The notes under the pieces: generated by a model
What the model was told of the DNA's origin: nothing
Databases searched by the model: none
What the model saw: only the letters and a program-made list of their open reading frames with translations
Program-made: the position numbers and the translations under genes
Origin: Planctomycetota bacterium
GTDB lineage: Bacteria > Planctomycetota > PLA2 > JAEUHO01
Assembly (NCBI GenBank): GCA_965223505.1
Contig: CBDCWP010000041.1
Span: 1-64,000, forward strand
Direction: 5' to 3'
DNA length: 64,000 bases
Shown here: positions 1 to 64,000 of the stretch, piece by piece
Position numbering within the stretch: position 1 is the first letter of the stretch
Layout of the letters: each line of letters opens with the position of its first letter

Positions 1-141
1 GTGCCCTTGGCGAGGAGTTCGCGCCACCGGGCACGGCGGCCTGGAGCCAGCAGTTCGGCTACCGCGAGATCATCTCCGGGCGTCCCCATGACCAACATCC
101 TACATCCATCCGTGCAGCCAAGGCCGTCGTACGATGGCGGG

Positions 142-480
142 ATGCAGAACATCCGGTTCGAGGTACGCATCAACGAGGAAGTCGTCACGACGGCGGGCGT
201 CGATGGCTACGGCGTCCTGACGGCGATTCTCTCGTGGGTGCTACACGATCCGGATCGGATCCCGGAGCACGTTCGGTCGGGCACAGTGGACGAGCAGGCG
301 GAGTGGCTTCAGGAAGACCTGCGTATTCAGGTCGGAGGACTGGGCTCCGCTGGAAACCTCGACTGGGCGGATCAGCGCCTGAAGCTCGGCGACGAGGTCC
401 GCATCCGCGTGATGCCGCCCGGCCCAGTAGATGAGGCTGAGGTCCGGCCAGCCATGTGCGGGGACCCTGCGGATGGCTAG
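142..480 (+). CDS. hypothetical protein
   Basis: ATG at 142 within ORF 1..480; globular-looking sequence (MQNIRFEVRINEEVV...LKLGDEVRIRV); its end overlaps the next start. Confidence 0.6.
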   Translation: MQNIRFEVRINEEVVTTAGVDGYGVLTAILSWVLHDPDRIPEHVRSGTVDEQAEWLQEDLRIQVGGLGSAGNLDWADQRLKLGDEVRIRVMPPGPVDEAEVRPAMCGDPADG

Positions 481-868
481 ATGGGACGTCAAGGCGCACG
501 GCCACGTCGATAACGCTGTCCGGCATCAGGTCGCGGATGCCGTCGAGGGCCACGGGAACCTAGGCCATGTCCTTGCCTGGGGGGCGGCCGCGAGTCCCCC
601 GCGAAAGCCGGAAGACGTCGTCACGCAGGACGAATACACGCACGATGTCATCATGCTCTTCCAGAGCGGGATCTACGTGGTGTACGACGTCACCTGACTC
701 GGGGCGGTACAGGGGGTCTCCGTGTGGGACCGGATACCGACAGCCGACGACTTGTTGGCCGCCCGCCTTCAGCGCGGCTGGACGCCCCAGGCGAGCGCCG
801 TCCGTGGGGGAGACAGGGTTCTGGGGCATGCGGCCTGCGCGGTGACACGGGCCGATGAGGCACCCTGA
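473..868 (+). CDS. putative selenoprotein (in-frame TGA at 695-697, codon 75 of 131 aa)
   Basis: The ORF ...EDVVTQDEYTHDVI...YVVYDVT-TGA continues in frame as LGAVQGVSVWDRIPTADDLLAARLQRGWTPQASAVRGGDRVLGHAACAVTRADEAP-TGA(866-868); a hairpin follows the first TGA. Confidence 0.65.
705..739 (+). promoter_or_regulatory. candidate bacterial SECIS element
   Basis: Lower stem CGGTA/TACCG, internal loop, upper stem GGTCTC/GGGACC, apical loop CGTGT with G at loop position 2; the loop starts 24 nt after the TGA. Confidence 0.55.
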
Positions 869-1093
869 GTGTTCACGAGCCAGGGCTTGCGCGAAGTGCC
901 AGGACGGCCAGCACGGCAACGTCCTACCGTGGTATCCGGCGCGAAGCGCGCGACCTGCGTGTGCTAACGGTTCCGTGGTTCCGGACCGGGGGCGAGGCCA
1001 ATGGCCCGGGATGTTGCAGCTACAACACCCGGAAATCCGTCCTCACTCGTGGGTTACGAGAGATGCGGCCATCAACTCCAAGACACGCCTACA

Positions 1094-1140
1094 GGTTTCT
1101 AATCCGGCGGTCCCACGTTCGAGTCGTGGCGGGGGTGCCA
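1094..1140 (+). mobile_element. tRNA-Arg(TCT) 3'-half fragment, probable attachment (att) site of an integrated element
   Basis: Anticodon loop TTTCTAA, 3' anticodon stem TCCGG, variable loop CGGTC, T-arm CCACG-TTCGAGT-CGTGG, acceptor strand CGGGGGT-G-CCA; there is no matching 5' acceptor or D-arm upstream. Confidence 0.75.
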
Positions 1141-1189
1141 TCTTCCTGACAGATCGTCGGGCGTCTCGCCGACACGGCGAGAGACCGCT

Positions 1190-2419
1190 TCACACGGCGT
1201 CGCTCGTCGCGCTCTCGTCGAGCACCTCGTGGGCCACCGGCAGCTCGGGCAGCTCCTTCACCTTCTGGCGCCGTCGGCGACGGGTCTTCGCCGGAATCAG
1301 CTCACGCATCAGCTCCAACTTGCCGAAGCACAGCAACCGATCGCCCGCCTCCAACACGCGCTCCGCCCTGGGATTCGGAATGACCTTCGAATCACGATGC
1401 AACGTCAGCACGTTGATGTCCTTCTCACGGAAGTCCGACTCCGCGATCGAACGCCCGACGTACTTCGACCCGTCGGGAACGTGAATCTCGGTCACCCCGT
1501 AGCCGCGGCTGACGGTCAGCCGCTGGCGCAGGTCGATCTCCGCGAAGTCCACCTGCGCCGCGATGTAGTCCATGATGGATCCCGCGATGTCGAGCTGAGT
1601 GCAACGCTCGATGCCCTCGAGGCCGGGTGACGAGTTGACCTCCATGATCTGCGGACCGTCCTGACTCTCGAGCATGTCGACACCGGCGACACGCAAGCCC
1701 ATGATCTGCGCCGCGCGGACCGCCGTCTCCTTGTAGTCCTCGCCCAGCTCCACCTGCTCGGTGAGCCCGCCACGGTGGACATTGCTTCGGAACTCCTGTC
1801 CCTGCGCAACGCGCCGCATCGCCGCAACGACCTGATCCCCCACGACGAACGCGCGGATGTCACGCCCCCGGCTCTCCGCCACGAACTTCTGGATCAACAC
1901 GTTCTGCTTCTGGCTTTGGAGCAGTTCGATGATCGACTCGGCTGATTCGACGGTGTCGGCGAGCAAGACGCCGATCCCCTGCGTGCCCTCCAGCAGCTTG
2001 ATGACGACGGGCGCGCCGCCCACCCGCTGAATCGCCGGCAACACGTCTTTCTTGTCGCGAACGAAGGTCGTCTGCGGGATGCCGATGTGATGTCGGCTGA
2101 GGATCTGCAAGCTGCGCAGCTTGTCGCGAGAGTTGGAGATGCCGGCCGACGAGTTCGCGCAGAACACGTCCATCTGCTCGAATTGGCGCACGACGGCCGT
2201 GCCGAAGTACGTGATCGACGAGCCGATTCGCGGGAGCACGGCGTCGTAGTCGGAGAGCTGCTTCTGACGAAAGTACAGGTCCGGCTCGCCCCGTCGAAGG
2301 TCGATCGCGAACTTCAGCGTGTCGAGCACCTTGACGGTGTGGCCTCGCTGCGCCGCGGCTTCGCGCAGACGCCGCGTGCTGTAGCACTGCGGGCTGCAGG
2401 AGAGGATGGCAAGCTTCAC
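1190..2419 (-). CDS. rimK: RimK-family alpha-L-glutamate ligase (ATP-grasp) with C-terminal TrkA-C/RCK_C domain
   Basis: Motifs KLAILS..YSTRRL, RDKLRSLQIL, VIKLLEGTQGIGV, EFRSNVHRGG, MEVNSSPGLEGIE; C-terminal INVLTLHRDSKVIPNP..LEAGDRLL; GTG start with an AAGGAG RBS. Confidence 0.92.
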   Translation of the reverse strand: MKLAILSCSPQCYSTRRLREAAAQRGHTVKVLDTLKFAIDLRRGEPDLYFRQKQLSDYDAVLPRIGSSITYFGTAVVRQFEQMDVFCANSSAGISNSRDKLRSLQILSRHHIGIPQTTFVRDKKDVLPAIQRVGGAPVVIKLLEGTQGIGVLLADTVESAESIIELLQSQKQNVLIQKFVAESRGRDIRAFVVGDQVVAAMRRVAQGQEFRSNVHRGGLTEQVELGEDYKETAVRAAQIMGLRVAGVDMLESQDGPQIMEVNSSPGLEGIERCTQLDIAGSIMDYIAAQVDFAEIDLRQRLTVSRGYGVTEIHVPDGSKYVGRSIAESDFREKDINVLTLHRDSKVIPNPRAERVLEAGDRLLCFGKLELMRELIPAKTRRRRRQKVKELPELPVAHEVLDESATSDAV

Positions 2420-2535
2420 ACGGTCTCCTTCTCGAGGCGGGTCCGACCGCCGGGCTGAGTGTAGTGCCCGGCCGCGCGCCGCGTACAGAGGGGCCCGACC
2501 CTGGTCCGACCCCCCTCGCACAATGCGGGCCGATC

Positions 2536-3510
2536 ATGAACGACGACGACGGATTGGTGTTCGCGTGCTTGCTCGACGGGCAAGGGGGCGGCCGTTTCGG
2601 CGGGTGGGACCTCGTGCGCGAGGCGGCCCCCGGCGACGGGGTCCTCTGGGTGCATCTCGACCTGCGCGTCGAGCGCGCTCGCCGTTGGATCGAACAGGAG
2701 AGCGGCCTCGACGAGATCGCGCGGACCGCCCTGCTCGCACAGGCGTCGCGCCCGCGAAGCGTCGCGCGCGGCGACGCGTTGCTGGTGAACCTACGCGGCG
2801 TGAATCTCAATCCCGGCTCGGAGCCCGACGACATGATCGCGGTGCGGGTGGAGTTGGAGGGCCGCCGCGTGATCACGACACGGCGGCGGCGCCTCAAGGC
2901 GCTCCAGGACGTCAGGCGGGCGCTCGAGGGCGGCAACGGCCCGGTCGACACCGGGAGCTTTCTCGTCGACCTGATCGACCGACTCCTGCGGCGCATGGCG
3001 GTTGCGTTCGAGGCGCTCGACGACCGCATCGACGACGTGCAGGCACGGATCCTCACCGGCGCAGGTTCCGCCCTGCGCTCGGAGATCGCGGAGATCCGCA
3101 ACCAGGTGATCTCCATGCGGCGCTACCTCGCGCCGCAGCGGGACGCAGTCGCGCGCCTTCAGTCCGAGAAGGTGCCCTGGCTCACGGCCGTGCACCGCGA
3201 GGAGCTGCGCGATCTGGCCGACCGTACGACGCGACGGGTGGAGGACCTCGAGGCGGCGCGCGACCGGGCCACGGTCGCGCACGAGGAGCTGACAGGCCGC
3301 ATGGCCGAACAGATGAACCGGACCATGTACATCCTGGCGCTCGTCGCGGCGATCTTCCTCCCGCTCGGGCTCATCACGGGTCTGCTCGGCATCAACGTGG
3401 GCGGCATGCCCGGCGCCGAGAACCGCGCCGCGTTCTGGATCGTCTGCGGCCTGCTGGTTGCGCTTGCCGCGACCCAATGGTGGTGGTTCAAGAAGCGCCG
3501 ATTGCTCTGA
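2536..3510 (+). CDS. zntB: CorA-family zinc transporter ZntB
   Basis: LWVHLD, RPR, LRGVNLNPG..PDDM, and C-terminal transmembrane helices with the GINVGGMPG motif. Confidence 0.88.
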   Translation: MNDDDGLVFACLLDGQGGGRFGGWDLVREAAPGDGVLWVHLDLRVERARRWIEQESGLDEIARTALLAQASRPRSVARGDALLVNLRGVNLNPGSEPDDMIAVRVELEGRRVITTRRRRLKALQDVRRALEGGNGPVDTGSFLVDLIDRLLRRMAVAFEALDDRIDDVQARILTGAGSALRSEIAEIRNQVISMRRYLAPQRDAVARLQSEKVPWLTAVHREELRDLADRTTRRVEDLEAARDRATVAHEELTGRMAEQMNRTMYILALVAAIFLPLGLITGLLGINVGGMPGAENRAAFWIVCGLLVALAATQWWWFKKRRLL

Positions 3511-3522
3511 CCCACCGGCGGG

Positions 3523-4272
3523 CTACTTGCCCGCGGGAGACCTCCTTTTCTCCTCGCGGGCGTGAAGCCACTTGCGCCACGCCGCCGGCGTCTTGCCGGC
3601 ATCTTCGCCGGCAATCGCGGCGAGCGCTTCGTGCAGCGCCGCGCGCTCGGTCGTGGAGATCACGCTTCGCGTGGAGAGCACCTTGACGTCCTGAACGGCT
3701 CCAGCCTGGAGCGTGCCGATGATGGGATCGGCAATGAACGCCGTTCAGGCCACCTCGACGTCGAAGTCCTGCAGATAGCTTCGTTGCGTGATCTGCGCGA
3801 AGTAGCTGCGCGGCGCGTTTCCGCTCGAGCGCTCCCACCGCTTGACGAGGTACGGCAGCGCCCGTTCGTCCTTGGTTCTCCCGAGCGCCTTCGCCGCGCG
3901 CACACGGGTCGCGACGCTGCGGCTCTTCAGGGCCTCGACGAGGCGGTCGAACGCATCGCGCTTCACCGGCCTTGCGGGCGAGCGTTTCGGCTTCTCGGCG
4001 CCCCCCACGACGATCGCCAGCTGCTTGCGCGCCGCCTCCTTCGTGAGCCAGGCGTCGTCCACTCTGACGTAGCCCAGCGCCCGGCGCGCAGCGGCGTGAT
4101 CCGCGTCCTCGGCGAGCACCCGTTGGTAGAGCTTGCGGGCGTCCGCGGCTCGTCCGTCGTGCTCGCAGCGAAGCGCTTCGGCATAGAGTGCGCGGGTATC
4201 TACTTCGTCGTCGCCCGCGACTGCGGTCGCAACGAGCGTCGTCACGACGAGCGCGGTGATGATGTTCCGCAT
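3523..4272 (-). CDS. secreted HEAT-repeat protein with in-frame TGA (3745-3747, codon 176 of 249 aa); candidate selenoprotein or readthrough product
   Basis: ATG 4272 with GGGAGG RBS and a signal peptide; HEAT repeat (VRAAKALGRTKDERALPYLV); SYLQDFDVEVA-TGA-TAFIADPIIGTLQAGAVQDVKV...ALAAIAGEDAGKTPAAWRKWL...GK-TAG(3523-3525). Confidence 0.7.
3690..3749 (-). promoter_or_regulatory. candidate recoding/SECIS-like structured RNA around the in-frame UGA
   Basis: Hairpin TGCCGAT/ATCGGCA begins 11 nt after the TGA; second hairpin GCTCCA-GGC-TGGAGC; a 10-bp outer helix CCTGAACGGC/GCCGTTCAGG includes the UGA. Confidence 0.55.
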
Positions 4273-4373
4273 GTGAACCTCCCTGGTACACGATGCGGGA
4301 CGCGCCCATCCCTGGAAACGCACGCGGGCGGATCTTGCAGACGCAAATCGCGGCGGACAGCGCGGAGCGGCTC

Positions 4374-4604
4374 CTATGCGCCCATGTGGAGCGCGACGAG
4401 CGCTTCGAACTCCTCCTGGCACTCGCCGCAGATCTCCAAGTGCTGCCGAACGATTCTAAGATCCACCGCGGTCTCACCCCCGATGTCGACATACTCGAGA
4501 TACGCGGATACGCGCGCGAGGAACTCGTCGCAGTCGATCTCCGAGGGTTCGGTCGCCGCGACGACGCGTAGGAGCTCCTGGAGCAGGGAGAGGTCCACCT
4601 TCAT
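4374..4604 (-). CDS. small anti-sigma factor (zf-HC2-like)
   Basis: EIDCDEF...QHLEICGECQEEFEAL (HxxxCxxC); ATGA overlap with the sigma factor stop. Confidence 0.8.
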   Translation of the reverse strand: MKVDLSLLQELLRVVAATEPSEIDCDEFLARVSAYLEYVDIGGETAVDLRIVRQHLEICGECQEEFEALVALHMGA

Positions 4605-5224
4605 GATCGGTTCGACGCTCCTGCCAGCTCGGTTCTTACCTCCCGGTCGCTGAACCCGGCCTCGTTCAGCGCTCGTTTGAGCTTCTTGCGAGCATCGTGA
4701 TGAAGCTTGTAGAGGGCGTTTGGGTTGGTTCCAAGGCGCTGAGCGAGAACACGCGAGGGCACCCCCGCCAGCTCGCCCAGGACCGCACACCGCTGCCGAT
4801 CCGTAAGCACCTCCTCGATGGCGGCATGCAGCGTCGCGAGCAAGGATCTGCGCTCGGCCGCGCGACCGGGATCGACCGGGTTCTCTTTCAGCGGTTCGAC
4901 GCCCGGCAGCTCGAGCACTCCGACAGGTCGAAGGTCGTGCCGGCGACGTCTCAGCGCGCTGAGCGCGACGCGAACGGCCACCGCGGTTGCCCAGGTCGTG
5001 AAGCGGCTGTCGCCGCGGAACGTGTCGAGCCCTTTCAGTACACGCATCACGGCGTCCTGCGTGAAATCGTCGAGATCCGAGTCGCACACTTCCGCACGGC
5101 CGCGAAGTACGCGTGCCAGCACCCTGCGTAGGTAGGCGCACAGCTCGTCGGCGCATGCGTCGTCGTTCTTCCGAAGCTCTTCGAGCCACTGCGCGTTCGT
5201 TCTGTGCTGGAGTACGGTGGGCAC
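4601..5224 (-). CDS. ECF-family RNA polymerase sigma factor
   Basis: Region 2 DDFTQDAVMRV..LDTFRGDSRFTTWA; region 4 LTDRQR..LGTNPNALYKLHHDARKKL; GTG start inferred. Confidence 0.88.
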   Translation of the reverse strand: MPTVLQHRTNAQWLEELRKNDDACADELCAYLRRVLARVLRGRAEVCDSDLDDFTQDAVMRVLKGLDTFRGDSRFTTWATAVAVRVALSALRRRRHDLRPVGVLELPGVEPLKENPVDPGRAAERRSLLATLHAAIEEVLTDRQRCAVLGELAGVPSRVLAQRLGTNPNALYKLHHDARKKLKRALNEAGFSDREVRTELAGASNRS

Positions 5225-5377
5225 GTCTCTTCCTGTGCCTCCCGCAACCACGACGGGGAAGTGCGGACGGGGTTTCCGCTTTTCCGGAAAGCGCGGGTAA
5301 GGATCCGGGCGCTGCGGCGACCAACGCATGAGTGCCGAGTGGCACGAACCCCACAACCCATTCAGGAGTGACCCATC

Positions 5378-5878
5378 ATGGTCCGATTCAGCATGGTTGC
5401 AGCGGCTCTTCTCGTCGCCGTGGCTCTCTCTTCCTCATTCGACGCGGGCGCCGCGCCGTCGACCGCCGAGGGCGAGAGCCGCGCGTACCTGCATAGCTAC
5501 AACCTTCCGAGCAGCGGACTCGCGATCGACGGCTACTGCCCCGTCGCGTACTTCGCGGTGAACAAGCCGCTGCGCGGCAAGAAGGAGTTCTCGTCGACCT
5601 TCGACGACGTGACCTACCACTTCGTCTCCGCGGATGCCAAGAAGACCTTCGACAAGAACCCCGAGAAGTACCTCCCGGCCTACGGCGGCTGGTGCGCCTT
5701 CGGGATGGCGGTCTCCGACAAGTTCCCGGTGGACCCGACGAACTTCAAGATCGTCGACGGCCGGCTCATGCTGTTTCTCAAGAACAAGAACGTGGACGCG
5801 CGCGCGCTCTGGGACAAGGGCGACGAGCGCGAGCTCGTGCGTAAGGCCGAGGCCCACTGGAAGAAGGTCCAAGGCTAG
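5378..5878 (+). CDS. YHS domain-containing (seleno)protein family, Cys form, secreted
   Basis: Signal peptide; LAIDGYCPVAYF, YHFVS..F..NPEKYLPAYGGWCAFGMA, DP..FKIVDGRLMLF; AGGAG RBS. Confidence 0.85.
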   Translation: MVRFSMVAAALLVAVALSSSFDAGAAPSTAEGESRAYLHSYNLPSSGLAIDGYCPVAYFAVNKPLRGKKEFSSTFDDVTYHFVSADAKKTFDKNPEKYLPAYGGWCAFGMAVSDKFPVDPTNFKIVDGRLMLFLKNKNVDARALWDKGDERELVRKAEAHWKKVQG

Positions 5879-5931
5879 ACTCGGTCCGACGCCCCGGGGC
5901 CGGGCCGCGGCCCCGGGACTTCGAGAACGTC

Positions 5932-6504
5932 ATGCTCGAGAACCTGCTGACAGAGATTCGGAAGTGCGACGTCTGCGCGGAGCATCTGCCGCTCGGACCG
6001 CGGCCGGTGCTGACCGCGCATCGCGACGCGCGCCTCTTGGTCATCGGGCAAGCGCCCGGCAAACGCGTGCATGCCAGCGGCGTTCCCTGGGACGACCCGA
6101 GCGGCGACCGTCTTCGCGCGTGGCTCGGCGTCGACAGGGAGACCTTTTACGGGAAGCGGATCGCGCTCGTGCCTATGGGCTTCTGCTACCCGGGGACGGG
6201 CAAGTCCGGCGACCTGCCGCCGCGCAAGGAGTGCGCGGAACGTTGGCACGAACGGGTGCTGGAGCGCCTCCCGGCCGTCGAGCTCACGATCCTGCTCAGC
6301 CGCTACGCGCATGCGCACTACCTCGGCAAGCAGGCCAAGAAGACGCTCACGGAGACCGTCCGGTCCTGGCGTGCGTACACCCCGGCGCAGCTGCCGCTGC
6401 CGCATCCGAGCCCGCGCAACAACATCTGGCTCGAGAAAAACCCCTGGTTCGAGGCAGAGGTGCTGCCCTACCTGCGCCGCCGAGTCCGCCGCGTCCTGCG
6501 ATGA
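5932..6504 (+). CDS. uracil-DNA glycosylase family protein
   Basis: IRKCDVC, IGQAPG, WDDPSGDRLR.WLG, PMGFCYPG, PLPHPSPRN. Confidence 0.88.
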   Translation: MLENLLTEIRKCDVCAEHLPLGPRPVLTAHRDARLLVIGQAPGKRVHASGVPWDDPSGDRLRAWLGVDRETFYGKRIALVPMGFCYPGTGKSGDLPPRKECAERWHERVLERLPAVELTILLSRYAHAHYLGKQAKKTLTETVRSWRAYTPAQLPLPHPSPRNNIWLEKNPWFEAEVLPYLRRRVRRVLR

Positions 6505-6553
6505 GCGCTCGCCGCCAACGTAAACGAGCGATTCTGCGTATGCTCTCGGGCAC

Positions 6554-6896
6554 ATGCGCCCCGATCGGCTACGCGTCTTCGTCAGCTCCAAGATGGCCGA
6601 GCTCGCCCGGAGCGCGCTGCGGTCAAAGAGGTCCTCGACGATCTGAACGTGGACGCATGGGTCTGGAGGTCTACGCGGACGAGCGACTCGACCCGCGCGT
6701 GCTCTCCGTTTCGACCTCCGCGGCGATGGTGGTCGGCGCGATCGACGGCTTCGTCTGCTTCGCCGGCGTCCACATGCAGGAGCCGCTCGTGCAGCTCATC
6801 GGAGCGGTCGTGATCGCACTGGCGGTGCAGTACGTGATCATTCGCGCCGCGGTCGTGAGCGCGCTACAGGAACGGGCCGAGAAGGAGTCGCGCTAG
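6554..6896 (+). pseudogene. DUF4062-like gene with two apparent 1-nt deletions (pseudogene or assembly error)
   Basis: ATG 6554 gives MRPDRLRVFVSSKMAELA; the next frame gives ERAAVKEVLDDLNVDAWVW; a third frame gives EVYADERLD...hydrophobic tail to TAG 6896. Confidence 0.5.
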
Positions 6897-7165
6897 CGCC
6901 GCGTCGTCTCCAGCGACTCGAGGTCGATCGTCGGACAGCGCCGCACCGCGAGCAGGGCGTTCGCGAACGGCATGTCGAACGTCAGTCGCAGGTTCTCGCC
7001 GTCGACGACCTCGAGGCCGAGCTTCTCGAATCCCAGGTGCGAGAAGAACGCCAGCGCGCCGAAGAAGTCGTCGGCGTCGTCGGCCTTGATCGCGCCGCTC
7101 TTGACCAGTGCGTCCGACAGGATGCGGTGCGGGTCCCGCGGGGCTTCGTTGACGGGCTTGACCAT
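6893..7165 (-). CDS. hypothetical protein
   Basis: 90-aa ORF with ATG preceded by AGGAGG; GC-rich third codon positions. Confidence 0.6.
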   Translation of the reverse strand: MVKPVNEAPRDPHRILSDALVKSGAIKADDADDFFGALAFFSHLGFEKLGLEVVDGENLRLTFDMPFANALLAVRRCPTIDLESLETTRR

Positions 7166-7246
7166 GGTTTCGCCTCCTACGCTCGAAGTCGTGCAATCCT
7201 AGGCACCCCCCGGGACGCGCCCGCGGGACCTGATGGAAGCCTTCCC

Positions 7247-8383
7247 ATGCGCCGCGTGCTGTGCGCTGCACTCGTGTTCTCGCTCTCGCTGTGCGCCGCG
7301 GGCACGGCGCGCGCGGACGACCGTGGCGGCCCCGTCATCGAGCCGACGAAGAAACCGTGGCTGTGGGTCGCCCACCGCCACGACGCGACGATCTACCTCT
7401 ACGGAACCCTGCACGCGCCGGACGAACGCATCCTCGCCGTCCCCCCCACCGTCACGCGAGCGCTCGCGGCGAGTGACAATTTTGTCGCCGAAGTGCTCAT
7501 GACCGACGCGGTGCAGCATCAGCTGCTCTACCACATGCGCCTGCCCCGCAACCGGCCGCTCGCGTCGGTGATCCCGGCGCCGCTCTTCGACCGCGTCGCG
7601 AGAATCCTGAAGGACGCCGGGCAGTCCGTCGCGTCGTTCGAGTTCATCAAGCCCTGGCGGCTCGACGTCCACATCGGCGAGCTGGACGCGCCGAGAGACA
7701 CGCGCGCGAAAAGGAGCATCGACCAGCTGCTGTACGAACGAGCACGCGACGCCGGCAAGAAGCTCGACGAGCTCGAGAGCGCCTACGGGCAGATCGGCTT
7801 CTTCGACAGCATGTCGTACGCGGAACAGTCACGCTTGCTCGGCCAGACCGTAGAGCGCCTCGAGTCCGATCGCGCCAAGGGCGTCAACGGCGTCGACTCG
7901 ATGATCCGGTCGTATCTCTCCGGCGACGTGGAGCGGCTCATGCGAGAGGTCGAGAGCTACTTCGACTTCACGGTCGAGGCCGACGTCGAGCTCTACCAAC
8001 GCATGCACGCGAAGCGCAACGAGAAGATGGCCGCGCGGCTGCTGCGCAAGATCGCAGAGGATCCCGGCAAGTCCTGGTTCGTGGCGATCGGCGCGGCGCA
8101 CGTTCCGCGCGCCTCGGGTCTCGTGGCCCTGCTCGAGCTACAGGCCTTCGACGCATGGCGCGTCGTGGAAGACGACGATCTACCGGAGTCACGCGAGGAG
8201 GCGGCGCAACGGATGAAGGAGATCTGGGTCGCCCGGATGAACGCGAATGCCGCCGAGCTCGTCACCGATCGCCCGGGCCTGGATGCCGCGCCGACCGACG
8301 CGGCGAGCGAACGGCGAACTAGACCGCGCCGCTGTCGCGCAAGGCGTCGATGTCGCTGCTTCCCATTCCGAGGACTTCGCTGA
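7247..8383 (+). CDS. TraB/GumN family protein (secreted)
   Basis: Signal peptide; WLW...IYLYGTLH, ELES...QI, RNEKMA, FVAIGAAHV. Confidence 0.85.
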   Translation: MRRVLCAALVFSLSLCAAGTARADDRGGPVIEPTKKPWLWVAHRHDATIYLYGTLHAPDERILAVPPTVTRALAASDNFVAEVLMTDAVQHQLLYHMRLPRNRPLASVIPAPLFDRVARILKDAGQSVASFEFIKPWRLDVHIGELDAPRDTRAKRSIDQLLYERARDAGKKLDELESAYGQIGFFDSMSYAEQSRLLGQTVERLESDRAKGVNGVDSMIRSYLSGDVERLMREVESYFDFTVEADVELYQRMHAKRNEKMAARLLRKIAEDPGKSWFVAIGAAHVPRASGLVALLELQAFDAWRVVEDDDLPESREEAAQRMKEIWVARMNANAAELVTDRPGLDAAPTDAASERRTRPRRCRARRRCRCFPFRGLR

Positions 8384-9521
8384 GCACCTCTTCGGTGTGC
8401 GAGCCCACGTCGCCGCCCGGCCAGCGGGTGCCGCCGGGCGTTTCGCCGAGCTTCGGCCCGAGCGCCGGCAGCTTGACCGGCCGCCCCCCCACCTCGACCT
8501 CCTCGAACATGCCGCGCGCCTGGTAGTGCGCGTCGTCGAGCATGTCCGCGACGCTGTAGATCGGTCCGCCCGGAACACGCGCGTCGTTCAGCGCGGCAAC
8601 GACGTCGGCCGACGGGAGCGTCGACGTCCACGCCGCGATGGCTTCATCGATCTCGGCCTGGTGCACCATGCGCTTCTCGTTGGTCGCCAACCGCTCGGCG
8701 CTCGCCATGTCCGCGCGGCCCGCGGTCTCCATCAAGCGCCGGAAGATCGAGTCGCCGTTCGCTCCGATGACGACGCGCTTGCCGTCGCTGCACGGGTACG
8801 CGTCGGTAGGTACGACGCCGGTGATCGTCGTGCCGGACGGTTCGCGCACGACGCCGCAACGGTCGTATTCCGGCACCGCGCCCTCCATGAGGTTGTAGAC
8901 GGCCTCGTAGATCGCGACGTCCACGACCTGCCCGCGCCCGCCCGCGTCGCGCTCGCGCCGAACGAGCGCGAGCAACACGCCGATCAGCGCCTGGAACGCC
9001 GCCAGCGAGTCGCCGATGCTCAGGTTGGAGCGCACCGGCGTCTCGCCGGGATGGCCCGTGACGTAACGCAGTCCGCCGAACGCCTCGCACACCGACGCGA
9101 AGCCGCCGCGCGACGCATTGGGACCGTCCTGCCCGAAGCCGGAGACGCGCGTGTAGATCAATCCCGGATTGCCCTTGCGCAGGTCGTCGGGTCCGAGCCC
9201 CCAGGACTCCATCGTCCCCGGGCGGAAGTTCTCGATCACGACGTCGCACTTCGCGGCCAGCCTGCGTACGACGTCACGGCCCGCTTCGCTTCGAAGCTCC
9301 GCGGTGACGAGGCGTTTGTTCCGACCTAGGCTGCGCCACCAAAGCGAGGTGCCTTCGTCCACGACACGCCAGCCGCGCACCGGATCGCCGTCCCCGGGAC
9401 GCTCGACCTTGATCACGTCCGCGCCGAAGTACGCCAGGTACGTGCCGGCCATGGGCCCCGCCATGAGCTGGCCCAGCTCCAGCACCCGAATGCCCGCGAG
9501 CGGGCCCTTGTTCGTCGCCAT
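8319..9521 (-). CDS. CaiB/BaiF class III CoA-transferase
   Basis: PLAGIRVLELG, GADVIKVE.PG.GDP.R, RNK, DVVIENFRPG, SGFGQDGP. Confidence 0.92.
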   Translation of the reverse strand: MATNKGPLAGIRVLELGQLMAGPMAGTYLAYFGADVIKVERPGDGDPVRGWRVVDEGTSLWWRSLGRNKRLVTAELRSEAGRDVVRRLAAKCDVVIENFRPGTMESWGLGPDDLRKGNPGLIYTRVSGFGQDGPNASRGGFASVCEAFGGLRYVTGHPGETPVRSNLSIGDSLAAFQALIGVLLALVRRERDAGGRGQVVDVAIYEAVYNLMEGAVPEYDRCGVVREPSGTTITGVVPTDAYPCSDGKRVVIGANGDSIFRRLMETAGRADMASAERLATNEKRMVHQAEIDEAIAAWTSTLPSADVVAALNDARVPGGPIYSVADMLDDAHYQARGMFEEVEVGGRPVKLPALGPKLGETPGGTRWPGGDVGSHTEEVLSEVLGMGSSDIDALRDSGAV

Positions 9522-9641
9522 CGGCGCCTCCCTGACAAGCCGCAAGAGCGTAGCCCGCCTAGCGACGACGGCCCCGCGCGCCCCGGCGGGCTTCCCGCCA
9601 AAAGACGTCTCGCCGCGCGACGGCGGGTAGGAATCAGGGAC

Positions 9642-10898
9642 GTGAAGCCGACGTCTCGTCTCATCGCCGCCCTCCTTGTCGCGTGCCTCGCAGGCGGCTG
9701 CGGCGACGAGGAGCCCGACTCGATCGCCGCCTGGATCGCGAAGCTCGACGACGAGGACGTGAACGAACGCTATCGCGCCGCGACCGCGCTCGCCGACGAG
9801 GGCGCGCGGGCCGTTCCGGATCTAATCGAACGGCTCGGCAAGCACACGCACGGAAGCGGGGAACGCCCGCGCGACGAAGGCCGGCACGACCCGCGGCAGA
9901 TCGTCACCGACACGCTGGTCCTGATCGGCGAACCGGCCGTCCCGGCACTCATCGAGTCGCTCACCCTGGAGGAAGAGCTCGAGCGGCGCCTGGCCGCCGT
10001 CGCGCTGCAGCGAATCGGCGTCGGCGAGGATCATCTGCCGCGCCTGATCGAGATCATGGACCACGACAACCCGATGGTCGCCGGGATCGCGGGCGGTCTG
10101 GTGGTCGAGGCGAAGACCGGCAAGTCGCTCCTTCACGAGGTGCTCACGGGCGCTTCGTATTCGACGCGCGCCAAGACCCGCGCGATTCGCGCCCTTGCGG
10201 CACTCGACGATTCCGACGCCCTGCAGTGGATCACCGACGCCCTCGGTGCGCCGGATGCCGCGGTGCGGCTCGAGGCGGTCAAGGCAATGAACGCGTTGAG
10301 CAGTCGCGTGAATGCGGCGGACGCGCTCATCCCGTTGCTCGACGACGAAGACGAACAGGTGCGCATCTGGGCGTCCACCGCGCTGCGAAGTCAGGGTGAC
10401 GCGGCCGCGGACGGACTCCTGCGCGTGTTGGGCGAAGGGTCGGCACGCGCGCGCAGCCTCGCCGCCGGCGTCCTCGCCGCACACGGTGAGCGCGCACTCG
10501 CGGCCGCGCCGCGACTGGCGGACAACCTCGAGCACGCCGACGCCATGGTTCGTGTGCGCTGTGCCGCGGCGCTGCACGCCGTCGCACGAGACATCGAGCG
10601 TGCGTTGCCGGTGTTGCTCGCGGCCGCGGCGGACGCGGATGGCGATGCCCGCCTCGAGGCGGTCACGGCGTTGGCCGGCTTCACGGCCGCAGCGGACGAG
10701 GTGGTGCCCGCGCTCATCGAAGCCTTGCGCGGTGACGACGAAGCGGTGGCGCGGCGAGCGGCGCGCAGCCTGGGCGCTCTCGGCGCCGAGGCCGAGAGCG
10801 CGCTCGAGACCCTGGAGCGCGCCGCGCTGGCCAACGACGAGGTGCTACGGGAGACCGCCAAGCGGTCGATCGAGGCAATCCGGGGGGCGGGCAAGTGA
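9642..10898 (+). CDS. HEAT-repeat lipoprotein
   Basis: Lipobox-like LAGGC after a hydrophobic leader; multiple PBS/HEAT repeats (VRLEAVKAM, VRIWASTAL). Confidence 0.8.
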   Translation: MKPTSRLIAALLVACLAGGCGDEEPDSIAAWIAKLDDEDVNERYRAATALADEGARAVPDLIERLGKHTHGSGERPRDEGRHDPRQIVTDTLVLIGEPAVPALIESLTLEEELERRLAAVALQRIGVGEDHLPRLIEIMDHDNPMVAGIAGGLVVEAKTGKSLLHEVLTGASYSTRAKTRAIRALAALDDSDALQWITDALGAPDAAVRLEAVKAMNALSSRVNAADALIPLLDDEDEQVRIWASTALRSQGDAAADGLLRVLGEGSARARSLAAGVLAAHGERALAAAPRLADNLEHADAMVRVRCAAALHAVARDIERALPVLLAAAADADGDARLEAVTALAGFTAAADEVVPALIEALRGDDEAVARRAARSLGALGAEAESALETLERAALANDEVLRETAKRSIEAIRGAGK

Positions 10899-11296
10899 CG
10901 CTTCGCAGGTGGATCGACCGGCTGGACGACGAGGATCCGGTCGTGCGCTGCCAGGCTGCGAAAGCGCTGGGCAAGGCGGGTCCGGATGCGGCCGACGCGG
11001 TGACCGACCTGACGGCCCGGCTCGCCGACCCCGATCCGATGGTCCGCGGCATGGCGGGCGCGGCGTTGGGGAAGATCGGGGTGGCGTCGGACGAGGCCGT
11101 GCGGGCCCTCGTCGGTCTGCTGGCGGACCCGGTGGTGCCGGTGCGCTTCTGGGGCGCGGACGCCCTCGGGCGGCTTGGCGCCGACACACCCGCGGTGCGC
11201 AAGGGACTCTCGGCCCTGAGCCGTGACACGCATCCCATGGCGAAGGCGGCCGCCGCAGCAGCGCGCAACGCGCTCGTCAGGCTGGATCAGGGCTAG
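10895..11296 (+). CDS. HEAT-repeat protein
   Basis: LDDEDPVVRCQAAKALG, LADPDPMVRGMAGAALG; GTGA overlap with the upstream gene. Confidence 0.8.
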   Translation: MTLRRWIDRLDDEDPVVRCQAAKALGKAGPDAADAVTDLTARLADPDPMVRGMAGAALGKIGVASDEAVRALVGLLADPVVPVRFWGADALGRLGADTPAVRKGLSALSRDTHPMAKAAAAAARNALVRLDQG

Positions 11297-11376
11297 CAAC
11301 GTGTCGAAATCGGACCTGCGTGCGGTGTCGAAACGCAACTCTGAAAGCGGGGCGGTCGAGCGGTAGTATCTGGCCC

Positions 11377-11658
11377 ATGCCGAGTCCGCAATCGATGCGC
11401 CGTCTTGCCAACCTGACGCGCAAGGTCCGTAACGACCTGAGGCGCGGTGGCATGGCGGTCACCTTCAAGTACCTGTTTCGCTCCACCGCCATTCTCGCCC
11501 GTGTCGTCGAGCTGCTTGCCGAGGCGCAAGCCACGCAGGCCGAGGAAGACGCGGCACGTGTCGCTGCCGGCGAGTGTCCGACCTGTGGCTCGGACCAGAA
11601 GGAGAAGGGCCCGTCGCGCCGGAAACGGCGGACGGCGGAGTCGCCGACCGAGTCCTAG
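11377..11658 (+). CDS. hypothetical protein with a single CxxC
   Basis: Fills the gap between genes; helical N-terminus, ECPTCG, basic tail. Confidence 0.5.
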   Translation: MPSPQSMRRLANLTRKVRNDLRRGGMAVTFKYLFRSTAILARVVELLAEAQATQAEEDAARVAAGECPTCGSDQKEKGPSRRKRRTAESPTES

Positions 11659-12038
11659 GCTCGCGTTTCGCCAGGCGGCCTCAGTGCCTCGCGAATCGCG
11701 GAGCGCAGCGACTCCACGCTGAACGGCTTCTCGATGATCTTGTAGATCGTCAGCTTGCCGAAGTCGTCGGAGCTCATGTCCTTGACGTGTCCGGAAACGA
11801 TGATCACGGGGCACAGGTTCGCGCCGGTGTCGAACTGCACGGTCTTGAGTACCGCGGTGCCGCCGCCGCCGGGCATGTAGAGGTCCAGGATCAGCAGATC
11901 CGGGCCGAAGCTGCGGTAGGCCGACACGGCGCTCGGGGTGTCGTAGGCCTGCATGACCTCGTGATTGTCGAGCTTGCACGCGAACGCGATCATGTCGCGC
12001 ATCGGAGCTTCGTCGTCTGCGATCAGGATCTTCGCCAT
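11655..12038 (-). CDS. single-domain response regulator (receiver)
   Basis: KILIADDE, DLLILDLYMPG, VIIVSG, IEKPF. Confidence 0.9.
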   Translation of the reverse strand: MAKILIADDEAPMRDMIAFACKLDNHEVMQAYDTPSAVSAYRSFGPDLLILDLYMPGGGGTAVLKTVQFDTGANLCPVIIVSGHVKDMSSDDFGKLTIYKIIEKPFSVESLRSAIREALRPPGETRA

Positions 12039-12042
12039 GGCG

Positions 12043-12291
12043 CTAACTGAACACTTTCCGAAGCGCGTTCTCGACGAGCTTCCACGGCACGATCGCGGGC
12101 TTGTTCGTCACCTCGACGCGCAGCAGCGATCCGTCGACGGCATACGTGCCCTCGGCGGTTCCCTTGAACCGTCCGGCGGCGTCATCCCCCTCGATGACGA
12201 TGCCCGACGAGCGCGCCTCCGTCTTCGCCTTCGTCATGAGGGCATCGACGTCGACGTTGTCAGCCAGCGGAAATTCGAAGGACTTCGCCAT
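12043..12291 (-). CDS. small hypothetical protein (possibly polyhydroxyalkanoate-system-protein-like)
   Basis: MAKSFEF...EGDDAAGRF...EGTYAVDG...VEVTNKPAIVPWKLVENAL. Confidence 0.65.
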   Translation of the reverse strand: MAKSFEFPLADNVDVDALMTKAKTEARSSGIVIEGDDAAGRFKGTAEGTYAVDGSLLRVEVTNKPAIVPWKLVENALRKVFS

Positions 12292-12392
12292 GTGCTCTTC
12301 CTGCGACTCGTTCCTAGGACGAGAAAGTAGACCCCAACCGCACGGAACTGCCAAGTACCAGGCCGTCGCCTTCGCACCTCCTTTTCGACCAT

Positions 12393-13034
12393 CTAGCGCG
12401 GCGGCCGCTCCGGCATGGGCAGGTGGGGAACCAGATCGGCCACGTCGGGCATCTCGGCGCGCAGCTGATCCTGAACCTCCTTGGGCGGCTGGGGCCCCTT
12501 GTAGGGACGACGAGAGATCAACGCGTCGTAGCGATCCGCCAAGGCCAGGATGCGCCCGGCGCGCATGAGCTTCCGGGAGACCGGCCGGCGCCGATCCGGC
12601 GACCGGCCCGCCTCGACGGACCGGCGCTCCTTGCCCGAACGCGGATAGCTCGCGTCGCCCTGCAGCTCGTGGTGGAGCGGGATGATCCGGTGGGCATCGG
12701 GGAACGCGTCCAGTCGGAGAAGCTCCGGCGTCGCCGCGGCAGGGTGCCGGCGCATCTGCGCGAGCTCGACGTCGTCGAGCGGCCCCGGCTTGTTGACGAT
12801 CCGGCCGTCGATCTTGGTCTTGCCGAGATCGTGCAGGATCGCGGCGACCGCCAGCTCCTGTGTCGCCTGTTCGTCGAGGCCGTCCGCTCGAGCGAGGTAC
12901 GCGGCGAACCGGGCGACGCGCAGACAGTGCCGATAGGTGCCCGCGTCGTAGCGCTGGATGGCGTCGGCCAGGGGCCGCACGTCGTCCCGCGCGAGCAAGT
13001 CTGCCAGCAGCTGCGGGACGGCCTCCATCGACAT
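12393..13034 (-). CDS. HD-GYP-like metal-dependent phosphohydrolase
   Basis: TYRHCLRVA, ILHDLGK, HHE...SYP, LADRYDAL.SRRPYK; TGATG coupling to mutY. Confidence 0.85.
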   Translation of the reverse strand: MSMEAVPQLLADLLARDDVRPLADAIQRYDAGTYRHCLRVARFAAYLARADGLDEQATQELAVAAILHDLGKTKIDGRIVNKPGPLDDVELAQMRRHPAAATPELLRLDAFPDAHRIIPLHHELQGDASYPRSGKERRSVEAGRSPDRRRPVSRKLMRAGRILALADRYDALISRRPYKGPQPPKEVQDQLRAEMPDVADLVPHLPMPERPPR

Positions 13035-14122
13035 CAGGGTAGCGAAGGGTCGCCGGCCAGCGCGTCGAGCGCCTTGCGATTCGCGCGCGGGAATGGATAG
13101 GAGGCCAGGTCTTCGCGGGCGACGAATCGCGGATCCTCGCAGCCGCCGGGCCGCAGGCGGCCGCCCTCCGGCACGCAGTGAAAGAGGTGCAGCGTGATCT
13201 GGAAGTGGGTGTAGGCGTGGTCGATCGAGAGGAACGGCCGCTCGCATCGGACGGTCAGGCCGGTCTCCTCGCGCACCTCGCGAACGCAGGCGTCCTCGAG
13301 GGACTCGCCCGGCCTGACCTTGCCGCCGGGGAACTCCCAGAGGCCTCCGAGCAGCCCGTCGGACGGCCGCCGGGCGATCAAGAGCCGGTCGTCGCGCCAG
13401 ACGAGCCCGGCGGCGATGTCGTAGTGCGGCACAGGCGCCTTGGGCTTCTTGCGGGGCAGGAGCTCGGGCTCGCCGTGGGTGAAGCCCGCACAGTCCGGCC
13501 CCAGGGGACAACGGCGACAGCTCGGACGACGCGGCGTGCAGATGGTGGCGCCGAGCTCCATCACCGCCTGGTTCCAGTCACCCGCACGGCGCGGCGCCAA
13601 CAAGCGGCGCGCCAGCAGTTCGATCCGTCGCCGCACGGCGGCGCGTGTGACCACGCGCCGTTCGTTCAGGACGCGCGACAGGACGCGCACGACGTTGCCG
13701 TCGATCACCGGCTCGGCGACGCCGAACGCGATGCTGGCCACCGCCGCCGCGGTGTACGGACCGAAACCCGGTAGCTCGCGCAGCGCAGCGAGATCTTCCG
13801 GCAGGCGCCTCGAGCCGCCGGCGACGACCCGCTTGGCCGCCGCTCTGAGGTTGCGTGCGCGCGAGTAGTAGCCGAGACCCTCCCACTCCCTGAGGACGGC
13901 TTGTTCGCTCGCCGAGGCCAGATCCGCGACGGTCGGGAAACGCTGCAGGAACCGCCGCCAGCGGTCTCGAACGGTCTCGACGCGCGTTTGCTGCAGCATG
14001 ACCTCGGAGATCCAGATCGCGTACGGATCGCTGGTGTGACGCCACGGGAGGTCGCGTTTGTGGCGGTCGTAGAAGCGCAGGACCCGCCGACGAATCTGTC
14101 GAATGCGCTTCGGGTCGAGCAT
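13034..14122 (-). CDS. mutY: A/G-specific adenine glycosylase MutY with C-terminal NUDIX-like domain
   Basis: [45 protein letters not shown], 4Fe-4S motif [25 protein letters not shown]. Confidence 0.96.
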
Positions 14123-14224
14123 GCGCGCAGGCTATCCGAGGTTGCCCACACGCGGTGCACGGAACGGAACGGGCCGAATTGCAAACGGCCGGACCCAAGG
14201 GGCCCGGCCGTCGGCTGGAAGCGC

Positions 14225-14242
14225 GATCGGCAACTGCCGATC
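14225..14242 (-). promoter_or_regulatory. candidate SECIS hairpin
   Basis: Perfect 7-bp stem GATCGGC/GCCGATC with loop AGTT (G at loop position 2); the loop starts 22 nt after the TGA at 14257-14259; no U-tract follows. Confidence 0.55.
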
Positions 14243-14727
14243 TAGTTGGGGATCCCTCACCCGCCGGGTCCGCAGCCGCCCGCGTTGAAGATGAACTGCA
14301 GCGGGTTCGACGGCTTCGGCAGACACTCGGTCGCGGAACGGTTCGCGCGGTGGGACGACTTCGGCTGGAGCAAGCCACGCTTGTTGACCGGGTTGTCGGG
14401 CAGCACTGCCGACTGCGGCGGGCAGCACGGCGCGGAGGGGCTCGCGACGGGCGTACGGGCCGCCTCGCGCAGGATCGGCCGCGTGCTCTCGGCGGTGACC
14501 CGCGGGGCGCCGGGGACGTCCGCGGAACGCGAGGTGCGAACGACGCGTGTGGCGGGACGCTTCGGGGCGTACAAGGTCGAGCCGTCGATCACCCGGGTCG
14601 ATACGACGTCGCCGGGCTGCGGAGACGAGGCGACCGCGCGGGCGCCGGACTGGGTCGAACGTACGTTCGACGCGCAACCGGCCGCGACGAACGCGGCAGC
14701 GATCGCAAGTAGCGTTGCAATTCTCAC
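14242..14727 (-). CDS. lipoprotein with C-terminal C-G-P-G-G-U motif, putative selenoprotein (in-frame TGA 14257-14259)
   Basis: GTG start 14727 with AGGAGG RBS; lipobox VAAGC; low-complexity body; ends NAGGCGPGG-TGA-GIPN-TAG(14242-14244). Confidence 0.6.
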
Positions 14728-15064
14728 GTGGCCTCCTGACCCCGGGTGCCCGGGGTTCGCCGAGCCGGTCTGCCAACCGTCTCGGCCAGCCCATCCCTCC
14801 CTGATGGATCGGCTTTCGGCGGGCATTGAAGCCCGGTCGAGTCACGGGAGTTTCACAACGTGAGCGAAATCCCGACCGGTTCGCGGCCCGCGCCGGACTC
14901 CATGAATCCCTCAGATTGGCTCTGATGCCCGGAATTCTCTGGAATTTGGGGGTTCACTTTCTTGGACGACGCCGCCGGACGACGGATTCCGGCCGCGCGT
15001 CCAGTCTGGGGTCCCGAGGCGGCCCGGGAGCCGTAAGATGGCGCCCCCGCGACCCGGAGATGCC

Positions 15065-16471
15065 ATGCGCCAAACGGCCGTCGTCCTCCTCCTGCTCGTC
15101 TTCGCCGGCACCCTGAGCGCCGACGAGGGCCCGGGCGGGAAGAAGAAACCCAAGAAGCCGCCCCTGCCCGGGATCCACTGGGAGCCCGACTTCGAGGCCG
15201 GTATGCGCCGCGCGGCCCTGGAGGGCCGTCCGATGCTCTTCTGCATCAACGCGCTCGAGAACCAGGTCCCCCAGCTCGTCACGCAGTCCTATCGGTCGGC
15301 GGCCTGGGGGACGGCCAGTCGCGGCTACGTGTGCTTCGCATGCAACCCGAACGACCACACCGGCCCCGACGGGCTCTCCACGCGCTTCCTGGGCGTACCG
15401 TCGGCGTCCTACAACGCGGCGCTCGACTACGTGCTGAAGCACTTCGGCCCCGATCTCATCAGTCCGTCGCACATCATCCTGGAGCCGGACGGCGAGCTCG
15501 CCTACCGCAAGGACTTCTACACCGGGGTGGTCGGGCCGGCGCTGCTCGAGCGCAAGCTGACGAGCATCGCTCCCGGCGTTGCGTACAGCCGCGCCGCGAT
15601 CGATCGCGAGGAGCGGATCGAGCGCGTCGTCGCCTCGGAGGCGCCCGGCGGCGAAGCCCGTGCGTGGCTGGCGACCGGCGACGGGTACGCGATGCCGGGC
15701 ATCCTGAACGCGCTCGACGAGCTGTACGACGTTTCGAAGCGCGTCGCGCTCATTCGGGCGTGTGCCGCAGCGCCTTCGCCGCAGGTCGCCGCGATGGCGT
15801 ACGCCGCGGAGGAGCGCCTCATGTTCCCGGACGACGAGCCGGAGGAGACGCTCGCCTGGGTGCACGTGCTGCTGGAGGTCGATCGGGAGCTGGGAGCATG
15901 GGCGGCCGCGACCGCGATCGCCCGGGCGCCCGAGCGCGAGCAGCGTGAAGCGCTGATGAAGCTGTGGTCCGGCGGCGACGGTGACGAGAAGGCCGCGCTG
16001 ATCGAAGCGCTGCTGCTCGCGGACGATCCTGCGGGCAAGCGCGCCGAGATCCCGAACGCGAGCGCGGCGATGCGTCTGCGGATCGCGCGGGCGCGCAAGA
16101 AGGCGGGTGTCGCGGAGACGATGTGGCCGCCGCTGCGCAAGGCGCTGGACGACGGCAGCTTCGGGCCGCTCCGCGGGGCGTTGCTCGAGGCGGAACCGTC
16201 CGACGTGCGCGCGAACGAGATGGCCGTCGGCAACCTGCTCGACCACCCGCTCGCCGAGCGCATCCGGATCGCTGCCGCGCTGGCGTTGTTGGGCGCCGAG
16301 TGTCGCAAGCACGCCGATCGCGTCGTCGCGATCCTGCTGCAGACGCTCTTCGATCCGATCGAGGGACCGGAGACGCGCCGCGCGGCGATCGCGCACCTCG
16401 GAGAGGATCCGGGTCTCGCGCTGGAGGAATGGGAAGCCGCGATCCGAAGCAAGATGGGGGCCGAGAAATGA
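15065..16471 (+). CDS. secreted hypothetical protein with degenerate thioredoxin-like N-terminal domain and helical repeats
   Basis: Signal peptide; IHWEPDFEAGMRRAALEGRPML, PSHIILEPDGE; no CxxC motif. Confidence 0.7.
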   Translation: MRQTAVVLLLLVFAGTLSADEGPGGKKKPKKPPLPGIHWEPDFEAGMRRAALEGRPMLFCINALENQVPQLVTQSYRSAAWGTASRGYVCFACNPNDHTGPDGLSTRFLGVPSASYNAALDYVLKHFGPDLISPSHIILEPDGELAYRKDFYTGVVGPALLERKLTSIAPGVAYSRAAIDREERIERVVASEAPGGEARAWLATGDGYAMPGILNALDELYDVSKRVALIRACAAAPSPQVAAMAYAAEERLMFPDDEPEETLAWVHVLLEVDRELGAWAAATAIARAPEREQREALMKLWSGGDGDEKAALIEALLLADDPAGKRAEIPNASAAMRLRIARARKKAGVAETMWPPLRKALDDGSFGPLRGALLEAEPSDVRANEMAVGNLLDHPLAERIRIAAALALLGAECRKHADRVVAILLQTLFDPIEGPETRRAAIAHLGEDPGLALEEWEAAIRSKMGAEK

Positions 16472-17490
16472 CGCGCGTCTCCCTTTGCTGCGGCGCGCTC
16501 GCGGCCGTCTTGCTCCTCGTGCCGGCGTGGTCGCTCGCCGAGGACGAGAACTCGCTGCCGGTGCTGCGGCGGAATCTGATGTACGCGCAAGGCGACAAGC
16601 GCATCGGCAAGGCGCTCGACAGGCTGACGGCGCTGATCGGCCAATCGACCGGCGGGTTCAAGGACCACAGCGCCTTCGGCGACTGGCTCTCGGAGCTTCC
16701 GAACGGACGCAACAAGCACCCGAAGGTGCTCCAACGCATCGGCTGGGCCTACGTGACCGCCCGCCGCGGACCGGAAGCCGTCAAGTCGCTCGAGGCCGCG
16801 CTGAAGGACGACCCCGGCAGCGGCTTGACGCGCGCGTACCTGGGCGAGGCGCTCCGGCAAGCCGGCCGCTACACCGAGGCCATCGAGATGCTGGCGACCG
16901 CGCTGAGGGCCCGGTACGACAAGCAGCACGTCAAGGACAGCGCGGTGGAGGCCGCCGTCGCCCTGCGCCGGCCGGAGGCGCTCCGAACCGGCGAGGGGCT
17001 GCCCGCCTACGCCTCGGCCATGGCGGCGTTCCTCGCCGCGAAGCCGGACGCCGCGCTCGAGGCGACGCTCGCGTCGTGGCTGTTGGCGGATCTGGACGCC
17101 TACGAGAAGCCGAAGAGCGACCGCGGACGTCTGTGGGCGCGGGCGGCCTCCAAGCACGCCCACGCTGCGCTTCGGCGGGCCGGTGCGACGGTACCGGGCG
17201 CGGCCGAGCTTGCCCTAAAGGCGGCGGAGGCGGTCACGTACGAGGACCGCGGCGAAGAGGGCCGAACCGAGCGCTTCGATCTCCTGGTGCTGGCCTGTCG
17301 GCTGGGCCAGCCGTCGCACACGCAGCCGCACGCGACGCCGAAGGCGTTCACGCTCCTGGCGGAGGCGGCGTTGAGGGAGGGCCGCTTCGAGCTGGCGTAC
17401 CGCATGGCGCGCAAGCGGCTGGAGATCTCCTATGCCGCAGCCGCTGTGCGCGTGCTTCGCAAGCTTCCGCCGGACTTGGGCATGGAGTAG
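16468..17490 (+). CDS. secreted tetratricopeptide-repeat protein
   Basis: Signal peptide; TPR-like AVKSLEAALKDDPGSGLTRAYLGEALRQAGRYTEA; ATGA overlap. Confidence 0.75.
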   Translation: MTRVSLCCGALAAVLLLVPAWSLAEDENSLPVLRRNLMYAQGDKRIGKALDRLTALIGQSTGGFKDHSAFGDWLSELPNGRNKHPKVLQRIGWAYVTARRGPEAVKSLEAALKDDPGSGLTRAYLGEALRQAGRYTEAIEMLATALRARYDKQHVKDSAVEAAVALRRPEALRTGEGLPAYASAMAAFLAAKPDAALEATLASWLLADLDAYEKPKSDRGRLWARAASKHAHAALRRAGATVPGAAELALKAAEAVTYEDRGEEGRTERFDLLVLACRLGQPSHTQPHATPKAFTLLAEAALREGRFELAYRMARKRLEISYAAAAVRVLRKLPPDLGME

Positions 17491-17555
17491 GGGCAGTCCT
17501 CGTGGCTGCCCAACCCCGGACGCGCCTCGGGCGACCACGAGGGTCGCCCCCCTAC
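17487..17555. repeat. GTAG-family REP doublet (REPIN-like)
   Basis: GTAGGGGCAGTCCTCGTGGCTGCCC plus an inverted partner GGGCGACCACGAGGGTCGCCCCCCTAC; a related copy lies at 39659-39744. Confidence 0.75.
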
Positions 17556-19825
17556 TTCGCGACGGTCTCCAGGCCCTTGGCCACCGCGATCGACGCGAGA
17601 TTGACCAGCATCGCCGGACTCGCCGCCTGATAGCTCACGACGACGGGCTTTTGCATGCCGATCAGGATCGGCCCGACCGCCTCCGCACCCGCAAGCTGTT
17701 CGACCAGCTTGTAGCCGATGTTGCCGCTCGCCAGATCGGGGAAGATCAACACGTTCGCATCGCCGTCGATCAGGCTGTGCGGATGGAGCCGCTTGCCGGA
17801 CCCGCGGTCCAGCGCGACGTCCACGTGCATCTCGCCGTCGATGATGATGTCAGGCCGCTTGGCCCGGACCATGTTCACCGCCTCGACGCTCTTGCGCGCC
17901 GTGGCATGGTCCACACTACCGAAGTTACTGAACGACAGCATCGCGACGCGGGGCTCTAGATCGAACGCGCGCGCGGCGTCTGCCGCGCTGATCGCGATGT
18001 CCGCAAGCTCCGATGCCGTCGGGTCCACGTTCAGCGACGTGTCCGCGAACAAGAGCGTGCGGTCCTTCATGAGCATCAGGTGCAACGCCGCGGACTTCAC
18101 ACCCTCCTTGGTGCCGATGATCTGGAACGCGTCGGTGGCGCACTCCGGATACGTGCGGTTGACGCCGGTCACGGTGCAGTCCACGTCGCCGTTGCGCTGC
18201 ATGAGCAGCGCGTACCTGCGCGGGTTGCCCACCATCATCTGCGCGTCGCGCATGTTGACCCCGCGGCGCTGTCGGAGGTCGTAGTAGAGCTTGGCCAGAT
18301 CGGCGCGGCGTGCATCCGAACGCGGGTCGACGATCTCGATGTCGCCGAGGTCGACGCCGGTCTCCTCCGCCTGTTCACGGATCCGCTGCTCGAAGCCGAC
18401 GAGCACCGGCGTGCCGAGCCCGCGGGCCTGGAGGCTCGCGGCGGCTCGCAGCGCGCGCGGCTCCTCGCCCTCGGCGAACGCCACACGCGCCTCGGCGCGC
18501 TTGGCGCGGTCCTCGACGGCCGCCATGACGGCCCGCGTGGAGCCCAGATAGCGCTCCAGCGACCGCGTGTACGCCTCGATGTCGAAGTCCTTCATGGCGG
18601 ACGTGCCGTCGTCGATCGCCGCCTGCGCAACGGCGGGCGCAACCCACAGCAACACGCGGTGGTCGAAGGGCTTCGGAATCAGGTACGTGGGGCCGAAGCG
18701 CAGGTCCTTGCCGCCGTACGCCTCGCGCACGCTGTCCGGCACGTCTTCCTTCGCGAGCTTCGCAAGCGCGACCGCGCAGGCCCGCTTCATCGCGGGGCTG
18801 ATGCCGCGAGCGCGAACGTCCAGCGCGCCGCGGAAGATGAACGGGAAGCACAGGACGTTGTTCACCTGGTTCGGGTAGTCCGAACGACCCGTCGCCATGA
18901 TGACGTCGTCGCGCGCGGCGACGGCGTCCGGGTAGGTGATCTCCGGATCCGGGTTCGCCATCGCCATGACGATCGGACGCGGCGCCATCGAGCGCACCAT
19001 GTCCTGCGAGACGACGCCCGGGCCCGACACGCCGAGGAAGAGGTCCGCCCCCGCCATCGCGTCTTCGAGCGTGCGGTGCGGCGTGTCGACGGCGATCTTC
19101 TCCTTCTCGGAGTTCATGCCCTCGGTGCGGCCCTTGTAGACGATGCCGCGGCTGTCCGCGAAGACGACCTTCGAGCGGTCGGCGCCCATCTCGACGAACA
19201 TGTCGATGCAGGCGATGCCGGCCGCGCCGGCGCCGGAGACGACGATCGTCAGGTCTTCGATCTTCTTGTCGGCGATCTCACAGGCGTTGATCAGCGCGGC
19301 GGAAGCGATGATGGCCGTCCCGTGCTGGTCGTCGTGGAAGACGGGGATGTCGAGCATCTCCTTGAGCCGGCTCTCGACCTCGAAGCACTCGGGCGCCTTG
19401 ATGTCCTCGAGGTTGATCCCACCGAAGGTCGGCGCGATCCGCGCGACGGTCTCCACGAGCTGGTCCACGTCCTTGCAGTCGACCTCGATGTCGAAGACGT
19501 CGATGCCGGCGAACTTCTTGAAGAGGACGCCCTTGCCCTCCATGACCGGCTTGCCGGCGAGCGCGCCGATGTCGCCCAGGCCGAGCACGGCCGTGCCGTT
19601 GGTGATCACGGCCACGAGATTGCCGCGATTGGTCCACTTGTAGGCGCCGTCCGCGTCCTCCTCGATCTTGAGGCAGGGAATGGCCACGCCGGGCGTATAG
19701 GCGAGCGAGAGGTCGTGCTGGGTGTTGACGGCCTTGCTGGGAACGACCTCGAGCTTCCCGGGCTTCGGGTGCTCGTGGTACGCCAGGGTTTCGCGCTCGA
19801 GCGACGACTGTCCTTCGGTGGACAT
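17552..19825 (-). CDS. maeB: NADP-dependent malic enzyme MaeB (malic enzyme + phosphotransacetylase-like domain)
   Basis: [62 protein letters not shown]-terminal PTA domain ([18 protein letters not shown]). Confidence 0.96.
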
Positions 19826-19956
19826 GACACCTCCTGAGTGGATGGAATGCCGCACACGCTACCCATGGGTCTAGCGGGGGCCGAACGTTGCCCGGAGGCT
19901 TTCCGGAAGACGGATCGACGCCTGTGCCGGCGGCCCGAAGTTGATACAAAGGGCCC

Positions 19957-20748
19957 GTGGAAATCGGCAAAAAGCTCAACGAAGACGCCGTCGGTGCGTG
20001 GTTTCGCGCGGAGACGGAGGACGGGCCCGGGACGCTTCGCAGGCTGCGTGAGGATCTGCAGGACAACGAAGGCGCGCGAGTCGTCTTCCTGGAAGAGGTG
20101 CGCCGCATCAAGCGGCTGTCGCATCCCTTCCTGATCCGCACACTTCGAACGAACGAACGCGACGCGCTTCCGTGGGCGCTGACCGAACCCATCGACAACG
20201 GCACGCTCGAAGAGTCCGTTGCGGCGTCCGGAGCTTGGAAGCCCGAGGCCGCGCTCGAGCTCGTCGGTCGGCTGATCGACCTGTTCGAGCTGCTCGAACA
20301 ACGCCGCCAGCTACACGTGTGTCCGGCGCCGTCGCGCATCGTCCGCGTCGGCGACGACTGGAAGCTCACCACCTTCCGCGAGATCCGGGCGTGGGACGAG
20401 CTCAAGGGACTGAAGGGCAAGCACGATCCGGCGCCCCTGTTCGCCCCGCCGGAGCGCGCCAAGGGGACGCCGCAACCCATGCGGCCCCAGCCGTTCCTGC
20501 CGTGGTACGCGGGCGCGCTGCTGCGCTTTCTCGTCGGCGGCGGCGCGGCACGCACGGACGACGGCGCGGTCGCCCCCATCCCTGAAGGCCTGCCGTGCGC
20601 CGGAGAGATTCGGGCCCTGACAGCGGCCGAGACCGCGCAGCGGCCGCAGGGCATCGCGGCGATTCGGCGCGCGCTGACGGCCGCCGACGGGCCGGCCGCG
20701 AAGCCGCTTCCGGCGGCGCCCATTCCGCGCCGGCGCCGCAAGCGCTGA
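19957..20748 (+). CDS. protein kinase-like protein with degenerate catalytic motifs (probable pseudokinase)
   Basis: [33 protein letters not shown] replaced by HVC and DFG by TTF. Confidence 0.65.
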
Positions 20749-20807
20749 CCCGATCCAATCTTGGCCCAATCGCGTGGACGGGACTACCTTCCGGCTCGGG
20801 AGGACAC

Positions 20808-21788
20808 ATGCCCACTGATCTGGCACACCGGTTTCTTCGCGTCGTCGAGTCCGCCGCGGTCGCTGCCGCACGCAGCGCCGGCAACGGCGACAGAAAGCAC
20901 AGCGATCACCTCGCCGTCGAAGCCATGCGCAAGGTCATGCACGGGGTTCCGATGCGCGGCAAGATCGTGATCGGCGAAGGCGAGCGCGACAAGGCGCCGA
21001 TGCTGTACATCGGCGAGGAGGTCGGGCACTGGCAGCAGAACCACCCGCGCGTGGACATCGCCGTCGACCCCCTCGAGGGCACGAACCTGTGCGCCTCCGG
21101 CGACTACGGGGCGATCGCCGTTCTCGCCGCCTCCGAGGAAGGTGGGCTGCTCAACGGCCCCGACTGCTACATGAACAAGCTGGTCGTCGGACCGCGCAGC
21201 AAGGGCCGCATCGACCTGCTGGCGCCTCCCGAGGAGAACCTGAAGAACATCGCCGACAGTCTCGACCGCGACGTCAAGGACCTGCTGGTCGTCGTGCTCG
21301 AGCGCTCGCGCCACGACGACCTGATTCGCGACATTCGCAAGGCCGGCGCGCGCATCCGTCTGATCACCGACGGCGACCTGTCGCCGGCCATCAGCGCGTG
21401 CGTCACCGGCACGGCCGTGCACGCGGTCATGGGCATCGGCGCCGCGCCCGAGGGCGTCATCTCCGCGGCGGCCGTACGCTGTCTCGGCGGCGAGATGCAA
21501 GGCCAGCTCGTCGAGGCGAAAGACGGCGACCGCAAACGCGCGGAGCAGATGGGCACGAGCTTCGACGAGGTCTACACCGAGAAGACACTCGCACCCGGCA
21601 AGAAGCTGCTGTTCGCCGCGACGGGCGTCACGGACGGCGAGCTGCTGCGCGGCGTCGCGTTCTGGGGAACGGGCTGGCGCACCCACAGTCTGGTAATGGG
21701 CCTGGATCGGCCGCGCCGGGTCCGTTTCGTCGACACAATCCACGTGAATAATGACGTCGAAGACGACGCCATCGAAATCCGGCTCTAG
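20808..21788 (+). CDS. glpX: class II fructose-1,6-bisphosphatase
   Basis: [60 protein letters not shown]. Confidence 0.96.
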
Positions 21789-21792
21789 CGCG

Positions 21793-22157
21793 GCGATCCT
21801 CTCGCTGCGCCGGGCCCCGGCTCGGAACCTCGTCCTCAACGTGCCGACGCACGCTTCCGGCGAGAACCCTCGCCGTGCCTCCGGCTCGCTTCGGTCTCGC
21901 CACGCTAGAGCCTGATTGCGGCCACGGCCTTGTGCACGTCCGCAGCCTGCGCCCGGCCCCGGCTCGCTTCGGTCTCGCCACGCTAGAGCCTGATTTGCGC
22001 CCACGGCAGTGTGCACGTCCGCGATTCTCTCGCTGCGCCGGGCCCCGGCTCGGAACCTCGTCCTCAACGTGCCGACGCACGCCTCCGGCTAGAACCCTCG
22101 CCGTGCCTCCGGCTCGCCTCGGTCTCGCCACGCTAGAGCCTGATTGCGGCCACGGCC
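21793..22157. repeat. intergenic composite direct repeat (about 135-bp unit x2 at 228-bp period, with an inner about 48-bp unit x3)
   Basis: GCGATYCTCTCGCTGCGCCGGGCCCCGGCTCGGAACCTCGTCCTCAACGTGCCGACGCACGC... at 21793 and 22021; CCGGCTCGCYTCGGTCTCGCCACGCTAGAGCCTGATT at about 21881, 21959 and 22109. Confidence 0.9.
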
Positions 22158-22183
22158 GGTCTCACCACACTACGGAGCGCGGA

Positions 22184-24064
22184 CTAGGGCCACTCTCCCA
22201 ACGTGACCTCGAACCGAAGCTCTTCGCCGTCGCGGATCACGGTCAACACGATCTTGTCGCCCGACCACTTGCCGCGCAGCTCGGGCGCGAGGTGCTGCGG
22301 ACCGCCCAGCTCGACGTCGCCGATCTTGATCAGCACGTCGCCGCCCTTGATCCCCGCCGTCGCCGCCGGACCGCCCTCGGCAACCGCGCGAATCCGAAGC
22401 GCTTTCTGCGGATCCCACTCGATGCCCACGCGCGGCTTGCCGAACGTACGCCCGGCCTTCATGTCCTCGAGCACCGGCTCGATCTGCGTCCACGGCACGA
22501 TGAACGCGATCCCCGAGTTGCGCCCGTGCTGCGGCGGGAACCAGATGTTCATCATCCCGATCAGCTTGCCGGAGAGGCTCACGGCCGCCCCGCCGCAGGT
22601 CGCGTCGGTGCCGCTGGCGTCGGTCTGCCACTGACCGGCCCACGGCTTCGTCTCGGTCTCGGCATGCTGCTTCGAGAGAATGCCGACGGCGAGCAACGGA
22701 TCGGGCAGCCGGTTCTTGCCGAACGGATTGCCGAGCGCGAGGACCATCTTGCCGGGCCGGTAGTAGTCGTTCGAGACCGGTTCGAGGATGCTGTACGCGT
22801 ACTGGCGGGTCGGTGCGCTCTCGGCACCGCCGGCAGCGCTCTTCTCGTCGAGCTGCGCCTGCAGCAACGCGATCCCGAGACCGTCGTGGCGCGCCAGGTA
22901 CCTCGCCTCCACCGCGCGCCCGTCCGGCATGAAGGCGGTGATCTTCTCGATCGCATTGAGGCCGGTGCTCAGTTTCAGCGCAGGCGGCGTGGGTTGCCCC
23001 TTCTTCAACTGCGGGGGCTGCACGAGTCCGGTCACGTTCGCGAGGTTGTAGAGGCTCGTGACGATGAGCCCGTCCTGAGAGACGAGCACGCCGCTGACCG
23101 GTCCGGTGTACCGCAGCACCTGCGTGAGACCGCGCGGCGACGGCACCGCCATCACGAACTTCTCCTTGCGATGGATCTCGAGGCTCACCGTGCCGGGATA
23201 GGCGCGCTGCGCCGTCTGGTGGAACACGGTCTCGAGAATCGCCGACTTGCGCGACCGCGGAGACGCCGTCGACGCGGCGAAGAGCTTCTCCGCCTCCGGC
23301 ACGCCGGCATAGAAGGCCTTCAGTCGCTCGACCGGCATCGCGCGGCCGAGGAACTGGTACGGCTGATTGCCGCCGTTTTCCGTAGGCAGCACGGCGTTGC
23401 TGATCGTGCCGACGAGCCGGCCCTCGATGTCGACGAGCGGGCCGCCGCGAACGCCCGGGTTGACGGCCGCGCTCGTATAGAGCTGCTCGTACTTGCCCTC
23501 GGTCTGCTTCTTGGCGGGAACGACGGACGAGATGACGCCGGCGGTCAGCGTCGGCGGCGCCTCTTCCGCCATGCCGAACGCGTTGCCCATGACGAGGGAG
23601 AAGCTCCCGACGCGCAGATCGTCGCTGTTCCCGAAACGCACGTAGTCGAATCCGCGCGAGGGCGCGTCCTCAATCTGGATCAGGCTCGTGTCGTAGTCGC
23701 GGCTGCGGGCGATGACTTTGCCGGTGAACGTCTGGAACCCCTTCCCCTTCAGGTTCGGTACGCGCACCTCGATCTGGTCGACGACGATCTGTGCCGGCTT
23801 CTTGTCGCGCCGGATCACGTACGCCCCCACGTCCCCGTCGGAGAGCACGAGCCCCTTGCGCGAGACGATCACGCCCGAAGCGGGCGTGAGCTGCAAGACC
23901 ATCTTCGGGTCGGACGGCTTGGCGAGGCAGACGACCGTCGCCGGGGCGACCTTGCGGATGGCCTTCTCGAACTCGTCCTCGACCGCCTTGATGTCGGCAT
24001 CGACCGGTGTCGCCAGAGCCGCGGCGAGCAACACGCAAATCGGACCGAGACGAAAGCGCCTCAA
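22184..24064 (-). CDS. secreted tandem trypsin-like (S1C) domain + PDZ protein, catalytic residues substituted
   Basis: Two S1C folds (SGVIVS..GLVLSDGDV / NPGVRGGPL; SGVLVS..GLIVTSLYN / DATCGGA) and a C-terminal PDZ; TTG start overlapping the upstream TGA. Confidence 0.8.
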   Translation of the reverse strand: MRRFRLGPICVLLAAALATPVDADIKAVEDEFEKAIRKVAPATVVCLAKPSDPKMVLQLTPASGVIVSRKGLVLSDGDVGAYVIRRDKKPAQIVVDQIEVRVPNLKGKGFQTFTGKVIARSRDYDTSLIQIEDAPSRGFDYVRFGNSDDLRVGSFSLVMGNAFGMAEEAPPTLTAGVISSVVPAKKQTEGKYEQLYTSAAVNPGVRGGPLVDIEGRLVGTISNAVLPTENGGNQPYQFLGRAMPVERLKAFYAGVPEAEKLFAASTASPRSRKSAILETVFHQTAQRAYPGTVSLEIHRKEKFVMAVPSPRGLTQVLRYTGPVSGVLVSQDGLIVTSLYNLANVTGLVQPPQLKKGQPTPPALKLSTGLNAIEKITAFMPDGRAVEARYLARHDGLGIALLQAQLDEKSAAGGAESAPTRQYAYSILEPVSNDYYRPGKMVLALGNPFGKNRLPDPLLAVGILSKQHAETETKPWAGQWQTDASGTDATCGGAAVSLSGKLIGMMNIWFPPQHGRNSGIAFIVPWTQIEPVLEDMKAGRTFGKPRVGIEWDPQKALRIRAVAEGGPAATAGIKGGDVLIKIGDVELGGPQHLAPELRGKWSGDKIVLTVIRDGEELRFEVTLGEWP

Positions 24065-25203
24065 CGCCGCGCTCCCAGGATGCCCGTCCACTTGACGCTG
24101 CTGCGTCCGCGCTTGCACGTGAGCGTGACCTTCGTTCCTGCCGACAGCTCCGACATGGTGCCGATGAGGTCGTTCGTGCTGTAGATCCGCTTCGAGCGCC
24201 CGCCCGCCGAGATGCGCGTGACGATGTCGCCGACCAGCGGTTTCTTCTTCGATCGATCCGCCGTGATCGGGCTGCGGCGTTCGATCTTCGTGATCTTGGC
24301 GCCGACGGCCTTGCCTCGCTTGTCCTTGGCCGTCTCCGTGACGAGGCCGAGGTAACCGGCCATGACGTCGTCGTCGCTGGTCAGCTGCTTCAGGTACTTC
24401 GCAACCTGATGGATCGGCAGAGAGAACGACGCGCCGGTGTTGGACGGTCCTTCGCCCGGCAATCGCATGCCCATCGCGATCTTCCCGTTGATGCCGACGA
24501 GCTGGCCCTTGAGGTTCCAAAGCGGCCCGCCGCTGTTGCCCGGGTTGACCTCGGCGTCGTGCTGGATCGCGCCGGCGTACTGGAACCTGCCACCGAGGAA
24601 GCGGTCGGTCCCGGAAACCACACCGAGGGTCGTCACGGGAGAGCCGTCCATGGCGAGATGAAAGGGGTTCCCGGTCGCGATGACCCACGTGCCTTCGCGC
24701 AAGCGCGACTTGTCTTCGCTCACGCTGGCCTTGATCGTGACGCCCTTGTAGCCGCGGACCTTTTCCTTGAAGCGGAGCAGCGAGATGTCGTAGCGCTCGA
24801 CGTTGTCCTGGACCTCGACGGGGTGCTTCCTGCCGTCGTGGGTGATCACGTCGATCTGCGCGGCGCGGTCGATGACGTGGACGTTCGTCACGACCCACAG
24901 CTTGCTGCCCGACGTGACGAGCACGCCGGATCCGACGCCGGCCGGCCGAATCTGCCCGCCGCGCTCCTGGAGATTGACGACGCTGACGGAGTGCTCGCGC
25001 ACGCGATCGACGGCCCGGACGAGGCCGTCCTCGATCTTGAGCGCAGCGTTCAGCGCTTTTTGATACGCCTCCTCGGCCGCGGAGACCGGATCGTCCTCGG
25101 CTGCGGCGGGAACCGCGCCTGCGGAGACGCCGAGCGCGACGGCGCCCAGAACGACGGCGCCGAGCGCGTTGCGCATGCGGTTTCGATCGACCCAACGGCT
25201 CAT
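24061..25203 (-). CDS. HtrA/DegP-like S1C serine protease with PDZ
   Basis: GSGV, VTNVHV (His), YDISLL (Asp), NPGNSGGPL (Ser); signal peptide. Confidence 0.9.
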   Translation of the reverse strand: MSRWVDRNRMRNALGAVVLGAVALGVSAGAVPAAAEDDPVSAAEEAYQKALNAALKIEDGLVRAVDRVREHSVSVVNLQERGGQIRPAGVGSGVLVTSGSKLWVVTNVHVIDRAAQIDVITHDGRKHPVEVQDNVERYDISLLRFKEKVRGYKGVTIKASVSEDKSRLREGTWVIATGNPFHLAMDGSPVTTLGVVSGTDRFLGGRFQYAGAIQHDAEVNPGNSGGPLWNLKGQLVGINGKIAMGMRLPGEGPSNTGASFSLPIHQVAKYLKQLTSDDDVMAGYLGLVTETAKDKRGKAVGAKITKIERRSPITADRSKKKPLVGDIVTRISAGGRSKRIYSTNDLIGTMSELSAGTKVTLTCKRGRSSVKWTGILGARR

Positions 25204-25423
25204 GGTTTCAGGGTAGCCCTCTTTCAGGAGCGGTCCACGGACAAAGGCGCCCCTCCGACTGAAACCCCGAACACGGCCCTGATGGTGCGTCGGGCTTCAT
25301 TTGCCGAGCGCACGTCGCAGAAGGCGACGCGCGCCGACCTCGTCTTCGACGCCGGCAACGTCGGTTTCGAGCTACTCGATGTCGACGATGGAATCAGGTC
25401 GCCGCGACAAGTCGCGTCTCTGT

Positions 25424-25466
25424 CCAAACGAAAGAACCCCGCGCACCTGAGATGCGCGGGGCTCTG
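25424..25466 (-). terminator. intrinsic terminator after the tRNA pair
   Basis: Minus-strand hairpin AGAGCCCCGCGCATC-TCA-GGTGCGCGGGGTTCT followed by TTCGTTT. Confidence 0.75.
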
Positions 25467-25470
25467 CGAG

Positions 25471-25546
25471 TGGTGACCCCTACGGGAATCGAACCCGTGT
25501 TTCAGCCTTGAGAGGGCCGTGTCCTAGACCGCTAGACGAAGGGGCC
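25471..25546 (-). tRNA. tRNA-Glu(CTC)
   Basis: GGCCCCTTCGTCTAGCGGTCTAGGACACGGCCCTCTCAAGGCTGAAACACGGGTTCGATTCCCGTAGGGGTCACCA; cloverleaf with encoded CCA. Confidence 0.95.
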
Positions 25547-25554
25547 GTCGTAAC

Positions 25555-25630
25555 TGGCTGAGGAGGCAGGACTCGAACCTGCGACTTCCTGATCCAGAGT
25601 CAGGCGTTCTACCAGCTGAACTACTCCTCA
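25555..25630 (-). tRNA. tRNA-Gln(CTG)
   Basis: TGAGGAGTAGTTCAGCTGGTAGAACGCCTGACTCTGGATCAGGAAGTCGCAGGTTCGAGTCCTGCCTCCTCAGCCA. Confidence 0.95.
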
Positions 25631-25700
25631 CTGGTTTCGTTCCGAGGCGGGAATCCGCTCCGGAACGGGCCGATGGTAGGGACCTTCCCTGGCCGGTCAA

Positions 25701-27818
25701 TCAATCGTCGTCCAGCGTCGGCATCGGCTCGCCCTTCAGGACGCGCAGGCCGGCCGGGGCCAGGGCCACCAGGTGGACCATCCTGCGCCCTCCCGCCAGG
25801 CGATGCGGGGCCAGGCGCAGCAGGCCCGACTCGTGCGCCGTCCGCAGCCACCGCTCGGCGCCCTTCACGCCCAGGTGAGCGAGGGCCCCGTACGTGTCGC
25901 CGCGCGACAGCGGTCCGCGCGCAATCCCCTCGGCCTTCGACCCCGCCAGATGGCCGGCCAGCTTCCGGAACCCGAAGCGCTTGTCGTGCGCCTTGACGGC
26001 CTCCAACACCCGGCGAATGACCTTCTGCGCATGCGGGGAGCTCGCGGTCTCTTCGACCGGCCTCGACGTGCGCTCCCGGCACAGATCGCAGCGGCCGCAG
26101 CGCGGCTGATCCTCGACACCGAAGCAGTGCAGCAGATAGCGCGCGCGGCAGCCGCGGCTGTGCGCGTACCCGACCATCTCGTCGAGCTTGCGCTCTTCGT
26201 TGCGGCGCTTCTCCTCGAGGAATCCGAAGTCGATCGCGTCGAGGAGGTCGTCGGGCTCGCCCTGCTCCTTCAGCTCGGTCGCGCGGCCGCGGAACGGAGG
26301 TACGTACGCGATGCGCTCGAGCTCGTGCAGCTTGCGCAGGCCGCGTCGCACGGTCTCCTCGGTGACCCCGCGCTCGCGCGCGAGCTTGCCGGGGTCGAGC
26401 TTCGACGGCCGGTCGAGGCCGAACCGCTCGATGAGCGCGCCGAGAAGGCGCGAGAGTCCGGGCGGCAGCGGCGTGGCGCTGAACAGCTCCCCCGCCGTCG
26501 GCAGCACGGTCACCCGGGCGAGGTTCTCGCCGCGGCGTCCGCGCCGAACGACCGACGCGCGATCGAGAATGGCCAGCGCTGCGCTGACGGCGGGCGCCGG
26601 GCAGTCGATGTGCATGCGCGCGTGGATCTCGTCGGCGGTGAGCTCGAGGTGCGTCTCGCCGATGTCCTGGAGCACGCGGAAGACCTCGAGCACGACCTCG
26701 CGCGTCGGGTTGGCCGCGTCGAGGAAGAAACGTTGCACGTGCAGGTCGCCCGGGTTGAAGAGCAGCGTGCACTCGGCGGGCTCGCCGTCGCGTCCGGCCC
26801 GGCCGGTTTCCTGCACGTAGGCCTCGACGGTGCGCGGAATGTCGTAGTGGACGACGCGGCGGATGTCGGCGCGGTCCACGCCCATGCCGAACGCGTTCGT
26901 CGCGACCATGAGCGACGCCTTTCCCGTCAGGAACGCGTCCTGTCCGGACGAACGCTCCTCGTCGTCCAGACCCGCATGGTAGCGCAGCACGTCGATGCCT
27001 TCGATTCGGCAGCGCTCGTGGATGCGGTCCACCGACTTGCGCGTCGCGGCGTAGACCAGCGTCGCACCCGGACGACGCACGATGTCCATCAACGTGCGGT
27101 CCTTCGACTCGCGCGACTTGGTGCGAATCACGTCGAAGGCCAGGTTCGAACGCACGAGGCCCTGCAACAACAACACCGGATCGCGCAACGCGAGCTGCTT
27201 GACGACGTCCTTCTGCACCTCCGGCGGCGCGGTCGCGGTGAGTCCCAACGTGGGCGGATGGCCGAGGCCTTCGAGTACCGCGTTGAGCCGTCGGTAGTCC
27301 GGGCGGAAGTCGTGCCCCCACTGGCTGATGCAGTGCGCCTCGTCCACTGCGAACAGGGAGATGCGCATGCCGGTGACGCGTTCCCGGAAGCGACGGTTGC
27401 GGAAGCGCTCGGGCGCGACGAAGAGCAGCTTGAGCCCGCCCTTGAGCGCCTGGTCGAGGATCTGGTCCTGCTCGTGCGACGGGATGGTGCTGTTGATCGC
27501 GGCTGCCTTCACGCCCCGGCGAGTGAGCGAGTCGACCTGATCGCGCATGAGCGCGATGAGCGGGCTGACGACCAGCGTCACGCCGGGCAACAGCAGCGCG
27601 GGCAGCTGATAGCAGAGCGACTTGCCGGCCCCGGTGGGCATCACGCAGAGCGTGTCGCGCCCTTGAAGAACGGCGGCGACGACGGCCTCCTGGCCCTCGC
27701 GGAACGCGTCGAACCCGAACGTCTCCTTGAGGACGGCATAGGCCTCGGACGGAGCCTTGGCGTCTCCGTCGAGGACGGGATGCAGGTCGTCTGCGGGATC
27801 TTGCGCGCGCGAGATCAT
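25701..27818 (-). CDS. recQ: RecQ-family ATP-dependent DNA helicase
   Basis: MPTGAGKSLCYQLP, VDEAHCISQWGHDFRP, ATNAFGMGVD, QETGRAGRDG, Zn-binding CR..CGRCDLC, RQC domain. Confidence 0.93.
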   Translation of the reverse strand: MISRAQDPADDLHPVLDGDAKAPSEAYAVLKETFGFDAFREGQEAVVAAVLQGRDTLCVMPTGAGKSLCYQLPALLLPGVTLVVSPLIALMRDQVDSLTRRGVKAAAINSTIPSHEQDQILDQALKGGLKLLFVAPERFRNRRFRERVTGMRISLFAVDEAHCISQWGHDFRPDYRRLNAVLEGLGHPPTLGLTATAPPEVQKDVVKQLALRDPVLLLQGLVRSNLAFDVIRTKSRESKDRTLMDIVRRPGATLVYAATRKSVDRIHERCRIEGIDVLRYHAGLDDEERSSGQDAFLTGKASLMVATNAFGMGVDRADIRRVVHYDIPRTVEAYVQETGRAGRDGEPAECTLLFNPGDLHVQRFFLDAANPTREVVLEVFRVLQDIGETHLELTADEIHARMHIDCPAPAVSAALAILDRASVVRRGRRGENLARVTVLPTAGELFSATPLPPGLSRLLGALIERFGLDRPSKLDPGKLARERGVTEETVRRGLRKLHELERIAYVPPFRGRATELKEQGEPDDLLDAIDFGFLEEKRRNEERKLDEMVGYAHSRGCRARYLLHCFGVEDQPRCGRCDLCRERTSRPVEETASSPHAQKVIRRVLEAVKAHDKRFGFRKLAGHLAGSKAEGIARGPLSRGDTYGALAHLGVKGAERWLRTAHESGLLRLAPHRLAGGRRMVHLVALAPAGLRVLKGEPMPTLDDD

Positions 27819-27852
27819 GGTCGCGACAGGCTAGCGGCGCCCGCGGACGGCC

Positions 27853-28656
27853 CTACGACGGGCGCGGTTCGCCGGGGAGCGCCGGCGGCTCGTGGACGAA
27901 CACCTCGAAGTCGCAGACATGCTCGAAACCCATCTTCATGCACAACGGGCCCGACGTCGTGGCCACCGCGTGGTTCGTCACGAGCGAAATGCCGAGCTCG
28001 CGCAGTCGCGCCATGCGCGCCAGCACCAGCCTTCGATACAGACCCCGCCGCTGGAACGACTTGCGCGTCGCGGCGCCCGAGAAGTGCGCAAAATCCTCGA
28101 CGCGGATGAAGGAGCCCGCCGAGGCCGGTTCGCCGTCCACGCGGGCAATGAAGGAGTACTCGCGTCGCGGCTCCTCCGCCAAACGCATCAGATGGACCTT
28201 CCGAAAGCGCGGCACGGCCTGGTCGGGCAGGCCGAACCCCTCCCGGTTCACGAGCAGCCAGTCTTCGACGAGACGCTCGTCCACCTCGACGATCTCGATG
28301 TCGTCGTCGGGCGGCGGGAAGTTCGCAGGGGCCGCCGTGACCCCTCGCAGCGTCTCGAAATGCGCGAACCCGTTCGCCATGAGCGCTTGGGGAAGGTCCA
28401 GTGGACGCGACGACGGCGTGATGATCCAACGAAACGGCAGGTTGTGATCATCGAAGTGCCGGATCGTCTCTTCGATCCGCGGCTGCACCTCGTCGGGTTC
28501 GAGAATCGACCGCAGCACGCCGTTTCGAAACTGCGTCGGTGCGCTGGGCTGGGTGTACCGCAGCCAGCTGTCGTCGCTCTCGAGCTGGAGGTCACCCAGG
28601 TCCTGCAGCTCGCAAAACGCCCGCTCGAGCTTGGCGATCTTGTCCTCGGGGGTCAC
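27853..28656 (-). CDS. GNAT family N-acetyltransferase
   Basis: C-terminal ATRKSFQRRGLY..LV and KMGF motifs; GTGA overlap with the upstream gene. Confidence 0.8.
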   Translation of the reverse strand: MTPEDKIAKLERAFCELQDLGDLQLESDDSWLRYTQPSAPTQFRNGVLRSILEPDEVQPRIEETIRHFDDHNLPFRWIITPSSRPLDLPQALMANGFAHFETLRGVTAAPANFPPPDDDIEIVEVDERLVEDWLLVNREGFGLPDQAVPRFRKVHLMRLAEEPRREYSFIARVDGEPASAGSFIRVEDFAHFSGAATRKSFQRRGLYRRLVLARMARLRELGISLVTNHAVATTSGPLCMKMGFEHVCDFEVFVHEPPALPGEPRPS

Positions 28657-29135
28657 GCCCTGTCCCAGACGACCTCGCCGCCCGGCGTGAAGTAGATGAA
28701 CAGCATCGTTCCCCCGGTCACCGTCGGGACGTGATGCGAGCCCGGCTCGAACACGACCCAGCCCGGGTCGAGCCCGTCGAACTTGGGGTCGCCCTCCCAC
28801 GGAAAGCACATGTTGATCTCGCCGCGGGTGTGCGTGTGGCCCATGCCCGCTCCGTTCTCCATGAGCACCGCGTCGACGGCATAGCCGCCCATGTCCTTCG
28901 CGAGCCGGCCGAACTTCACCTTCGGCCCGGCGTCGCGCGGCGCGAGCCATCCCTCCTCCAGCCCCTGTGCGCAGAGCTCGCGAATGCGACGCACCTGCGG
29001 CCCGTCGAACGGTAGGACCATCGACAGCTCGGCGGCTGCGCCGTCGCCGTCCTTCGCATCGACGCTGTCGATCTGGGGCAGGATCTCCTCGAGACACTCG
29101 GTCAACGCGGCCTGCGCCGCGGGAACATCGCTCAT
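28653..29135 (-). CDS. DUF4863 family (PnbB/hydroxylaminobenzoate lyase-like cupin)
   Basis: GLEEGWL, KFGR, VDAVLM, HTHTRGEINM, FDG, GWVVFEPGSHHVPTVTGG, YFTPGG. Confidence 0.75.
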   Translation of the reverse strand: MSDVPAAQAALTECLEEILPQIDSVDAKDGDGAAAELSMVLPFDGPQVRRIRELCAQGLEEGWLAPRDAGPKVKFGRLAKDMGGYAVDAVLMENGAGMGHTHTRGEINMCFPWEGDPKFDGLDPGWVVFEPGSHHVPTVTGGTMLFIYFTPGGEVVWDRA

Positions 29136-29139
29136 CTCT

Positions 29140-29793
29140 CTACACCTCGCTCGTTGGACCCGGTGAACGCTCGATCAATACCGCGCGGACCGGACTTCCG
29201 TCCGCGCCCTCGATCCGAAGCGGCAGCGCGACCAGTTCGTACCGCCCGGGGGCGACATTCGACAGGTCGATGCCCTCCAGGATCGCGATGCCGTTCGCGT
29301 TCAAACGCCTGTGGGCGGGAAGCTCCTTCGACTCGAAGGCATCCATCGAGTCCGTGTCGATCCCGAGCAACACGACGCCGTGCTCCGAGAGCCAGTCGGC
29401 GAGCTCGGGTGTGGCGTGCGCCATGCCCTCGTCGAACCCGTCGGGCCGGCGCTTGTAGGAGCGCAGGAGCACGCGCGTGCAGGCCGCGGCGTCGGCGGCC
29501 AACCCCTCCGGCAAGTGTGCAGGCAGGATGCCGCGGTCGTCCGGACGCACGTCGGCGACGATGCACGGGCCGACGTACTTCTCGAGCGGCACGTTGGCTG
29601 CGTCGACACCGTCGTCGTCGAAGTGAAGCGGCGCGTCGATGTGCGCGCCGGTGTGCACGCTCATCTCGATCCGGCCCACGTTGACCGACGAGCCCTCCGA
29701 GATCTTGGCGACGAGCTCGAAGTCGAAGTTCGTGTCGCCCGGCCAAACCGGGATCTCCTTGCGGATCGGTCGGCTGATGTCGTGGATCTTCAT
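29140..29793 (-). CDS. kynB: arylformamidase (kynurenine formamidase), cyclase family
   Basis: DIS, WPGD, HTGAHIDAPLHF, GIDTDSMD, ILEG, YELVALPL, DGSPVRAVL; adjacent to kynureninase. Confidence 0.88.
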   Translation of the reverse strand: MKIHDISRPIRKEIPVWPGDTNFDFELVAKISEGSSVNVGRIEMSVHTGAHIDAPLHFDDDGVDAANVPLEKYVGPCIVADVRPDDRGILPAHLPEGLAADAAACTRVLLRSYKRRPDGFDEGMAHATPELADWLSEHGVVLLGIDTDSMDAFESKELPAHRRLNANGIAILEGIDLSNVAPGRYELVALPLRIEGADGSPVRAVLIERSPGPTSEV

Positions 29794-29797
29794 GGCG

Positions 29798-30994
29798 CTA
29801 CGTGACGGTCGCCTTCGTGCCCGCGTGCTGTTGCCACGCGCCGGTCGCGAGGATGTCCTCGATCTCGCGCACGGCGCGCTCGCACTCTTCGTCGGTGTTG
29901 TAGAAGTGCGGCGACACACGGATGCCTGCGCCCGGCCGGTAGTCGACGATCACCTCGCGGCGCAGCAGCTCCAGCTTCACCTCGTACGCGTTCGGAACGT
30001 CAATGGCGACGGTGCCGCCGCGGCGCTGCGGATCCTCGGGCGCGGTGACGTTCCACCCGCGTTCCTTGGCCGCGTCGACGAGGTACGCCGTCTGGCGCAT
30101 GCTCTTCTCGCGCACGGCGTCGGCGCCGGCCTCGAGGAGGATGCGCGGCCCCGCCTGCGCGGCGTACAACGCCGGCACGTTCGGCGTGCCGTTCTGGAAG
30201 CGGTACGCGCCGTCTGCGTACCGCATGGGCGGCGCTGCGAAGTCGAACGGCGCCGGATGCGCCATCCAGCCGGTGAGCTTCGGCTCCAGCGTGTTCACGA
30301 GGTCGGGCCGCACGTAGAGGAACACACCGCCCGGTCCGCCGCACAGCCACTTGAGCACGCCGCCGACCAGGAACGAGCAGCCCAGGTCTCGGACGTCCAC
30401 CGGCACGGTGCCGACCGACTGGAAGGCGTCGAGCAACACGTGCGCACCGACCTCGGCCGCTCGGTCGCAGATGGCCTTGGCATCCTGGATGTACGCGCTT
30501 CGAAAGAGCACGTGGCTGATCGGGACGAGCTGCGTGCGCTCGTCGATGGCATCGATGACGGCCTCGGTCGGGACGCCGACGCCGTCCGGCGACTTCACGA
30601 CGTCGATCTGCGCGCCGAGCTGGCGCGCGTAGCCCTCGTACATGTACTGAACGGACGGGAAATTCATGTCCGTGTACACGACGCGGTTGCGCGGCCCCGT
30701 CCAGTCGAAGCACGAAACGACGATCGCCTGCGCGAGCGTGACGTTCTGATGCATCGAGACGGTGCCCGGAGGCGCGTTGAACAGACGGCCGATCAGGTCT
30801 CCCACCTGCCCCGGCAAGCTCCACCAGTGCTCGGCCCAGGCCCGTACGCCGCGTTCGGTCCACGTGTCGGCGTAGTCCTCGAGACCGGCGACGGCGCCCC
30901 TCGGCATCGCGCCGAGGGAGTTGGAGATGAGGTAGGTGCTCTTCTCGAGCGTGGGGAATTCGCAGCGGAAACGGAGCAGGGGGTCCGAGGTCAC
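29798..30994 (-). CDS. kynU: kynureninase (PLP-dependent, aminotransferase class V)
   Basis: DPL..FR.EF, YLISNSLGAMP, NFPS, DAFQSVG, GGVLKWLCGGPG, TGWMAH, RGG, VDYRP. Confidence 0.85.
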   Translation of the reverse strand: MTSDPLLRFRCEFPTLEKSTYLISNSLGAMPRGAVAGLEDYADTWTERGVRAWAEHWWSLPGQVGDLIGRLFNAPPGTVSMHQNVTLAQAIVVSCFDWTGPRNRVVYTDMNFPSVQYMYEGYARQLGAQIDVVKSPDGVGVPTEAVIDAIDERTQLVPISHVLFRSAYIQDAKAICDRAAEVGAHVLLDAFQSVGTVPVDVRDLGCSFLVGGVLKWLCGGPGGVFLYVRPDLVNTLEPKLTGWMAHPAPFDFAAPPMRYADGAYRFQNGTPNVPALYAAQAGPRILLEAGADAVREKSMRQTAYLVDAAKERGWNVTAPEDPQRRGGTVAIDVPNAYEVKLELLRREVIVDYRPGAGIRVSPHFYNTDEECERAVREIEDILATGAWQQHAGTKATVT

Positions 30995-31091
30995 GTGTGG
31001 GAAGTCCTGCGGGGCAACGGGGTTACGATTTTGGCCGAAACCAAGCATACCTGCCGCGCGTCAAACGGCGTGTTTGGGCGTTAGGATGCAT

Positions 31092-31883
31092 ATGGCGATG
31101 TCCAGAACCCGCAGCTTCTCGCCCGTCACCCTGCTGGCCCTCCTCCTTTGCTTCGGCCTCGCCGCCCCCGCGTGGGCGGGTTCCGAGGAGGCCGCCCGCA
31201 AGAATGCGATCAAGGGCCTCGGCAAGAAGCTCAAGAAGCTCGCGAAGGATCCGCGCGTCGAGAAGAAGCAGCCCGAGGTGATGAAGGTGCTCGAGAGCCT
31301 CGAGACGCTGGGCGGCCACGAGGCCGGCCGGGCGGCGCTGTACGGCGTCCCGATCGACATCGAGCCCATCCGCGACCGCATCTTCACGTTCGTCGAGAAG
31401 GTCCACCACAAGGATCTGGTGAAGCCGTTGGTGGAGATCATCAATCCGAAGAACAAGACCTTCCGGCGCGACGCAGACGCCAAGGCGCGCACGGCGCACG
31501 CGCTGTCGGTCGTGGCCGATCCGAAGGCGATCGAGCCGTTGAGCGCACTGATTCGAACCGACGAGGACAACGAGGTGGTCGCGAGCGCCGCGGACGCGCT
31601 GGCTACCTTCGCCGGCGCGGAGCTGAAGGACCGCAAGATCGCGGTCAAGGAGCTCGTGGACGTTCTCGAGAGCACGTACAACCTCGCGCACTCGTTCAAC
31701 CCGGACCACATCAAGCTCAAGAGCCACTACCAGAAGAAGTGGCGCGCCTACGGCAAGTCGGTGCGCGCCGCCCTGCAGTCTCTCACAGGCCAGCAGCTGA
31801 CGCGGCCACAGGAGTGGCGCCGCTGGTGGAACGACTACAAGAAGGCCAAGAGTTGGAAGGACGCGAAGCCGCGCGACAAGTAG
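31092..31883 (+). CDS. secreted HEAT-repeat protein
   Basis: Signal peptide; ADPKAIEPLSALI, VVASAADALA; C-terminal ALQSLTGQQLTRPQEWRRWW. Confidence 0.8.
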   Translation: MAMSRTRSFSPVTLLALLLCFGLAAPAWAGSEEAARKNAIKGLGKKLKKLAKDPRVEKKQPEVMKVLESLETLGGHEAGRAALYGVPIDIEPIRDRIFTFVEKVHHKDLVKPLVEIINPKNKTFRRDADAKARTAHALSVVADPKAIEPLSALIRTDEDNEVVASAADALATFAGAELKDRKIAVKELVDVLESTYNLAHSFNPDHIKLKSHYQKKWRAYGKSVRAALQSLTGQQLTRPQEWRRWWNDYKKAKSWKDAKPRDK

Positions 31884-31981
31884 GGGCGGCTCCCGAGTCC
31901 CGCGTCCCGATGCGCTGCCGGCGTCGCTTGCACGAGCGCGGGAAGCGGAATGCGGGACACGGAAAACGGGAGACGGCCGGT

Positions 31982-32391
31982 GGTGCGACCGGGCCTATAA
32001 GCCGGATCCTGTACGGATTGCTCCGTGATGACCATCGATCTAGGGCCGCCGTTGCCGACGGCCTCGAACGACCTACCCGGAAGTTTGACGGTACGGGCCG
32101 CACCGTGGACTCCGAGGAGCCCTTCTTCCCTATTTGGCCTTTCTCCAAGAGGGGCTTGCCGTGCCGTCGACGTCGCCGCCGACGCGGTGGGCTCTTACCC
32201 CACCGTTTCACCCTTGCCTGTGCCCTTCGACGCGCCCCTCGCGGGGTGCGCTTCGGGACCATCGGCGGTTTGCTCTCTGTTGCGCTTTCCCTGGGCTCGC
32301 GCCCGGTGGGCGTTACCCACCTCTTCGCCCTATGGAGCCCGGACTTTCCTCGGGACCCGAGGGCCCCGCGATCATCCAGCCTGGTCGCACC
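31982..32391 (-). ncRNA. rnpB: RNase P RNA (class A)
   Basis: Minus strand has GAGGAAAGTCCGGGCTCC near the 5' end and ACAGGATCCGGCTTA near the 3' end; P1 helix GGTGCGACC/GGTCGCACC. Confidence 0.95.
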
Positions 32392-32574
32392 GGGATTCTA
32401 ACGCAGTGCCGACGGAGAGGTTCATGCCCCCGGACTGTGAGCGTCGAGCGCCCACGAGCCGCCTCTTCCCGGCGGCGCGTCGGGGCGAAGGCAGCGCGTA
32501 GCGATCCGAGACGACGCGTGGTCTGCCACGCGAGGAGCGGATGGCATGGCGAAGCCGAGCATCCGTCGCGCCGC

Positions 32575-33282
32575 CTACTGGAGGAGCATGACGTTGCAGG
32601 CGCGACAGTAGACGATGCGCGCGCGGTTCTGAACGGCGTAGACGTCGTTGCGCGTCTGCGGCTCGCCGCATGCGCGGCAGTACTGGCCTTCGAGCGACGA
32701 CGCGCCGCGTCCGCGCGCCTTGCGCACGCGCTCGTATTGCCTGAGGTGCTCTTCCGGCAGCCCCTCGAGGTACTTGGGGCGCTCCGCGAGCAGCGCCTCT
32801 CGCTGCTGCTTGATGTCGGCCTGCTTCGAGTCGATCTCGCCCTGCGTGGCGGTGACGCGGTCGACCTGCCGCTGACGCTCCTCGTTGAGCTCTCCGATCT
32901 TCGCGTCCGCCTGCTCGACGACCGCGAGAATCTTCAGGATCTCGCCTTGGAGCCGGTCGCACTCGCCCTGCGCGTTCGCGATCTCGCTCTTGAAGGCGAC
33001 GAACTCCTTGTTCGAGCGCACCTCGGAGCTCTGCTCCTTGAGCTTCGCGATCTTCTGCTCCTTGAACTTCAGGTCGTTCTCACGGAGCTTGATCTGCGCC
33101 TTGAGGATCTTGGCGCGGTCGTCGACGGCCTTGATCTTGCCGTCCACCTCGGTGACGGACTTGCGATGGTCCTTCAACGCCGCCGGTGCGCGGCTGAGCT
33201 CTTTGTCGAGGCGCAGGATCTTGAGGTCGAACTCCTGCAGAGCTCTGAACTTCTCGATGACCTCGTTCATGGTGGCCGTCAT
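32575..33282 (-). CDS. coiled-coil protein with C4-type zinc ribbon (DUF164/CT398-like)
   Basis: LQEFD, long coiled coil, YERVRK, CRAC...CRAC. Confidence 0.88.
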   Translation of the reverse strand: MTATMNEVIEKFRALQEFDLKILRLDKELSRAPAALKDHRKSVTEVDGKIKAVDDRAKILKAQIKLRENDLKFKEQKIAKLKEQSSEVRSNKEFVAFKSEIANAQGECDRLQGEILKILAVVEQADAKIGELNEERQRQVDRVTATQGEIDSKQADIKQQREALLAERPKYLEGLPEEHLRQYERVRKARGRGASSLEGQYCRACGEPQTRNDVYAVQNRARIVYCRACNVMLLQ

Positions 33283-33506
33283 TCAGCGTGAACCTGAAAA
33301 CCCGGGGCGAACCCACAGGTGTAGCAGGATGACCGGAGGCGTAAAGGGTTCGCCCGGGCCCAAAATTGGGAGTGGGCGAGTCCACGGCCTCGCGCGGAAG
33401 TACGGCTCACCCGCGACTCGGCGGCGCTTCGGCGGCCCCGTTGCTTTCGTCGCCGCCCCCGGCGGGACGTCGGGTCGGAGGTGGCCGATGTCGGCAGCGG
33501 AAGACG

Positions 33507-35198
33507 CTAGGTCTCCAGGAACCCCTCCAGCTTGCGCGCCCGGACCGGGTGCTGGAGCTTGCGAACGGCCTTGGCCTCGATCTGGCGCACGCGCTCGCGC
33601 GTGACCTTGAAGATCTTGCCGACCTCCTCCAGCGTGTAGGTGTAGCCGTCGCCGATGCCGTACCGCAGCTTGATGATCTCGCGTTCGCGGAACGTCAGGG
33701 TCTGGAGGACCTGGTCGATCTTGTCCTTCAGCATCTCGTGCGTCGCGGCGTTGACCGGGCTCTCCGCGTGCTCGTCCTCGATGAAGTCGCCGAAGTAGCT
33801 GTCGTCGGAGTCGCCGATCGGCCGGTCGAGGCTGATCGGGTGCTTGCTGATCTTCATCACCCGCTTGGTCTCTTCGACGCTGATGCCGCTGGCGTTCGCG
33901 ATCTCGTCGATCGTCGGCTCGCGGCCCATCTTCTGGATCAGCTTCTTGGTGACGTTCCGGATCTTCGACATCGTCTCGATCATGTGGACCGGGATGCGGA
34001 TCGTCCGCGCCTGGTCGGCGATCGAGCGAGTGATCGCCTGGCGAATCCACCACGTGGCGTAGGTGCTGAACTTGTAGCCGCGGCGGTACTCGTACTTCTC
34101 GACCGCCTTCATGAGGCCCGTGTTGCCCTCCTGGATCAGGTCCAGGAACGTGAGACCGCGGTTGCGGTACTTCTTGGCGATCGAGACGACTAGACGCAGG
34201 TTGCCGCTCGACAGCTTGCGCTTGGCCTCTTCGTACTCCGCGAACCGATAGCGGATGTCGTTGCAGCGATCGATGAACTCGTCCACCGACTCCAGGCTCG
34301 TGATCGCGATCTCTTCCAGGCGCTCTTCCGCTTCCTTGATCTCCTCGGGATCGCCGCTGCGGCGCTTCAGATCGCGGATCCGGCGGCGCAGCTCGCGGAT
34401 CTCCTGACCCAGCTCGAAGGACTCCTCGTGGACCGGCCGGATCTTCTTGGTCTGGATGGAGACCTCCTCGAGCATCTTCAGCGCCTTGAGCCGACGGCTG
34501 CCGAGGTTGTACTGGATCCGCTCGCGCTCCTTGTCGCTGGTCTTGTCGTCGCTGAGCGCGATCATGTCGAGCTGCATGGAGTGCAGCAGCTTCTCGAGCG
34601 TGCGCAGGTTGTTCGGCATGCGCTTTTGAAGGTCGTCCTTGTCGACGGGATCCGCCGTGCCGATCCGCAACGTGCGGTCGAAGGCGAGGTCGCCGCGCGC
34701 GACCTCCTGCAAGATGCGAATGGCGGCGGCGATGCCGGTGCCGCTCTCCAGGACGCGATGGCGGTACCGCTTGCGCGTGATCTCGATCTTCTTGGAGAGG
34801 CTGATCTCCTCGTCGCGCGTCAGCAGCGGGATCTCGCCCATCTGCGTCAGGTACATGCGCACGGGATCGTCGATCTTCTCGGTCGTGATCGGCAGATCCA
34901 GCGCGCTCTCGCCGTCGGCGTCGCCGTCGAGATCGGGCAGCTCGCCGCGTGCGAGCGCCGCCGCCCGCTCACGCCGTTCCGCGACACCGCCGTCGATGAT
35001 CTCGATGTTCTCGAGGTCCATCGTCTGGAGGATGCGGTCCATCATCGCGGGGCAGGGCGCCAGCTCCGGCTCCGCGGTGTTGAGCTCCTCGTACGTGAGA
35101 TAGCCCCGCTTGCGGCCGGTCTCGATGAGGGCCGTGATCTCGGCTTCCGTCTCGTCGAGCGGGCTCGGGGGGACGAAGGGGTCGACACGTCTCGTCAT
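33507..35198 (-). CDS. rpoD: RNA polymerase primary sigma factor RpoD
   Basis: [69 protein letters not shown] overlap with dnaG. Confidence 0.97.
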
Positions 35199-37183
35199 TC
35201 GTTGGACTCCATGCGGCCTTCCGTGACCGACCTGCTCACAGGCGCGTCCACGGACAGCTTGTCTTCCAGGGGGGCGGTCGGGGACGAGTCCACGACCTCC
35301 CATTCGGGCTCGGGCGCGAGGGTTTCGACGTCCTCGGCGGGCGTCAGGTTCCCGGTCGGGCCCGCGTCCGCCTCGGGGGCCGGAGCCCCTTCCACAGGCG
35401 GAATCGGACTCGGACTCGTTTCGCCCGCGACCTGTCGCACCAGGTTCGTGAAGTGGTCCTGCTGCCTGCGGTGGCGGCGCGACTGCTCGAGGTGCTCGAT
35501 GGCGCGCGTCACGCGCTCCTCGAGCGTCGGGTCGGGCTCGGGAAGCGCCGAGAGCGTGCTCGCCGCCTCGTCGTCGTTCGCAAACCGCCCAATGAGCGTA
35601 TGCACGTTCACGGTGGGTTCGTCGTCCGTCGCCCCTGCCTCGCCGCCTGCCTCGTCGATCTCGAGCACGGCGTTATAGAGGCGCCTCGTGACCGGAAGGG
35701 TGAAATGCTCGGGTCCCACGGCGTTGAAAACGCGATCCTTGAGCTGCGGGAGGAACAGCACGCCGGCCAGCAGCAGCAGCTCGACCTGTCGCTGGGACTC
35801 GGGGCGCAGCTCGGCCGCGGGGTCCGCGGACGCGCCGGCGGCGCGCGCCGGCGCCCGGCGGCTCCTGGACGTCGGCGTCCCGCCCATGCGTCGCACCGCC
35901 TCCCTGCGCAGCAGCGCCTCGGCGTCCGGGCCGCCCATGCGCTCGCCCAGGCGGCGGAAGAGCAGGTCGCGCTCGAGCTGGCTCTTGACCTTCGTGATGA
36001 GCGGCGTGAGCTCCTCGGCGGCGGCCGCGAGGTTGCGCGGCGTATCGAGGCCGCCCAGGCGCTCGGAGAGCGTGGCCAGCTTGAAATCGAAGAACTCGAG
36101 CGAGTCGTCGAGGACGGCCTGGAACGCCGGCGCGCCGTCCTCCAACAGGATCTCGTCGACGTCGCGGCCTTCGGGCAGCAGCGCGATGCGGACCTCCAGG
36201 CCTTCGCTGAGCAGCACGTCGAGCGCGCGCTCCGCCGCGACCCTGCCCGCGTCGTCGCTGTCGTAGACGAGCACGACGCGGCCGGCCGCCCGCCGCAGGA
36301 GCGCCGCCTGACGGTCGGTGAACGCGGTGCCCATGCCGGCGACGGCGTTCTCGAAGCCGTGCATGCGCGCCATGAGGACGTCGGTGTAGCCCTCCATGAG
36401 CAGCGCCTCGCCGGCGCGCGCGATGTGCAACCGAGCGTGATCCAGCCCGTAGAGCAGGTTGGACTTCTTGAAGACCGGCGTCTCGGGACCGTTGAGATAC
36501 TTCGGCGTGTCCTCGGCAAGCAGCGCGCGCGCGCCGAACGTGACGACGCGCCCTTGCAGATCGCGGATCGGGAAGATCACGCGGTTGCGGAAACGATCGT
36601 AGTGCCCGTTGCGCTCCTTGCGCTCCTGCACGAGCCCGGCTTCGAACAGCACGTCGGCCTTGATGCCGCGGCGCGTCGCCGCTTCGAGCAGCCGGTCCCA
36701 GCCGGGCGGCGCGAAGCCGAGTTCGAACGCGTCGACGGCGCTCTCCTCGTAGCCGCGCTGGGTCAGGTACGCGCGGGCCTGCGCGCCGTCCCCGCCCTTC
36801 AGCTGCGCGACGAAGAAGCTCTGCGCGAAGTCGAGCGCCTGCCGCAAGCGTTGCATGCGCCCGCGGTCCTCCTGCGCACCGCTCACCGACGGCACCTCGA
36901 TGGCGCGTTCATCGGCCAGCATGCGAACAGCGTCCGGGAACGTCATTCCCTGGTGCTTCATCAGGAACGTGAAGACGTTGCCGCCCTCGCCGCAACCGAA
37001 GCACTTGAACGTCTGGCGGTCCGGGTTGACCGTGAACGACGGCGTCTTCTCGTCGTGAAACGGACACAGTCCCTTGAACGCGCGGCCCGCCTGCTTGAGC
37101 TCGACGTAGCGGCCGACGACCTCCTGCACGTCGTGCGCCTGGCGCACCTGCTCGATGACGTGTTCGGGAATGAGAGACGCCAT
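35195..37183 (-). CDS. dnaG: DNA primase
   Basis: [46 protein letters not shown]. Confidence 0.96.
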
Positions 37184-37460
37184 GCGTTGTCTACGCGCTC
37201 CGAAAAGGCCGTCGTCGACCACGCACGCACCGTTCGGGAAAGCCCGGACAGAACGAGAGCCGTGGATGACGACGAGGGGGGTGCCGCGCGCGACGATCGC
37301 GGACCATCAGTCCCAAGGGCGGCCGCATCTCACCAACTCGTGCGAAACGACGGGATGCTGGCCTGGCGCCGGTTCACGGCGGGACTGTCCGGCTTCGTGC
37401 CGCAAGGCGCGAAATTATACTCCTTCCGATGGACGCCCCCCCATCGTGCGCGAGAGAGCG

Positions 37461-38345
37461 TTAGTTCGCTGCTTGGCTGCGAACGGCGCGCCAGAGCGCC
37501 AGCAGGCGGCCCGGCTCGACCTCCTGAACGCGGCCGGCGGGGTCGATGCCCGCGCCGTCGAGCAGCGCCCGCGCGCCGGCGGCATCGACATCCGGCGCGG
37601 CCGCTCGGAGCGCCGTCGTGAGCACCTTGCGCCGCCGCGTGAAGAGCGCCGTGACGAACGCGCCGAACGGGCGCTGCTCCTCGGGTGCAAGGTCGGGCGG
37701 CCGCAGCGGCGCCAGCCGCAGCAGCGCCGAATGGACCCTGGGGCGCGGCCAGAACACCGACGGTGAGAAGCGGCGCAGCACCGCGCCGGTCGCGTTGGCG
37801 CCGACGAGCACGGACGGCGCGCCGTAGTTCGTCGATCCGGCGCGGGCGAGCATCTTCTCCGCCACCTCGAGCTGGACCATGACCGTGATCTGATCGGGCG
37901 GGCGCGGCAGACCGAGCACCCCGATCAGGACCGGCGTCGCGACCGAATACGGCAGGTTGCTGACCATGAGCAGCCGGCCGTCGGCGGGCGGGTCGAAGGC
38001 GGCCGCGAACGCGGGCGCCAACTCGTGCTTGGACGCGAGCACGTCCAGCTCGTGGAACACGACGGTCGCGGGCCAGTCCCGAAGCTGCTTGGCCAGGTCC
38101 TGCAGCTTGCCGTCGACGTCGAAGGTCTGAACGCGGGCGCCGGTCTCGCAGAGCACGTTGGTCAGGATGCCCGGGCCGGTCCCGACCTCGACGACGACGT
38201 CGTCGGGGCCCACGTCGGCGTCGCGAGCGATCGCGTCCACGGCCTGCGCGTCGGTGAGAAAGCACTGCCCATGCATCTTGCGCGGACGCAGGCCGTGTCG
38301 TTCCAGCGCCGCTCGAAGCGCCGCGGTGTTGCGCGGAAAGGTCAC
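37461..38345 (-). CDS. rsmA: 16S rRNA (A1518/A1519) dimethyltransferase
   Basis: GQCFL, VEVGTGPGILT, SNLPYSVAT, MVQLEVA, FWPRPRVHS, RRK. Confidence 0.92.
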   Translation of the reverse strand: MTFPRNTAALRAALERHGLRPRKMHGQCFLTDAQAVDAIARDADVGPDDVVVEVGTGPGILTNVLCETGARVQTFDVDGKLQDLAKQLRDWPATVVFHELDVLASKHELAPAFAAAFDPPADGRLLMVSNLPYSVATPVLIGVLGLPRPPDQITVMVQLEVAEKMLARAGSTNYGAPSVLVGANATGAVLRRFSPSVFWPRPRVHSALLRLAPLRPPDLAPEEQRPFGAFVTALFTRRRKVLTTALRAAAPDVDAAGARALLDGAGIDPAGRVQEVEPGRLLALWRAVRSQAAN

Positions 38346-39463
38346 TTCCGTCCCTTGCGTTCGCGCGCGCGTCGCAGCTCCTCGCGCCATGCGCTCACGT
38401 TGCGGCCGTGCCGCGCACCGGTTCGGTTCGCGAGAAGCGCGACGGCTTCGGTCCAGATTGCGGGCTCACGCGAGTCCACCGCGATCAGCACGAGCTCGTC
38501 GCCGGCCGGGTCTTCGAGGCGAAACAGCGCGGATGCCGCCGCCCAGCGGACTTCCCGCTTTCGATCGTGACGGGCCATGCGCCGCACGCGCGGGATGGCG
38601 CTCCGCAGGCGCGCCTGTTGAACGCCGCCGACGGCGGCGACGCGCACGCGGGCCTCGGCGTCGTTGAGCAAGCCGTGCAGGTGCGCCGGATGGCCGGCGC
38701 GCGCAAAACCCTCGGCGGCGGTGACGGCGACGCGCGCATCGGAGTCGCGCACCAGCTGGTTCAGGACGGGAATGGGATCGGACGCCATGACCGCCACCGC
38801 GCGCGCAAGCGCGCTGCGCGCGAGCCAATGGCGCTTGGCCTGCGTGCGCTGGTAGACGTCGCGAATGCGCTTCAGATCGGCGCCGTGTCCGCACTTGGCC
38901 AGCGCCATGACGGCGGCGGCGCGCAGGCCCCAGCGCGGGTCGTCGGCATCCGTCGCATCGAGCGCACCCAGGGCGGCCTCGCGCGCCTTGGCGCCGCCGC
39001 TCTCCCCCAGCGCGGTGACGGCCGCGGTGCGGATCGCCGCCGGAACGCGCGGGCCCGCGTAGGGAACGAGCATCTCGATGTCCTCAGCGGCCCCGCCGAG
39101 ACGTCCCAGAGCGATGAGCAGCGCGGGCACGACGGTCGGATGGTGTTCCTTCGCGAGGCGCTTGCGCAGGGCGGGCGCGGCGGCGCGCCACTCGATCTTC
39201 ACCAACGCGTTGGCCGCGGCGCGACGGGTGACGTCGTCGGGGTGCTCGAGCGCGCGCGCGAGCGCGGCGCCCGCGACCGCCCTCGCCTTGGGGCGCTTCG
39301 AGCGACCGAGGTAGTTCGCCGCGCTCAGGCGATCGGCGCGGTCGCCGTCCGCGAGCTGCTTCGCGGCGTGACCGGCCGAGGCGAACTCCGCGCCGTTCGC
39401 GGCGGTGGCGAATGCGGCGGCGCACAGCAGGGCGGCGGCGAGCGCGAACGTGCGGACGAACAT
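38342..39463 (-). CDS. secreted HEAT-repeat protein
   Basis: Signal peptide, repeated HEAT units, C-terminal LLANRTGARHGRNVSAW. Confidence 0.78.
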   Translation of the reverse strand: MFVRTFALAAALLCAAAFATAANGAEFASAGHAAKQLADGDRADRLSAANYLGRSKRPKARAVAGAALARALEHPDDVTRRAAANALVKIEWRAAAPALRKRLAKEHHPTVVPALLIALGRLGGAAEDIEMLVPYAGPRVPAAIRTAAVTALGESGGAKAREAALGALDATDADDPRWGLRAAAVMALAKCGHGADLKRIRDVYQRTQAKRHWLARSALARAVAVMASDPIPVLNQLVRDSDARVAVTAAEGFARAGHPAHLHGLLNDAEARVRVAAVGGVQQARLRSAIPRVRRMARHDRKREVRWAAASALFRLEDPAGDELVLIAVDSREPAIWTEAVALLANRTGARHGRNVSAWREELRRARERKGRK

Positions 39464-39658
39464 CGAACGCAGGGTAGCAACGCGGGTGCCCAGCACGTGC
39501 CCCTGAGGCGAGGCGTGGCGTGGGAGCCGGCGATTTCGTCAGATTCGGACGTCGGTCGGCGACGGCGAGGGGCGCCCGTACATCCCGCACTTGCGTTCAC
39601 GGCGTCCCGGTGCAGGCGTGGTGCAGGTGCGCGTTCACGTGCACGTGGCGCATGACCC

Positions 39659-39744
39659 GTAGGGCAGCCCTTGTGGCGGCCCAACCGCGCATGCGTCCGC
39701 GCCTGATCGACGGACGGTTGGGCGACCACGAGGGTCGCCCCTAC
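39659..39744. repeat. GTAG-family REP doublet
   Basis: GTAGGGCAGCCCTTGTGGCGGCCC ... GGGCGACCACGAGGGTCGCCCCTAC; the second arm is nearly identical to 17529-17555. Confidence 0.75.
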
Positions 39745-39783
39745 ATCGCGTTCACCGCGTCCCGGTCCACGTGGCGCCTGAGC

Positions 39784-42057
39784 CTACTTGGCCGGCACGA
39801 TCTCGTAGAACGTGTCGCCGTGCTTGAAGACGACGCGCTCGCCGAGCGCGAAGATCTTCGCGAGCGTGTCGCTCTTCGCGAGCAGCTCGAAGTACTTCTC
39901 GGAGTACGCCTCGATCTTGGTCGTCGGGGTCTTCGCCTTCCACGCCGTGTCGACCCAGCGGCCGTCGTCGCGCATGGTGAACGTCCGACCCGCGACCGCC
40001 TTGATGCGCGCGCGCAGCTCTTCGAGCCCGTCCTTGTCGTCAATCTCCTCTTCGGATGCGTCGTGCTTCAGGCGCTTGAGCTTCGCGGAGTCCTCGGGCG
40101 CCTTCTTCTCGGCCGCCGGCGATGACGCCGCTCCGCCGCCGCCGCTGCCCGGCGCCGCCGCGTTCGGCATCGGAATCCCGGCAGTGGGACCGCCGAAGCC
40201 GTCGCGCGCGCGGCCCGCTCCTCGACGCCCCGGCGCGCGGAAGCGTGCCTCGAGCCGCAGATTCACGTTCTGCATCTCGCTGTCCTCGACGACGAGGCCG
40301 GCGGTGTAGGGCGTGACGATCGCGTGCTTGGTGGCGAGCTTGACGATCGCGTCGACCAGCTCCTGGCTGTGTCCGTGCAGGCGGATCTCGTCGAGCATGA
40401 ACGCGACCTTGCGGTAGGCCCACAAGCGCGGCAGGTAGCCGGCGCCCTCGCCCTTGCGCAGCGTGCCTTCGTACTCGTACACGACCTCCTTGTTGCCGAC
40501 CTTGCCAGTCAGGCGAATGACACGGTCGTCCGCTTCCTTGTAGCGGCCGAACACCACGACCTGGCTGCCGGCGAACAGGTCGGGCAGCTTGCGCGGGTAG
40601 ATGTCGTACGTGCCCGGGCCGAACTCGACCTTCACGTCGCTCAAGACGGGCTGATCCACCTTGTTGAAGAAGCGGCCGGTCACGATCTCGATCGACTCGT
40701 TCTCCATGACGTAGTCGCGGGTGCCGTTCGTCACCTCGGCGAGGCGATCGAGCAGGCGTACGTCGAGGTCGGTGCCGACACCGAACGTGAACACGCGCGC
40801 GTTGCTCGCGTTGGCCTTCTGGATCATCTTCAGCAACGGCTCGGTCTGGCGTTCGCCGATCGTCGGACGACCGTCCGTGAGGAAGACCACCATGAACAGC
40901 CGGTCGTCGCGCTTCATGGCGAGAGCGGTCGTGAGCGCCTCTTCGATGTTGGTGCCACCGCGGGCCTCCAGGGCCTCGATCCACTTCACGGCCGACTTCT
41001 GGGCTTCCTCGGTGGCGGCCAGCAGGTTGTCGCGGAACGGGTAGATGCCCGTCGAGAAGCCGATGATGTTGAAGCGGTCGCCCTTGCGGAGCTTCTGCAC
41101 GCCGTAGGCGAGCGCCTTGCGCGCCTGGTGCATCTTGTCGCCGACCATCGAGCCGCTCGTGTCGACGACGTAGACGACGTCCTTCGGGACGCGCTCGCCT
41201 TCGGGCACCTTGACCCGCGGCGCGAGCACGGCCATGAACGTGCCGTCCTCACCGACGGCCTTGTGGCTCTGGAGCGAGAAGCCGACGGCGTCGGGACTGC
41301 GGCCGACGAACAACAGGAAGTCCTTGTCCTGCTTCTTGCCGCTGCGCTCGTACGTGACGCGCGCCTTGCGGTCGCCGTCGCGCTTGATGTCGACCTTGTG
41401 CGAGGGGCTGTAGATCGCCTTGAGGTCGACGTCGCTCTCGATCTTGACGTCCACGATCGCGTCCTGGACGGCGTCGCTGTTCAAGCGGTCGGTCGCGAGC
41501 GGGTAGCGGAACTCGAGCGTGCCCTCGTTGTCCGGCAGCACCTGCTGGAAGGTGAGGCGAATCGTCAGGTCCTTGTGGGGCATGATCGGGAAGACGCGCG
41601 CGCGGAAGAGGCCGCGGCCCATGTACTCGAGCAGGCCGGGGTCGCGGCGGCGCGAGACGATGCTCTGGTAGATGCGCCGCGCCTGCTCGCGCTCGATGAT
41701 CTCGCCCTCGATCATCTTGCCGAACATCGTCATCGCGAAACGGCTGATGACGGCGCCTTCGGGCAGCGGGAAGAGGTACGTGCCTTCGAGCTGCGCGCCG
41801 CTGTGGTTGTGGAAGGTCTGCTCCACGGTGACCTCGGCGACCTGGCCGTTGAGGGTCGCGCTGACGCGGTGGCCCTTGAGCCGGACGGGCGGCTGCGGAC
41901 GCGGGTGCCAGTGCGGCGGCGGACGGCGCCTGACGGTCGGCGCGGTCGGTTCATCGCCGGTCACGAGGATGCCGTTGGCGTGGGCATCCGGGGCGGCTTG
42001 GACGACGAGAACCGCTAGAAACAGGGCTGCGAGGGAGAAAGAAAGCGCGCGCAACAT
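39784..42057 (-). CDS. secreted VIT + von Willebrand factor A domain protein (inter-alpha-trypsin inhibitor-like)
   Basis: VEQTFHN..LEGTYLFPLP (VIT), VVDTSGSM (MIDAS), GGTNI, FLTDGRPT, RLWA, IVTPYT. Confidence 0.9.
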   Translation of the reverse strand: MLRALSFSLAALFLAVLVVQAAPDAHANGILVTGDEPTAPTVRRRPPPHWHPRPQPPVRLKGHRVSATLNGQVAEVTVEQTFHNHSGAQLEGTYLFPLPEGAVISRFAMTMFGKMIEGEIIEREQARRIYQSIVSRRRDPGLLEYMGRGLFRARVFPIMPHKDLTIRLTFQQVLPDNEGTLEFRYPLATDRLNSDAVQDAIVDVKIESDVDLKAIYSPSHKVDIKRDGDRKARVTYERSGKKQDKDFLLFVGRSPDAVGFSLQSHKAVGEDGTFMAVLAPRVKVPEGERVPKDVVYVVDTSGSMVGDKMHQARKALAYGVQKLRKGDRFNIIGFSTGIYPFRDNLLAATEEAQKSAVKWIEALEARGGTNIEEALTTALAMKRDDRLFMVVFLTDGRPTIGERQTEPLLKMIQKANASNARVFTFGVGTDLDVRLLDRLAEVTNGTRDYVMENESIEIVTGRFFNKVDQPVLSDVKVEFGPGTYDIYPRKLPDLFAGSQVVVFGRYKEADDRVIRLTGKVGNKEVVYEYEGTLRKGEGAGYLPRLWAYRKVAFMLDEIRLHGHSQELVDAIVKLATKHAIVTPYTAGLVVEDSEMQNVNLRLEARFRAPGRRGAGRARDGFGGPTAGIPMPNAAAPGSGGGGAASSPAAEKKAPEDSAKLKRLKHDASEEEIDDKDGLEELRARIKAVAGRTFTMRDDGRWVDTAWKAKTPTTKIEAYSEKYFELLAKSDTLAKIFALGERVVFKHGDTFYEIVPAK

Positions 42058-42208
42058 GGCAGAGATCTCCTGGACATCGCGTTAGACACGAACCGGCCCG
42101 GAAGGTTCGGGGAGAACGGCGACACCCCCCGCAGTCGGCGCAAGGGGTCTAGCGTACCTCCGAACAGCGGGTTCGGGGGGCGGCGCGGGTGGGTCGGGCA
42201 GGACGCCG

Positions 42209-43162
42209 CTACCGCACCGGCCTGCGTTCCGCGGACCAATCCGTGATGTCGCGATAGGCGTAGGGAATCCCGAAACGCTCGTGCAGCTTCGTCACCTGCG
42301 CCTGATAGCGCTCGTGCAGCGCTTCCGGGCCCTCGACCGGATACGGACCGCAGAAGTAGGTCCGGCACCCCAACATGCGCCCCTGGCGCGCCTTGCAGAG
42401 CCGATCCGGCCCCCACGCCGGGCACGCACGTGCGTCCTCGTTCGCACGCGTTTCGTCCGAGTTGCGGAAGAAGTACTCGGCTTCGAGGGTCGTGACGTAC
42501 AGACGGTGTCCGTAGGCGTCGAAGTCGCAGCAGTTGCCGCTCGCCGAGCACGTGAACCGGTAGCGCGGCAGCTCCCGCTCGAGCTGCGCGTACAGGTCCT
42601 CGAGCGCCGCGAACGCCGCGTCCCAGTCGACGCGCTCGCTTGTCTCGGGCGGCGTCGCCGGCTTCGGCCTGCCGTTCTCGTCGAAGCGGGACACGACCGG
42701 CGTCTCGGGAGGACGCGCGTGCTTCTCGAGCAACGGCGCCGGGTCGCCCCCCACCATCCGCTCGATCTCCTCGCGCGAGTAGCGGTCGCCCTGGCCGATG
42801 CCCTCACAGCGCTCGGCTGTTTCGACCCACTCCTTCTCGTAGGCCATGACCTCCTTCCAGAACGGGAAGGTGGTGCAGCGCAGCGGCTTGTCGTCGTAGA
42901 CGGTGCACTTGCCGTTCTCGAGCATGACGCAGTCGCCGCTCGCCTTTTCCTTGAGCGACAGACGACGGCCGACCTTGTGCACGTACTGCTTCTTGAACGC
43001 GCGAACGGACATGCCGCGGGCACGCGCGAGGCCGCGGATCTCCTCGGGCGTCACCCAGACGTTGCCGGGCTCCCCCGTGCAGCACTGGCCGCATGCGGTG
43101 CAACGGAACGTGAGTCCGTTCGCGTACCAGGGCTCGGCTTTCGACTTCTTCTTGCGTGACAC
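42209..43162 (-). CDS. YkgJ-family cysteine cluster protein, two tandem domains
   Basis: WY..GL.F.CTACGQCC...C..L..GKCTVY..KP..C..FPFW; a second unit CSASGNCC...CP...C...R..GCRTYFC. Confidence 0.82.
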   Translation of the reverse strand: MSRKKKSKAEPWYANGLTFRCTACGQCCTGEPGNVWVTPEEIRGLARARGMSVRAFKKQYVHKVGRRLSLKEKASGDCVMLENGKCTVYDDKPLRCTTFPFWKEVMAYEKEWVETAERCEGIGQGDRYSREEIERMVGGDPAPLLEKHARPPETPVVSRFDENGRPKPATPPETSERVDWDAAFAALEDLYAQLERELPRYRFTCSASGNCCDFDAYGHRLYVTTLEAEYFFRNSDETRANEDARACPAWGPDRLCKARQGRMLGCRTYFCGPYPVEGPEALHERYQAQVTKLHERFGIPYAYRDITDWSAERRPVR

Positions 43163-43167
43163 GGGTT

Positions 43168-44661
43168 TCAGCGTCTGCGCCGACGGCGTACGGGCGCATC
43201 GCGCTTGCGGCGCTTGGTCGGCGCAGGCGGCGCGTCACTCGCCGGGGGAGCGACGGGGGGCTCTGCCGGCGGCGATACGGGCGGCGCTACGGGGGGCTTC
43301 GGAGGCGGTGCAACCGGCGGCTTCGGCGGAGGCTGACTGACCGGCGGAGCCACGGGGGGCTTTGCCGGCGGCGCAACCGGCGGCTTCGGCGGCGGTTGAC
43401 CGACCGGAGGGGCCACAGGGGGCTTTGCCGGCGGCGCAACCGGCGGCTTCGGCGGCGGTTGACCGACCGGAGGGGCCACAGGGGGCTTTGCCGGCGGCGC
43501 AACCGGTGCGACCGGAGGTGCGACGGGCGGCGCGACCGGCGGCACCGGAGGCGCGACCGGCGGCTGCGACCCCAGCGGCGCGACGACCGGCGCCTGGACG
43601 GGGTACTCCAGCGGATCCGGACCGAAGTCCACCGGGACGTACTCGGCCGGCACGTACCCGGAGATGTCCTCGCACACCTCGGCAACCGACTCGTAGCGGT
43701 TGTCGCGGTCCTTGGACGTCATCTTCACGATGAAGAAGTGGATTTCCGGCGAGATGCGCCGCGTCTTCACCTTCTGCGTGTCGAGCGACGCCATGATCTG
43801 CTTGGCCATCACCTCGTAGTCGGTCTCGCCGTGGAACGGCACGTCGCCGACTGCCATGTGGTAGAGCGACAGCCCGAGACTGTAGATGTCGGCCCGCGGA
43901 TCGAGATCGGAACGCCCGCGCGCCTGCTCGGGCGACAGGTATTCGACCGTGCCCACGGTCATCGTTTCTTCTTCGGGCTCCGCGGAGTCATCCATCCGCC
44001 GCACCAACCCGAGATCGATCATGCGCACGCGCCCGTCGGGATCGATCATCATGTTGCTCGGCTTCACGTCACGGTGCAGGAAGCCGGACTCGTGCAGGTA
44101 CTCGAGCGCGCGCGCCGTCTGCAGCGTGATGCTCAACGCCTCCTCGTTCTCGAGGTGGCCGCGGCGGTCGATGACCTCGAGCACCGTCATCCCGTCGATC
44201 AAGTCCATCGAGAAGAAGTGGTATCCGGCCTCGTGCCCGCTCTCGTAGCCCAGCACGATGTTCTCGTGCTCGAGCTGGATCAAGAGCTGCGACTCGTGCT
44301 GAAAGCGCTCGAGGAACTCGGGCCGCAGCGCGTGAATGGGGTCCAGCACCTTGATCGCGACCGGCGCGCCGTTGGGCAGATACACGCCGCCGTAGACGGT
44401 CCCGCTGCCCCCCTCGCCCAGCACCTCCTCGATCCGGTAGTTCCCGAACGGCTGGGAGTCGAACAGCGACGGCGCCCGCAACACCTCCAGGCAACCCGGC
44501 GGCAGGTCCTTGCGCGCGTAGAGGATGCGCTCCAGCGTGAACGCCCGCCCTTTGGTACGCAGGTCGTCCTGCTGCTCGAACGCGTGACGCACGGTGTCCT
44601 CGCTCAACACACCGGCGGCGAGCAGCCGCTTTGCCAGGGTCAGATCTTCTTTCGACGCCAC
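43168..44661 (-). CDS. Ser/Thr protein kinase with Pro-rich repetitive C-terminal tail
   Basis: GEGGSGTVY, VAIKVL, HRDVKPSN, DLG, VGTVEYLSPE, DIYSLG. Confidence 0.93.
   Translation of the reverse strand: MASKEDLTLAKRLLAAGVLSEDTVRHAFEQQDDLRTKGRAFTLERILYARKDLPPGCLEVLRAPSLFDSQPFGNYRIEEVLGEGGSGTVYGGVYLPNGAPVAIKVLDPIHALRPEFLERFQHESQLLIQLEHENIVLGYESGHEAGYHFFSMDLIDGMTVLEVIDRRGHLENEEALSITLQTARALEYLHESGFLHRDVKPSNMMIDPDGRVRMIDLGLVRRMDDSAEPEEETMTVGTVEYLSPEQARGRSDLDPRADIYSLGLSLYHMAVGDVPFHGETDYEVMAKQIMASLDTQKVKTRRISPEIHFFIVKMTSKDRDNRYESVAEVCEDISGYVPAEYVPVDFGPDPLEYPVQAPVVAPLGSQPPVAPPVPPVAPPVAPPVAPVAPPAKPPVAPPVGQPPPKPPVAPPAKPPVAPPVGQPPPKPPVAPPAKPPVAPPVSQPPPKPPVAPPPKPPVAPPVSPPAEPPVAPPASDAPPAPTKRRKRDAPVRRRRRR
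43356..43506. repeat. 63-bp tandem repeat (about 2.4 copies) encoding PPAKPPVAPPVGQPPPKPPVA
   Basis: GGGGGCTTTGCCGGCGGCGCAACCGGCGGCTTCGGCGGCGGTTGACCGACCGGAGGGGCCACA repeated, with degenerate flanking copies. Confidence 0.85.
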
Positions 44662-44720
44662 GCTGGGAGTTTCCGAGAGATGCCCGTGGGTTTCCAGTGC
44701 CCGCCCCGCGGCGGCGACGA

Positions 44721-46151
44721 TCAGTCGAGACGGTGGATCGACTCGACGAAGCGCTCGACCGCTGCGCGCCCGTCCTTCCAGGCGGTGAGCGGGCAGGCCA
44801 ACAAGACCACCAGCCGACCGGGGTCACGGTCCACCACGACCGCGACGGTACGCACCTTGTCGCCTCGCAACGTCCCTTCCAGCTCCATGCGCCAGCCGTC
44901 GTCGAGCTCTTCGATCGCCTGGGCGCTCGAGACGACCTTCAGATCTTCGCAGGCCGTACGCAGCCGCTTCAGCAGCCAGGTCTCGCCGTCCTGCATGCCC
45001 GGGGCGATCCGCTGGCCCTCCGGATGCCACTCGAAGCGGGCGTCGGTCGTGATCGCCGCGGCGTTGGCGCGACCGAGCAAGCGCCATCCGGTGTGCAGCG
45101 GCGCAATCGCCTTCGCCTCGTACCTCCACGCCGAATCGGGCAGACGGAAGCCGATGCCCGCCTCGACCAGCTTCACGTCGCTGCGGTTCGGATCGCTCTC
45201 GCGCCTGCTGTTCTCTTCCCGCGCGGCCAACGCCTGCTCTTTGCCGACGGGCTTCGCCAGAATGCCGGGCTCCACGTGCTCCTCGTGCGGACGCGTGTCG
45301 CGGTGGAAGAACGCGATCAGCCGCTCGCCGTCCTGCTCCCAGTGAAACTCGTCGCGCTTCGGCTTGGGGTCCTCGTCCTCGCGCTCGTCGATGCCGACGA
45401 ACCCTGCACGCACGCGCGACAGCTTGGCCTTCTCGCCGTCCACGATGTACGTGTCGACGATCTCGATCTCGCGCTCCCGTCGCAGGAGATGCTCGCGCAG
45501 GCCCAGCCGTCCGCGGGTACCGACCGCGAGCTCGATGTTCTTGCGCTTGCTCTTGCCGCCCTCGCTGATCGTCGCCCGCCAGATACCGTCGGTGACGTCA
45601 CCCGACACCGCGCGCTCGAACCGCCCGGGTCCGCCGGGGATCGCGGAACGCTCGCGGACCTCGCGAAACGCCAGACGACGCGGCATGAAGCGCAGGTCCA
45701 CCGACTCGTGGCGCCAGACCCGCATTGCGGGCACGTGTTTGCCCTGCGCGAAGTAGTTGAGGTTCTCCTCCAACCGGAAGCCGGGCGCGGTCTTGGAGCG
45801 CACGGTCCAGAGCTCCAGATGGCGCGTGCCGACGATGCGTCCCTCCGAGTAGAGCAGAAACCACTCGTCGCGCAGCGGCTCGACGTCCGCGCGTGTCGTC
45901 ACGGCGCCCTCGCCGCGCTTGACGCTCACGACGTCCTCGATGGGCGCGGTGTACTCGAAGAATCCCGTCGCGGAGAAGCTGCGGATCACGACGTGATGAT
46001 CGCTCTCCTCGAGGATCTTGCCGTGGATCTGCTTGCCGCCCTTCAGGACGAGGAGATCGGTATTGCGCTCGTCCTTGGAACGGTCGTTCTCGTCGGCCGA
46101 GACGACGGCACAGCACACGAGCAGCACGCAGAAGATCGAGACATGACGCAT
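44721..46151 (-). CDS. secreted hypothetical protein
   Basis: Signal peptide; N-terminal DLLVLKGGKQIHGKILEE beta-module; long open frame directly downstream of selB. Confidence 0.75.
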   Translation of the reverse strand: MRHVSIFCVLLVCCAVVSADENDRSKDERNTDLLVLKGGKQIHGKILEESDHHVVIRSFSATGFFEYTAPIEDVVSVKRGEGAVTTRADVEPLRDEWFLLYSEGRIVGTRHLELWTVRSKTAPGFRLEENLNYFAQGKHVPAMRVWRHESVDLRFMPRRLAFREVRERSAIPGGPGRFERAVSGDVTDGIWRATISEGGKSKRKNIELAVGTRGRLGLREHLLRREREIEIVDTYIVDGEKAKLSRVRAGFVGIDEREDEDPKPKRDEFHWEQDGERLIAFFHRDTRPHEEHVEPGILAKPVGKEQALAAREENSRRESDPNRSDVKLVEAGIGFRLPDSAWRYEAKAIAPLHTGWRLLGRANAAAITTDARFEWHPEGQRIAPGMQDGETWLLKRLRTACEDLKVVSSAQAIEELDDGWRMELEGTLRGDKVRTVAVVVDRDPGRLVVLLACPLTAWKDGRAAVERFVESIHRLD

Positions 46152-46210
46152 GGCGCCATCCTACTGCGTTCTGGATCGAATCCGTGGATTCCACGGACGA
46201 ACCGGCGTCG

Positions 46211-48142
46211 CTATTTGACGACGCGCTTGTTGCCGACGCGGCGCGAGAACCCGGATTTGTCGAGCGCCTCGAGCAGCGGGATGACCCACTTGCGCGTGGT
46301 GTTCATCACGGTGCGCGCGTCGGCAGGCGTGAATCCGCCCTGCGCCTGCGCGATCTCGGCCAGCTTCGCCTTCTGTGCTTCGAGCCAGCCCGCGTCGAAC
46401 CAGAAGTCCTCGGCCTTGAACACGAGACGGCGTTGGTGCAGGAGACGCAGCGCGCGGTTGAGCTCGGGGCTCGACAGACGCAGCTCCGCCTCCAGAGCGT
46501 CCACGGCGGGCGGCTGCCCGCCGCCGGCGGCAAGCAGCGCCAGGATGCTGTCGCAGCGCGCCTTGTCCTCCGGGGGGAGGTCGGACGAGTGATCCTTGTG
46601 CCGGACGTTGCCGTCCGCAGTCCGCACGAACGTGCCGGCGGCGGTCAAGCGATCGAGAACGGTGTCGAGCACGACGGGCTCCGTACGGCCCGCGGCCGAC
46701 CGCACCGCTGCGAGCGAGAGGGCGTCGACGGCGGCGTCCTTCTCGTGCAGCTTGCGAACCGCGGCTTCGACGCGCCGCGCGACCTTCTCGAACGCCGCGC
46801 CGGTGATCCAGCGGCCCGAGCGCCCCACCGCGACGGCCTCGCCGGACGACACGAGCGCCTCGACGAACGCCGGCAGCGAGCGGGGCTGCAACGCGGTGGC
46901 GGCCGCGATCTCGTCGAGCGTGCAGCCGCGCTCGCCGGAGGCTGTGATGCACGACGTCACGAGCGCCTGCGGATCGTCGAGGTGCTCCGCGAGCGCCATC
47001 AACGCGTCGAGGCGGCCCTGGCGGCGCGGCGGAATGCGCCGGGTCAACAACTCGACGACGACGCCGCCCCCCCACGTCGACGACGCGTTCTCGGCGCGAA
47101 GCACCAGACGGTCACCGGGCGCCGCGACGAACGGCTTGTCCGACTCGAGCTCCACGATCGCGACGCCGCCCTTCTCGATGGGCTTGCGCGACGGCACGTG
47201 GACGCGCACGACGACCTGGTCCGACCCCAGATGCAAGCGCGCGCGATCGCCGTGTTCGATCCGCTTGCGAACGCTCTTCAGGACGCGCAACTTCGCGGCG
47301 ACACGATGGACGGGCTTCAAGACGCCGGCGGTCGCCACGACCATGCCGCGCTTGACCTTGTCGACGTGGATGTCGGTGAGCGCGAGCGCGGCGCGATGTC
47401 CCGCGCGGGCGTCTTCCGACGATCGATGGTGCACCTGGATCCCACGCACGCGGCTCGGCCACACGGCCGGAAGCACATCGACGCGGTCGCCGTCGGCGAT
47501 CTGTCCGGAGATCGGAATGCCGGTGACGATCGCGCCGCGGCCGGGCGCCAGGAACGAACGCAACACCGGCATGCGGAAGATGCGCGCGTCGTCCGCGCGC
47601 TTCACGGACTCGGGAATGGTCGCCGAGATGGCGTCGCGCAACTCCTCGACGCCGTCGCCCGTCTCGGACGAGACGTAGAGGATCGGTGCGCCTTCCATGC
47701 CGGTCGTCGCGAGCAGGTCGCGGACCTCCTCGGCGGCGATGTCGCACATCTCCCTCTCGACGAGGTCCGTCTTGGTGAGCGCGACGACCAGGCGCGTCAC
47801 CCCGAGGACGTCGAGGATCTCGACGTGCTCGCGGGTCTGCGGCATCGGACCGTCGTCCGCCGCGACGACGAGCAGGGCGAGGTCCATCGCCGTGGCGGCC
47901 GCGACCATGGTGCGCACGAGCCGCTCGTGGCCGGGAACGTCCACCAACCCGACCTCGGTGCCGTCCTGGAGGCTGAAGGTCGCGTAGCCGACGTCGATCG
48001 TCATGCCCCGCTCGCGCTCCTCGGGCAGCCGATCGGCGTTCATCCCGGCCGTGAGCCGCTTCACGAGCGCAGTCTTGCCATGGTCGATGTGCCCGGCGGT
48101 CCCGAGGATCACACGGCGTACGGCGGGGGCGGTTGAGGTCAT
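46211..48142 (-). CDS. selB: selenocysteine-specific translation elongation factor SelB
   Basis: [51 protein letters not shown], and a C-terminal winged helix [13 protein letters not shown]...RRVGNKR. Confidence 0.95.
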
Positions 48143-48239
48143 GGAGGTCCGTCGGAGGGCGTGGCTAGGTTGTCGAGGTCGCCGAGGCGGCGGGCAATCC
48201 TACCCGTCCCCCTGCTGTCGTGAAGGAGGGCCCTGCCCA

Positions 48240-50006
48240 ATGGTGCGTCCCCTGTGGGTGGTCGAACAGGTGGACGCCGAGGCGTCGAGCCGGGAGATCC
48301 CGGCTCTCGCCCGGGAGTTGGGCCTTCCGACTCTCGTCGCGCGGCTGCTCTGGCAGCGCGGCGTTCGAGAACCGTCCCGCGCCAGGAAGTTCCTGAGCCC
48401 CCGCTTGGCCGACCTCTCCCCTCCCGAGGGTCTGCCCAATGTGGACACGGCCGCGGAACGCCTGGCGCGGGCACTTCGCGAAGGCGAGCGGATCGCGGTC
48501 TGCGGCGACTACGACGTGGACGGCATGACCGGGACCGCCGTGCTGGTCCGGTTCTTCCGCCTCGCGGGCGGCGACGTCACGTGGTCGATTCCCAATCGGG
48601 AGAGCGACGGCTACGGCCTGAGTGTCGCCGGCATCGAGGACCTCGCCGAGCGCGGGGTCAAGGTGATCGTGACCGTCGACAACGGCATCACGGCGCTCGA
48701 GCCGATCGCGCGGGCGCGGGCGCTCGGCATGTCGGTCGTCATCACCGACCACCACCTACCGGGCGCGACGCTGCCCGACGCGTGCATCATCGTCAATCCG
48801 CATCTGGACGAGTCCGTCGACGCGACGGCGATGCCGTGCGGCTGCGCGCTCGCGTTCAAGCTCGCGTGGGCGATCGCCGACCGCATGCGTGACATGTTGC
48901 GCGGCGAGAAGCGAGCGGCGCTGCGCGCGTTCCTGCGCGACGCGGTCGGCCTCGCGGCGCTTGCGACCGTCACCGACGTCGTCCCGCTGCTCGGCGAGAA
49001 TCGCATCATGGTCACGGCGGGCCTCGGCTCGCTGCGGTCGTCGTCGCATCCGGGCATTCAGGCGCTCTTGTCGATCGCCGGCGTCGGAAACCTGCCGTTG
49101 ACGACCGAGGACGTCGGATTCCGGATCGGCCCGCGACTCAATGCGGCCGGACGCCTGTCGAAACCGGAGCTCGTCGTCGAGCTCCTGACCGAGTCCGATC
49201 CCAAGCGCTGCCGCGAGCTGGCGGCGGAGCTCGACCGGGCGAATGCGCTTCGGAAGGACATCGAGAAGGGCGTCGTGAAGCAGGCGATCGCCGAGGCCGA
49301 AGCGCTGCTCGCGTCCGGCGACCGCAAGTCGCTCGTCGTCTGGGGCGAGGACTGGCACCAGGGCGTCATCGGAATCGTCGCGGCCCGGCTCGTGGATCGA
49401 TTCCACAAGCCTTCGGTCGTGATCGGGCTCGCGGACGGCATGGGGCGCGGCTCGTGCCGAACGCCGCCCGACGTCCATCTGCAGCAAGCGCTGGCCACGT
49501 GCGACGAGCACCTCCTGCGCCACGGCGGCCACGCGATGGCGGCCGGCTGCGAGATCGACGCCGGCGACGTCGAGGCCTTCCGCGACGCGTTCGAGGCTGC
49601 CGTCGAGAGCCAGCTCGAAGACCGTTCGGCCGCGCGCACGCTGCGCATCGACGCCGTGACGGACGTGGACGACTGGAACCTGGGCGCCGTCCAGCAGATG
49701 ACGCGGCTCGCGCCGTTCGGCTCGCACAACCCCGAGCCCGTCTTCCTGGTGCCGCGCGCGCAGGTCGCGGGACGGCCGCGGTTGATGGGCCCCGCGTCGG
49801 ACCATCTCTCGTTCGCACTGCAACAGACGGGCGGCGCGATCCGCGTGGTGGCGTTCCGTCGGGCGGACCTGTACGACCTCGCTTCGTCGGGCGACGAGCT
49901 CGATCTCGCGGTGACGCCGGTGCTGAACGACTGGCGCGGGACGCGCACGCCCGAGTTCCGACTCGTCGACATGCAGAAGCACGACCCTCGACGGACGCAG
50001 AGCTAG
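48240..50006 (+). CDS. recJ: single-stranded-DNA-specific exonuclease RecJ
   Basis: [62 protein letters not shown]. Confidence 0.96.
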
Positions 50007-50160
50007 GTCGCGCTTCCAGGGCGCCGCGCTCGAGGCTCCCGCTCCTTCTCCCGCTCCCGGTTCGGTTTCGACATCAGCTCTCCGCCGATTCCGCTATCGA
50101 GGCGGGGCCCGGACGCACTGTGACCCGTGTTCGATCCCGCCGTCGTCCCGCCAGCGATCC

Positions 50161-50496
50161 CTACGCCTCGTACCCTTCGGGGGGCGCGCCCCCATCGAAG
50201 TACACGGCGAGCTGCCGCGCGACGCCCTCGTTGAGGAACTCCAGCTCGACGCGCACGATCGCGCCGACGGAGCGGACGGCGTCGCCCGGCTCGCCGTCGT
50301 CGCCGACCACCGGGTGTTCGAGGACCATGCGTTCGCCCTCGAACACGGGCTCTTCGAGATCACCCACCTGGACGAGCGCGCCGAGGCCGCCCAGGTTCTT
50401 GATCCGCACCTCGACGATGCGGCTGTTCGAGAGAAACATCACCCCGGCCAGATCGACGGGGCGGCGGATCGAGCGGCGACGTTCCTCGGTGCTCAT
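50161..50496 (-). CDS. PilZ domain protein
   Basis: ERRRSIR (RxxxR) and NLGGLG (D/NxSxxG-like) motifs, AIVRV. Confidence 0.7.
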   Translation of the reverse strand: MSTEERRRSIRRPVDLAGVMFLSNSRIVEVRIKNLGGLGALVQVGDLEEPVFEGERMVLEHPVVGDDGEPGDAVRSVGAIVRVELEFLNEGVARQLAVYFDGGAPPEGYEA

Positions 50497-50575
50497 ACCG
50501 CCTCAATCCTAGCCGGGTATGGCCCGAAAAGCCCATGTGGAGGATCCAACGGGCGTGCTAGACACGTTCCTGCGC

Positions 50576-51535
50576 ATGGCCGAAGAACCCGAAACGAAGC
50601 GCGATCCGCCCGTCGGCGAGAAGCGTCTCCCGCTTCATCTCGTCTTGACATCCGGTTTCCTGATGGGGTCCGCCGACGCGGTTCCCGGCGTCTCCGGCGG
50701 CACGATCGCCCTCATCCTGGGCGTGTACGAGCGGCTGATCCGGTCGATCTCCACGTGTCTGAAGCTGCACGTGCTGCTGCGTTCGCGCACGGGACGCAGC
50801 GAGCTTCGCCGCGCGCTGGCCTTCCTGCTGCCGCTGCTCGCCGGCGTCTTGGCCGCGGTCTACATCGCGACGCTGTTGCTCGTCGGGCCGACCGACGATC
50901 CGGGGTTCATTCGCAAGAGCGACACGGCGCCGCTCTGCTACGCGTTCTTCTTCGGTCTCGTCGTGCTGAGCCTGCGCGAACCGTGGCGCCGGCGGAAGAC
51001 GTCGCACTGGAGCCACTACGTAGCCGCCGTCCTGGCGTGCGCGGGCGCCGCCGTCTTCGTCGGGCTGCCGCACGCATCACGGGAACCCGCGACGTGGATG
51101 CTCCTCATCGGCGGCGCGGCCGCGATCTCGGTCATGCTCCTTCCGGGCATCAGCGGCTCGTTGCTGCTGCTGATCATCGGCCAGTACACGACCGTCACGC
51201 GCGCCGTACACGATCGCAACCTCGGCGTGATCGGCATCTTCGTGCTCGGTGTGGCGCTGGGCGTGGCGTTGTTCGTTCCGTTGCTCAGGCGCCTCTTGCG
51301 AGTTGCGCACGACGTCACGCTCGCCGCGCTCACGGGGTTGATGGCGGGCTCCCTGCGGGCGCTGTGGCCATGGAAGAGCAACTACGACCTCAAGGAGGGT
51401 CCGCTGACGAACGCGGGCATCGGCGACAACGTCGCGGGCGTCCTCGTCGCCGCGGCGGTCGGCGCCGCCGCCGTGATCCTGCTCGCCATGCTGGAACGGA
51501 AGATCGAACGCGCGTCAGCGGGCGTCGAGGCCTGA
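50576..51535 (+). CDS. DUF368 family membrane protein (putative undecaprenyl phosphate translocase)
   Basis: GFLMGSADAVPGVSGGTIALILGVYERLI, FFFGLV, MLLPGISGS, GSL..LWPW; the start could be 50519. Confidence 0.88.
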   Translation: MAEEPETKRDPPVGEKRLPLHLVLTSGFLMGSADAVPGVSGGTIALILGVYERLIRSISTCLKLHVLLRSRTGRSELRRALAFLLPLLAGVLAAVYIATLLLVGPTDDPGFIRKSDTAPLCYAFFFGLVVLSLREPWRRRKTSHWSHYVAAVLACAGAAVFVGLPHASREPATWMLLIGGAAAISVMLLPGISGSLLLLIIGQYTTVTRAVHDRNLGVIGIFVLGVALGVALFVPLLRRLLRVAHDVTLAALTGLMAGSLRALWPWKSNYDLKEGPLTNAGIGDNVAGVLVAAAVGAAAVILLAMLERKIERASAGVEA

Positions 51536-52765
51536 GCGGACCTCGGTCCGCAGAAGGCCGTAGACGACGACGCCACCGACCGCGACGAGCACCGCCGACA
51601 CGGCGAAGCCGACGCGTAGCGAGAACGCACTGGCCAGCCACAGCCCCAGGAACGGGGCGGGCGCGCTCCGCACCCCCACCAGGAAGACGTGTACGCCCGC
51701 ATAGCGGCGGGCGCGGCCGGGCGGCGCGAAGTGCAGCGGGCCGAGCGTCCAGCCGATCGTCACGAACGACATCGCGACGCCGTACAGCACGAAGGACGCA
51801 ACCAGCTGCCACGGCGTCTGCACGACGGTGACACACGCGAAGAAGGCCGCGAGCACGGCGAACGCGATGACGGTCACGCGCACGGGACCGAGCCGGTCGG
51901 CGACGCGCCCGATGAACAGCATCCCGACGATGTACGCCGCGGGAAAGGCGATGCCGCGCGCGTCCGCCCACTCGCCGTACTTCATCGCCAGCGGGCCTTC
52001 GGCCATCAGGATGATCAAAGGCGCGCCGCTCAACAACCCGACGCCGTAGAGCATGTAGCCGATCTCGTATCGTCGGAAGTCGCGATCCGCCTTCAGCACC
52101 TCGTACGTTCGCACGCAGACGTCGCGGAGCACCTCGCCGACATCGCGTCGGGCCGACGGCGGCTCGCGCTCGCCGTCGCGGCGCCACCGAATCCGCGCGA
52201 GCACGAGGAAGCCCGCGAACCCGAGCACGGCTGCGATCGGAAACAGGATGGCGATCGACGCGTCGTCGTGGTCGAGCGCGAATCCGGCCAGCTTCGTCGC
52301 GCACAGGAACGCCAACATGGCGGCGATCTCGAGCTTCGAGAGAATTCGCGCACGCAGCGTGGACGCGTAGTTGGCCCGCAGCAGCGCACCGCGGTGCGGC
52401 AGGTAGGCGCCGATCATCAGATGGTGCAGCGCGATCACGCCGAGGAAGGGCCACAGCCAGGACTCGTGACCCGTGATCAGCGTCAAGCCGATCAGCAGCA
52501 GCGGGAGCTTGGCGATCGCCCCGACCCAGACGAAGACGCGGCGCGGATCCAGGCGCGCGAAGACGACCTCCCACACGGGCGCGAGCAACCACGGCACCTG
52601 GGCGGCCGTCACCAGCACGGGCACCACCCAGTCGGCCGCGCCGAACGCGCGCTTGGCAACGAAGCCGGCCAGGTCGAGGACGCCGAAGGACATCGCAAGC
52701 AACACGTCCGCCGGCAGCTGGTAGCGCCACGTGTAGCCGGCGAAGCGCTGGGAGACGGAGTTCAC
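51515..52765 (-). CDS. MFS transporter
   Basis: About 12 hydrophobic segments; GRVADRLG motif A. Confidence 0.82.
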   Translation of the reverse strand: MNSVSQRFAGYTWRYQLPADVLLAMSFGVLDLAGFVAKRAFGAADWVVPVLVTAAQVPWLLAPVWEVVFARLDPRRVFVWVGAIAKLPLLLIGLTLITGHESWLWPFLGVIALHHLMIGAYLPHRGALLRANYASTLRARILSKLEIAAMLAFLCATKLAGFALDHDDASIAILFPIAAVLGFAGFLVLARIRWRRDGEREPPSARRDVGEVLRDVCVRTYEVLKADRDFRRYEIGYMLYGVGLLSGAPLIILMAEGPLAMKYGEWADARGIAFPAAYIVGMLFIGRVADRLGPVRVTVIAFAVLAAFFACVTVVQTPWQLVASFVLYGVAMSFVTIGWTLGPLHFAPPGRARRYAGVHVFLVGVRSAPAPFLGLWLASAFSLRVGFAVSAVLVAVGGVVVYGLLRTEVRSGLDAR

Positions 52766-52902
52766 GGCAAGGGCCCGATTTCAGTGGTTGAGGAAACTAC
52801 AGGTGCTCGGACCTGCGACACAATGTGCAGCCGCCGCGCAACCCTCACCCGGCGACGGTCGCGCCGCTACCTTCTTGCGCGGAAATCGCTCCGGAGACAA
52901 GC

Positions 52903-55900
52903 ATGGCTGACGCCCCCGCGTTCTCGACCGATGCCAAGCCGCGGCGGCCGCGCCGGTGGACCCGGCGGCTGCTTTGGTTCATGTTCTTCCTGGTGGTCCT
53001 GCTGATCGTGAGCCCGCTGGCGCTCGCGATCGGACCGGTCCGCGACGCGGTGGCGGACAAGATCGGCGACGCCGTCGGACGCAGGGTGACGATCGGGGAC
53101 GCGTTCGCGTTCTGGGGCCACGGGATCGACCTCGAAGACGTCACGGTCGAGAGCCCCAAGGGTTTCGACGGACCGCTGGCGACCATCGAGAAGATCCACG
53201 CGAAGATCGACCTGCTCGCGCTCGCCGGCGGGACCGTCGACGCGTCGGTCGAGGTCACCAAACCCCACGTGACGCTGCGGCGCAACGCCAGGAACGCGGG
53301 CAACACCGACGACCTGTTCGTGTCGGACGAAGACGAGCCGGCGACGAAGAGCGGCGCCCGTCCGCGCATCCATCTGGTCGTGACGGACGGGACCATCGAA
53401 TCGGTTCCGACGGGCGGCGCGAGCGGCTCCGATACGGGACGCATCGAAGACCTGAACCTGGCGGTCTTGCTCGCGGGCGACGGCGGCACGTCGGTGACGT
53501 TGCGAGCGACGGCGGTGGGCGCGCAGGTCGGCGGCGCCGACGCCGAGATCTCGGCGAGCATCGGTCTCGACGGCAACGGCGCCGGTCCCATCGAATTCGC
53601 GACGCCGCCGCTCGACCTGGGCCGTCTCGCGGCGCTGGTGGAAGGCGCGAGCGGCGTCAGCAACCTGACGGGTCAGCTCCAGGCAACCGGCAAGGCGTCG
53701 GTGCAACGCGTCGGCGAGGACTACAACGTCGACGGCCACATCGACATCGACGGCGAACGCATCGCCGCGCTCGGCGGGGACGACGTTCGCGTGTCCCTGG
53801 CGAAGCTCGTCGCCCACATCGGGCTGTCCGGCGACGGGACCCGAACGACAGGCGACCTGCGGGTCACCGCGGAGCAGTTCCAGGTCGGCAGGCAGACGTC
53901 GACCGCGCCCGCGTACGCGGAACCGCGGATCCAGCTCAACGCGACCGGTTCGTTCGACGCCGCTGCCGAGACGATCGAGATCAAGACGGGCGGGCTCACG
54001 GCGGGGCGCACCGCTGCCGTGGACTTGCGCGAGCCGTGGCGCGTCTCGCTGTCGCCGATGCGGGCGGTCGGCATCGTCGGCCTGCATGCGAACCTCGCCC
54101 AGCTCGCGCGGCTCAGCCCGCTCGTTCCCGCACTGGAGAAGATCCGCGGCGGCGGTTTGAACTTCGGCATCCGAGGCAACGACGCGGACGGTCTGGACCT
54201 GTCACTCGGCGCGGAGGTGACCAATCTCACGTTCGACGCGGGCGGGTCGGTCGTGCGTGAACCGAAGGTCCTCGCGCAGGCGCGCTGGCGCTCCGTCGAG
54301 GACGACGTGAGCCGTCTCGACGTGTACAGCCTCACGAGCAGCGCGGTGTCCTTGACGTCCACGAGCACGGGTACGCCGTTCGTGCTGCATCTGCGTGATT
54401 CGGGACCGAGCCTCGATGGACCGCTCGGCATGCGCGTAGACCTCGGCGCGTTGTCCGACCTTCTCGGCGGCGTGATGGGACTCGAGCCGGGAGAGCGCAT
54501 GACCGGCAGCGTCGTCGTGACCGGCGAGGCCAAAGGCGACGACAAGCGGTCGTCGGCGAACGCACACGTGAAGATCTCGGCGCTGACGCTGCCTGCATCG
54601 TGGCTCGCGTTCCGCCGCCCGGGCACGCTCGACTTCGACGTCAGCATGAGCGGCAATCCCGGTGACACGCGGATTCGCGCGACGAACCTCGTGGGCATGG
54701 GGCACAGCGGACAGATCACGGCACGACTGTCGGAGACCGACGGCGAGACCAACCTGTCCGAGGCGATCCTCGACCTGGACGTCGACTTGGCGCAGGCGCA
54801 GCCGTACGTCGGCTCGTTGCTGGGCGTCGAAACCGGCGGGCGGCTGCAGGGTGTCGCCAAGTGCGATTTGCGGTTGATCACGAACGGCAACGACCGCACG
54901 GCGTCGGGCTTCGTCGTCGGACGCGAAGTGGTGTGGCAGCGCACCGGGCTCGATCCCGTGCTGCCGAAACAGACGGTGCGAGTCGACCTCGACGCGACGA
55001 TGCGTCCCGAGGGCGGCCGGCATGTCGCGAAGAAGCTGTCCTTGGCGCTCGACGGCTTGCAGATCGATCTCTCGGGCTCGACCTTCGGCACCGGCGACGA
55101 CGACGACATCGATGTGCGCGCGCGCATCACCGGCGACGCCGCCCGGCTGGCGCCGAGCCTCGCCGCGTATCTCGGCAGCGACTACGCCGACCTGCGCGGC
55201 CGCGGGCCGATCGACGGCTCCGGCACGTTCGGCGGCTCGACCGGGGACAACGGACGCGATCTCGAGCTCGACTTGACGCTTTCCCCGGGCAGCTGGACGA
55301 CGTCGGGACTGCGCATCGAGAACCCGTCCTTCTCCGCGCGGCGTACGGGCACGAGCGCGAAGCTCGTCGCGTCGCTCGAGTCCAAGCTGAACGGCGGCAA
55401 CGTTCGGCTCAGCGCGCAAGGCAAGCTGGGCGAGGACTTCGGGATTCCGTGGGACGCGGTCCTGACCGCGCGACAGGTCGACACCTCGGGTTGGGTGACC
55501 GGCAAGGGACCGGCCCGCTTTCTGCTGTTCGCGCTTCCCGCGATCGTACCCGCGAACAGCTCGTCGCCGGCGCTTTCGGGCCTGCTCGACGCGGAGCTCA
55601 AGCTCGCTTCGACGGACATCAGCGACCCCGCTCTGATGCACGACCTCGTCGGCGACGGCGAGGTCCACATGCGCGAAGGCACGGTGCAGGACTCGACGCT
55701 GTTCCGCGGCCTCGGCGGCGGCAGGGGCCTCGGCCAGGTCGGCAAGATCCTGGCCGTCACCGTGCCCGAGGTGGGCTCGACGCTGACGTCGGTTTCGAAG
55801 GCGCTTTCGTTCACGAAGCTCGACTCGGAGTTCAACGTCGGCCGGCGCGTGGTGACGCTGCTGAGGACCGAGCTGGACGGACCGGTGTTGTCGCTGTCGA

Positions 55901-56157
55901 TGACGGGGACCGTCGACTTCGACAAGCGGCTCGACCTCGTCGCAAAGCCACGGTTCCTGGGCGGCGTCGGCAAGAAGCTCAGCAAGGTGGTGCCGACCGC
56001 GGTGATCCCGCTGAGGGTGCAAGGCAAGATCGGCGACGCGAAGGTCACGCCGGCGTTGTCGATGACGGATCTGTCGCCGGGCGCGCTCGAGGGTGTGGGC
56101 GACATCGGCAAGAAGGCCAAGGACAAGCTCAAGGACTTGATCGGCGGCGGAAAGTAG
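52903..56157 (+). CDS. AsmA-like family protein
   Basis: N-terminal TM + VADKIGDAVGRRVTIG, PHVTLRRN; long beta-rich body; C-terminal AsmA_2-like LSMTGTVDFD..IPLRVQGKIGD. Confidence 0.75.
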   Translation: MADAPAFSTDAKPRRPRRWTRRLLWFMFFLVVLLIVSPLALAIGPVRDAVADKIGDAVGRRVTIGDAFAFWGHGIDLEDVTVESPKGFDGPLATIEKIHAKIDLLALAGGTVDASVEVTKPHVTLRRNARNAGNTDDLFVSDEDEPATKSGARPRIHLVVTDGTIESVPTGGASGSDTGRIEDLNLAVLLAGDGGTSVTLRATAVGAQVGGADAEISASIGLDGNGAGPIEFATPPLDLGRLAALVEGASGVSNLTGQLQATGKASVQRVGEDYNVDGHIDIDGERIAALGGDDVRVSLAKLVAHIGLSGDGTRTTGDLRVTAEQFQVGRQTSTAPAYAEPRIQLNATGSFDAAAETIEIKTGGLTAGRTAAVDLREPWRVSLSPMRAVGIVGLHANLAQLARLSPLVPALEKIRGGGLNFGIRGNDADGLDLSLGAEVTNLTFDAGGSVVREPKVLAQARWRSVEDDVSRLDVYSLTSSAVSLTSTSTGTPFVLHLRDSGPSLDGPLGMRVDLGALSDLLGGVMGLEPGERMTGSVVVTGEAKGDDKRSSANAHVKISALTLPASWLAFRRPGTLDFDVSMSGNPGDTRIRATNLVGMGHSGQITARLSETDGETNLSEAILDLDVDLAQAQPYVGSLLGVETGGRLQGVAKCDLRLITNGNDRTASGFVVGREVVWQRTGLDPVLPKQTVRVDLDATMRPEGGRHVAKKLSLALDGLQIDLSGSTFGTGDDDDIDVRARITGDAARLAPSLAAYLGSDYADLRGRGPIDGSGTFGGSTGDNGRDLELDLTLSPGSWTTSGLRIENPSFSARRTGTSAKLVASLESKLNGGNVRLSAQGKLGEDFGIPWDAVLTARQVDTSGWVTGKGPARFLLFALPAIVPANSSSPALSGLLDAELKLASTDISDPALMHDLVGDGEVHMREGTVQDSTLFRGLGGGRGLGQVGKILAVTVPEVGSTLTSVSKALSFTKLDSEFNVGRRVVTLLRTELDGPVLSLSMTGTVDFDKRLDLVAKPRFLGGVGKKLSKVVPTAVIPLRVQGKIGDAKVTPALSMTDLSPGALEGVGDIGKKAKDKLKDLIGGGK

Positions 56158-56186
56158 ACGGGTCGCAAGGCGGGCCGCGGCGCGCC

Positions 56187-58124
56187 CTACTGGAACACGG
56201 GCTCGCTGTACTTCTCGGACGTGCGGATGCCGATCTGGCCGGGCTTGAGCTTGATCTCGACCGTCTCCTCTCCCCGGCGAACGACCATCACCACTGCCTC
56301 GGCCTCGCCTTCGGCCGCGGCCTCGATCTGTTCACGCAGCGACTTCTGGTCCGTCACCTCGACGCCGTTGTACGAAACGAGCAGGTCCCCGACCTGGACG
56401 CCTTGCGCCTTCGCCTGACCGCGCGGCGCCACGAACCCGATCGAAAGCCCCAACACCTTCAGGCGCTCCTTCAGCGAGGCGACGTCGAGCTCGTCGCCTT
56501 CCTCCCGCCCCTCGTAGCGCTTGCTGCTTCGCCCTTCACGCACGCACCTGCGCCGCAGCACCTCTCTCACGGCGCGGTAGCAGTTGATGAGGCCGTGCCC
56601 CGTCTCGTAGTCCACGCCCTTCGCCGCGATGTCGAGCGCCGTGCCGGTGATGATCTCCCGCAGGTCCCAGGGCAGGAGGTCGGGATCGGCGGAGAGCATG
56701 AGCGAGATCGAGCCGCAGAACATCGGACCCGCGAACGAGTTGCCGTTGAGCCCGCCCTCGCGCACGGTGCCGTTGCGAAAGAGCCACGGCAGCCCGAAGT
56801 TGAACGCGCAGACGGCCGGTTTCTGGACCGTGCCGTCCTTGTAGTGCTCCGTGTTCCATTCGACCGGCCCCTTGCTCGACGTCGCGGTTCGCGTCAGGTC
56901 GCGATGAACGCCGGCCGCGGCGAAGACGGCGCCGGGGATGTCCTCCGGTTGCCGCATCTGGACGGGCACCTTCTGCTGCAACGCGAAGTTGCCGGCGCCG
57001 GAGACGAAGCACACGCCGCAGAACGAACCGTGCTCCATGAGCTTGCGCCAATGCGAGCGGTGCTCGCCTTTGCCGGGCACCGAGAAGCTCATGCTGTAGG
57101 TGTCGGCGTGTTGCTCGACCGCCCACTGCACCGCGGCTTCCATGCGCCGCGCCGAGATCACGCCCGCCCACGTTCCTTCCGGCGCGATGCCGAACTCGTA
57201 CTCGTGTCCTTCCGCGCCGGACCCGCAGATGATGGCGCCGCAGATGAACCCGTGAAGCGCCGCGCCACCGCCGCCGCCGGGGGGGACCTTGATGGTGGTG
57301 AGCACCTGCGAGTTCCAGTTGAAGTTGAACCCGTGGTAGTCGTCGACGAGCCCGTTCTCGTCGTCGTCCACGCCGTTGCCCGGAATCTCACCGGCATTGC
57401 GATGCAGATTGCTGGTCGTGTTGGGCGAGAAGAGGAAGTTGTGGTCGTGAATGATGTTGAGCGTGCCGCGCCCAGTCACGCCCAGGTCCTTCCACACGCG
57501 GTCGGCGAGCAGATAGCGCACGTACCACGGATGCTTGTACCGCGCCGGGTCGAACGCCGGTTCGTCGGTCGTCGGCTTGTAGACGGGTGATTCGCCCGGC
57601 CGCGGCTGCTGCAAGGGGCGCCAGGACGAGTCGACGAAGATCTTGCGCACGCCCGCGACGTTCTTCAGCGCTTCGAGCCCGTCCCTGGTGACGCCGCACG
57701 CGAAACCGTTCACGATCCAGAACCGATCGACGTTGCGGATGCCCTCGTTTTCGATCAGGGCGTCGAGGTCCTTCTTCGCGGCGGCCCACGACCGGTCGGC
57801 GATCGCCTTGAGCGTCTTCGCAACGGCAACGCGGAGCTCGGTACGCTTCGCGCCGGCGAACTCCTTCGCGCGCCGCTCGTACGCCTTGCCGTCGCCGAGG
57901 AACTGATCCTCGAACCAGATCGTGGCGCGGATGCGCTCGCCTCGGTCGAACGCGTTCTCGAAGCGTGGGTCGACCCACACGCCGCGGCCCTCGAGCTTCT
58001 CGGACTCCAGCAACCCCTCCCCTGCGGGAGGCACCCGCTCGGGGCCGGCCTCGGCCTTGACGGCCGCGAGGACGACGCTCGTGACGAGGAAGAACAACGC
58101 CGGCACCGATCGCGTTCGATTCAT
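56187..58124 (-). CDS. S8 subtilisin-like serine peptidase with C-terminal PDZ
   Basis: Signal peptide and I9-like prodomain; IIHDHN (Asp), IPGNGVDDDENGLVDDYHG, HGFICGAII (His), SGAGN, NGNSFAGP (Ser), TGHGLIN; PDZ domain. Confidence 0.82.
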   Translation of the reverse strand: MNRTRSVPALFFLVTSVVLAAVKAEAGPERVPPAGEGLLESEKLEGRGVWVDPRFENAFDRGERIRATIWFEDQFLGDGKAYERRAKEFAGAKRTELRVAVAKTLKAIADRSWAAAKKDLDALIENEGIRNVDRFWIVNGFACGVTRDGLEALKNVAGVRKIFVDSSWRPLQQPRPGESPVYKPTTDEPAFDPARYKHPWYVRYLLADRVWKDLGVTGRGTLNIIHDHNFLFSPNTTSNLHRNAGEIPGNGVDDDENGLVDDYHGFNFNWNSQVLTTIKVPPGGGGGAALHGFICGAIICGSGAEGHEYEFGIAPEGTWAGVISARRMEAAVQWAVEQHADTYSMSFSVPGKGEHRSHWRKLMEHGSFCGVCFVSGAGNFALQQKVPVQMRQPEDIPGAVFAAAGVHRDLTRTATSSKGPVEWNTEHYKDGTVQKPAVCAFNFGLPWLFRNGTVREGGLNGNSFAGPMFCGSISLMLSADPDLLPWDLREIITGTALDIAAKGVDYETGHGLINCYRAVREVLRRRCVREGRSSKRYEGREEGDELDVASLKERLKVLGLSIGFVAPRGQAKAQGVQVGDLLVSYNGVEVTDQKSLREQIEAAAEGEAEAVVMVVRRGEETVEIKLKPGQIGIRTSEKYSEPVFQ

Positions 58125-58145
58125 GTCGCGCGAGTCTACCGGTTG

Positions 58146-58490
58146 CTATGCGTCGCGATCCACCCATACGCGCAACGCGCCGAGCGAGCGCAGGAGCCCC
58201 GAGAGCCGCAAGTGGGTGTCGTGCGTCTGCAGGCTCACGCGCACTTGCGCGCCGACCGCCCGCGCATGGGGACCCAGCGTCCAATCGACGTCCTCGCCGA
58301 GCACCCACGCGTACTCGCTCGTCTCGACGCCGAACGGCTCGAACAGCTCCGGTCCCGGCATCTCCGTTCCGTCGAGAATCCAGCGAAACCACTGGTTCAG
58401 CGCGTCGGCGACCTGGTCCGCGACGACGTCGTCGACGAACGCGCCGGCGACTTCGCCGATCGGATCGCCCTCGGGTTCGTCGGTGTCCAT
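58146..58490 (-). CDS. hypothetical protein
   Basis: 114-aa acidic ORF co-oriented with and just downstream of the ComF-like gene. Confidence 0.55.
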   Translation of the reverse strand: MDTDEPEGDPIGEVAGAFVDDVVADQVADALNQWFRWILDGTEMPGPELFEPFGVETSEYAWVLGEDVDWTLGPHARAVGAQVRVSLQTHDTHLRLSGLLRSLGALRVWVDRDA

Positions 58491-58511
58491 CCGCGGGATC
58501 GTACGCCGCGA

Positions 58512-59267
58512 TCAGCCGAGCTCCGCCCTGCAAACGACCGCCGCGACGACGGCGCTCGCGCCCGCCCGGCGAAGCGCCAGCGCGCAGGCCCGTGCCGTCG
58601 CGCCGGTCGTGAGCACGTCGTCCACGAGCAGGACGCAGCGGCCCTCGACCCGCGTGGCATCGGCACGATACGCGCCTTGCTGCGCCCGCCGCCGCCCGCT
58701 TCGCGTGAGCTCCGTCTGCGGCCGCGTCTCACGGACCCGTCGCAAGGCTCGGCCGCTGTACGCGACACCGACGCGGCGCGCGAGGGGCCGGGCGAGGAGA
58801 ACGGACTGGTTGTAGCCCCGCACACGCTCGCGCCGGGGACCGAGCGGCACCGGCACGATCAGATCACCGGGAATGCGCGCTTGCCAGAGCGCGTCCGCCA
58901 GCGCGTCGGCGAGCAAGGACGCCACCGGCGCCCGCGAACGGAACTTCAAGGCCAACACGAGCTCGCGCGGAGGGCCGGCGTAGGGATACGCCGCGACCAC
59001 CCTCGCCACGGGGCCGGGTCGATCATCGACCGAGAGCGGATCGTCCGTCGCGAACGGGCCGGTGCAACGCGGACAGCCGCCGTTCACCAGCGCTTGAACG
59101 GGCCCCAGTCGACGCGCGCAGCGTGGGCAGCGCTCGACGGGCGCCGGCATGCCGGCGCCGCAGCGGGGACACAAGGCCCCGGCCCAAGCGGGGGCGTCGC
59201 ACGCGAGGCAGCGGGGTGGGAAGAACAGATCCCGGAAGCTCTGCAGCAGGACGCCGGCGGAGGTCAT
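58512..59267 (-). CDS. ComF family protein (double zinc ribbon + phosphoribosyltransferase)
   Basis: FFPPRCLAC, LCPRC, CPRC, LKF, IVPVPL..RGYNQS, LLVDDVLTTGAT. Confidence 0.9.
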   Translation of the reverse strand: MTSAGVLLQSFRDLFFPPRCLACDAPAWAGALCPRCGAGMPAPVERCPRCARRLGPVQALVNGGCPRCTGPFATDDPLSVDDRPGPVARVVAAYPYAGPPRELVLALKFRSRAPVASLLADALADALWQARIPGDLIVPVPLGPRRERVRGYNQSVLLARPLARRVGVAYSGRALRRVRETRPQTELTRSGRRRAQQGAYRADATRVEGRCVLLVDDVLTTGATARACALALRRAGASAVVAAVVCRAELG

Positions 59268-59313
59268 GGAAGGACTTCGTGCGGCGCCTCGCATCGGGTA
59301 CGCCGGCCGCGAC

Positions 59314-59466
59314 TCAGCGCATGTGGCGCTCGAAGTCGAGCGCGAGCCGCAGGTTGTCCCAGCCCGTCAGTTCGGCGATCGCGGCCAAAGCCAGGAGCGC
59401 GACCCAGCCCCACGCGAGCCACGGCAGCCACTGCCCGCCGACGGTCTTCTGGTCCTGCTCGTGCAT
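59314..59466 (-). CDS. small membrane protein
   Basis: 50 aa with one hydrophobic, Trp-rich segment. Confidence 0.5.
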   Translation of the reverse strand: MHEQDQKTVGGQWLPWLAWGWVALLALAAIAELTGWDNLRLALDFERHMR

Positions 59467-59561
59467 GTCGCGTGAGTCGTTCGCCACGGTTTGGTTTCCT
59501 CCCCATGGACCCGAACGTACGATGCCTGCCCCCGCTTCCATGGGTACTGGAAACCGAGGAT

Positions 59562-61685
59562 ATGCCGACGCGCCGTCACGCGCATCTCTTGCTGCCGTCG
59601 CCGCTCGGGTTGCTCGAGTACGACGTGCTCGAGGACGCGGTCTTCCTCGGCCCCGGCAAGCGCTCCGGACTTCAAGCCAAGCCCGCCCCCTTCAAGCAGG
59701 CTTCGGTCGCGCTGACCAAGAGCGACGGCGGCTACGTCGCGCGCGCGTTGCCCGGCGAGAACGCGCCCGACATCAACGGCTCGCCTGCGGAGGAACGCAA
59801 GCTGAAGGACGGCGACCGCATTCGCATCGGTGATCAGGTCGCGCTGTTTCGAACCGACCGCGGTCCGGTCCGCGTCGCGGCGGAAGCCAAGCCGGCGACC
59901 GTGCACGAGCGCCGGTCGCGTTCCGCGGAACCACGCCGCGGCGGCCGCGAGCGGAAATCGAGCCGACCGGATCGGCGCGTCGCGGCGACCGTCGGCTTGA
60001 TCGCCGCGGCGGTAGTGCTCGGCGCCGTCGTACGCGCCGTCGGCCATCTCAAGGACGTGCAGCACGAAGAGCAGTCGTCGCTGTCCGACCTGCCGTTGGT
60101 TCCGATCGTTCCCTCCGGCGACGAAGACCTCGCCGCGCGCGAGTACAAGCTCCTCGTTGCGTACGAGCAGAACAATCCGAACCGGTTCAAGGCGCTCGTC
60201 GAGCGCTTCCGCGGTTTCGTGAACAAGCATCCGGGCCGGCCGGAGGTCGACGCCGCGCAAGCCAAGCTGCGCGAGATCATGACGACCTGGGCAGAGCGCG
60301 AACGCGGCAAGCTCGAAGAGGAAGTCGACGGCGCCGTCGCCGCGCAGCAGTTCTCGCGGGCGCTGCGGCGCATCCGCGAGTTCGAGAGCCGGTTCGGCGC
60401 AACGCGCGCCGGACAAGGCACGGAGCCGCTTCGCGACCACGTGCGCGAGAGAGCGCGTGAGGCGCTCGACGCCATCAAGAACGACGCCGCACCGCTCATC
60501 GACAAGAACGCCCGGCTCGCGCACAACATCCTCGTGAGCGCGGGCGCGAGCTTCCCGCCGGACATGGCGGCCGAGATCACCGAGCTGCTGCGCCGCGCGC
60601 GCCTGCGCATGCGCGAGGACGCGAAGAGCGGCGACGGCCGGAACCCGCGTGCACTGCCCCCCAAGCGCAGGGACGAGCCACGCAAGAAGCCGCCGGGCGT
60701 TCCGCAGCCGCTGGATCCGGATCCGAGCATGGGGGAAGGCGAGGAACCGAGCGAGCCGAAGGCGCCGAACGAGCGCAAGGAGGAGCAGGCGCGCGAGGCC
60801 TGGCGACTCGCGCGCGCGGACCTGACGGCGAAGCAGTACGAGGACGCGCTTCGCGGCTACACGATCCTGACGCAGCAGTACGCCGACAGCGAGACGTACC
60901 AGAAGAACAAGGACAAGATCGCGATGGGCCGTCTCGCCGCGAAGGCCGGCGTCGAGGGACCCGCCGCGCTCGTTTCGGTCGACGCGACGATGAATCGCGG
61001 GCGCATCGAGCTCGAGTACAACTTCGACAAGATCGAGGTCTACGAGAACGACTTCACCGAGGAACAGCCGTTCTCGAGCGCGCACGCCGTCGACGTCAAG
61101 CTCAAGCGCGGCAAGGTCTCCATGGCCGGCGCGAGCGGCGTCCTCCACCGGCTCGTGTTCTTGCCCGACGTTCGCGTGGAGGCGCTGGTGACCGCCGAGG
61201 TCGCCCACGACTTCGGCCTGCTGGCGGTCGAAGAGTCGGACAAGTACCGCGCGTTGATCTTCTCGATCAACAACACCGAGTTCAAGCTGAAGAAGGGCGA
61301 CAACCGGAAGGCCAATCCGGGCCACGTGCTGTGGTACGTGGGTGAAGGCGTCTGGTCCGCGGCCGACGAAGGCGCGCACGGGTTCATCAAGATCGCGGAG
61401 CGCTCGACGTCGAAGCTGGAAGGCGGCGAGAAGTTCCGTATGGAGCTCGAGCGCCGCAAGAACGACCTGTGCGAGGCGGGCTTCGGCGCGAAGTCCGACG
61501 GCGTTCACCTCAAGGGCAAGGTTCGCGGCGACGACGGCAGCGGCATGAAGTCGGCGCGCGTGGGCGTGTTCACCAACACCGGCATCATCACGCTCCATCA
61601 GCTCAAGATCTCGGGCAAGGTCGACATGGCGTGGTTCGAGAAGGAGCTGGAGTGGCTGGCTTCGGCGGATCCGGGGCCGCAGTAG
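59562..61685 (+). CDS. membrane-anchored protein with degenerate N-terminal FHA-like domain
   Basis: DINGSPAEERKLKDGDRIRIGDQ, single TM segment, helical then beta-rich C-terminal part; GAGG RBS. Confidence 0.7.
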   Translation: MPTRRHAHLLLPSPLGLLEYDVLEDAVFLGPGKRSGLQAKPAPFKQASVALTKSDGGYVARALPGENAPDINGSPAEERKLKDGDRIRIGDQVALFRTDRGPVRVAAEAKPATVHERRSRSAEPRRGGRERKSSRPDRRVAATVGLIAAAVVLGAVVRAVGHLKDVQHEEQSSLSDLPLVPIVPSGDEDLAAREYKLLVAYEQNNPNRFKALVERFRGFVNKHPGRPEVDAAQAKLREIMTTWAERERGKLEEEVDGAVAAQQFSRALRRIREFESRFGATRAGQGTEPLRDHVRERAREALDAIKNDAAPLIDKNARLAHNILVSAGASFPPDMAAEITELLRRARLRMREDAKSGDGRNPRALPPKRRDEPRKKPPGVPQPLDPDPSMGEGEEPSEPKAPNERKEEQAREAWRLARADLTAKQYEDALRGYTILTQQYADSETYQKNKDKIAMGRLAAKAGVEGPAALVSVDATMNRGRIELEYNFDKIEVYENDFTEEQPFSSAHAVDVKLKRGKVSMAGASGVLHRLVFLPDVRVEALVTAEVAHDFGLLAVEESDKYRALIFSINNTEFKLKKGDNRKANPGHVLWYVGEGVWSAADEGAHGFIKIAERSTSKLEGGEKFRMELERRKNDLCEAGFGAKSDGVHLKGKVRGDDGSGMKSARVGVFTNTGIITLHQLKISGKVDMAWFEKELEWLASADPGPQ

Positions 61686-61686
61686 G

Positions 61687-63228
61687 TTGGCGTCGTCCCC
61701 GTCCAGTGCCTCGGCTCCCATTGTCGTCGGCGGGCGTCTGCGCATTCCCCAGGCGCTCGCCGGGTCCCTGTCCGCCCGTCCCCTGCGCCTGACCGCGACG
61801 TCGAAGCGGCGCGTGAGAGCCTCTGCGGACCGCATCGCCGACGCCGTGCGCGACGGGGAGTGGGTGTACGGCGTCACGACGGGATTCGGCAGCAACGCGG
61901 ACACCGGCATCAAGCGCGCCGACGCGCCCGAGCTGCAGCGCAACCTGTTGGTCAGCCACGCCCTCGGGCACGGGCCGCCTCTGCCGGACGAGACGGTGCG
62001 GCTCGCGCTCCTCCTTCGCATTCACGCGCTCGCCCAGGGCTTCTCGGGGATCCGGATCGGCACCTTGCGCGCGATGATGCGCCTCTACGAGCGCGACGTG
62101 CTGGCCGTGGTGCCGAGTCAGGGCAGCGTGGGCGCCAGCGGCGACCTCGCACCGCTCTCATTCCTCGCGCTGCCGCTGATCGGCGAAGGCCGCGTGCACG
62201 TTCACGGCCGCGAGATGAGCGCGGTCGCCGGCTTGAAGAAGGCGGGACTCAAGCCGGTCCGGCTCTCGTTCAAGGAGGGCCTGGCGCTCGTCAACGGCAT
62301 GCAGATCACGCTCGCGCTCTCGCTGCAGGCGCTGGAACATGCCGAGATGGCCGCGCGCGTCGCCGACGTGTGCGCCGCGCTCACGACGGAAGCGTTGGCG
62401 GGCAAGTCGGAGGCGTTGGACGCTCGCATTCACCGGGTGCGCGGTCATCCAGGCCAGAGGCAGAGCGCGAAACGCATTCTTCGCATCGTGCGCGGCAGCA
62501 AGCTGGTCGACGCGCCGCACGGTTCGATCCCGGGCAAGCGCAGGGCGCCGCAAGACGCGTACGGAATTCGCTGCGCGCCGCAGGTGCACGGCGCCGCGAT
62601 CGACGGCATGGCGTTCGCGCGTTCGGTGTTCGAGCGCGAGATCGACGCGGCGACGGACAACCCGCTCATCGTGGACGGCGACATCCTCTCGGGCGGCAAC
62701 TTCCACGGCGAGCCGATTGCGCTCGCGGCCGACCACCTCAAGCTGTGCACGCACGAGCTCGGCAGCATCAGCGAGCGACGCACGGCGACGCTCGTCGACC
62801 AGCACATGAACGAGGGCCTGCCCCCCTACCTGACGCCGCACCGCGGACTGCACTCGGGCTTCATGATCCCGCAGTACGTCGCTGCCGCGCTCGTGTCGGA
62901 GACGAAGACGCTCTGCTTCCCGGCGAGCGCCGACTCGATCCCCACCGGTGCGAACATCGAAGATCACGTGAGCATGGGTCCGATCGCGGCTCGGCGCGCG
63001 CTCGAGATCGCGAGAACCGTGCACGCGGTGCTGGCGATCGAGCTCATCGCGGCCTGCCAGGCGATCGAGCTCCGGGATCGCCGGCCGAGCCGCCGTTCGC
63101 AAGCGGTCATCGACGAGGTGCGAACGGTGGTGCCGCTGCGCATCGACGACGCGCCGTGGAAGAATGCGCTCGAGGGCGTCGAGACGCTCGTGCGCGACGG
63201 CACGATCGCGCAGGCAGCCGGCATCTAG
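61687..63228 (+). CDS. hutH: histidine ammonia-lyase
   Basis: VYGVTTGFG, LQRNLLVSH, GSVGASGDLAPL (MIO), KEGLALVNG, QDAYGIRC, SGGNFHGEP, EDHVSMG. Confidence 0.92.
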   Translation: MASSPSSASAPIVVGGRLRIPQALAGSLSARPLRLTATSKRRVRASADRIADAVRDGEWVYGVTTGFGSNADTGIKRADAPELQRNLLVSHALGHGPPLPDETVRLALLLRIHALAQGFSGIRIGTLRAMMRLYERDVLAVVPSQGSVGASGDLAPLSFLALPLIGEGRVHVHGREMSAVAGLKKAGLKPVRLSFKEGLALVNGMQITLALSLQALEHAEMAARVADVCAALTTEALAGKSEALDARIHRVRGHPGQRQSAKRILRIVRGSKLVDAPHGSIPGKRRAPQDAYGIRCAPQVHGAAIDGMAFARSVFEREIDAATDNPLIVDGDILSGGNFHGEPIALAADHLKLCTHELGSISERRTATLVDQHMNEGLPPYLTPHRGLHSGFMIPQYVAAALVSETKTLCFPASADSIPTGANIEDHVSMGPIAARRALEIARTVHAVLAIELIAACQAIELRDRRPSRRSQAVIDEVRTVVPLRIDDAPWKNALEGVETLVRDGTIAQAAGI

Positions 63229-63343
63229 ACACGGGCGATGGGTGGAAGTGCTCGGCGGCGTCGTCCCGTCTGCCGCTTCCCGCCTCCCGAGCCGGGGATC
63301 GGGAGACTGTCCGGTTCTTCGCTCCGCCGCGTATGCTCCCCTC

Positions 63344-64000
63344 GTGTCCATCATCCAGCCCCGAACGCTGAAAGGCTTCCGCGACCTCACGCCGCAGCAA
63401 GCGCGGCTGCGCGCCGACCTCGTGCGCACGCTCGAGGACGTCTTTCGCGCGCATGGCTACGGCCCGATCGACACGCCCGCGCTCGAGTACGCGGAGATCC
63501 TCAAGGGCAAGGGCGCGGACGTGGACAAGGAGCTCTTCGAGTTCACCGACAAGGGCGGGCGCGAAGTCGCCATGCGCTTCGACCTGACGGTCCCGCTCGC
63601 GCGCTACGTCGCCCAGCACCAGGGCACGCTCGCGTTCCCGTTCCGGCGCTACCACCTCGGTCCCGTCTGGCGCGGGGAACGCCCGCAGCGCGGCCGCTAC
63701 CGCGAGTTCTGGCAGTGCGACGCGGACATCGTCGGCCCCGTGACCGCCGAGGCCGACGCCGAGATCCTGGTGCTCATGCTCAGCGCCTACGAGGCGCTGG
63801 ACGTGGGGACGGTCACGCTGCGCATCAACGACCGGCGCGTGCTCTCCGGGCTGCTCGAGCAGCTGGGCACGTCGACGGGCTCGCTCGAGGTGCTGCGCGC
63901 GATCGACAAGCGCGAGAAGCAGGGCGACGACGCCGTGCGCAAGGAGCTCTCCGCGGCCGGCATGAGCGATGCCGACATCGAGCGCGTCCTCGACGTGTGT
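63344..64000 (+). CDS. hisS: histidine--tRNA ligase (runs off the window end)
   Basis: PRTLKGFRD, IDTPALEY, MRFDLTVPLARY, VWRGERPQRGRYREFWQCDADIVG. Confidence 0.93.
   Translation, partial: MSIIQPRTLKGFRDLTPQQARLRADLVRTLEDVFRAHGYGPIDTPALEYAEILKGKGADVDKELFEFTDKGGREVAMRFDLTVPLARYVAQHQGTLAFPFRRYHLGPVWRGERPQRGRYREFWQCDADIVGPVTAEADAEILVLMLSAYEALDVGTVTLRINDRRVLSGLLEQLGTSTGSLEVLRAIDKREKQGDDAVRKELSAAGMSDADIERVLDVC

Follow-up and report, generated by a model that had tools for sequence, protein, structure and literature searches.

Do the open reading frames that halt at TGA in this stretch of planctomycete DNA continue as selenoproteins? In the window, by which we mean the whole stretch of 64,000 nucleotides analysed, the original prediction placed three such codons, at 695–697 on the plus strand (site 1) and at 3745–3747 and 14257–14259 on the minus strand (sites 2 and 3), and read them as a hidden trio of selenoprotein genes, each continuing into protein-like sequence and followed by a stem-loop. 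The coordinates and strands are right, and a hairpin does lie past each TGA. The frames continue into protein-like sequence at sites 1 (56 codons) and 2 (73 codons) and not at site 3 (four codons). We have fair confidence in an overall explanation in which the organism would be a selenocysteine (Sec)-using planctomycete with a large selenoproteome and the three TGA sites differ in nature. The selenoprotein reading held for site 1; site 2 proved to be a conserved recoded UGA that fails the usual Sec/Cys test; and for site 3 the reading is unsupported.

The chance that the TGAs are assembly or sequencing errors is negligible. The codon is repeated in independent assemblies (84 of 84 for site 1 and 16 of 16 for site 2), and no letter differs at the three positions in contigs of four public runs from one study, an agreement that does not count as independent support because the source sample itself may be behind these runs.

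Selenocysteine insertion and background hairpins

The source genome is a Planctomycetota MAG with a GC content of 67%. A full-length selB had been recognized at 46211–48142, and this was borne out: on the minus strand, the gene encodes a selenocysteine-specific elongation factor of 643 aa that matches profile TIGR00475 with 335.6 bits (cut-off 242.25), residues 11–643 corresponding to model positions 1–580 of 581. The genome also contains selA (507 bits), selD (338 bits), whose single in-frame TGA lies inside the GAGG-U-AAK motif, and one copy of tRNA-Sec (C43:10939-11037), besides which no UCA or suppressor tRNA was found in the genome. With all these components present, the proposal that this genome decodes UGA as Sec holds. 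In-frame TGA codons occur in 6 of the 18 AhpC/TSA-family matches in the genome, and among in-frame stop junctions flanked on each side by coding sequence, hairpins with GU in the loop follow 16 of 51 TGA, 2 of 89 TAG and none of 14 TAA codons. TGA is a regular stop too, as had been expected, closing 1756 of the 4257 predicted genes; the commonest stop is TAG.

How much a downstream hairpin says about recoding was gauged with a simple criterion, a perfect stem of at least 6 bp starting 8–25 nt 3′ of the codon. Three sets of codons were compared: the 1756 predicted TGA stops, 2217 TAG stops and 3927 sense codons drawn at random. Such hairpins follow 20.5%, 22.6% and 21% of them, respectively, and requiring GU in the loop lowers these shares to 4.8%, 5.6% and 3.8%. 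Within the window, a hairpin of this type comes after 8 of the 23 genes that end in TGA. Since a hairpin lies past about 21% of codons whatever their kind, it is by itself near chance and is weak evidence, carrying little weight as a criterion for Sec.

The TGA at site 3

The gene at site 3 (14257–14727, minus strand) is an orphan lipoprotein-like ORF that ends in GGCGPGG at the TGA; as had been noted, both this protein and that of site 2 look exported, having signal-peptide or lipobox-like N-termini. Beyond the TGA, the frame extends for only four codons (G-I-P-N) to a TAG at 14242–14244, where a hairpin of 7 bp begins (14225–14242, GAUCGGC/AGUU/GCCGAUC). Sequence and fold point to a further, terminator-like GC-rich hairpin at 14185–14211 on the same strand, followed by UUUGC. 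A search of 5.8 billion proteins returned no match to the protein other than itself, and within the order nothing was found beyond one weak match (E 0.004). With no protein-like extension, no relatives and a hairpin within background, the Sec claim is unsupported here, and the TGA is most likely an ordinary stop followed by hairpins.

It is improbable, at roughly one chance in ten in our judgement, that site 3 is a Sec codon as well, in a lipoprotein ending CGPGG-U-GIPN whose SECIS would extend across and beyond the TAG. The geometry of the hairpin (spacer of 14 nt, 7-bp stem, loop AGUU) is that of confident SECIS elements of this genome, for example the one at C30:73462; there is a Cys five residues ahead of the UGA; and the TGA was seen again in the four-run contigs, possibly from the source sample. 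Against this reading stand the shortness of the extension, the lack of relatives, so that conservation cannot back the UGA, the weak coding score of the ORF, and the roughly 84 genes among the ordinary TGA stops that have a GU-loop hairpin.

The in-frame UGA at site 1 and its protein family

Read through its TGA, the gene at site 1 (473–868, plus strand) continues to a stop TGA at 866–868 and encodes a protein of about 131 aa. We detected 129 relatives in genome contigs by scanning. TGA stands at the equivalent position in 84 of the 84 matches that span it, a count covering 80 kept loci and three earlier loci, and these matches belong to four phyla (Gemmatimonadota, Planctomycetota, Myxococcota and Acidobacteriota). 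In these relatives the extensions are mostly 51–65 codons long (considering the commonest lengths listed) and end with TGA (45), TAA (21) or TAG (18). The family motifs are QDEYTHD, DVT-U-LG and GHAAC; downstream of the UGA, G77, W103 and C122 do not vary and W85 hardly does, and the window copy has every invariant residue of the family. Weighing against the Sec reading, the extension scores as neutral for in-frame coding (−0.04 per codon). All five other genomes sampled that carry the family have selB over the cut-off.

A database search retrieved 908 representatives at E ≤ 1e-3. Among the best 150 of these, 83 are N-terminal fragments, 41 are C-terminal fragments and 18 contain both halves; about 80 of the 83 N-terminal fragments stop one residue before the TGA (with endings such as DTT, 49, and DVT, 14). 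Public gene callers thus split the proteins of this family in two at the TGA. In the 25 top-ranked representatives that were aligned, most of them full-length and a few partial, the residue at the position of the UGA is Cys in 12, Trp in four, Ser in three, Arg in two, Pro in one and Gly in one, with a gap in two. Some of the Trp and Gly residues may be TGA codons translated with other tables.

The candidate SECIS of the window copy is a hairpin of 6 bp at 715–731 on the plus strand (GGUCUC, loop CGUGU, GGGACC). In the main clade of the family, the counterpart of this hairpin has a GGUC loop and is placed 6 nt farther upstream than in the window copy. Its columns (15–20/25–30) hold standard pairs in 90.5% of cells, and pair 15–30 shows compensatory changes (GC 52, CG 15, UG 2 and AU 1). 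The covariation score is 0.191 versus 0.065 in shuffled alignments, none of 500 reaching the observed value, and slid controls score lower. RNAalifold predicted no consensus structure for the 79-row alignment, although the pair counts favour the hairpin. Because the TGA is conserved, homologues carry Cys and the SECIS covaries, the comparative evidence identifies the site 1 codon as a real Sec codon of a widespread unnamed selenoprotein family. A point on the other side is that the hairpin of the window copy is shifted and is largely dictated by the codons for VSVWD.

The protein has no match in Pfam, NCBIfam or PDB sequences, and of the 119 families that Table 1 of PMC13188914 lists, a comparison confined to that table, none has an identifier it matches. 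In its AF2 model (pLDDT 86.6, pTM 0.81), U75 lies between strands 67–74 and 78–85, and the tail 121–130 is disordered. No clear structural neighbour emerged, Foldseek returning nothing at E ≤ 0.001 and the best VIA Z being 6.9. The product would be a cytoplasmic selenoprotein of about 130 aa, for which SelB, bound to the 6-bp hairpin with its G-U-containing apical loop, would bring Sec-tRNA to the UGA at 695–697. Sec75 is predicted to sit in a β-hairpin turn beside the invariant QDEYTHD motif and Cys122 on the flexible C-terminal tail, an arrangement that suggests a selenol/thiol redox couple in which Sec75 would attack and Cys122 resolve.

The fdhF SECIS has a GGUC loop, whose G and U are essential, and a bulged U. 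Like Escherichia coli FdhF, the thioredoxin-fold UxxC proteins and other bacterial selenoproteins that rely on SelB and a coding-region SECIS, the site 1 protein has an in-frame UGA, homologues in Cys form and a second conserved Cys, and its apical loop (GGUC in most relatives) starts about 17–24 nt past the UGA. Unlike the thioredoxin-fold UxxC proteins, it is not thioredoxin-like.

The in-frame UGA at site 2

At site 2, gene callers give a product of 175 aa (P0011). Read through the TGA, the frame (3523–4272, minus strand) continues for 73 codons to a TAG at 3523–3525 and encodes an exported TPR/HEAT protein of 249 aa with a secretin-like β-hairpin. Directly upstream on the same strand lie genes for an ECF sigma factor (4601–5224) and a zf-HC2 anti-sigma factor (4374–4604), a pair that was not found beside the relatives fetched. 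In Pfam, only HEAT_2 passes its cut-off (29.5 versus 27.7), and Secretin (PF00263) is not listed even at E ≤ 1. Nevertheless, residues 152–198 share about 53% identity with the beginning of the Secretin domain, known from type II/III secretion and pilus systems, in the genome's own TPR-secretin of 955 aa, and TPR repeats are common to both proteins. Unlike a Secretin domain, the region amounts to one β-hairpin in a protein of 249 aa. In the structural model, the recoded residue, 176, is at the tip of this long hairpin (158–175/178–194).

Relatives spanning the site were found in all 40 genomes of the order, 39 of which have selB over the cut-off. Eight copies, in seven genomes and both families of the order, are of the TGA type, and all eight metagenome matches carry TGA and none a Cys codon, the search pattern having allowed TGA, TGC or TGT; TGA is thus present in 16 of 16 sequences of the subfamily. 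Cys occurs in none of the 24 non-TGA rows (Gln 15, Ser 5, Ala 4) and in none of the 24 database proteins with the motif (Gln 19, Ser 4, Ala 1). Paralogues have Gln, Ser, Ala or Lys at the position, and no conserved partner Cys was found. In the tree, the TGA-type copies are interleaved with Ser, Ala and Lys paralogues, and the copies from the order's second family form a clade supported at 100/98, with long branches. Downstream of the UGA, dN/dS is 0.30, 0.31, 0.50, 0.36 and 0.38 in five informative pairs, and the copies retain family motifs, IADP and AWxxW among them. The conservation of the codon and purifying selection on the part that follows it together indicate that the UGA is truly decoded.

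Two hairpins follow the UGA of the window copy on the minus strand. Hairpin 1 (3714–3733) has 7 bp, the loop CCCAUC and a spacer of 11 nt. It stems from the codons of the conserved ADPxxG peptide, some non-TGA paralogues have perfect versions of it, and its loop has no GU, unlike most confident Sec sites of the genome. Hairpin 2 (3698–3712; GCUCCA/GGC/UGGAGC) starts 32 nt past the UGA, beyond the 11–20 nt of the 16 GU-loop candidates and the approximately 23 nt measured at the most distant confident Sec site. In the window copy's family-level group, the other three sequences have a hairpin at the place of hairpin 2 with loops AGUU, GGUC and AGGU, and the copies of the second family show, at SECIS distance, a bulged hairpin whose loop is GGU. 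A GU-loop hairpin of at least 5 bp is present in eight of the 15 TGA-type sequences and in four of the 24 non-TGA ones. The mean folding energy of positions +12 to +38 is −12.3 kcal/mol in the 15 TGA-type sequences versus −9.6 in the 24 others (Mann–Whitney p = 1.8e-4, in rows that are related).

We regard Sec as the likeliest reading of this UGA, with somewhat better than even probability; it is held no more firmly because the usual Sec/Cys test failed and the SECIS of the window copy is non-canonical. The same non-canonical loop, the lack of both a Cys form and a partner Cys, and the tolerance of Gln, Ser, Ala and Lys in paralogues would suit decoding without the Sec machinery, by programmed read-through with a near-cognate tRNA such as that for Trp, the truncated product being the major one and the full-length product minor. 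Conserved read-through of a stop codon of a non-Sec kind is known from the coat protein A1 of Qβ and has reportedly been described for the UGA of insect SPS1, and site 2 resembles both in its conserved stop codon, in purifying selection downstream and in having no Cys counterpart. These traits also recall the in-frame conserved stops with dN/dS below 1 that are reported as widespread in bacteria (PMC7918605). Unlike those cases, the host of site 2 has a full Sec system and a stabilized hairpin follows its UGA. Moreover, every carrier has selB, the stop is always TGA and never TAG, even though TAG is the commonest stop here, the hairpin is stabler than in paralogues, the second-family copies have their bulged hairpin, and no relative has Trp at the position. 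We therefore give non-Sec read-through about a one-in-four chance. Plain termination, leaving the N-terminal 175 aa and a decaying remnant downstream, is a far slimmer prospect. It would agree with the product reported by gene callers, and the TPR/HEAT part, judging from the model, could fold alone, but all 16 copies keep an open frame past the UGA, at a dN/dS of 0.3–0.5 and with the motifs retained, the UGA falls inside a single predicted β-hairpin, and the lineage is old, as the support and branch lengths of the second-family clade attest.

With the UGA of site 2 decoded, most likely through Sec insertion, the secretin-like C-terminal β-hairpin would be made only when decoding occurs. Given the Gln, Ser, Ala or Lys of relatives, the chemistry of the residue itself appears not to matter, and the main role of the UGA may thus be to gate the amount of full-length protein. 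A speculative idea, to which we give about one chance in five, is that throughout an order of Planctomycetota this UGA is not catalytic but works as a selenium-gated translational switch. If true, the exported TPR/HEAT protein would acquire its secretin-like β-hairpin only via Sec-tRNA and SelB, and how much truncated protein is made relative to the full-length form would depend on selenium supply or on the capacity of the Sec machinery.

The TlpA-like/AhpC-TSA selenoproteins of the same genome share with sites 1 and 2 the Sec machinery and the splitting by gene callers. They belong to the ordinary UxxC redox proteins and have Cys homologues in abundance, whereas sites 1 and 2 belong to different families, that of site 2 being without a Cys homologue. 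The loops of their hairpins are GGGUC, GGUCC, GGUC and GGUUC.

UGA decoding in the genome and the weight of downstream hairpins

That this genome (G000; 5.15 Mb, 67.4% GC, 44 contigs) hides UGA-recoded genes outside the classical selenoprotein families, as the original prediction held, was borne out. The three in-frame TGAs proposed as one set of selenocysteine (Sec) codons are not equivalent: sites 1 and 2 appear recoded, while Sec is improbable at site 3. These decisions rest on comparative sequence evidence; hairpins alone would not suffice. All three sites are covered, with no differing letter, by contigs of four runs that belong to a single study and may stem from the source sample. The same codon recurs in many independent assemblies at sites 1 and 2, so assembly error is excluded there.

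The window covers positions 1-64000 of contig C41. The Sec machinery of the genome is complete. The selB gene reported in the window was confirmed (minus strand, 46211-48142); it scores 335.6 bits with TIGR00475, whose cut-off is 242.25. The genes that were to be sought in the full assembly were all located: selA at C8:36851-38236 (507 bits), selD (C8:38315-39232; 338 bits), whose GAGG-U-AAK motif contains one in-frame TGA, and a single-copy tRNA-Sec at C43:10939-11037. No UCA or suppressor tRNA other than tRNA-Sec was found in the genome. The only tRNAs of the window itself are tRNA-Glu(CUC) and tRNA-Gln(CUG), in tandem at 25471-25630 on the minus strand. TGA is an ordinary stop as well, closing 1756 of the 4257 predicted genes; UGA recoding is thus local, and a genome-wide code change is as unlikely as had been supposed. 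The commonest stop in this 67% GC genome is TAG (2217 genes), and TAA closes 284.

A stem-loop downstream of each TGA had been taken as a sign of Sec. We counted hairpins with a perfect stem of at least 6 bp and a loop of 3-6 nt, starting 8-25 nt downstream. Such hairpins occur after TGA stops at a rate of 20.5%, after TAG stops at 22.6% and after random sense codons at 21%; when GU is also required in the loop, these values fall to 4.8%, 5.6% and 3.8%, respectively. Because the rates after stops and sense codons are alike, this sign is weak on its own, and at a genomic GC content of 67% finding a hairpin behind a TGA does not in itself count as evidence.

The hairpin is informative once coupled with coding sequence on both sides. 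At in-frame junctions with coding potential both upstream and downstream, GU-loop hairpins were present at 16 of 51 TGA, 2 of 89 TAG and 0 of 14 TAA codons. Many of these 16 TGA junctions contain UxxC or CU motifs, and 6 out of 18 AhpC/TSA-family matches have an in-frame TGA. The GU-loop junctions and the AhpC/TSA genes point to a large selenoproteome; the junctions suggest some 16 genes or more, with selD in addition. Examples of GU-loop TGA junctions outside the window are C5:23891, C11:7404, C30:72518, C30:73462, C34:130208 and C44:227969. The 16 candidate SECIS elements have stems of 6-8 bp and spacers of 11-20 nt; the longest spacer, about 23 nt, occurs at one AhpC/TSA site. Loops include GGUC, GGGUC, GGUCC and GGUUC, with CGGGC in one TlpA-like gene as an exception. 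Under the criterion applied, selD has no hairpin. PF00384 matches contained no in-frame stops within the domain, a search that does not probe the Sec site of FdhA, and an Rfam scan of window positions 1-15500 (E ≤ 5) returned no SECIS family and two chance-level matches.

A widespread family with an in-frame UGA at site 1

A scan in which each species was represented by one genome found 129 relatives of the site 1 gene (473-868, plus strand; TGA at 695-697), and TGA occupies the site in 84 of 84 site-spanning matches (from the 80 loci kept of these relatives and three earlier loci). The carriers are Gemmatimonadota, in the majority, Planctomycetota, Myxococcota and Acidobacteriota, and selB was present in all five carrier genomes sampled. 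Among the commonest lengths listed, the extension after the TGA is mostly 51-65 codons, and it closes with any of the three stops.

Most relatives share the string GACGGC-GGUC-GCCGUC, starting 11 nt past the UGA. Across 79 distinct rows, standard pairs fill 90.5% of the pair cells of the hairpin; its outer pair varies (GC 52, CG 15, UG 2, AU 1), and two switches from CG to UA are seen at pair 17-28. The covariation score was 0.191 vs 0.065 in shuffled alignments, with none of 500 shuffles reaching 0.191 and all slid controls lower; RNAalifold gave no consensus structure on the 79-row alignment. The window copy belongs to a minority type, with GVSVWD in place of TAVAVWD, and its putative SECIS hairpin (715-731; GGUCUC/CGUGU/GGGACC) lies 6 nt further on than in the main type. 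In all 12 rows of the GVSVWD type, the Val codon that has to pair through its third base is GUC. Judged from sequence, site 1 shows every testable feature of a selenoprotein.

A profile search among 1.84 billion representatives retrieved 908 matches at E ≤ 1e-3. The best 150 of these include 83 N-terminal fragments, about 80 of which end at the residue just before the TGA, 41 C-terminal fragments and 18 sequences with both halves. Gene callers routinely split the gene in two. At the site itself, the 25 top-ranked of the 908 representatives, most full-length and a few partial, have Cys (12), Trp (4), Ser (3), Arg (2), Pro (1), Gly (1) or a gap (2), and some Trp and Gly residues could stem from TGA read with a different translation table. 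The read-through protein had no match in Pfam or NCBIfam at E ≤ 1, the family being absent from current family libraries. Table 1 of a 2026 review has 119 families, with an identifier for each (PMC13188914); given the lack of a Pfam or NCBIfam match, site 1 differs from every family in that table under a PF, NF or TIGR identifier, a comparison that leaves aside the few under cd or PTHR identifiers. Among the literature precedents searched, which take in passages of BSepDB (PMC13326102), none names the site 1 or the site 2 family. Site 1 would add a selenoprotein family of wide distribution, whose 50%-identity clusters number in the hundreds and span at least four phyla; cultured Nannocystis strains are among the carriers.

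Conservation is complete or nearly so at QDEYTHD (52-58), D72, T74, U75, G77, W85, P89, R98, W103 and C122. The AlphaFold model (pLDDT 86.6, pTM 0.81) is a small α+β domain in which U75 occupies the turn that joins two strands and C122 belongs to a disordered tail. A PDB sequence profile search gave 0 matches for site 1, and with Foldseek neither the site 1 nor the site 2 model had a PDB match at E ≤ 0.001. The best hit of a wide VIA search with site 1, OsmE (4dm5), was rejected as a fold neighbour, its Z of 6.9 being inside the stated noise range of the tool. In a redox mechanism, Sec75 would attack and Cys122 would resolve. The apparently unmatched small fold and the Sec...Cys pair make site 1 a candidate for new selenium redox chemistry.

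No neighbour genes of site 1 are conserved, the biggest cluster being the antisense ORF of the gene itself; the upstream window gene at 142-480 is not conserved either. A second copy in the genome, outside the window at C40:169510-169734, keeps the TGA and is 72% identical in the downstream half. One base is missing from its QDE motif, as is a portion of the N-terminal half, and these losses suggest that it is probably a decaying paralogue. In genome G023, four bases are absent exactly at the Sec codon (L029/L031, C127, about 135681-136039), leaving the halves in different frames, which points to a pseudogene or else to a slip in the assembly.

Reading of the UGA at site 2

The site 2 gene (4272-3523, minus strand; TGA at 3745-3747) encodes a read-through protein of 249 aa, with a signal-peptide-like start, TPR and HEAT repeats (HEAT_2, 29.5 bits) and a C-terminal part. 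The junction peptide is DFDVEVA-X-TAFIADPIIGTLQAGAVQDVK, with X at the UGA, and the core motif is FDVEVA-x-T(S/A)FIADP. The core motif region shares about 53% identity with the start of the Secretin domain in a 955-aa TPR-secretin encoded by the same genome. Site-spanning relatives were found in 40 out of 40 genomes of the order, and the site holds Gln (15), Ser (5), Ala (4) or a stop (4) in 28 aligned rows. There are eight TGA-type copies in seven genomes, from both families of the order, and every full-length sequence of the TGA type has a signal-like N-terminus. In the tree, a clade with 100/98 support unites eight copies from the second family, the TGA copies of the window's family lie among Ser, Ala and Lys paralogues, and the Gln type is a separate clade. 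Q-type, TGA-type and A/K-type paralogues stand in tandem in G019, G020 and G023, and one TGA-type frame in G020 (L036, C296, minus strand) is stop-free for 323 codons, into the next paralogue. The ECF sigma and anti-sigma genes adjoining site 2 are absent beside the relatives fetched.

Recoding at site 2 is very probably real. Were the UGA a plain truncation, which is unlikely, the downstream frame would not be expected to stay open in 16 of 16 copies, nor to show a dN/dS of 0.30-0.50 in five informative pairs, vs 0.17-0.50 in the roughly 60 codons before the TGA in the same pairs. In the model (pLDDT 81.7 overall, 53-69 in this region), a single long β-hairpin (158-175/178-194) has residue 176 at its tip, and a TGA-stopped product would lack half of that hairpin. 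The stop is always TGA, though TAG is commoner in this genome, and a metagenome scan with a pattern open to TGA, TGC or TGT returned TGA in 8 of 8 matches.

How the UGA is read is less certain: Sec insertion is the favoured mechanism and more likely than not, and SECIS-independent read-through, the main rival, is clearly less probable. No Cys occurs at the site in the aligned rows, metagenome matches or database relatives with the motif (Q 19, S 4, A 1), and no partner Cys is conserved, none elsewhere in the protein co-occurring with TGA. The presence or absence of selB is uninformative and cannot discriminate, since the gene was present in 39 of the order's 40 genomes. TGA-type sequences form a more stable hairpin at +12 to +34 than non-TGA sequences do (mean -12.3 vs -9.6 kcal/mol, p=1.8e-4, the rows being related). 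This hairpin lies in the codons of the conserved ADPxxG peptide and is also perfect in several non-TGA paralogues. In second-family copies an A bulges on the 5' side and the loop is GGU or CGGU; in the window copy the loop is CCCAUC. Four copies of the window's family have a second hairpin at about +32, over divergent peptides and with loops GGC, AGUU, GGUC and AGGU, further from the UGA than in any confident SECIS of this genome. GU-loop hairpins of at least 5 bp occur in 8 of 15 TGA-type vs 4 of 24 non-TGA sequences. If read as Sec, site 2 would be a selenoprotein without a cysteine counterpart, which standard searches would never find, as they rest on Sec/Cys pairs; if not, it would be one of the rare cases of a cellular bacterial gene with conserved, programmed read-through of UGA.

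Site 3 and other genes of the window

At site 3, it is very unlikely that the TGA (14257-14259, minus strand) is a Sec codon. The ORF, with a lipobox-like start (LLAIAAAFVAAGC) and a weak coding score, ends in ...GGCGPGG-TGA-GGG-ATC-CCC-AAC-TAG, with only four codons between TGA and TAG. No relatives were found in the order, aside from one chance-level match (E 0.004), and a search among 5.8 billion proteins returned the self-match only. The hairpin at 14225-14242, a 7-bp stem with loop AGUU and a spacer of 14 nt, occurs only once in the window and resembles the confident SECIS elements of the genome. Given a background of 4.8%, however, an equally SECIS-like hairpin would be expected in about 84 ordinary TGA-ending genes. 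A terminator-like hairpin lies downstream.

The ORF at 5420-5878 (plus strand), which stops at TAG and has no in-frame TGA, shows a weak YHS-domain match (21.8 bits, below the cut-off); a YHS-domain selenoprotein family is present in the literature table. Two HEAT-repeat genes at 9642-11296 (plus strand) share a GTGA start/stop overlap at 10895-10898, where TGA is a normal stop.

Follow-up and report, generated by a model that had tools for sequence, protein, structure and literature searches.

A mid-gene stop codon almost certainly read as selenocysteine in a widespread family of soil-bacterial proteins for which no catalogue entry was found

Introduction

Does the TGA that interrupts a small reading frame near the start of a planctomycetotal contig end a gene, or is it read as selenocysteine (Sec)? 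Selenoprotein genes are systematically mis-annotated, the UGA being taken for a stop. In the window studied here (the whole stretch of 64,000 nucleotides that was analyzed), the original prediction had described a single frame of 131 codons with an in-frame TGA at positions 695 to 697 and a hairpin at 705 to 739, and both the coordinates and the sequence are as it described them. We consider it highly probable that positions 473 to 868 encode one cytoplasmic protein of 131 residues in which the UGA is decoded as Sec75, a predicted reading in which Sec insertion is deduced from the conservation of TGA and Cys at the site, a SECIS that covaries across the family, the full set of Sec machinery in the source genome, and a fold model with a single domain.

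A reading frame of 131 codons with one internal TGA

Read from the ATG at 473, the frame reaches the TGA at codon 75 and yields 131 residues if this codon is read through (Table 1). The ATG overlaps the stop of the upstream open reading frame (TAG at 478-480) and is preceded by GGGGA; a second in-frame start is found at ATG 431, and the starts of homologs cluster near 473. The third-position GC pattern matches the selenoprotein frame 5' of the TGA and is less distinct 3' of it. The residues around the site read ...YDVT-U-LGAVQGVSVWDR, and the window copy carries no lesion other than the TGA itself.

Table 1. Positions of the features discussed in the text, numbered from the first base of the window
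Feature	Positions	Strand	Details
Upstream open reading frame, 130 aa from ATG 88	88..480	+	Stop overlaps the selenoprotein start (ATGGCTAG); GC3 pattern fits coding
Selenoprotein gene (predicted)	473..868	+	131 codons including Sec75, then terminal TGA at 866-868; whole-length profile match, 153 bits
QDEYTHD motif codons (Q52-D58)	626..646	+	D53 and D58 invariant in two alignments
In-frame TGA read as Sec75 (predicted), motif YDVT-U-LG	695..697	+	TGA at the homologous codon in relatives; Cys in uninterrupted homologs
SECIS-like stem-loop	705..739	+	Lower stem 705-709/735-739 (CGGUA/UACCG); upper stem 715-720/726-731 (GGUCUC/GGGACC); loop CGUGU, 721-725
TGC codon of Cys122 in LGHAAC	836..838	+	Cys in 73/82 TGA-type relatives
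tRNA-Arg(TCT)-like 3' half ending in CCA, without 5' half	1096..1140	+	35/44 positions match the 3' half of the genome's tRNA-Arg(tct); T-arm intact
selB, Sec-specific elongation factor	46214..48112	-	TIGR00475, 335.7 bits against a cut-off of 242; same window

TGA and Cys at codon 75 across relatives

The family was followed in collection scans of named genomes (queried with an alignment of four sequences) and of metagenomes (queried with a Cys form). The homologous codon is TGA in all 80 named-genome loci and in 77 of 80 metagenome loci, with TGC in the remaining three, each scan covering the best 80 of 224 or 235 relatives, so that more distant forms, possibly richer in Cys, fall outside these counts. 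This is the arrangement that the original prediction had proposed as its test, with both halves adjacent in the same frame and TGA or TGC/TGT between them, and the outcomes it had named as contrary, TAA or TAG at the site and a post-TGA frame that is not conserved, were not seen. None of the 160 loci (80 from genomes and 80 from metagenomes, the best 80 of each scan) has TAA or TAG at the site. In two alignments, the frame 3' of the TGA is strongly conserved, to the same degree as the frame 5' of it. Carriers among the named-genome loci are mainly Gemmatimonadota and Myxococcota, with few Planctomycetota and Acidobacteriota, and a quick gene tree largely tracks phyla. TGA also occupies the site in the source genome's second copy of the gene (contig C40) and in relatives G020, G151, and G255. 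The C40 copy and the copy in genome G023 are both frameshifted.

Half-proteins make up at least 121 of the 150 best database representatives: 75 are N-terminal fragments whose last residue directly precedes the site, and 46 are C-terminal fragments that begin just past it. Together with the alternation of TGA and Cys, the N-terminal fragments ending at the site uphold the core of the original prediction, that of a selenoprotein commonly annotated as a truncated hypothetical protein of about 74 residues. The uninterrupted homologs in the same set number 26; at the site, 12 have C, 4 have W, another 4 have S, 3 have R, and P, G, and V occur once each. Two further long matches, P0087 and P0139, were discarded as low-complexity repeat proteins matched spuriously. 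Fourteen of the 26, known here from protein sequences alone, lack both Sec and Cys and have W, S, R, G, P, or V instead, so the residue is possibly dispensable in some lineages, which is a poor fit to a catalytic redox role. The R, W, and P forms adjoin the subgroup of the window in the quick tree.

The division of the protein by gene callers into these 75 and 46 fragments, the frameshifts in the C40 paralog and the G023 copy, and the use of TGA as an ordinary stop elsewhere in the source genome would all fit a true stop at codon 75, with either a split gene whose two small polypeptides assemble or a nonsense pseudogene in the source genome. We regard such a stop as very improbable. The C-terminal fragments start at various points between profile positions 70 and 95, at any available M or V, which argues against a conserved restart; in all 157 interrupted loci (best 80 per scan) the codon is TGA, with TAA and TAG absent, fused Cys forms exist, and the window copy is free of any other lesion. 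Equal conservation of the frame on both sides of the TGA and an AlphaFold2 model with one domain and a beta-hairpin spanning the site speak against it as well. A nonsense pseudogene had been suspected from the residues of the first three homologs (R, W, and W) and was dropped, TGA being the norm at this position and Cys the commonest alternative.

The Trp residues have another possible reading, in which a leaky UGA is read through by near-cognate Trp-tRNA, giving a 74-residue form and a minor 131-residue form with Trp75. Trp occupies the site in 4 of the 26 uninterrupted homologs, including the early matches P0003 and P0004, and the TGA is followed by C in the window as well as in 90% or more of two SECIS alignments, UGA-C being a weak terminator. 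We give this reading hardly any credence, as Cys is three times commoner than Trp at the site (12 versus 4), TGC is the only codon other than TGA seen there in DNA, and the C after the TGA simply opens a conserved Leu codon. An apparent TGG in G023 was rejected as a Trp codon, the alignment showing a 4-nt deletion with a frameshift. Read-through by Trp-tRNA would also leave unexplained the covarying hairpin at a fixed spacing with G-U in its loop, and the presence of selA in most carrier genomes, both of which are taken up below in support of decoding as Sec.

Two positions of the hairpin downstream of the UGA

Most relatives carry a GACGGC-GGUC-GCCGUC hairpin that begins 11 nt past the UGA. 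A 6-bp hairpin is present at this spacing in 68 of 82 genome loci, with the loop GGUC in 67 and AGUU in one. Synonymous sites are strictly constrained here: codons +5 to +8 are ACG in 62/62, GCG in 69/71, GTC in 80/82, and GCC in 71/71 cases, the gene-wide frequencies of these codons being 0.56, 0.44, 0.51, and 0.42, respectively. Over 133 distinct sequences, 96.1% of the cells in the stem are paired versus 86.9% in shuffles, and the covariation score is 0.295 versus 0.139, with none of 500 shuffles reaching the observed value in either case. When the partner columns are shifted, only 22-74% of cells pair. The covarying pairs include 15-30 (GC 54, CG 35, AU 9), 18-27 (GC 125, AU 5), and 17-28 (CG 125, UA 4), and the hairpin is lost in two of the three TGC metagenome loci. 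Covariation and synonymous constraint together indicate that the majority hairpin of the family is under selection as an RNA structure.

In the subgroup to which the window belongs, the hairpin (GUCUC-CGUGU-GGGAC) lies 7 nt further downstream than in the majority form, in 11/11 members. The inner pairs of the upper stem (716-720/726-730) are paired in 55/55 cells over these members, RNAalifold run on the subgroup independently predicts the upper-stem helix, and the loops are CGUGU or GGUCU. Published constraints on bacterial SECIS elements comprise a loop of 3-9 nt, an upper stem of 4-16 bp, a G in the first two loop positions, a distance of 16-37 nt from UGA to loop, and an MFE of at most -7.5 kcal/mol (PMC13188914). 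The upper hairpin of the window falls within all of them, with a 5-nt loop, a 6-bp stem, a G at loop position 2 followed by U, a spacing of 23 nt, and an energy of -8.2 kcal/mol (-13.9 kcal/mol for the whole structure), in keeping with the canonical-looking SECIS that the original prediction had reported. The rare codons it had noted in the lower stem are likewise borne out, GTA accounting for 2.6% of the codons for Val and ATA for 0.5% of those for Ile in the 1410 long open reading frames of the source genome; the lower stem itself is not kept in the subgroup relatives.

The energy of the 66-nt stretch does not differ significantly from shuffles (z = -0.11 for the window; +1.12, +0.48, and +0.76 for three relatives), so support for the hairpin comes from comparison with relatives and not from energy. 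Folding the window's stretch without constraints gives an MFE structure other than the proposed one. The stem is invariant across the 11 members and shows no covariation among them. It encodes the conserved peptide V-S-V-W-D, and its conservation could therefore stem from the protein alone. The window's own shifted hairpin is thus suggestive of a selected RNA structure, showing invariance without compensatory change. No Rfam family matches positions 695-760, even at E <= 10.

We infer that the shifted hairpin is the working SECIS of the subgroup. A quite improbable alternative is that the protein is a true selenoprotein whose working SECIS in this subgroup lies elsewhere, either in a weaker hairpin in the ancestral register (A17-U29, G19-C27, G20-C26; loop G22-U23) or in another element. 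Positions 21-24 past the UGA are still GGUC in the window, as in the majority form, four of the six ancestral pairs can still form in members L060, L065, and L070, and in the window the free MFE fold has a small hairpin nearby. Set against this, three of the six ancestral pairs remain in the window and zero to two in L062, L084, and L089, the downstream hairpin formed in 11/11 members is the RNAalifold consensus, and in the window that hairpin is extended by the lower stem with its two very rare codons.

Selenocysteine machinery and genetic code

All four components of the Sec machinery (tRNA-Sec, selA, selB, and selD) score above their cut-offs in the source genome, selB lying in the window itself. 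The tRNA-Sec, at 69 bits, clears its threshold of 47 and is called tRNA-SeC(tca) by ARAGORN, selA scores 507 bits, and selD is of the Sec type with an in-frame TGA of its own. Beyond the source genome, selA is above its cut-off in 27 of 30 other genomes carrying the TGA form. Genome-wide reassignment of TGA (code 4 or 25) was ruled out, since TGA terminates 547 of 1410 long open reading frames in the source genome.

With this machinery, decoding of codon 75 as Sec would proceed as in other bacterial selenoprotein genes. As the ribosome arrives at the UGA, the downstream hairpin, with its CGUGU loop and the G-U 26-27 nt past the UGA, would bind SelB-GTP-Sec-tRNA(Sec), and SelB would supply Sec and so prevent termination by release factor 2. 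The product would be a compact alpha/beta domain of no recognized fold, with Sec following the invariant acidic QDEYTHD segment.

Protein motifs and predicted fold

The AlphaFold2 model is one compact domain (pLDDT 93.8, pTM 0.87) in which a beta-hairpin of strands 67-74 and 78-85 has Sec75 in its turn, beside a conserved Thr. The sequence has no hydrophobic leader. A Foldseek search against the PDB returned nothing at E <= 0.001 (best 0.15, TM 0.27), a search of PDB sequences with a profile yielded no more than a chance match (E 0.62), and an ESM Atlas search with a natural Cys-form homolog gave no usable match. The best VIA-align match is OsmE, with Z 6.2 and an rmsd of 2.9 over 81 residues, where the tool itself cautions that a Z below 8 may reflect nothing more than a common arrangement.

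No UxxC or CxxU motif is present, the Sec context being T-U-L-G, and no thioredoxin-like chain is among the fold matches listed, lists that are not exclusionary. The Cys near the C-terminus (HAAC) pointed out in the original prediction is Cys122, whose conservation among TGA-type relatives (Table 1) makes it a possible resolving thiol, perhaps forming a selenenylsulfide with Sec75. That Sec75 is a redox or metal-binding center is a guess; thiol or selenol redox chemistry seems plausible, if slightly short of probable, and binding of a metal or metalloid rather unlikely.

Genomic neighborhood

The upstream open reading frame has no match in Pfam, NCBIfam, PHROGs, or PADLOC. Across related loci, the largest shared neighbor family occurs in 7 of 79, which offers no operon clue. 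Downstream of the gene, the tRNA-Arg(TCT)-like stretch may be an att remnant; neither ARAGORN nor Rfam calls anything at its position, and the assembly holds no second copy of it. The contig ends at base 1 of the window, 472 bases upstream of the selenoprotein gene, and the far border of any element, with any integrase, would lie beyond the contig. The idea of the original prediction that the gene may be mobile cargo of an island has in its favor the likeness of this stretch to tRNA-Arg(TCT); on the other side stand the missing calls, the lack of a second copy, the nearby contig end, and the quick gene tree, which largely tracks phyla.

Discussion

The original prediction had expected a match to an NCBIfam (seleno)protein HMM, but none was found: neither Pfam-A nor NCBIfam 20.0 has a family matching the window protein at E <= 1. 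When 27 family members, Cys forms included, were compared with Pfam and NCBIfam, only scattered single chance matches appeared (E >= 0.011), and there was no match in PHROGs or PADLOC. Given the absence of an NCBIfam match, we read the family as uncatalogued. None of the 119 selenoprotein families in a 2026 catalogue fits it, nearly every family in Table 1 of that catalogue has an HMM accession, and the T-U-L-G motif is in no family listed there (PMC13188914). A full-text literature search, with subscription journals and supplementary tables outside its range, found neither a description of the family nor a paper containing QDEYTHD.

The combined picture, which we put forward tentatively and as a whole consider unlikely to hold in every part, is that of an uncatalogued selenoprotein family whose fold has no relative among solved structures and which occurs widely in aerobic soil phyla (Gemmatimonadota, Myxococcota, Acidobacteriota, and Planctomycetota) and is overwhelmingly Sec-dependent (157 of 160 loci, best 80 per scan). 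Its Sec would sit in a T-U-L-G beta-turn beside the acidic QDEYTHD, not in CxxU or UxxC, which could mean chemistry outside the usual thiol-oxidoreductase repertoire, for example the binding or transfer of a metal or metalloid, and in one branch the SECIS would have moved by 7 nt with the UGA kept.

Recognizing the family would mend hundreds of gene models in soil metagenomes and would add one family to the roughly 119 now catalogued (PMC13188914). As a Sec-dominant family with no thioredoxin motif and no known fold, it also offers a clean case for asking why aerobic soil bacteria retain selenium.

How does the family compare with systems already known? In fold, the nearest are OsmE/BamE/BLIP-like proteins (4dm5_A, 3d4e_A, 4fr9_A), which share two helices packed on an antiparallel sheet. 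However, sequence identity is 5-14%, and these are exported lipoproteins or inhibitors, whereas the window protein lacks a hydrophobic leader; with Z below 8 and the null Foldseek result, no function can be transferred from them. Thioredoxin-fold redox selenoproteins are the commonest kind of selenoprotein. In general character, the family is closer to the hypothetical proteins DG, DW, DF, GOS_B, and GOS_C of the catalogue (PMC13188914, Table 1), which are likewise small, with one Sec, Cys homologs, no known domains, TGA homologs in other Sec users, and an annotation that is usually split or truncated. It differs from them in lacking an HMM match, no match seen was thioredoxin-like, and its carriers belong chiefly to soil phyla rather than to marine or anaerobe lineages.

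In mechanism, the locus resembles bacterial Sec recoding by an intragenic SECIS read by SelB, sharing with it the in-frame UGA, a short hairpin immediately 3' of it, G-U in a small apical loop, and selA, selB, selD, and tRNA-Sec in the source genome. The archetype of such recoding is E. coli fdhF, and the majority form of the family (6-bp stem, GGUC loop, 11-nt spacing) is, we take it, closely like the fdhF minimal element, although the host protein here is unrelated to formate dehydrogenase. As the recoding principle is textbook, the family extends a kind of system already known and brings no new principle. With the subgroup hairpin placed 7 nt further downstream, one protein family would carry two SECIS registers, a natural experiment on the spacing tolerance of SelB.

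A conserved in-frame TGA in a family of small proteins

The gene at 473-868 reads as one continuous 131-residue protein across an in-frame TGA, just as the original prediction had described it, with the third-position GC content matching the gene frame upstream of the TGA and being less distinct downstream of it. The ATG of the gene lies within the last 8 nt of an upstream open reading frame (ATGGCTAG), an overlap suggestive of translational coupling. That upstream frame matches nothing in Pfam, NCBIfam, PHROGs, or PADLOC.

A word-indexed protein search returned three homologues only, all uninterrupted, with R, W, and W in place of the TGA. On this basis a nonsense mutation from TGG to TGA looked likely, but the TGA recurs, at the same codon, in the genome's own second copy on contig C40 and in the orthologue from G020, a genome of the same family but a different genus. 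Searching 1.84 billion database representatives with a profile gave 689 matches at E <= 0.001, and we classified 151 proteins (the best 150 of the 689, plus the protein P0002) against the family profile. Seventy-six of the 151 stop short of the site, 75 by exactly one residue and without a tail; 46 begin just after it, 26 span it, one spans it with a gap there, and two are confirmed spurious repeat proteins. Since 75 representatives end at the site and 46 start after it, a truncated hypothetical protein is the usual state of the family in databases, in agreement with the earlier claim that a 74-residue hypothetical is what is normally annotated. The 26 spanning representatives carry C (12), W (4), S (4), R (3), or P, G, and V (one each). 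Every alternative residue bar P and V is one base change from TGA, a pattern that fits selenocysteine (Sec) as the probable ancestral state.

Collection scans at the nucleotide level point the same way. In a scan covering one genome per species, 224 relatives came up, and all of the best 80 have TGA at the site. A second scan, of JGI metagenomes and with three Cys-form proteins as seeds, yielded 235; its best 80 comprise 77 with TGA and three with TGC. The two halves are thus in the same frame and separated by TGA or TGC, the arrangement proposed as a check, and neither TAA nor TAG was seen at the site among the best 80 of either scan. One of the two search patterns used in both scans needed a sense residue at the site and was unable to match TGA, so the TGA loci entered via the other pattern, which excludes the site, and any bias ran against TGA. 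The weaker relatives beyond the best 80 of each scan (144 and 155) may include more Cys forms.

Features of the gene, its surroundings, and related copies (window positions unless a genome and contig are named)
Feature	Position	Strand	Remark
Upstream ORF, 130 aa	88-480	+	stop overlaps ATG 473; ATGGCTAG
Alternative in-frame ATG, possible earlier start	431	+	homologues start near 473 instead
Start codon ATG	473	+	start of 131-residue frame
Putative selenoprotein gene	473-868	+	single open frame if TGA 695-697 is read through; 131 residues
In-frame TGA, codon 75	695-697	+	context YDVT-TGA-LGAVQGVSVWD
Hairpin lower stem	705-709/735-739	+	structure of the original prediction
Hairpin upper stem	715-720/726-731	+	structure of the original prediction
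Hairpin apical loop CGUGU	721-725	+	structure of the original prediction
Terminal TGA	866-868	+	ends 131-residue frame
Orphan tRNA-Arg(TCT)-like 3' half	1096-1140	+	T-arm, acceptor strand, CCA; without 5' half
selB, Sec-specific elongation factor	46214-48112	-	335.7 bits, cut-off 242
Second copy (paralogue, L002)	G000:C40:169510-169734	-	same TGA, same hairpin
G023 copy (L024)	G023:C127:135681-136042		4-nt deletion

Selenocysteine machinery and genetic code

The genome under study, G000, is a selenocysteine user. Besides selB in the window, it has a tRNA-Sec scoring 69 bits against a threshold of 47 (ARAGORN concurs, calling tRNA-SeC(tca)), selA at 507 bits, and a selD that itself contains an in-frame TGA, in the customary G-U-x-x-K context. 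Among 30 other genomes with the TGA form, selA lies above the curated cut-off in 27; the remaining three are incomplete assemblies, one with a selA fragment at a contig end and two with none. Reassignment of TGA in G000 is ruled out because TGA terminates 547 of 1410 long ORFs (the others include 771 TAG and 85 TAA). High-GC genomes are usually TGA-dominated, and TAG as the commonest stop, as seen here, is unusual at 69% GC.

Several other tRNA observations can be recorded. Compared with the 3' half of the genome's tRNA-Arg(tct), the element at 1096-1140 agrees in 35 of 44 positions and has an intact T-arm and compensatory T-stem differences; ARAGORN and Rfam make no call there, and the G000 assembly holds no second copy. 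A 3' half with its CCA intact and lacking a 5' half is as an att remnant would appear; the original prediction had placed an att site here, with the gene as possible mobile cargo on its island side. The contig ends at window base 1. By ARAGORN's numbering, contig C40 has at least 17 tRNA genes (about 191-235 kb), among which tRNA-Trp and tRNA-Arg(acg) occur a second time, as genes of 71 and 75 nt; several of its calls on contigs C13, C14, and C21 are odd, with 4-base or 2-base anticodons.

The predicted SECIS element in two registers

Most of the family carries a hairpin, GACGGC-GGUC-GCCGUC, that begins 11 nt past the UGA. Counting from the U of UGA, all six pairs from 15-30 to 20-25 form in 68 of 82 distinct genome loci. 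Four codons within the hairpin are practically fixed, namely ACG (62/62; gene-wide frequency 0.56), GCG (69/71; 0.44), GTC (80/82; 0.51), and GCC (71/71; 0.42), with the remainder of the gene at background codon usage. Across 133 distinct sequences from the genome and metagenome collections, 96.1% of helix cells are paired against 86.9% in shuffles, and the covariation score is 0.295 against 0.139, neither value being reached in 500 shuffles, although these sequences are mutually related and the 0/500 counts are therefore not probabilities. Shifting the partner columns by 1 to 3 leaves only 22-74% of cells paired. The compensatory changes fall at synonymous positions and are seen at pair 15-30 (GC 54, CG 35, AU 9, GU 4, UG 1, unpaired 30), pair 17-28 (CG 125, UA 4), and pair 18-27 (GC 125, AU 5); the two outer loop bases covary too (GC 81, AU 51). 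The hairpin is gone from two of the three TGC loci, whose peptide changes from AVAV to AIGI or AIAI; the remaining one is nearly a copy of TGA loci and retains the hairpin. In columns 34-39 after the UGA of loci L032-L190, which have this majority form, GAT accounts for 67% of the Asp codons that follow the hairpin but for 30% gene-wide, an excess that hints at a further RNA constraint, e.g. an extended lower stem.

The window gene and its paralogue belong to a subgroup of 11 sequences, completed by nine genome loci of Planctomycetota, Thermoanaerobaculia, and a single Myxococcaceae member; in this subgroup the peptide at the SECIS is G/S/T-V-S-V-W-D in place of T-A-V-A-V-W and only 0-4 of the six ancestral pairs form. 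Instead, GUCUC-NGUNU-GGGAC forms in all 11, seven nucleotides further downstream than the ancestral hairpin, with 55/55 stem cells paired and loops of CGUGU (9) or GGUCU (2). RNAalifold independently selects this helix, and a metagenome locus, L178, shows the shifted form too. In the window itself, the hairpin predicted downstream of the TGA was recovered with its lower stem, upper stem, and loop as described (-13.9 kcal/mol as drawn; -8.2 for the upper hairpin by itself). Its features lie within all four limits that PMC13188914 quotes for the consensus bacterial SECIS model, with a 5-nt loop on a 6-bp stem, G at the second loop position and U next, a UGA-to-loop distance of 23 nt, and an energy <= -7.5 kcal/mol. 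The folding energy of the 66-nt stretch is no better than that of dinucleotide shuffles (z = -0.11), its free MFE fold is a structure other than the proposed hairpin, and Rfam gives no match at the site at E <= 10. Within the subgroup the stem sequence is invariant and codes for conserved residues; constraint on the protein could by itself account for its conservation. Codon choice offers partial support for an RNA role: Val is GTC and Ser is TCN in 11/11 members, compared with roughly half and roughly 0.6, respectively, expected from gene-wide usage. The lower stem, absent from the subgroup relatives, is built from codons correctly described as rare (in the 1410 long ORFs of G000, GTA makes up 2.6% of Val codons and ATA 0.5% of Ile codons), and may add to this partial support.

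Distribution and decayed copies

Within the window's phylum the gene is rare, with a match in 5 of 201 sampled genomes (3 of 40 in the window's order). Three of the five (G000, G151, and G255) have the TGA, G139 has two weak stop-free matches, and the copy in G023 is frameshifted. An apparent Trp codon (TGG) in the latter is mimicked by the 4-nt deletion, which takes the A of TGA and three bases beyond. The G000 paralogue shares 72% identity with the window gene in its C-terminal two thirds. It has lost 1 nt within the QDE motif and 21 nt upstream, and probably reflects either gene decay or faulty assembly; both copies look decayed unless assembly errors are responsible. In a quick maximum-likelihood tree the window gene groups with a Planctomycetota-titled locus (SH-aLRT 99); the tree mostly tracks phyla, lacks resolution at many forks, and gives no clear sign of recent transfer.

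Predicted structure and possible function

AlphaFold2, run on a 104-row alignment, predicts a confident single domain (pLDDT 93.8, pTM 0.87) made up of two helices and a sheet, followed by helix 91-100, a beta-hairpin, and a C-terminal helix of lower confidence that carries Cys122. The TGA codon falls in a predicted turn between strands 67-74 and 78-85, and a beta-hairpin straddling the TGA argues against two separate polypeptides. D53, D58, P89, and W103 are invariant or nearly so, followed by Q52, E54, T56, G77, W85, R98, G102, and others. The Cys at position 122 is present in 73 of 82 TGA-type relatives and is retained in R and W forms too. The N-terminus has no hydrophobic leader.

An NCBIfam selenoprotein HMM hit, which the original prediction had looked to, was not obtained: the window protein matches no Pfam or NCBIfam family at E <= 1, nor anything in PHROGs and PADLOC, and 27 family members give scattered chance matches only to Pfam/NCBIfam. 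Foldseek finds nothing in the PDB at E <= 0.001, and the best exhaustive structural match, OsmE (Z 6.2 over 81 aligned residues), is below the tool's telling range. No neighbour family is common to more than seven of 79 related loci. Function thus rests on inference from the site itself, where a lone Sec in an exposed turn, an adjoining Thr and acidic/His segment, and a semi-conserved distal Cys together suggest redox chemistry, with a putative selenenylsulfide to Cys122, or metal/metalloid binding. The R, W, S, and G forms may indicate that the site residue is inessential in some lineages.

Relation to known selenoproteins

TGA conservation, the Cys forms, the SECIS, and the Sec machinery together support with high confidence the core interpretation of the original prediction, that of a selenoprotein. 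It is very probable that 473-868 genuinely encodes Sec and belongs to a widespread, Sec-dominant, and apparently uncatalogued family of small proteins. A 2026 review (PMC13188914) gives 119 prokaryotic selenoprotein families and subfamilies, nearly all with HMM accessions; the family's motif is absent from parts 1-2 of its Table 1, and HMM libraries containing its accessions give no match to the family. The nine new families of the deep-Sep paper differ from this one, and BSepDB was built from families reported earlier. Full-text literature searches turned up no description of the family and no paper with the peptide QDEYTHD, though an earlier mention in subscription journals or supplementary tables is possible. 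Recoding here follows the textbook mechanism, and the novelty lies in the protein family, its unmatched fold, and its two predicted SECIS registers.

Follow-up and report, generated by a model that had tools for sequence, protein, structure and literature searches.

A UGA codon conserved within the gene of a secreted repeat protein of Planctomycetota points to a candidate selenoprotein family without cysteine homologues

Introduction

A gene for a predicted secreted repeat protein in a Planctomycetota genome (assembly GCA_965223505.1) carries a TGA in its reading frame, and a TGA stands at the identical alignment column in 13 distinct sequences, which come from seven species-level Planctomycetota genomes and six metagenome contigs. 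Since the same TGA recurs in other genomes, it is neither an assembly error nor a nonsense mutation private to this gene. Comparison of the sequences suggests that these genes probably make up a selenoprotein family without Cys homologues, in which selenocysteine (Sec) would be placed at the tip of a hairpin resembling the gate of secretins. A description of such a family was not found in the literature searched, including passages of PMC13188914, PMC12013277, PMC13326102 and PMC2398784.

The gene was studied within a stretch of 64,000 nucleotides, here called the window, which is one contig (CBDCWP010000041.1) of a 5.15-Mb genome in 44 contigs (92% complete; G000 below). In the following, the gene and its predicted product are described, together with the evidence that the TGA and the frame behind it are conserved, the Sec machinery of the host and the RNA hairpins that follow the codon.

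Results

The gene and its predicted product

The gene is read on the minus strand from an ATG at 4272-4270 to a TAG at 3525-3523, with 73 sense codons between the TGA (3747-3745) and the TAG. The motif around the interruption is DFDVEVA-TGA-TAFIADP. Coordinates of the gene, its predicted domains, the RNA elements and other genes of the window are collected in Table 1.

Table 1. Features of the window that bear on the interrupted gene (all positions are those of the window; residues are counted with the TGA as codon 176)
Feature	Position	Strand	Remarks
Whole gene, read through the TGA	3523..4272	-	249 residues and TAG stop; predicted secreted TPR/HEAT protein with C-terminal beta-hairpin module
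Shine-Dalgarno-like GGGAGG	4278..4283	-	5 nt ahead of the ATG; read from the sequence
Predicted signal peptide, residues 1-20	4213..4272	-	MRNIITALVVTTLVATAVAG; hydrophobic N-terminus, predicted helix 2-16; putative cleavage site
Weak TPR-like region, residues 27-68	4069..4194	-	TPR families, every score under the cut-off
HEAT repeat, residues 105-150	3823..3960	-	PF13646 HEAT_2, 29.5 bits against a cut-off of 27.7 (Pfam gathering threshold passed)
Long beta-hairpin module (predicted), residues 156-196	3685..3807	-	Homologous segment in the genome's secretin domain; residue 176 in the conserved tip (168-184)
In-frame TGA, codon 176	3745..3747	-	Candidate Sec codon; paralogues have Gln, Ser, Ala or Lys
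Two C-terminal helices (predicted), residues 201-244	3541..3672	-	Cap motif ..AGEDAGKTPAAWRKWL; AlphaFold2 model and ORF comparison
Outer 10-bp helix	3690..3749	-	CCUGAACGGC/GCCGUUCAGG; 5' arm 3749-3740 contains the UGA, 3' arm 3699-3690; in the MFE fold
Hairpin 1	3714..3733	-	7-bp stem UGCCGAU/AUCGGCA, loop CCCAUC (no G); begins 11 nt past the UGA
Hairpin 2	3698..3712	-	GCUCCA-GGC-UGGAGC; G-containing loop 38 nt after the UGA
Putative zf-HC2 anti-sigma factor, upstream neighbour	4377..4640	-	PF13490, 22.5 bits against a cut-off of 22.2
ECF-type sigma factor, upstream neighbour	4604..5356	-	Sigma70_r2, E = 5.5e-12
SelB winged-helix domain match	46220..46354	-	Inside a 662-aa open frame; Sec machinery, separate from the locus

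The TPR-like region contains a motif, AARRALGY, that is common to the window protein and its paralogues. An AlphaFold2 model, built from a 34-sequence alignment with Cys in place of Sec, has a mean pLDDT of 80.5 and predicts that strands 156-167 and 185-196 form a long beta-hairpin that is followed by two helices. The tip of this hairpin (residues 168-184) is modelled with a pLDDT below 50, yet it is the most conserved part of the protein family. The C-terminal cap had been noticed in the preliminary description of this DNA as one shared with other helical-repeat proteins nearby, and a similar cap (..L.G......W..W) does occur in the frames at 31092-31883 (plus strand), 38342-39463 (minus strand) and 15065-16471 (plus strand).

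Of 41 related genomes, 39 have relatives of the protein. The window protein fits none of the named NCBIfam families. In the PDB, Foldseek found only weak TPR/HEAT-like rows and nothing at E <=0.001, and between 3500 and 4300 Rfam had no relevant match at E up to 10. In the existing annotation, the window gene is recorded only as a 175-residue N-terminal fragment (P0177), and in the annotation of G022 the gene caller starts a protein within the post-TGA part (P0047). A conserved gene neighbourhood was considered and rejected, as the flanking genes differ from locus to locus; tandem paralogues adjoin the TGA-form loci in G001, G022 and G097.

Recurrence of the TGA in other genomes

The seven genomes with the TGA form are spread over three families and two orders, the form of G097 coming from a family outside the host's order. 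Among the aligned loci, an in-frame TGA stands at exactly this column in G001, G022, G025, G030 (at two contig ends) and G034. A DNA pattern scan with one genome per species returned 33 stretches, six of which, in these same five genomes, are loci of the protein family; the remaining 27 gave no match to the protein at E up to 1e-3. A longer pattern was used for metagenome contigs, and all seven of its matches are homologues with TGA at the column, two of them identical over the compared stretch. Further, when 401 Planctomycetota genomes were scanned with TGN allowed at the column, seven matches in six genomes resulted, every one of them TGA and one of them in G097. It is this recurrence at one column in other genomes that exceeds chance. 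The preliminary description had named a TGA unique to this assembly as the outcome that would speak against recoding, and the 13 distinct sequences are the opposite of it.

The stretch occurs in contigs of three sequencing runs, all of DNA and all from a single study; no RNA run is listed with it. Two of the three come from one sample that is possibly the source of the assembly. The run contigs show no differences at the TGA; those of the third run leave out 3667-3790.

Residues found in place of the TGA

The genome's own paralogues read DFDVEVAQTSFIADPIVG and thus have Gln at the TGA column, which agrees with what the preliminary description gave for related planctomycete motifs. Counted over the loci and the host's own genome, the column holds Gln in 20 sequences, Ser in four, Ala in three and Lys in one. 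The corresponding figures from a collection of 5.8 billion proteins are 22 Gln, two Ser and one Ala; the query of that search carried Cys at position 176, so that a Cys form with words in common with it would have become a candidate. A profile search of 1.84 billion representatives yielded mostly long multi-HEAT proteins, and the six of the 150 listed matches that spanned the whole profile have Lys, Gln, Lys, Gln, Ser and Gln.

At the nucleotide level, neither TGY nor TGG was found at the column in any of the 40 genomes searched in the order, which cover f1, the family of the host genome, and f2, nor in the 401 genomes of the phylum. Close relatives with CGA, TGG or TCA had been named at the outset as a sign of a point mutation or error; among the sequences examined, no CGA, TGG, TGY or TCA replaces the TGA. 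Similarly, the alignments of the TGA forms were read for a UxxC or CxxU motif and for a conserved Cys, and contain none.

Conservation of the downstream frame

Over the 25 codons after the TGA, dN/dS ranges from 0.11 to 0.79 and is below 1 in all 12 pairs compared; the 20 codons before it give 0.13-0.88 (10 pairs with a computable value). GC by codon position keeps a coding-like pattern, with GC3 at 0.86 ahead of the TGA and 0.82 behind it. No gaps interrupt the alignment of the TGA forms, either in the motif or past it, and their residues match the paralogues' domain column by column; no conserved start codon after the TGA was seen when the alignments of the other TGA forms were inspected. 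This pattern of substitution indicates that the downstream frame is under purifying selection and that the part after the TGA is translated. Together with the recurring TGA, the selection on the frame supports the earlier placement of the true end of the gene at the TAG at 3523.

Selenocysteine machinery of the host

The genome that holds the window (G000) encodes SelA, SelB, a tRNA-Sec (found with aragorn) and a SelD-like gene, the last being an AIRS-domain gene that adjoins selA and was taken as SelD. Several of its redoxin-family genes also have one in-frame TGA, at a UxxC motif. TGA is otherwise an ordinary stop in G000, where it ends 663 of 1690 long ORFs in a crude ORF count; thus there is no genome-wide reassignment of the codon. 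Because the full Sec machinery is present, Sec is favoured as the residue that would be inserted. SelA was found in all seven genomes with the TGA form, including G097, but this barely discriminates, since SelA is nearly universal in the clade (37 of 41 relatives).

RNA structure after the UGA

The three helices that had been predicted around and behind the UGA are all present as described. Hairpin 1 of the window gene is encoded by I-A-D-P-I-I-G. Hairpin 2, which competes with the 10-bp helix for 2 bp, is kept in the TGA forms of G001 and G022 with different stem sequences. The outer helix measures 10 bp in the window, while the G001 form has 9 bp of it and the G022 form 4+2 bp; its 3' arm includes a rare GTT Val codon that is present in all three f1 TGA forms and makes the helix possible. 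This helix, which had been proposed to sequester the UGA, is part of the MFE fold of the window gene and is seen only in the host's family (f1), being strong in two of its three TGA forms and weak in the third. Five A/T-ending codons just after the UGA had also been considered unusual; with five such codons among 19 after the UGA and 33 among 230 elsewhere, the difference is not significant (p = 0.13).

Hairpin 1 shows compensatory changes: across its eight pairs in a 12-sequence alignment, 82% of cells are paired and three pairs have changed on both sides, values that only 1-2 of 500 shuffles reach, and one of the double changes, in G030, joins an Asp-to-Asn replacement to a synonymous Gly change. 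Against this, hairpin 1 is mostly a by-product of the peptide motif, and the fold energy of the window gene region lies within chance (z = -1.74; 13 of 200 shuffles fold as well). The hairpin is not specific to TGA forms either, the same eight pairs being 73-83% paired in 28 non-TGA paralogues. The family as a whole has it, since the codons for I-A-D-P-x-x-G-V are GC-rich and self-complementary.

A quantitative difference between TGA forms and paralogues was observed in the number of Watson-Crick pairs of hairpin 1, which is 6.46 of 8 in the former and 5.43 of 8 in the latter (p = 0.0018; this and all other p-values are overstated because the sequences are related), and the local hairpin energies are -11.8 and -7.9 kcal/mol, respectively. 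The MFE of the 66 nt downstream differs weakly (-25.3 vs -22.5, p = 0.06), and that of an upstream control stretch differs more (-23.2 vs -16.1, p = 0.0008), so that composition or lineage may explain part of the difference in stability. RNAalifold gave a weak consensus for all 12 sequences (-8.7 kcal/mol), because the hairpins sit in different registers by lineage. Covariation in the hairpins is partial.

Comparison with the bSECIS model

The downstream hairpins were compared with the bSECIS criteria given in the legend to Fig. 2 of PMC13188914 (a loop of 3-9 nt with G in its first two positions, a stem of 4-16 bp, a distance of 16-37 nt from the UGA and an energy <= -7.5 kcal/mol), using our own implementation of that legend. 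Ten of the 13 TGA forms pass, as do seven of 30 paralogues at the same column, 763 of 3000 random genome positions (25%) and four of the six UxxC redoxin selenoprotein candidates of G000. Counted by distinct hairpin design, the passes come to three of six.

The passing forms are mostly of the f2 design, to which eight of the ten belong: a GGU or CGGU loop lies 19-20 nt after the UGA, mostly with an unpaired A in the stem, and the GGU loop resembles the loops (GGU, GUC, GUU) of SECIS-like hairpins known in G000. The f1 design, seen in the three forms of the window's family, combines a hairpin 1 whose loop has no G with hairpin 2 and the helix over the UGA; the loops of hairpin 2 in these forms are GGC, GGUC and AGUU. 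The window gene itself fails the model, as the loop of hairpin 1 lacks G and the GGC loop of hairpin 2 lies at 38 nt, the limit being 37. The TGA forms of G022 and G097 fail as well. According to PMC13188914, a subset of accepted selenoprotein genes also fails this model. In the metagenome contig mg63, the residues differ (DPGTGT), yet a hairpin with a GUA loop is kept at the same place.

Origin of the TGA forms

The TGA column was masked for a maximum-likelihood tree of 41 family members, in which at least three groups of TGA forms can be told apart. Seven forms of the f2 type are sister to the f2 Gln forms; mg63 and the TGA form of G097 group together, beside the Gln form of G097 itself; and the three f1 forms stand apart from one another, two of them pairing with their tandem neighbours, one an Ala form (support 94/90) and the other a Lys form (100/98). 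A tree in which all TGA forms make up one clade is rejected by an AU test (p = 0.002, with a difference of 79 in log-likelihood). Transfer of a local patch shared by the TGA forms is not supported, as the identity over 54 nt is 0.76 between f1 and f2 TGA forms and 0.79 between f1 TGA forms and f1 paralogues. Since a single clade is rejected and no shared patch is seen, there are two readings: repeated origin of the UGA at this codon, or a common descent masked by concerted evolution among the paralogues.

A change from CAG to TGA takes three transitions, possibly by way of Arg, and a change from TCA (Ser) to TGA takes one; no TCA form was seen at the column among the sequences examined. Template switching at a quasi-palindrome was tried as a general origin of the TGA and rejected, most TGA forms having no 10-bp helix.

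Discussion

Proposed mechanism and alternative explanations

The claim of UGA recoding made in the preliminary description is supported as regards recoding itself; the data fit Sec and other kinds of readthrough alike. In the reading that we favour, the gene would encode a single secreted protein of 249 residues, in which UGA-176 is decoded as Sec by SelB and tRNA-Sec, recruited by the RNA hairpins that lie just downstream inside the coding sequence. Sec would take the place of Gln at the tip of the long beta-hairpin, the module that has a homologous segment in the secretin domain. A UGA arising at codon 176 would sit at SECIS distance from a stem-loop that the family already possessed, and we propose that only this codon was recoded, possibly more than once, because the family hairpin pre-exists at the right distance. 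A TPR/HEAT fragment of 175 residues would result whenever ribosomes stop at the UGA, either as a by-product or as a second isoform, so that short and long products may coexist. At the hairpin tip of an oligomer, Sec might serve for selenium cross-links or ligand binding and not for catalytic redox chemistry, which is speculation on our part.

Readthrough by a near-cognate tRNA, independent of SelB and perhaps aided by the hairpins, would give a major product of 175 residues and a minor full-length one with an ordinary residue at 176. This is rather unlikely in our judgement, even though it predicts the conserved UGA and downstream frame equally well and accommodates both the position of the window hairpins outside the SECIS model and the lack of Cys homologues and of a redox motif. 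What it leads one to expect among diverged relatives is TGG, TGY or CGA, and none of these was found at the column in the sequences examined. The occurrence of SelA in every TGA-form genome also speaks against it, although weakly in a clade where most members have SelA. To our knowledge, conserved programmed UGA readthrough is rare in cellular bacterial genes, which we count as a further point against this explanation.

Improbable, too, is a genuine, selected stop at the UGA, by which the 175-residue TPR/HEAT fragment would be the functional product and the downstream sequence would be kept for separate translation or for a role as RNA. The match of the downstream residues to the paralogues' domain without indels, at dN/dS below 1, tells against such a stop, which would moreover halve the predicted beta-hairpin. 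In favour of it, the protein collection lists the 175-aa product of the gene caller (P0177), and a GTG at 3681 could start an in-frame ORF of 52 aa; in the other forms, inspection of the part behind the TGA showed no start codon whose position is conserved. Finally, a pseudogene, a private nonsense mutation or an assembly error in G000 is hardly credible. In favour of it, the only coverage of the TGA in sequencing runs comes from contigs out of which the assembly itself may have been made, and a template-switch 'correction' of a quasi-palindrome could have created the TGA and the 10-bp helix of the window gene at once. However, 12 other distinct sequences, all from independent assemblies, carry this TGA, most of them without that helix, so that template switching fails to explain the recurrence, and the downstream frame is intact and conserved.

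Implications

Decoding of the UGA as Sec would bear on how selenoproteins are searched for. Selenoprotein discovery pipelines keep only candidates with Cys homologues at the UGA; in PMC12013277, the paper on deep-Sep, all known selenoproteins are stated to have Cys homologues by now, and the filter used there would drop proteins that lack them. A recoded UGA opposite Gln and without a redox motif would be invisible to such pipelines, and may break a working rule of the field. The pre-existing hairpin would also offer a model for the appearance of a new Sec site, in which a structure dictated by the peptide is already in place and one codon is pre-adapted for recoding. It is tempting to go further and to see here the first selenoprotein family without a cysteine counterpart, in which Sec was captured, possibly several times, by a non-enzymatic secreted protein through a SECIS-like hairpin that it already had; we put this forward as a tentative and somewhat doubtful proposal. 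If some residue other than Sec is inserted, a cellular bacterial gene with conserved, programmed readthrough of a UGA would be unusual as well.

Comparison with known systems

The window protein shares the stretch QxSYxQDFDVEVA-x-TxFIADPxxGxxQxG with the secretin domain (PF00263) of the genome's own 955-aa secretin (L092). Residues of about 270-293 presumably form the gate-hairpin region of pIV. It is with these residues of phage f1 pIV (PDB 7OFH) that the L092 secretin aligns over the shared stretch. The shared segment is only about 45 residues long, and PF00263 gives no hit to the window protein with E values as high as 1 allowed. The window protein is not a secretin; it is without the remainder of the barrel, and TPR and HEAT repeats stand where secretins have N-domains.

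The A1 protein of phage Q-beta and proteins of some RNA viruses are made by programmed UGA readthrough that is aided by downstream RNA structure. Such genes likewise have an in-frame UGA, a conserved frame, a nearby stem-loop and short and long isoforms. They differ in being viral and in the insertion of an ordinary residue, whereas here the host has a Sec system and no sense codon is seen to replace the UGA among relatives.

Glycine reductase selenoprotein A (GrdA) was formerly cited as the sole selenoprotein without Cys homologues, and such homologues are now reported (PMC12013277); it resembles the window family in that its Cys homologues long remained unknown. GrdA is a component of a redox enzyme, in contrast to the window protein, which is a predicted secreted repeat protein with no evident catalytic site.

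A further comparison is with bacterial selenoprotein genes that have an intragenic SECIS, such as fdhF of E. coli and the UxxC redoxin/TlpA-like candidates of G000. At the UGA, the window family aligns Gln, Ser, Ala or Lys and never Cys; its protein has no redox motif and neither a thioredoxin-like nor another enzyme fold; and the element of the window gene is a two-hairpin, three-way structure with the G-containing loop at 38 nt, the range of the model being 16-37. What these genes have in common with the window family is a conserved in-frame UGA, a stem-loop about 11 nt downstream within the coding sequence and the full Sec machinery, and in the f2-type forms also a small apical loop containing G or U at 19-20 nt after the UGA. 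In the intragenic SECIS of fdhF the UGA lies within the lower helix, as it does in the f1 forms.

Selenoprotein candidates in the genome

Six redoxin-family genes of the genome to which the window belongs (G000) each carry a single in-frame TGA at a UxxC motif, with hairpins after it whose small loops contain G/U. This genome appears to be rich in selenoproteins. A further, weak redoxin match is interrupted in frame by TGA twice, at a spacing of three codons (..DPG*DT*HN..), and may be a decayed copy. A match to the SelB winged-helix domain was found within a 662-aa open frame of the window, about 42 kb from the gene encoding the secreted HEAT/TPR protein with the in-frame TGA (the TGA gene).

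Features located in the window and in the rest of G000
Feature	Location	Strand
SelB winged-helix domain match	window 46220-46354	-
Redoxin-family gene, TGA at UxxC	C34:163859-164242	
Redoxin-family gene, TGA at UxxC	C10:185702-186073	
Redoxin-family gene, TGA at UxxC	C39:143042-143395	
Redoxin-family gene, TGA at UxxC	C5:23780-24145	
Redoxin-family gene, TGA at UxxC	C43:78801-79163	
Redoxin-family gene, TGA at UxxC	C44:181560-181916	
Weak redoxin match, two TGAs	C7:1492-1830	+
Secreted helical-repeat ORF with cap	window 31092-31883	+
Secreted helical-repeat ORF with cap	window 38342-39463	-
Secreted helical-repeat ORF with cap	window 15065-16471	+

Genomic context and assembly of the TGA forms

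Family members with TGA at the same alignment column as the TGA gene (TGA forms) lie beside paralogues in the Planctomycetota genomes G022 and G097. In G022 (L026, C296, about 2336-3937, minus strand), the reading frame of the TGA form stays open into the next tandem paralogue, which has a Lys codon at the column, and the gene-caller protein P0047 has its start placed within the C-terminus of the TGA form; this run-on could represent a fusion or a lost stop. In G097 (L085, C4, about 1143-1520 on the locus, minus strand), the TGA form has the motif once more, in part, at its C-terminus (..DFDVEVSKTSFIADP..), and is immediately preceded by a Gln-form paralogue.

In a third genome, G030, the contigs C270 (L024) and C266 (L025) both break off within a TGA-motif gene, with the motif present at each end. 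The two loci differ by an Asp/Asn exchange that is matched, in the hairpin just 3' of the TGA, by a synonymous change, and it looks as if the assembly broke here at strain-level variation. In a third DNA sequencing run, on a second sample from one and the same study, contigs end on either side of window positions 3667-3790, the stretch with the TGA and hairpins, a contig gap that proves nothing.

Motif and C-terminal cap in other proteins

The same motif, as DFDVEIAQTSFVADP, occurs in G000 (C5:395-574, minus strand) in a 2009-aa open frame, whose very large product has YD/RHS-like repeats followed by a terminal secretin-like domain, in which the motif lies. A C-terminal cap similar to that of the TGA gene's product (..L.G.....W..W/..) is found in three other secreted helical-repeat ORFs of the window; proteins of this kind in G000 seem commonly to end in this module.
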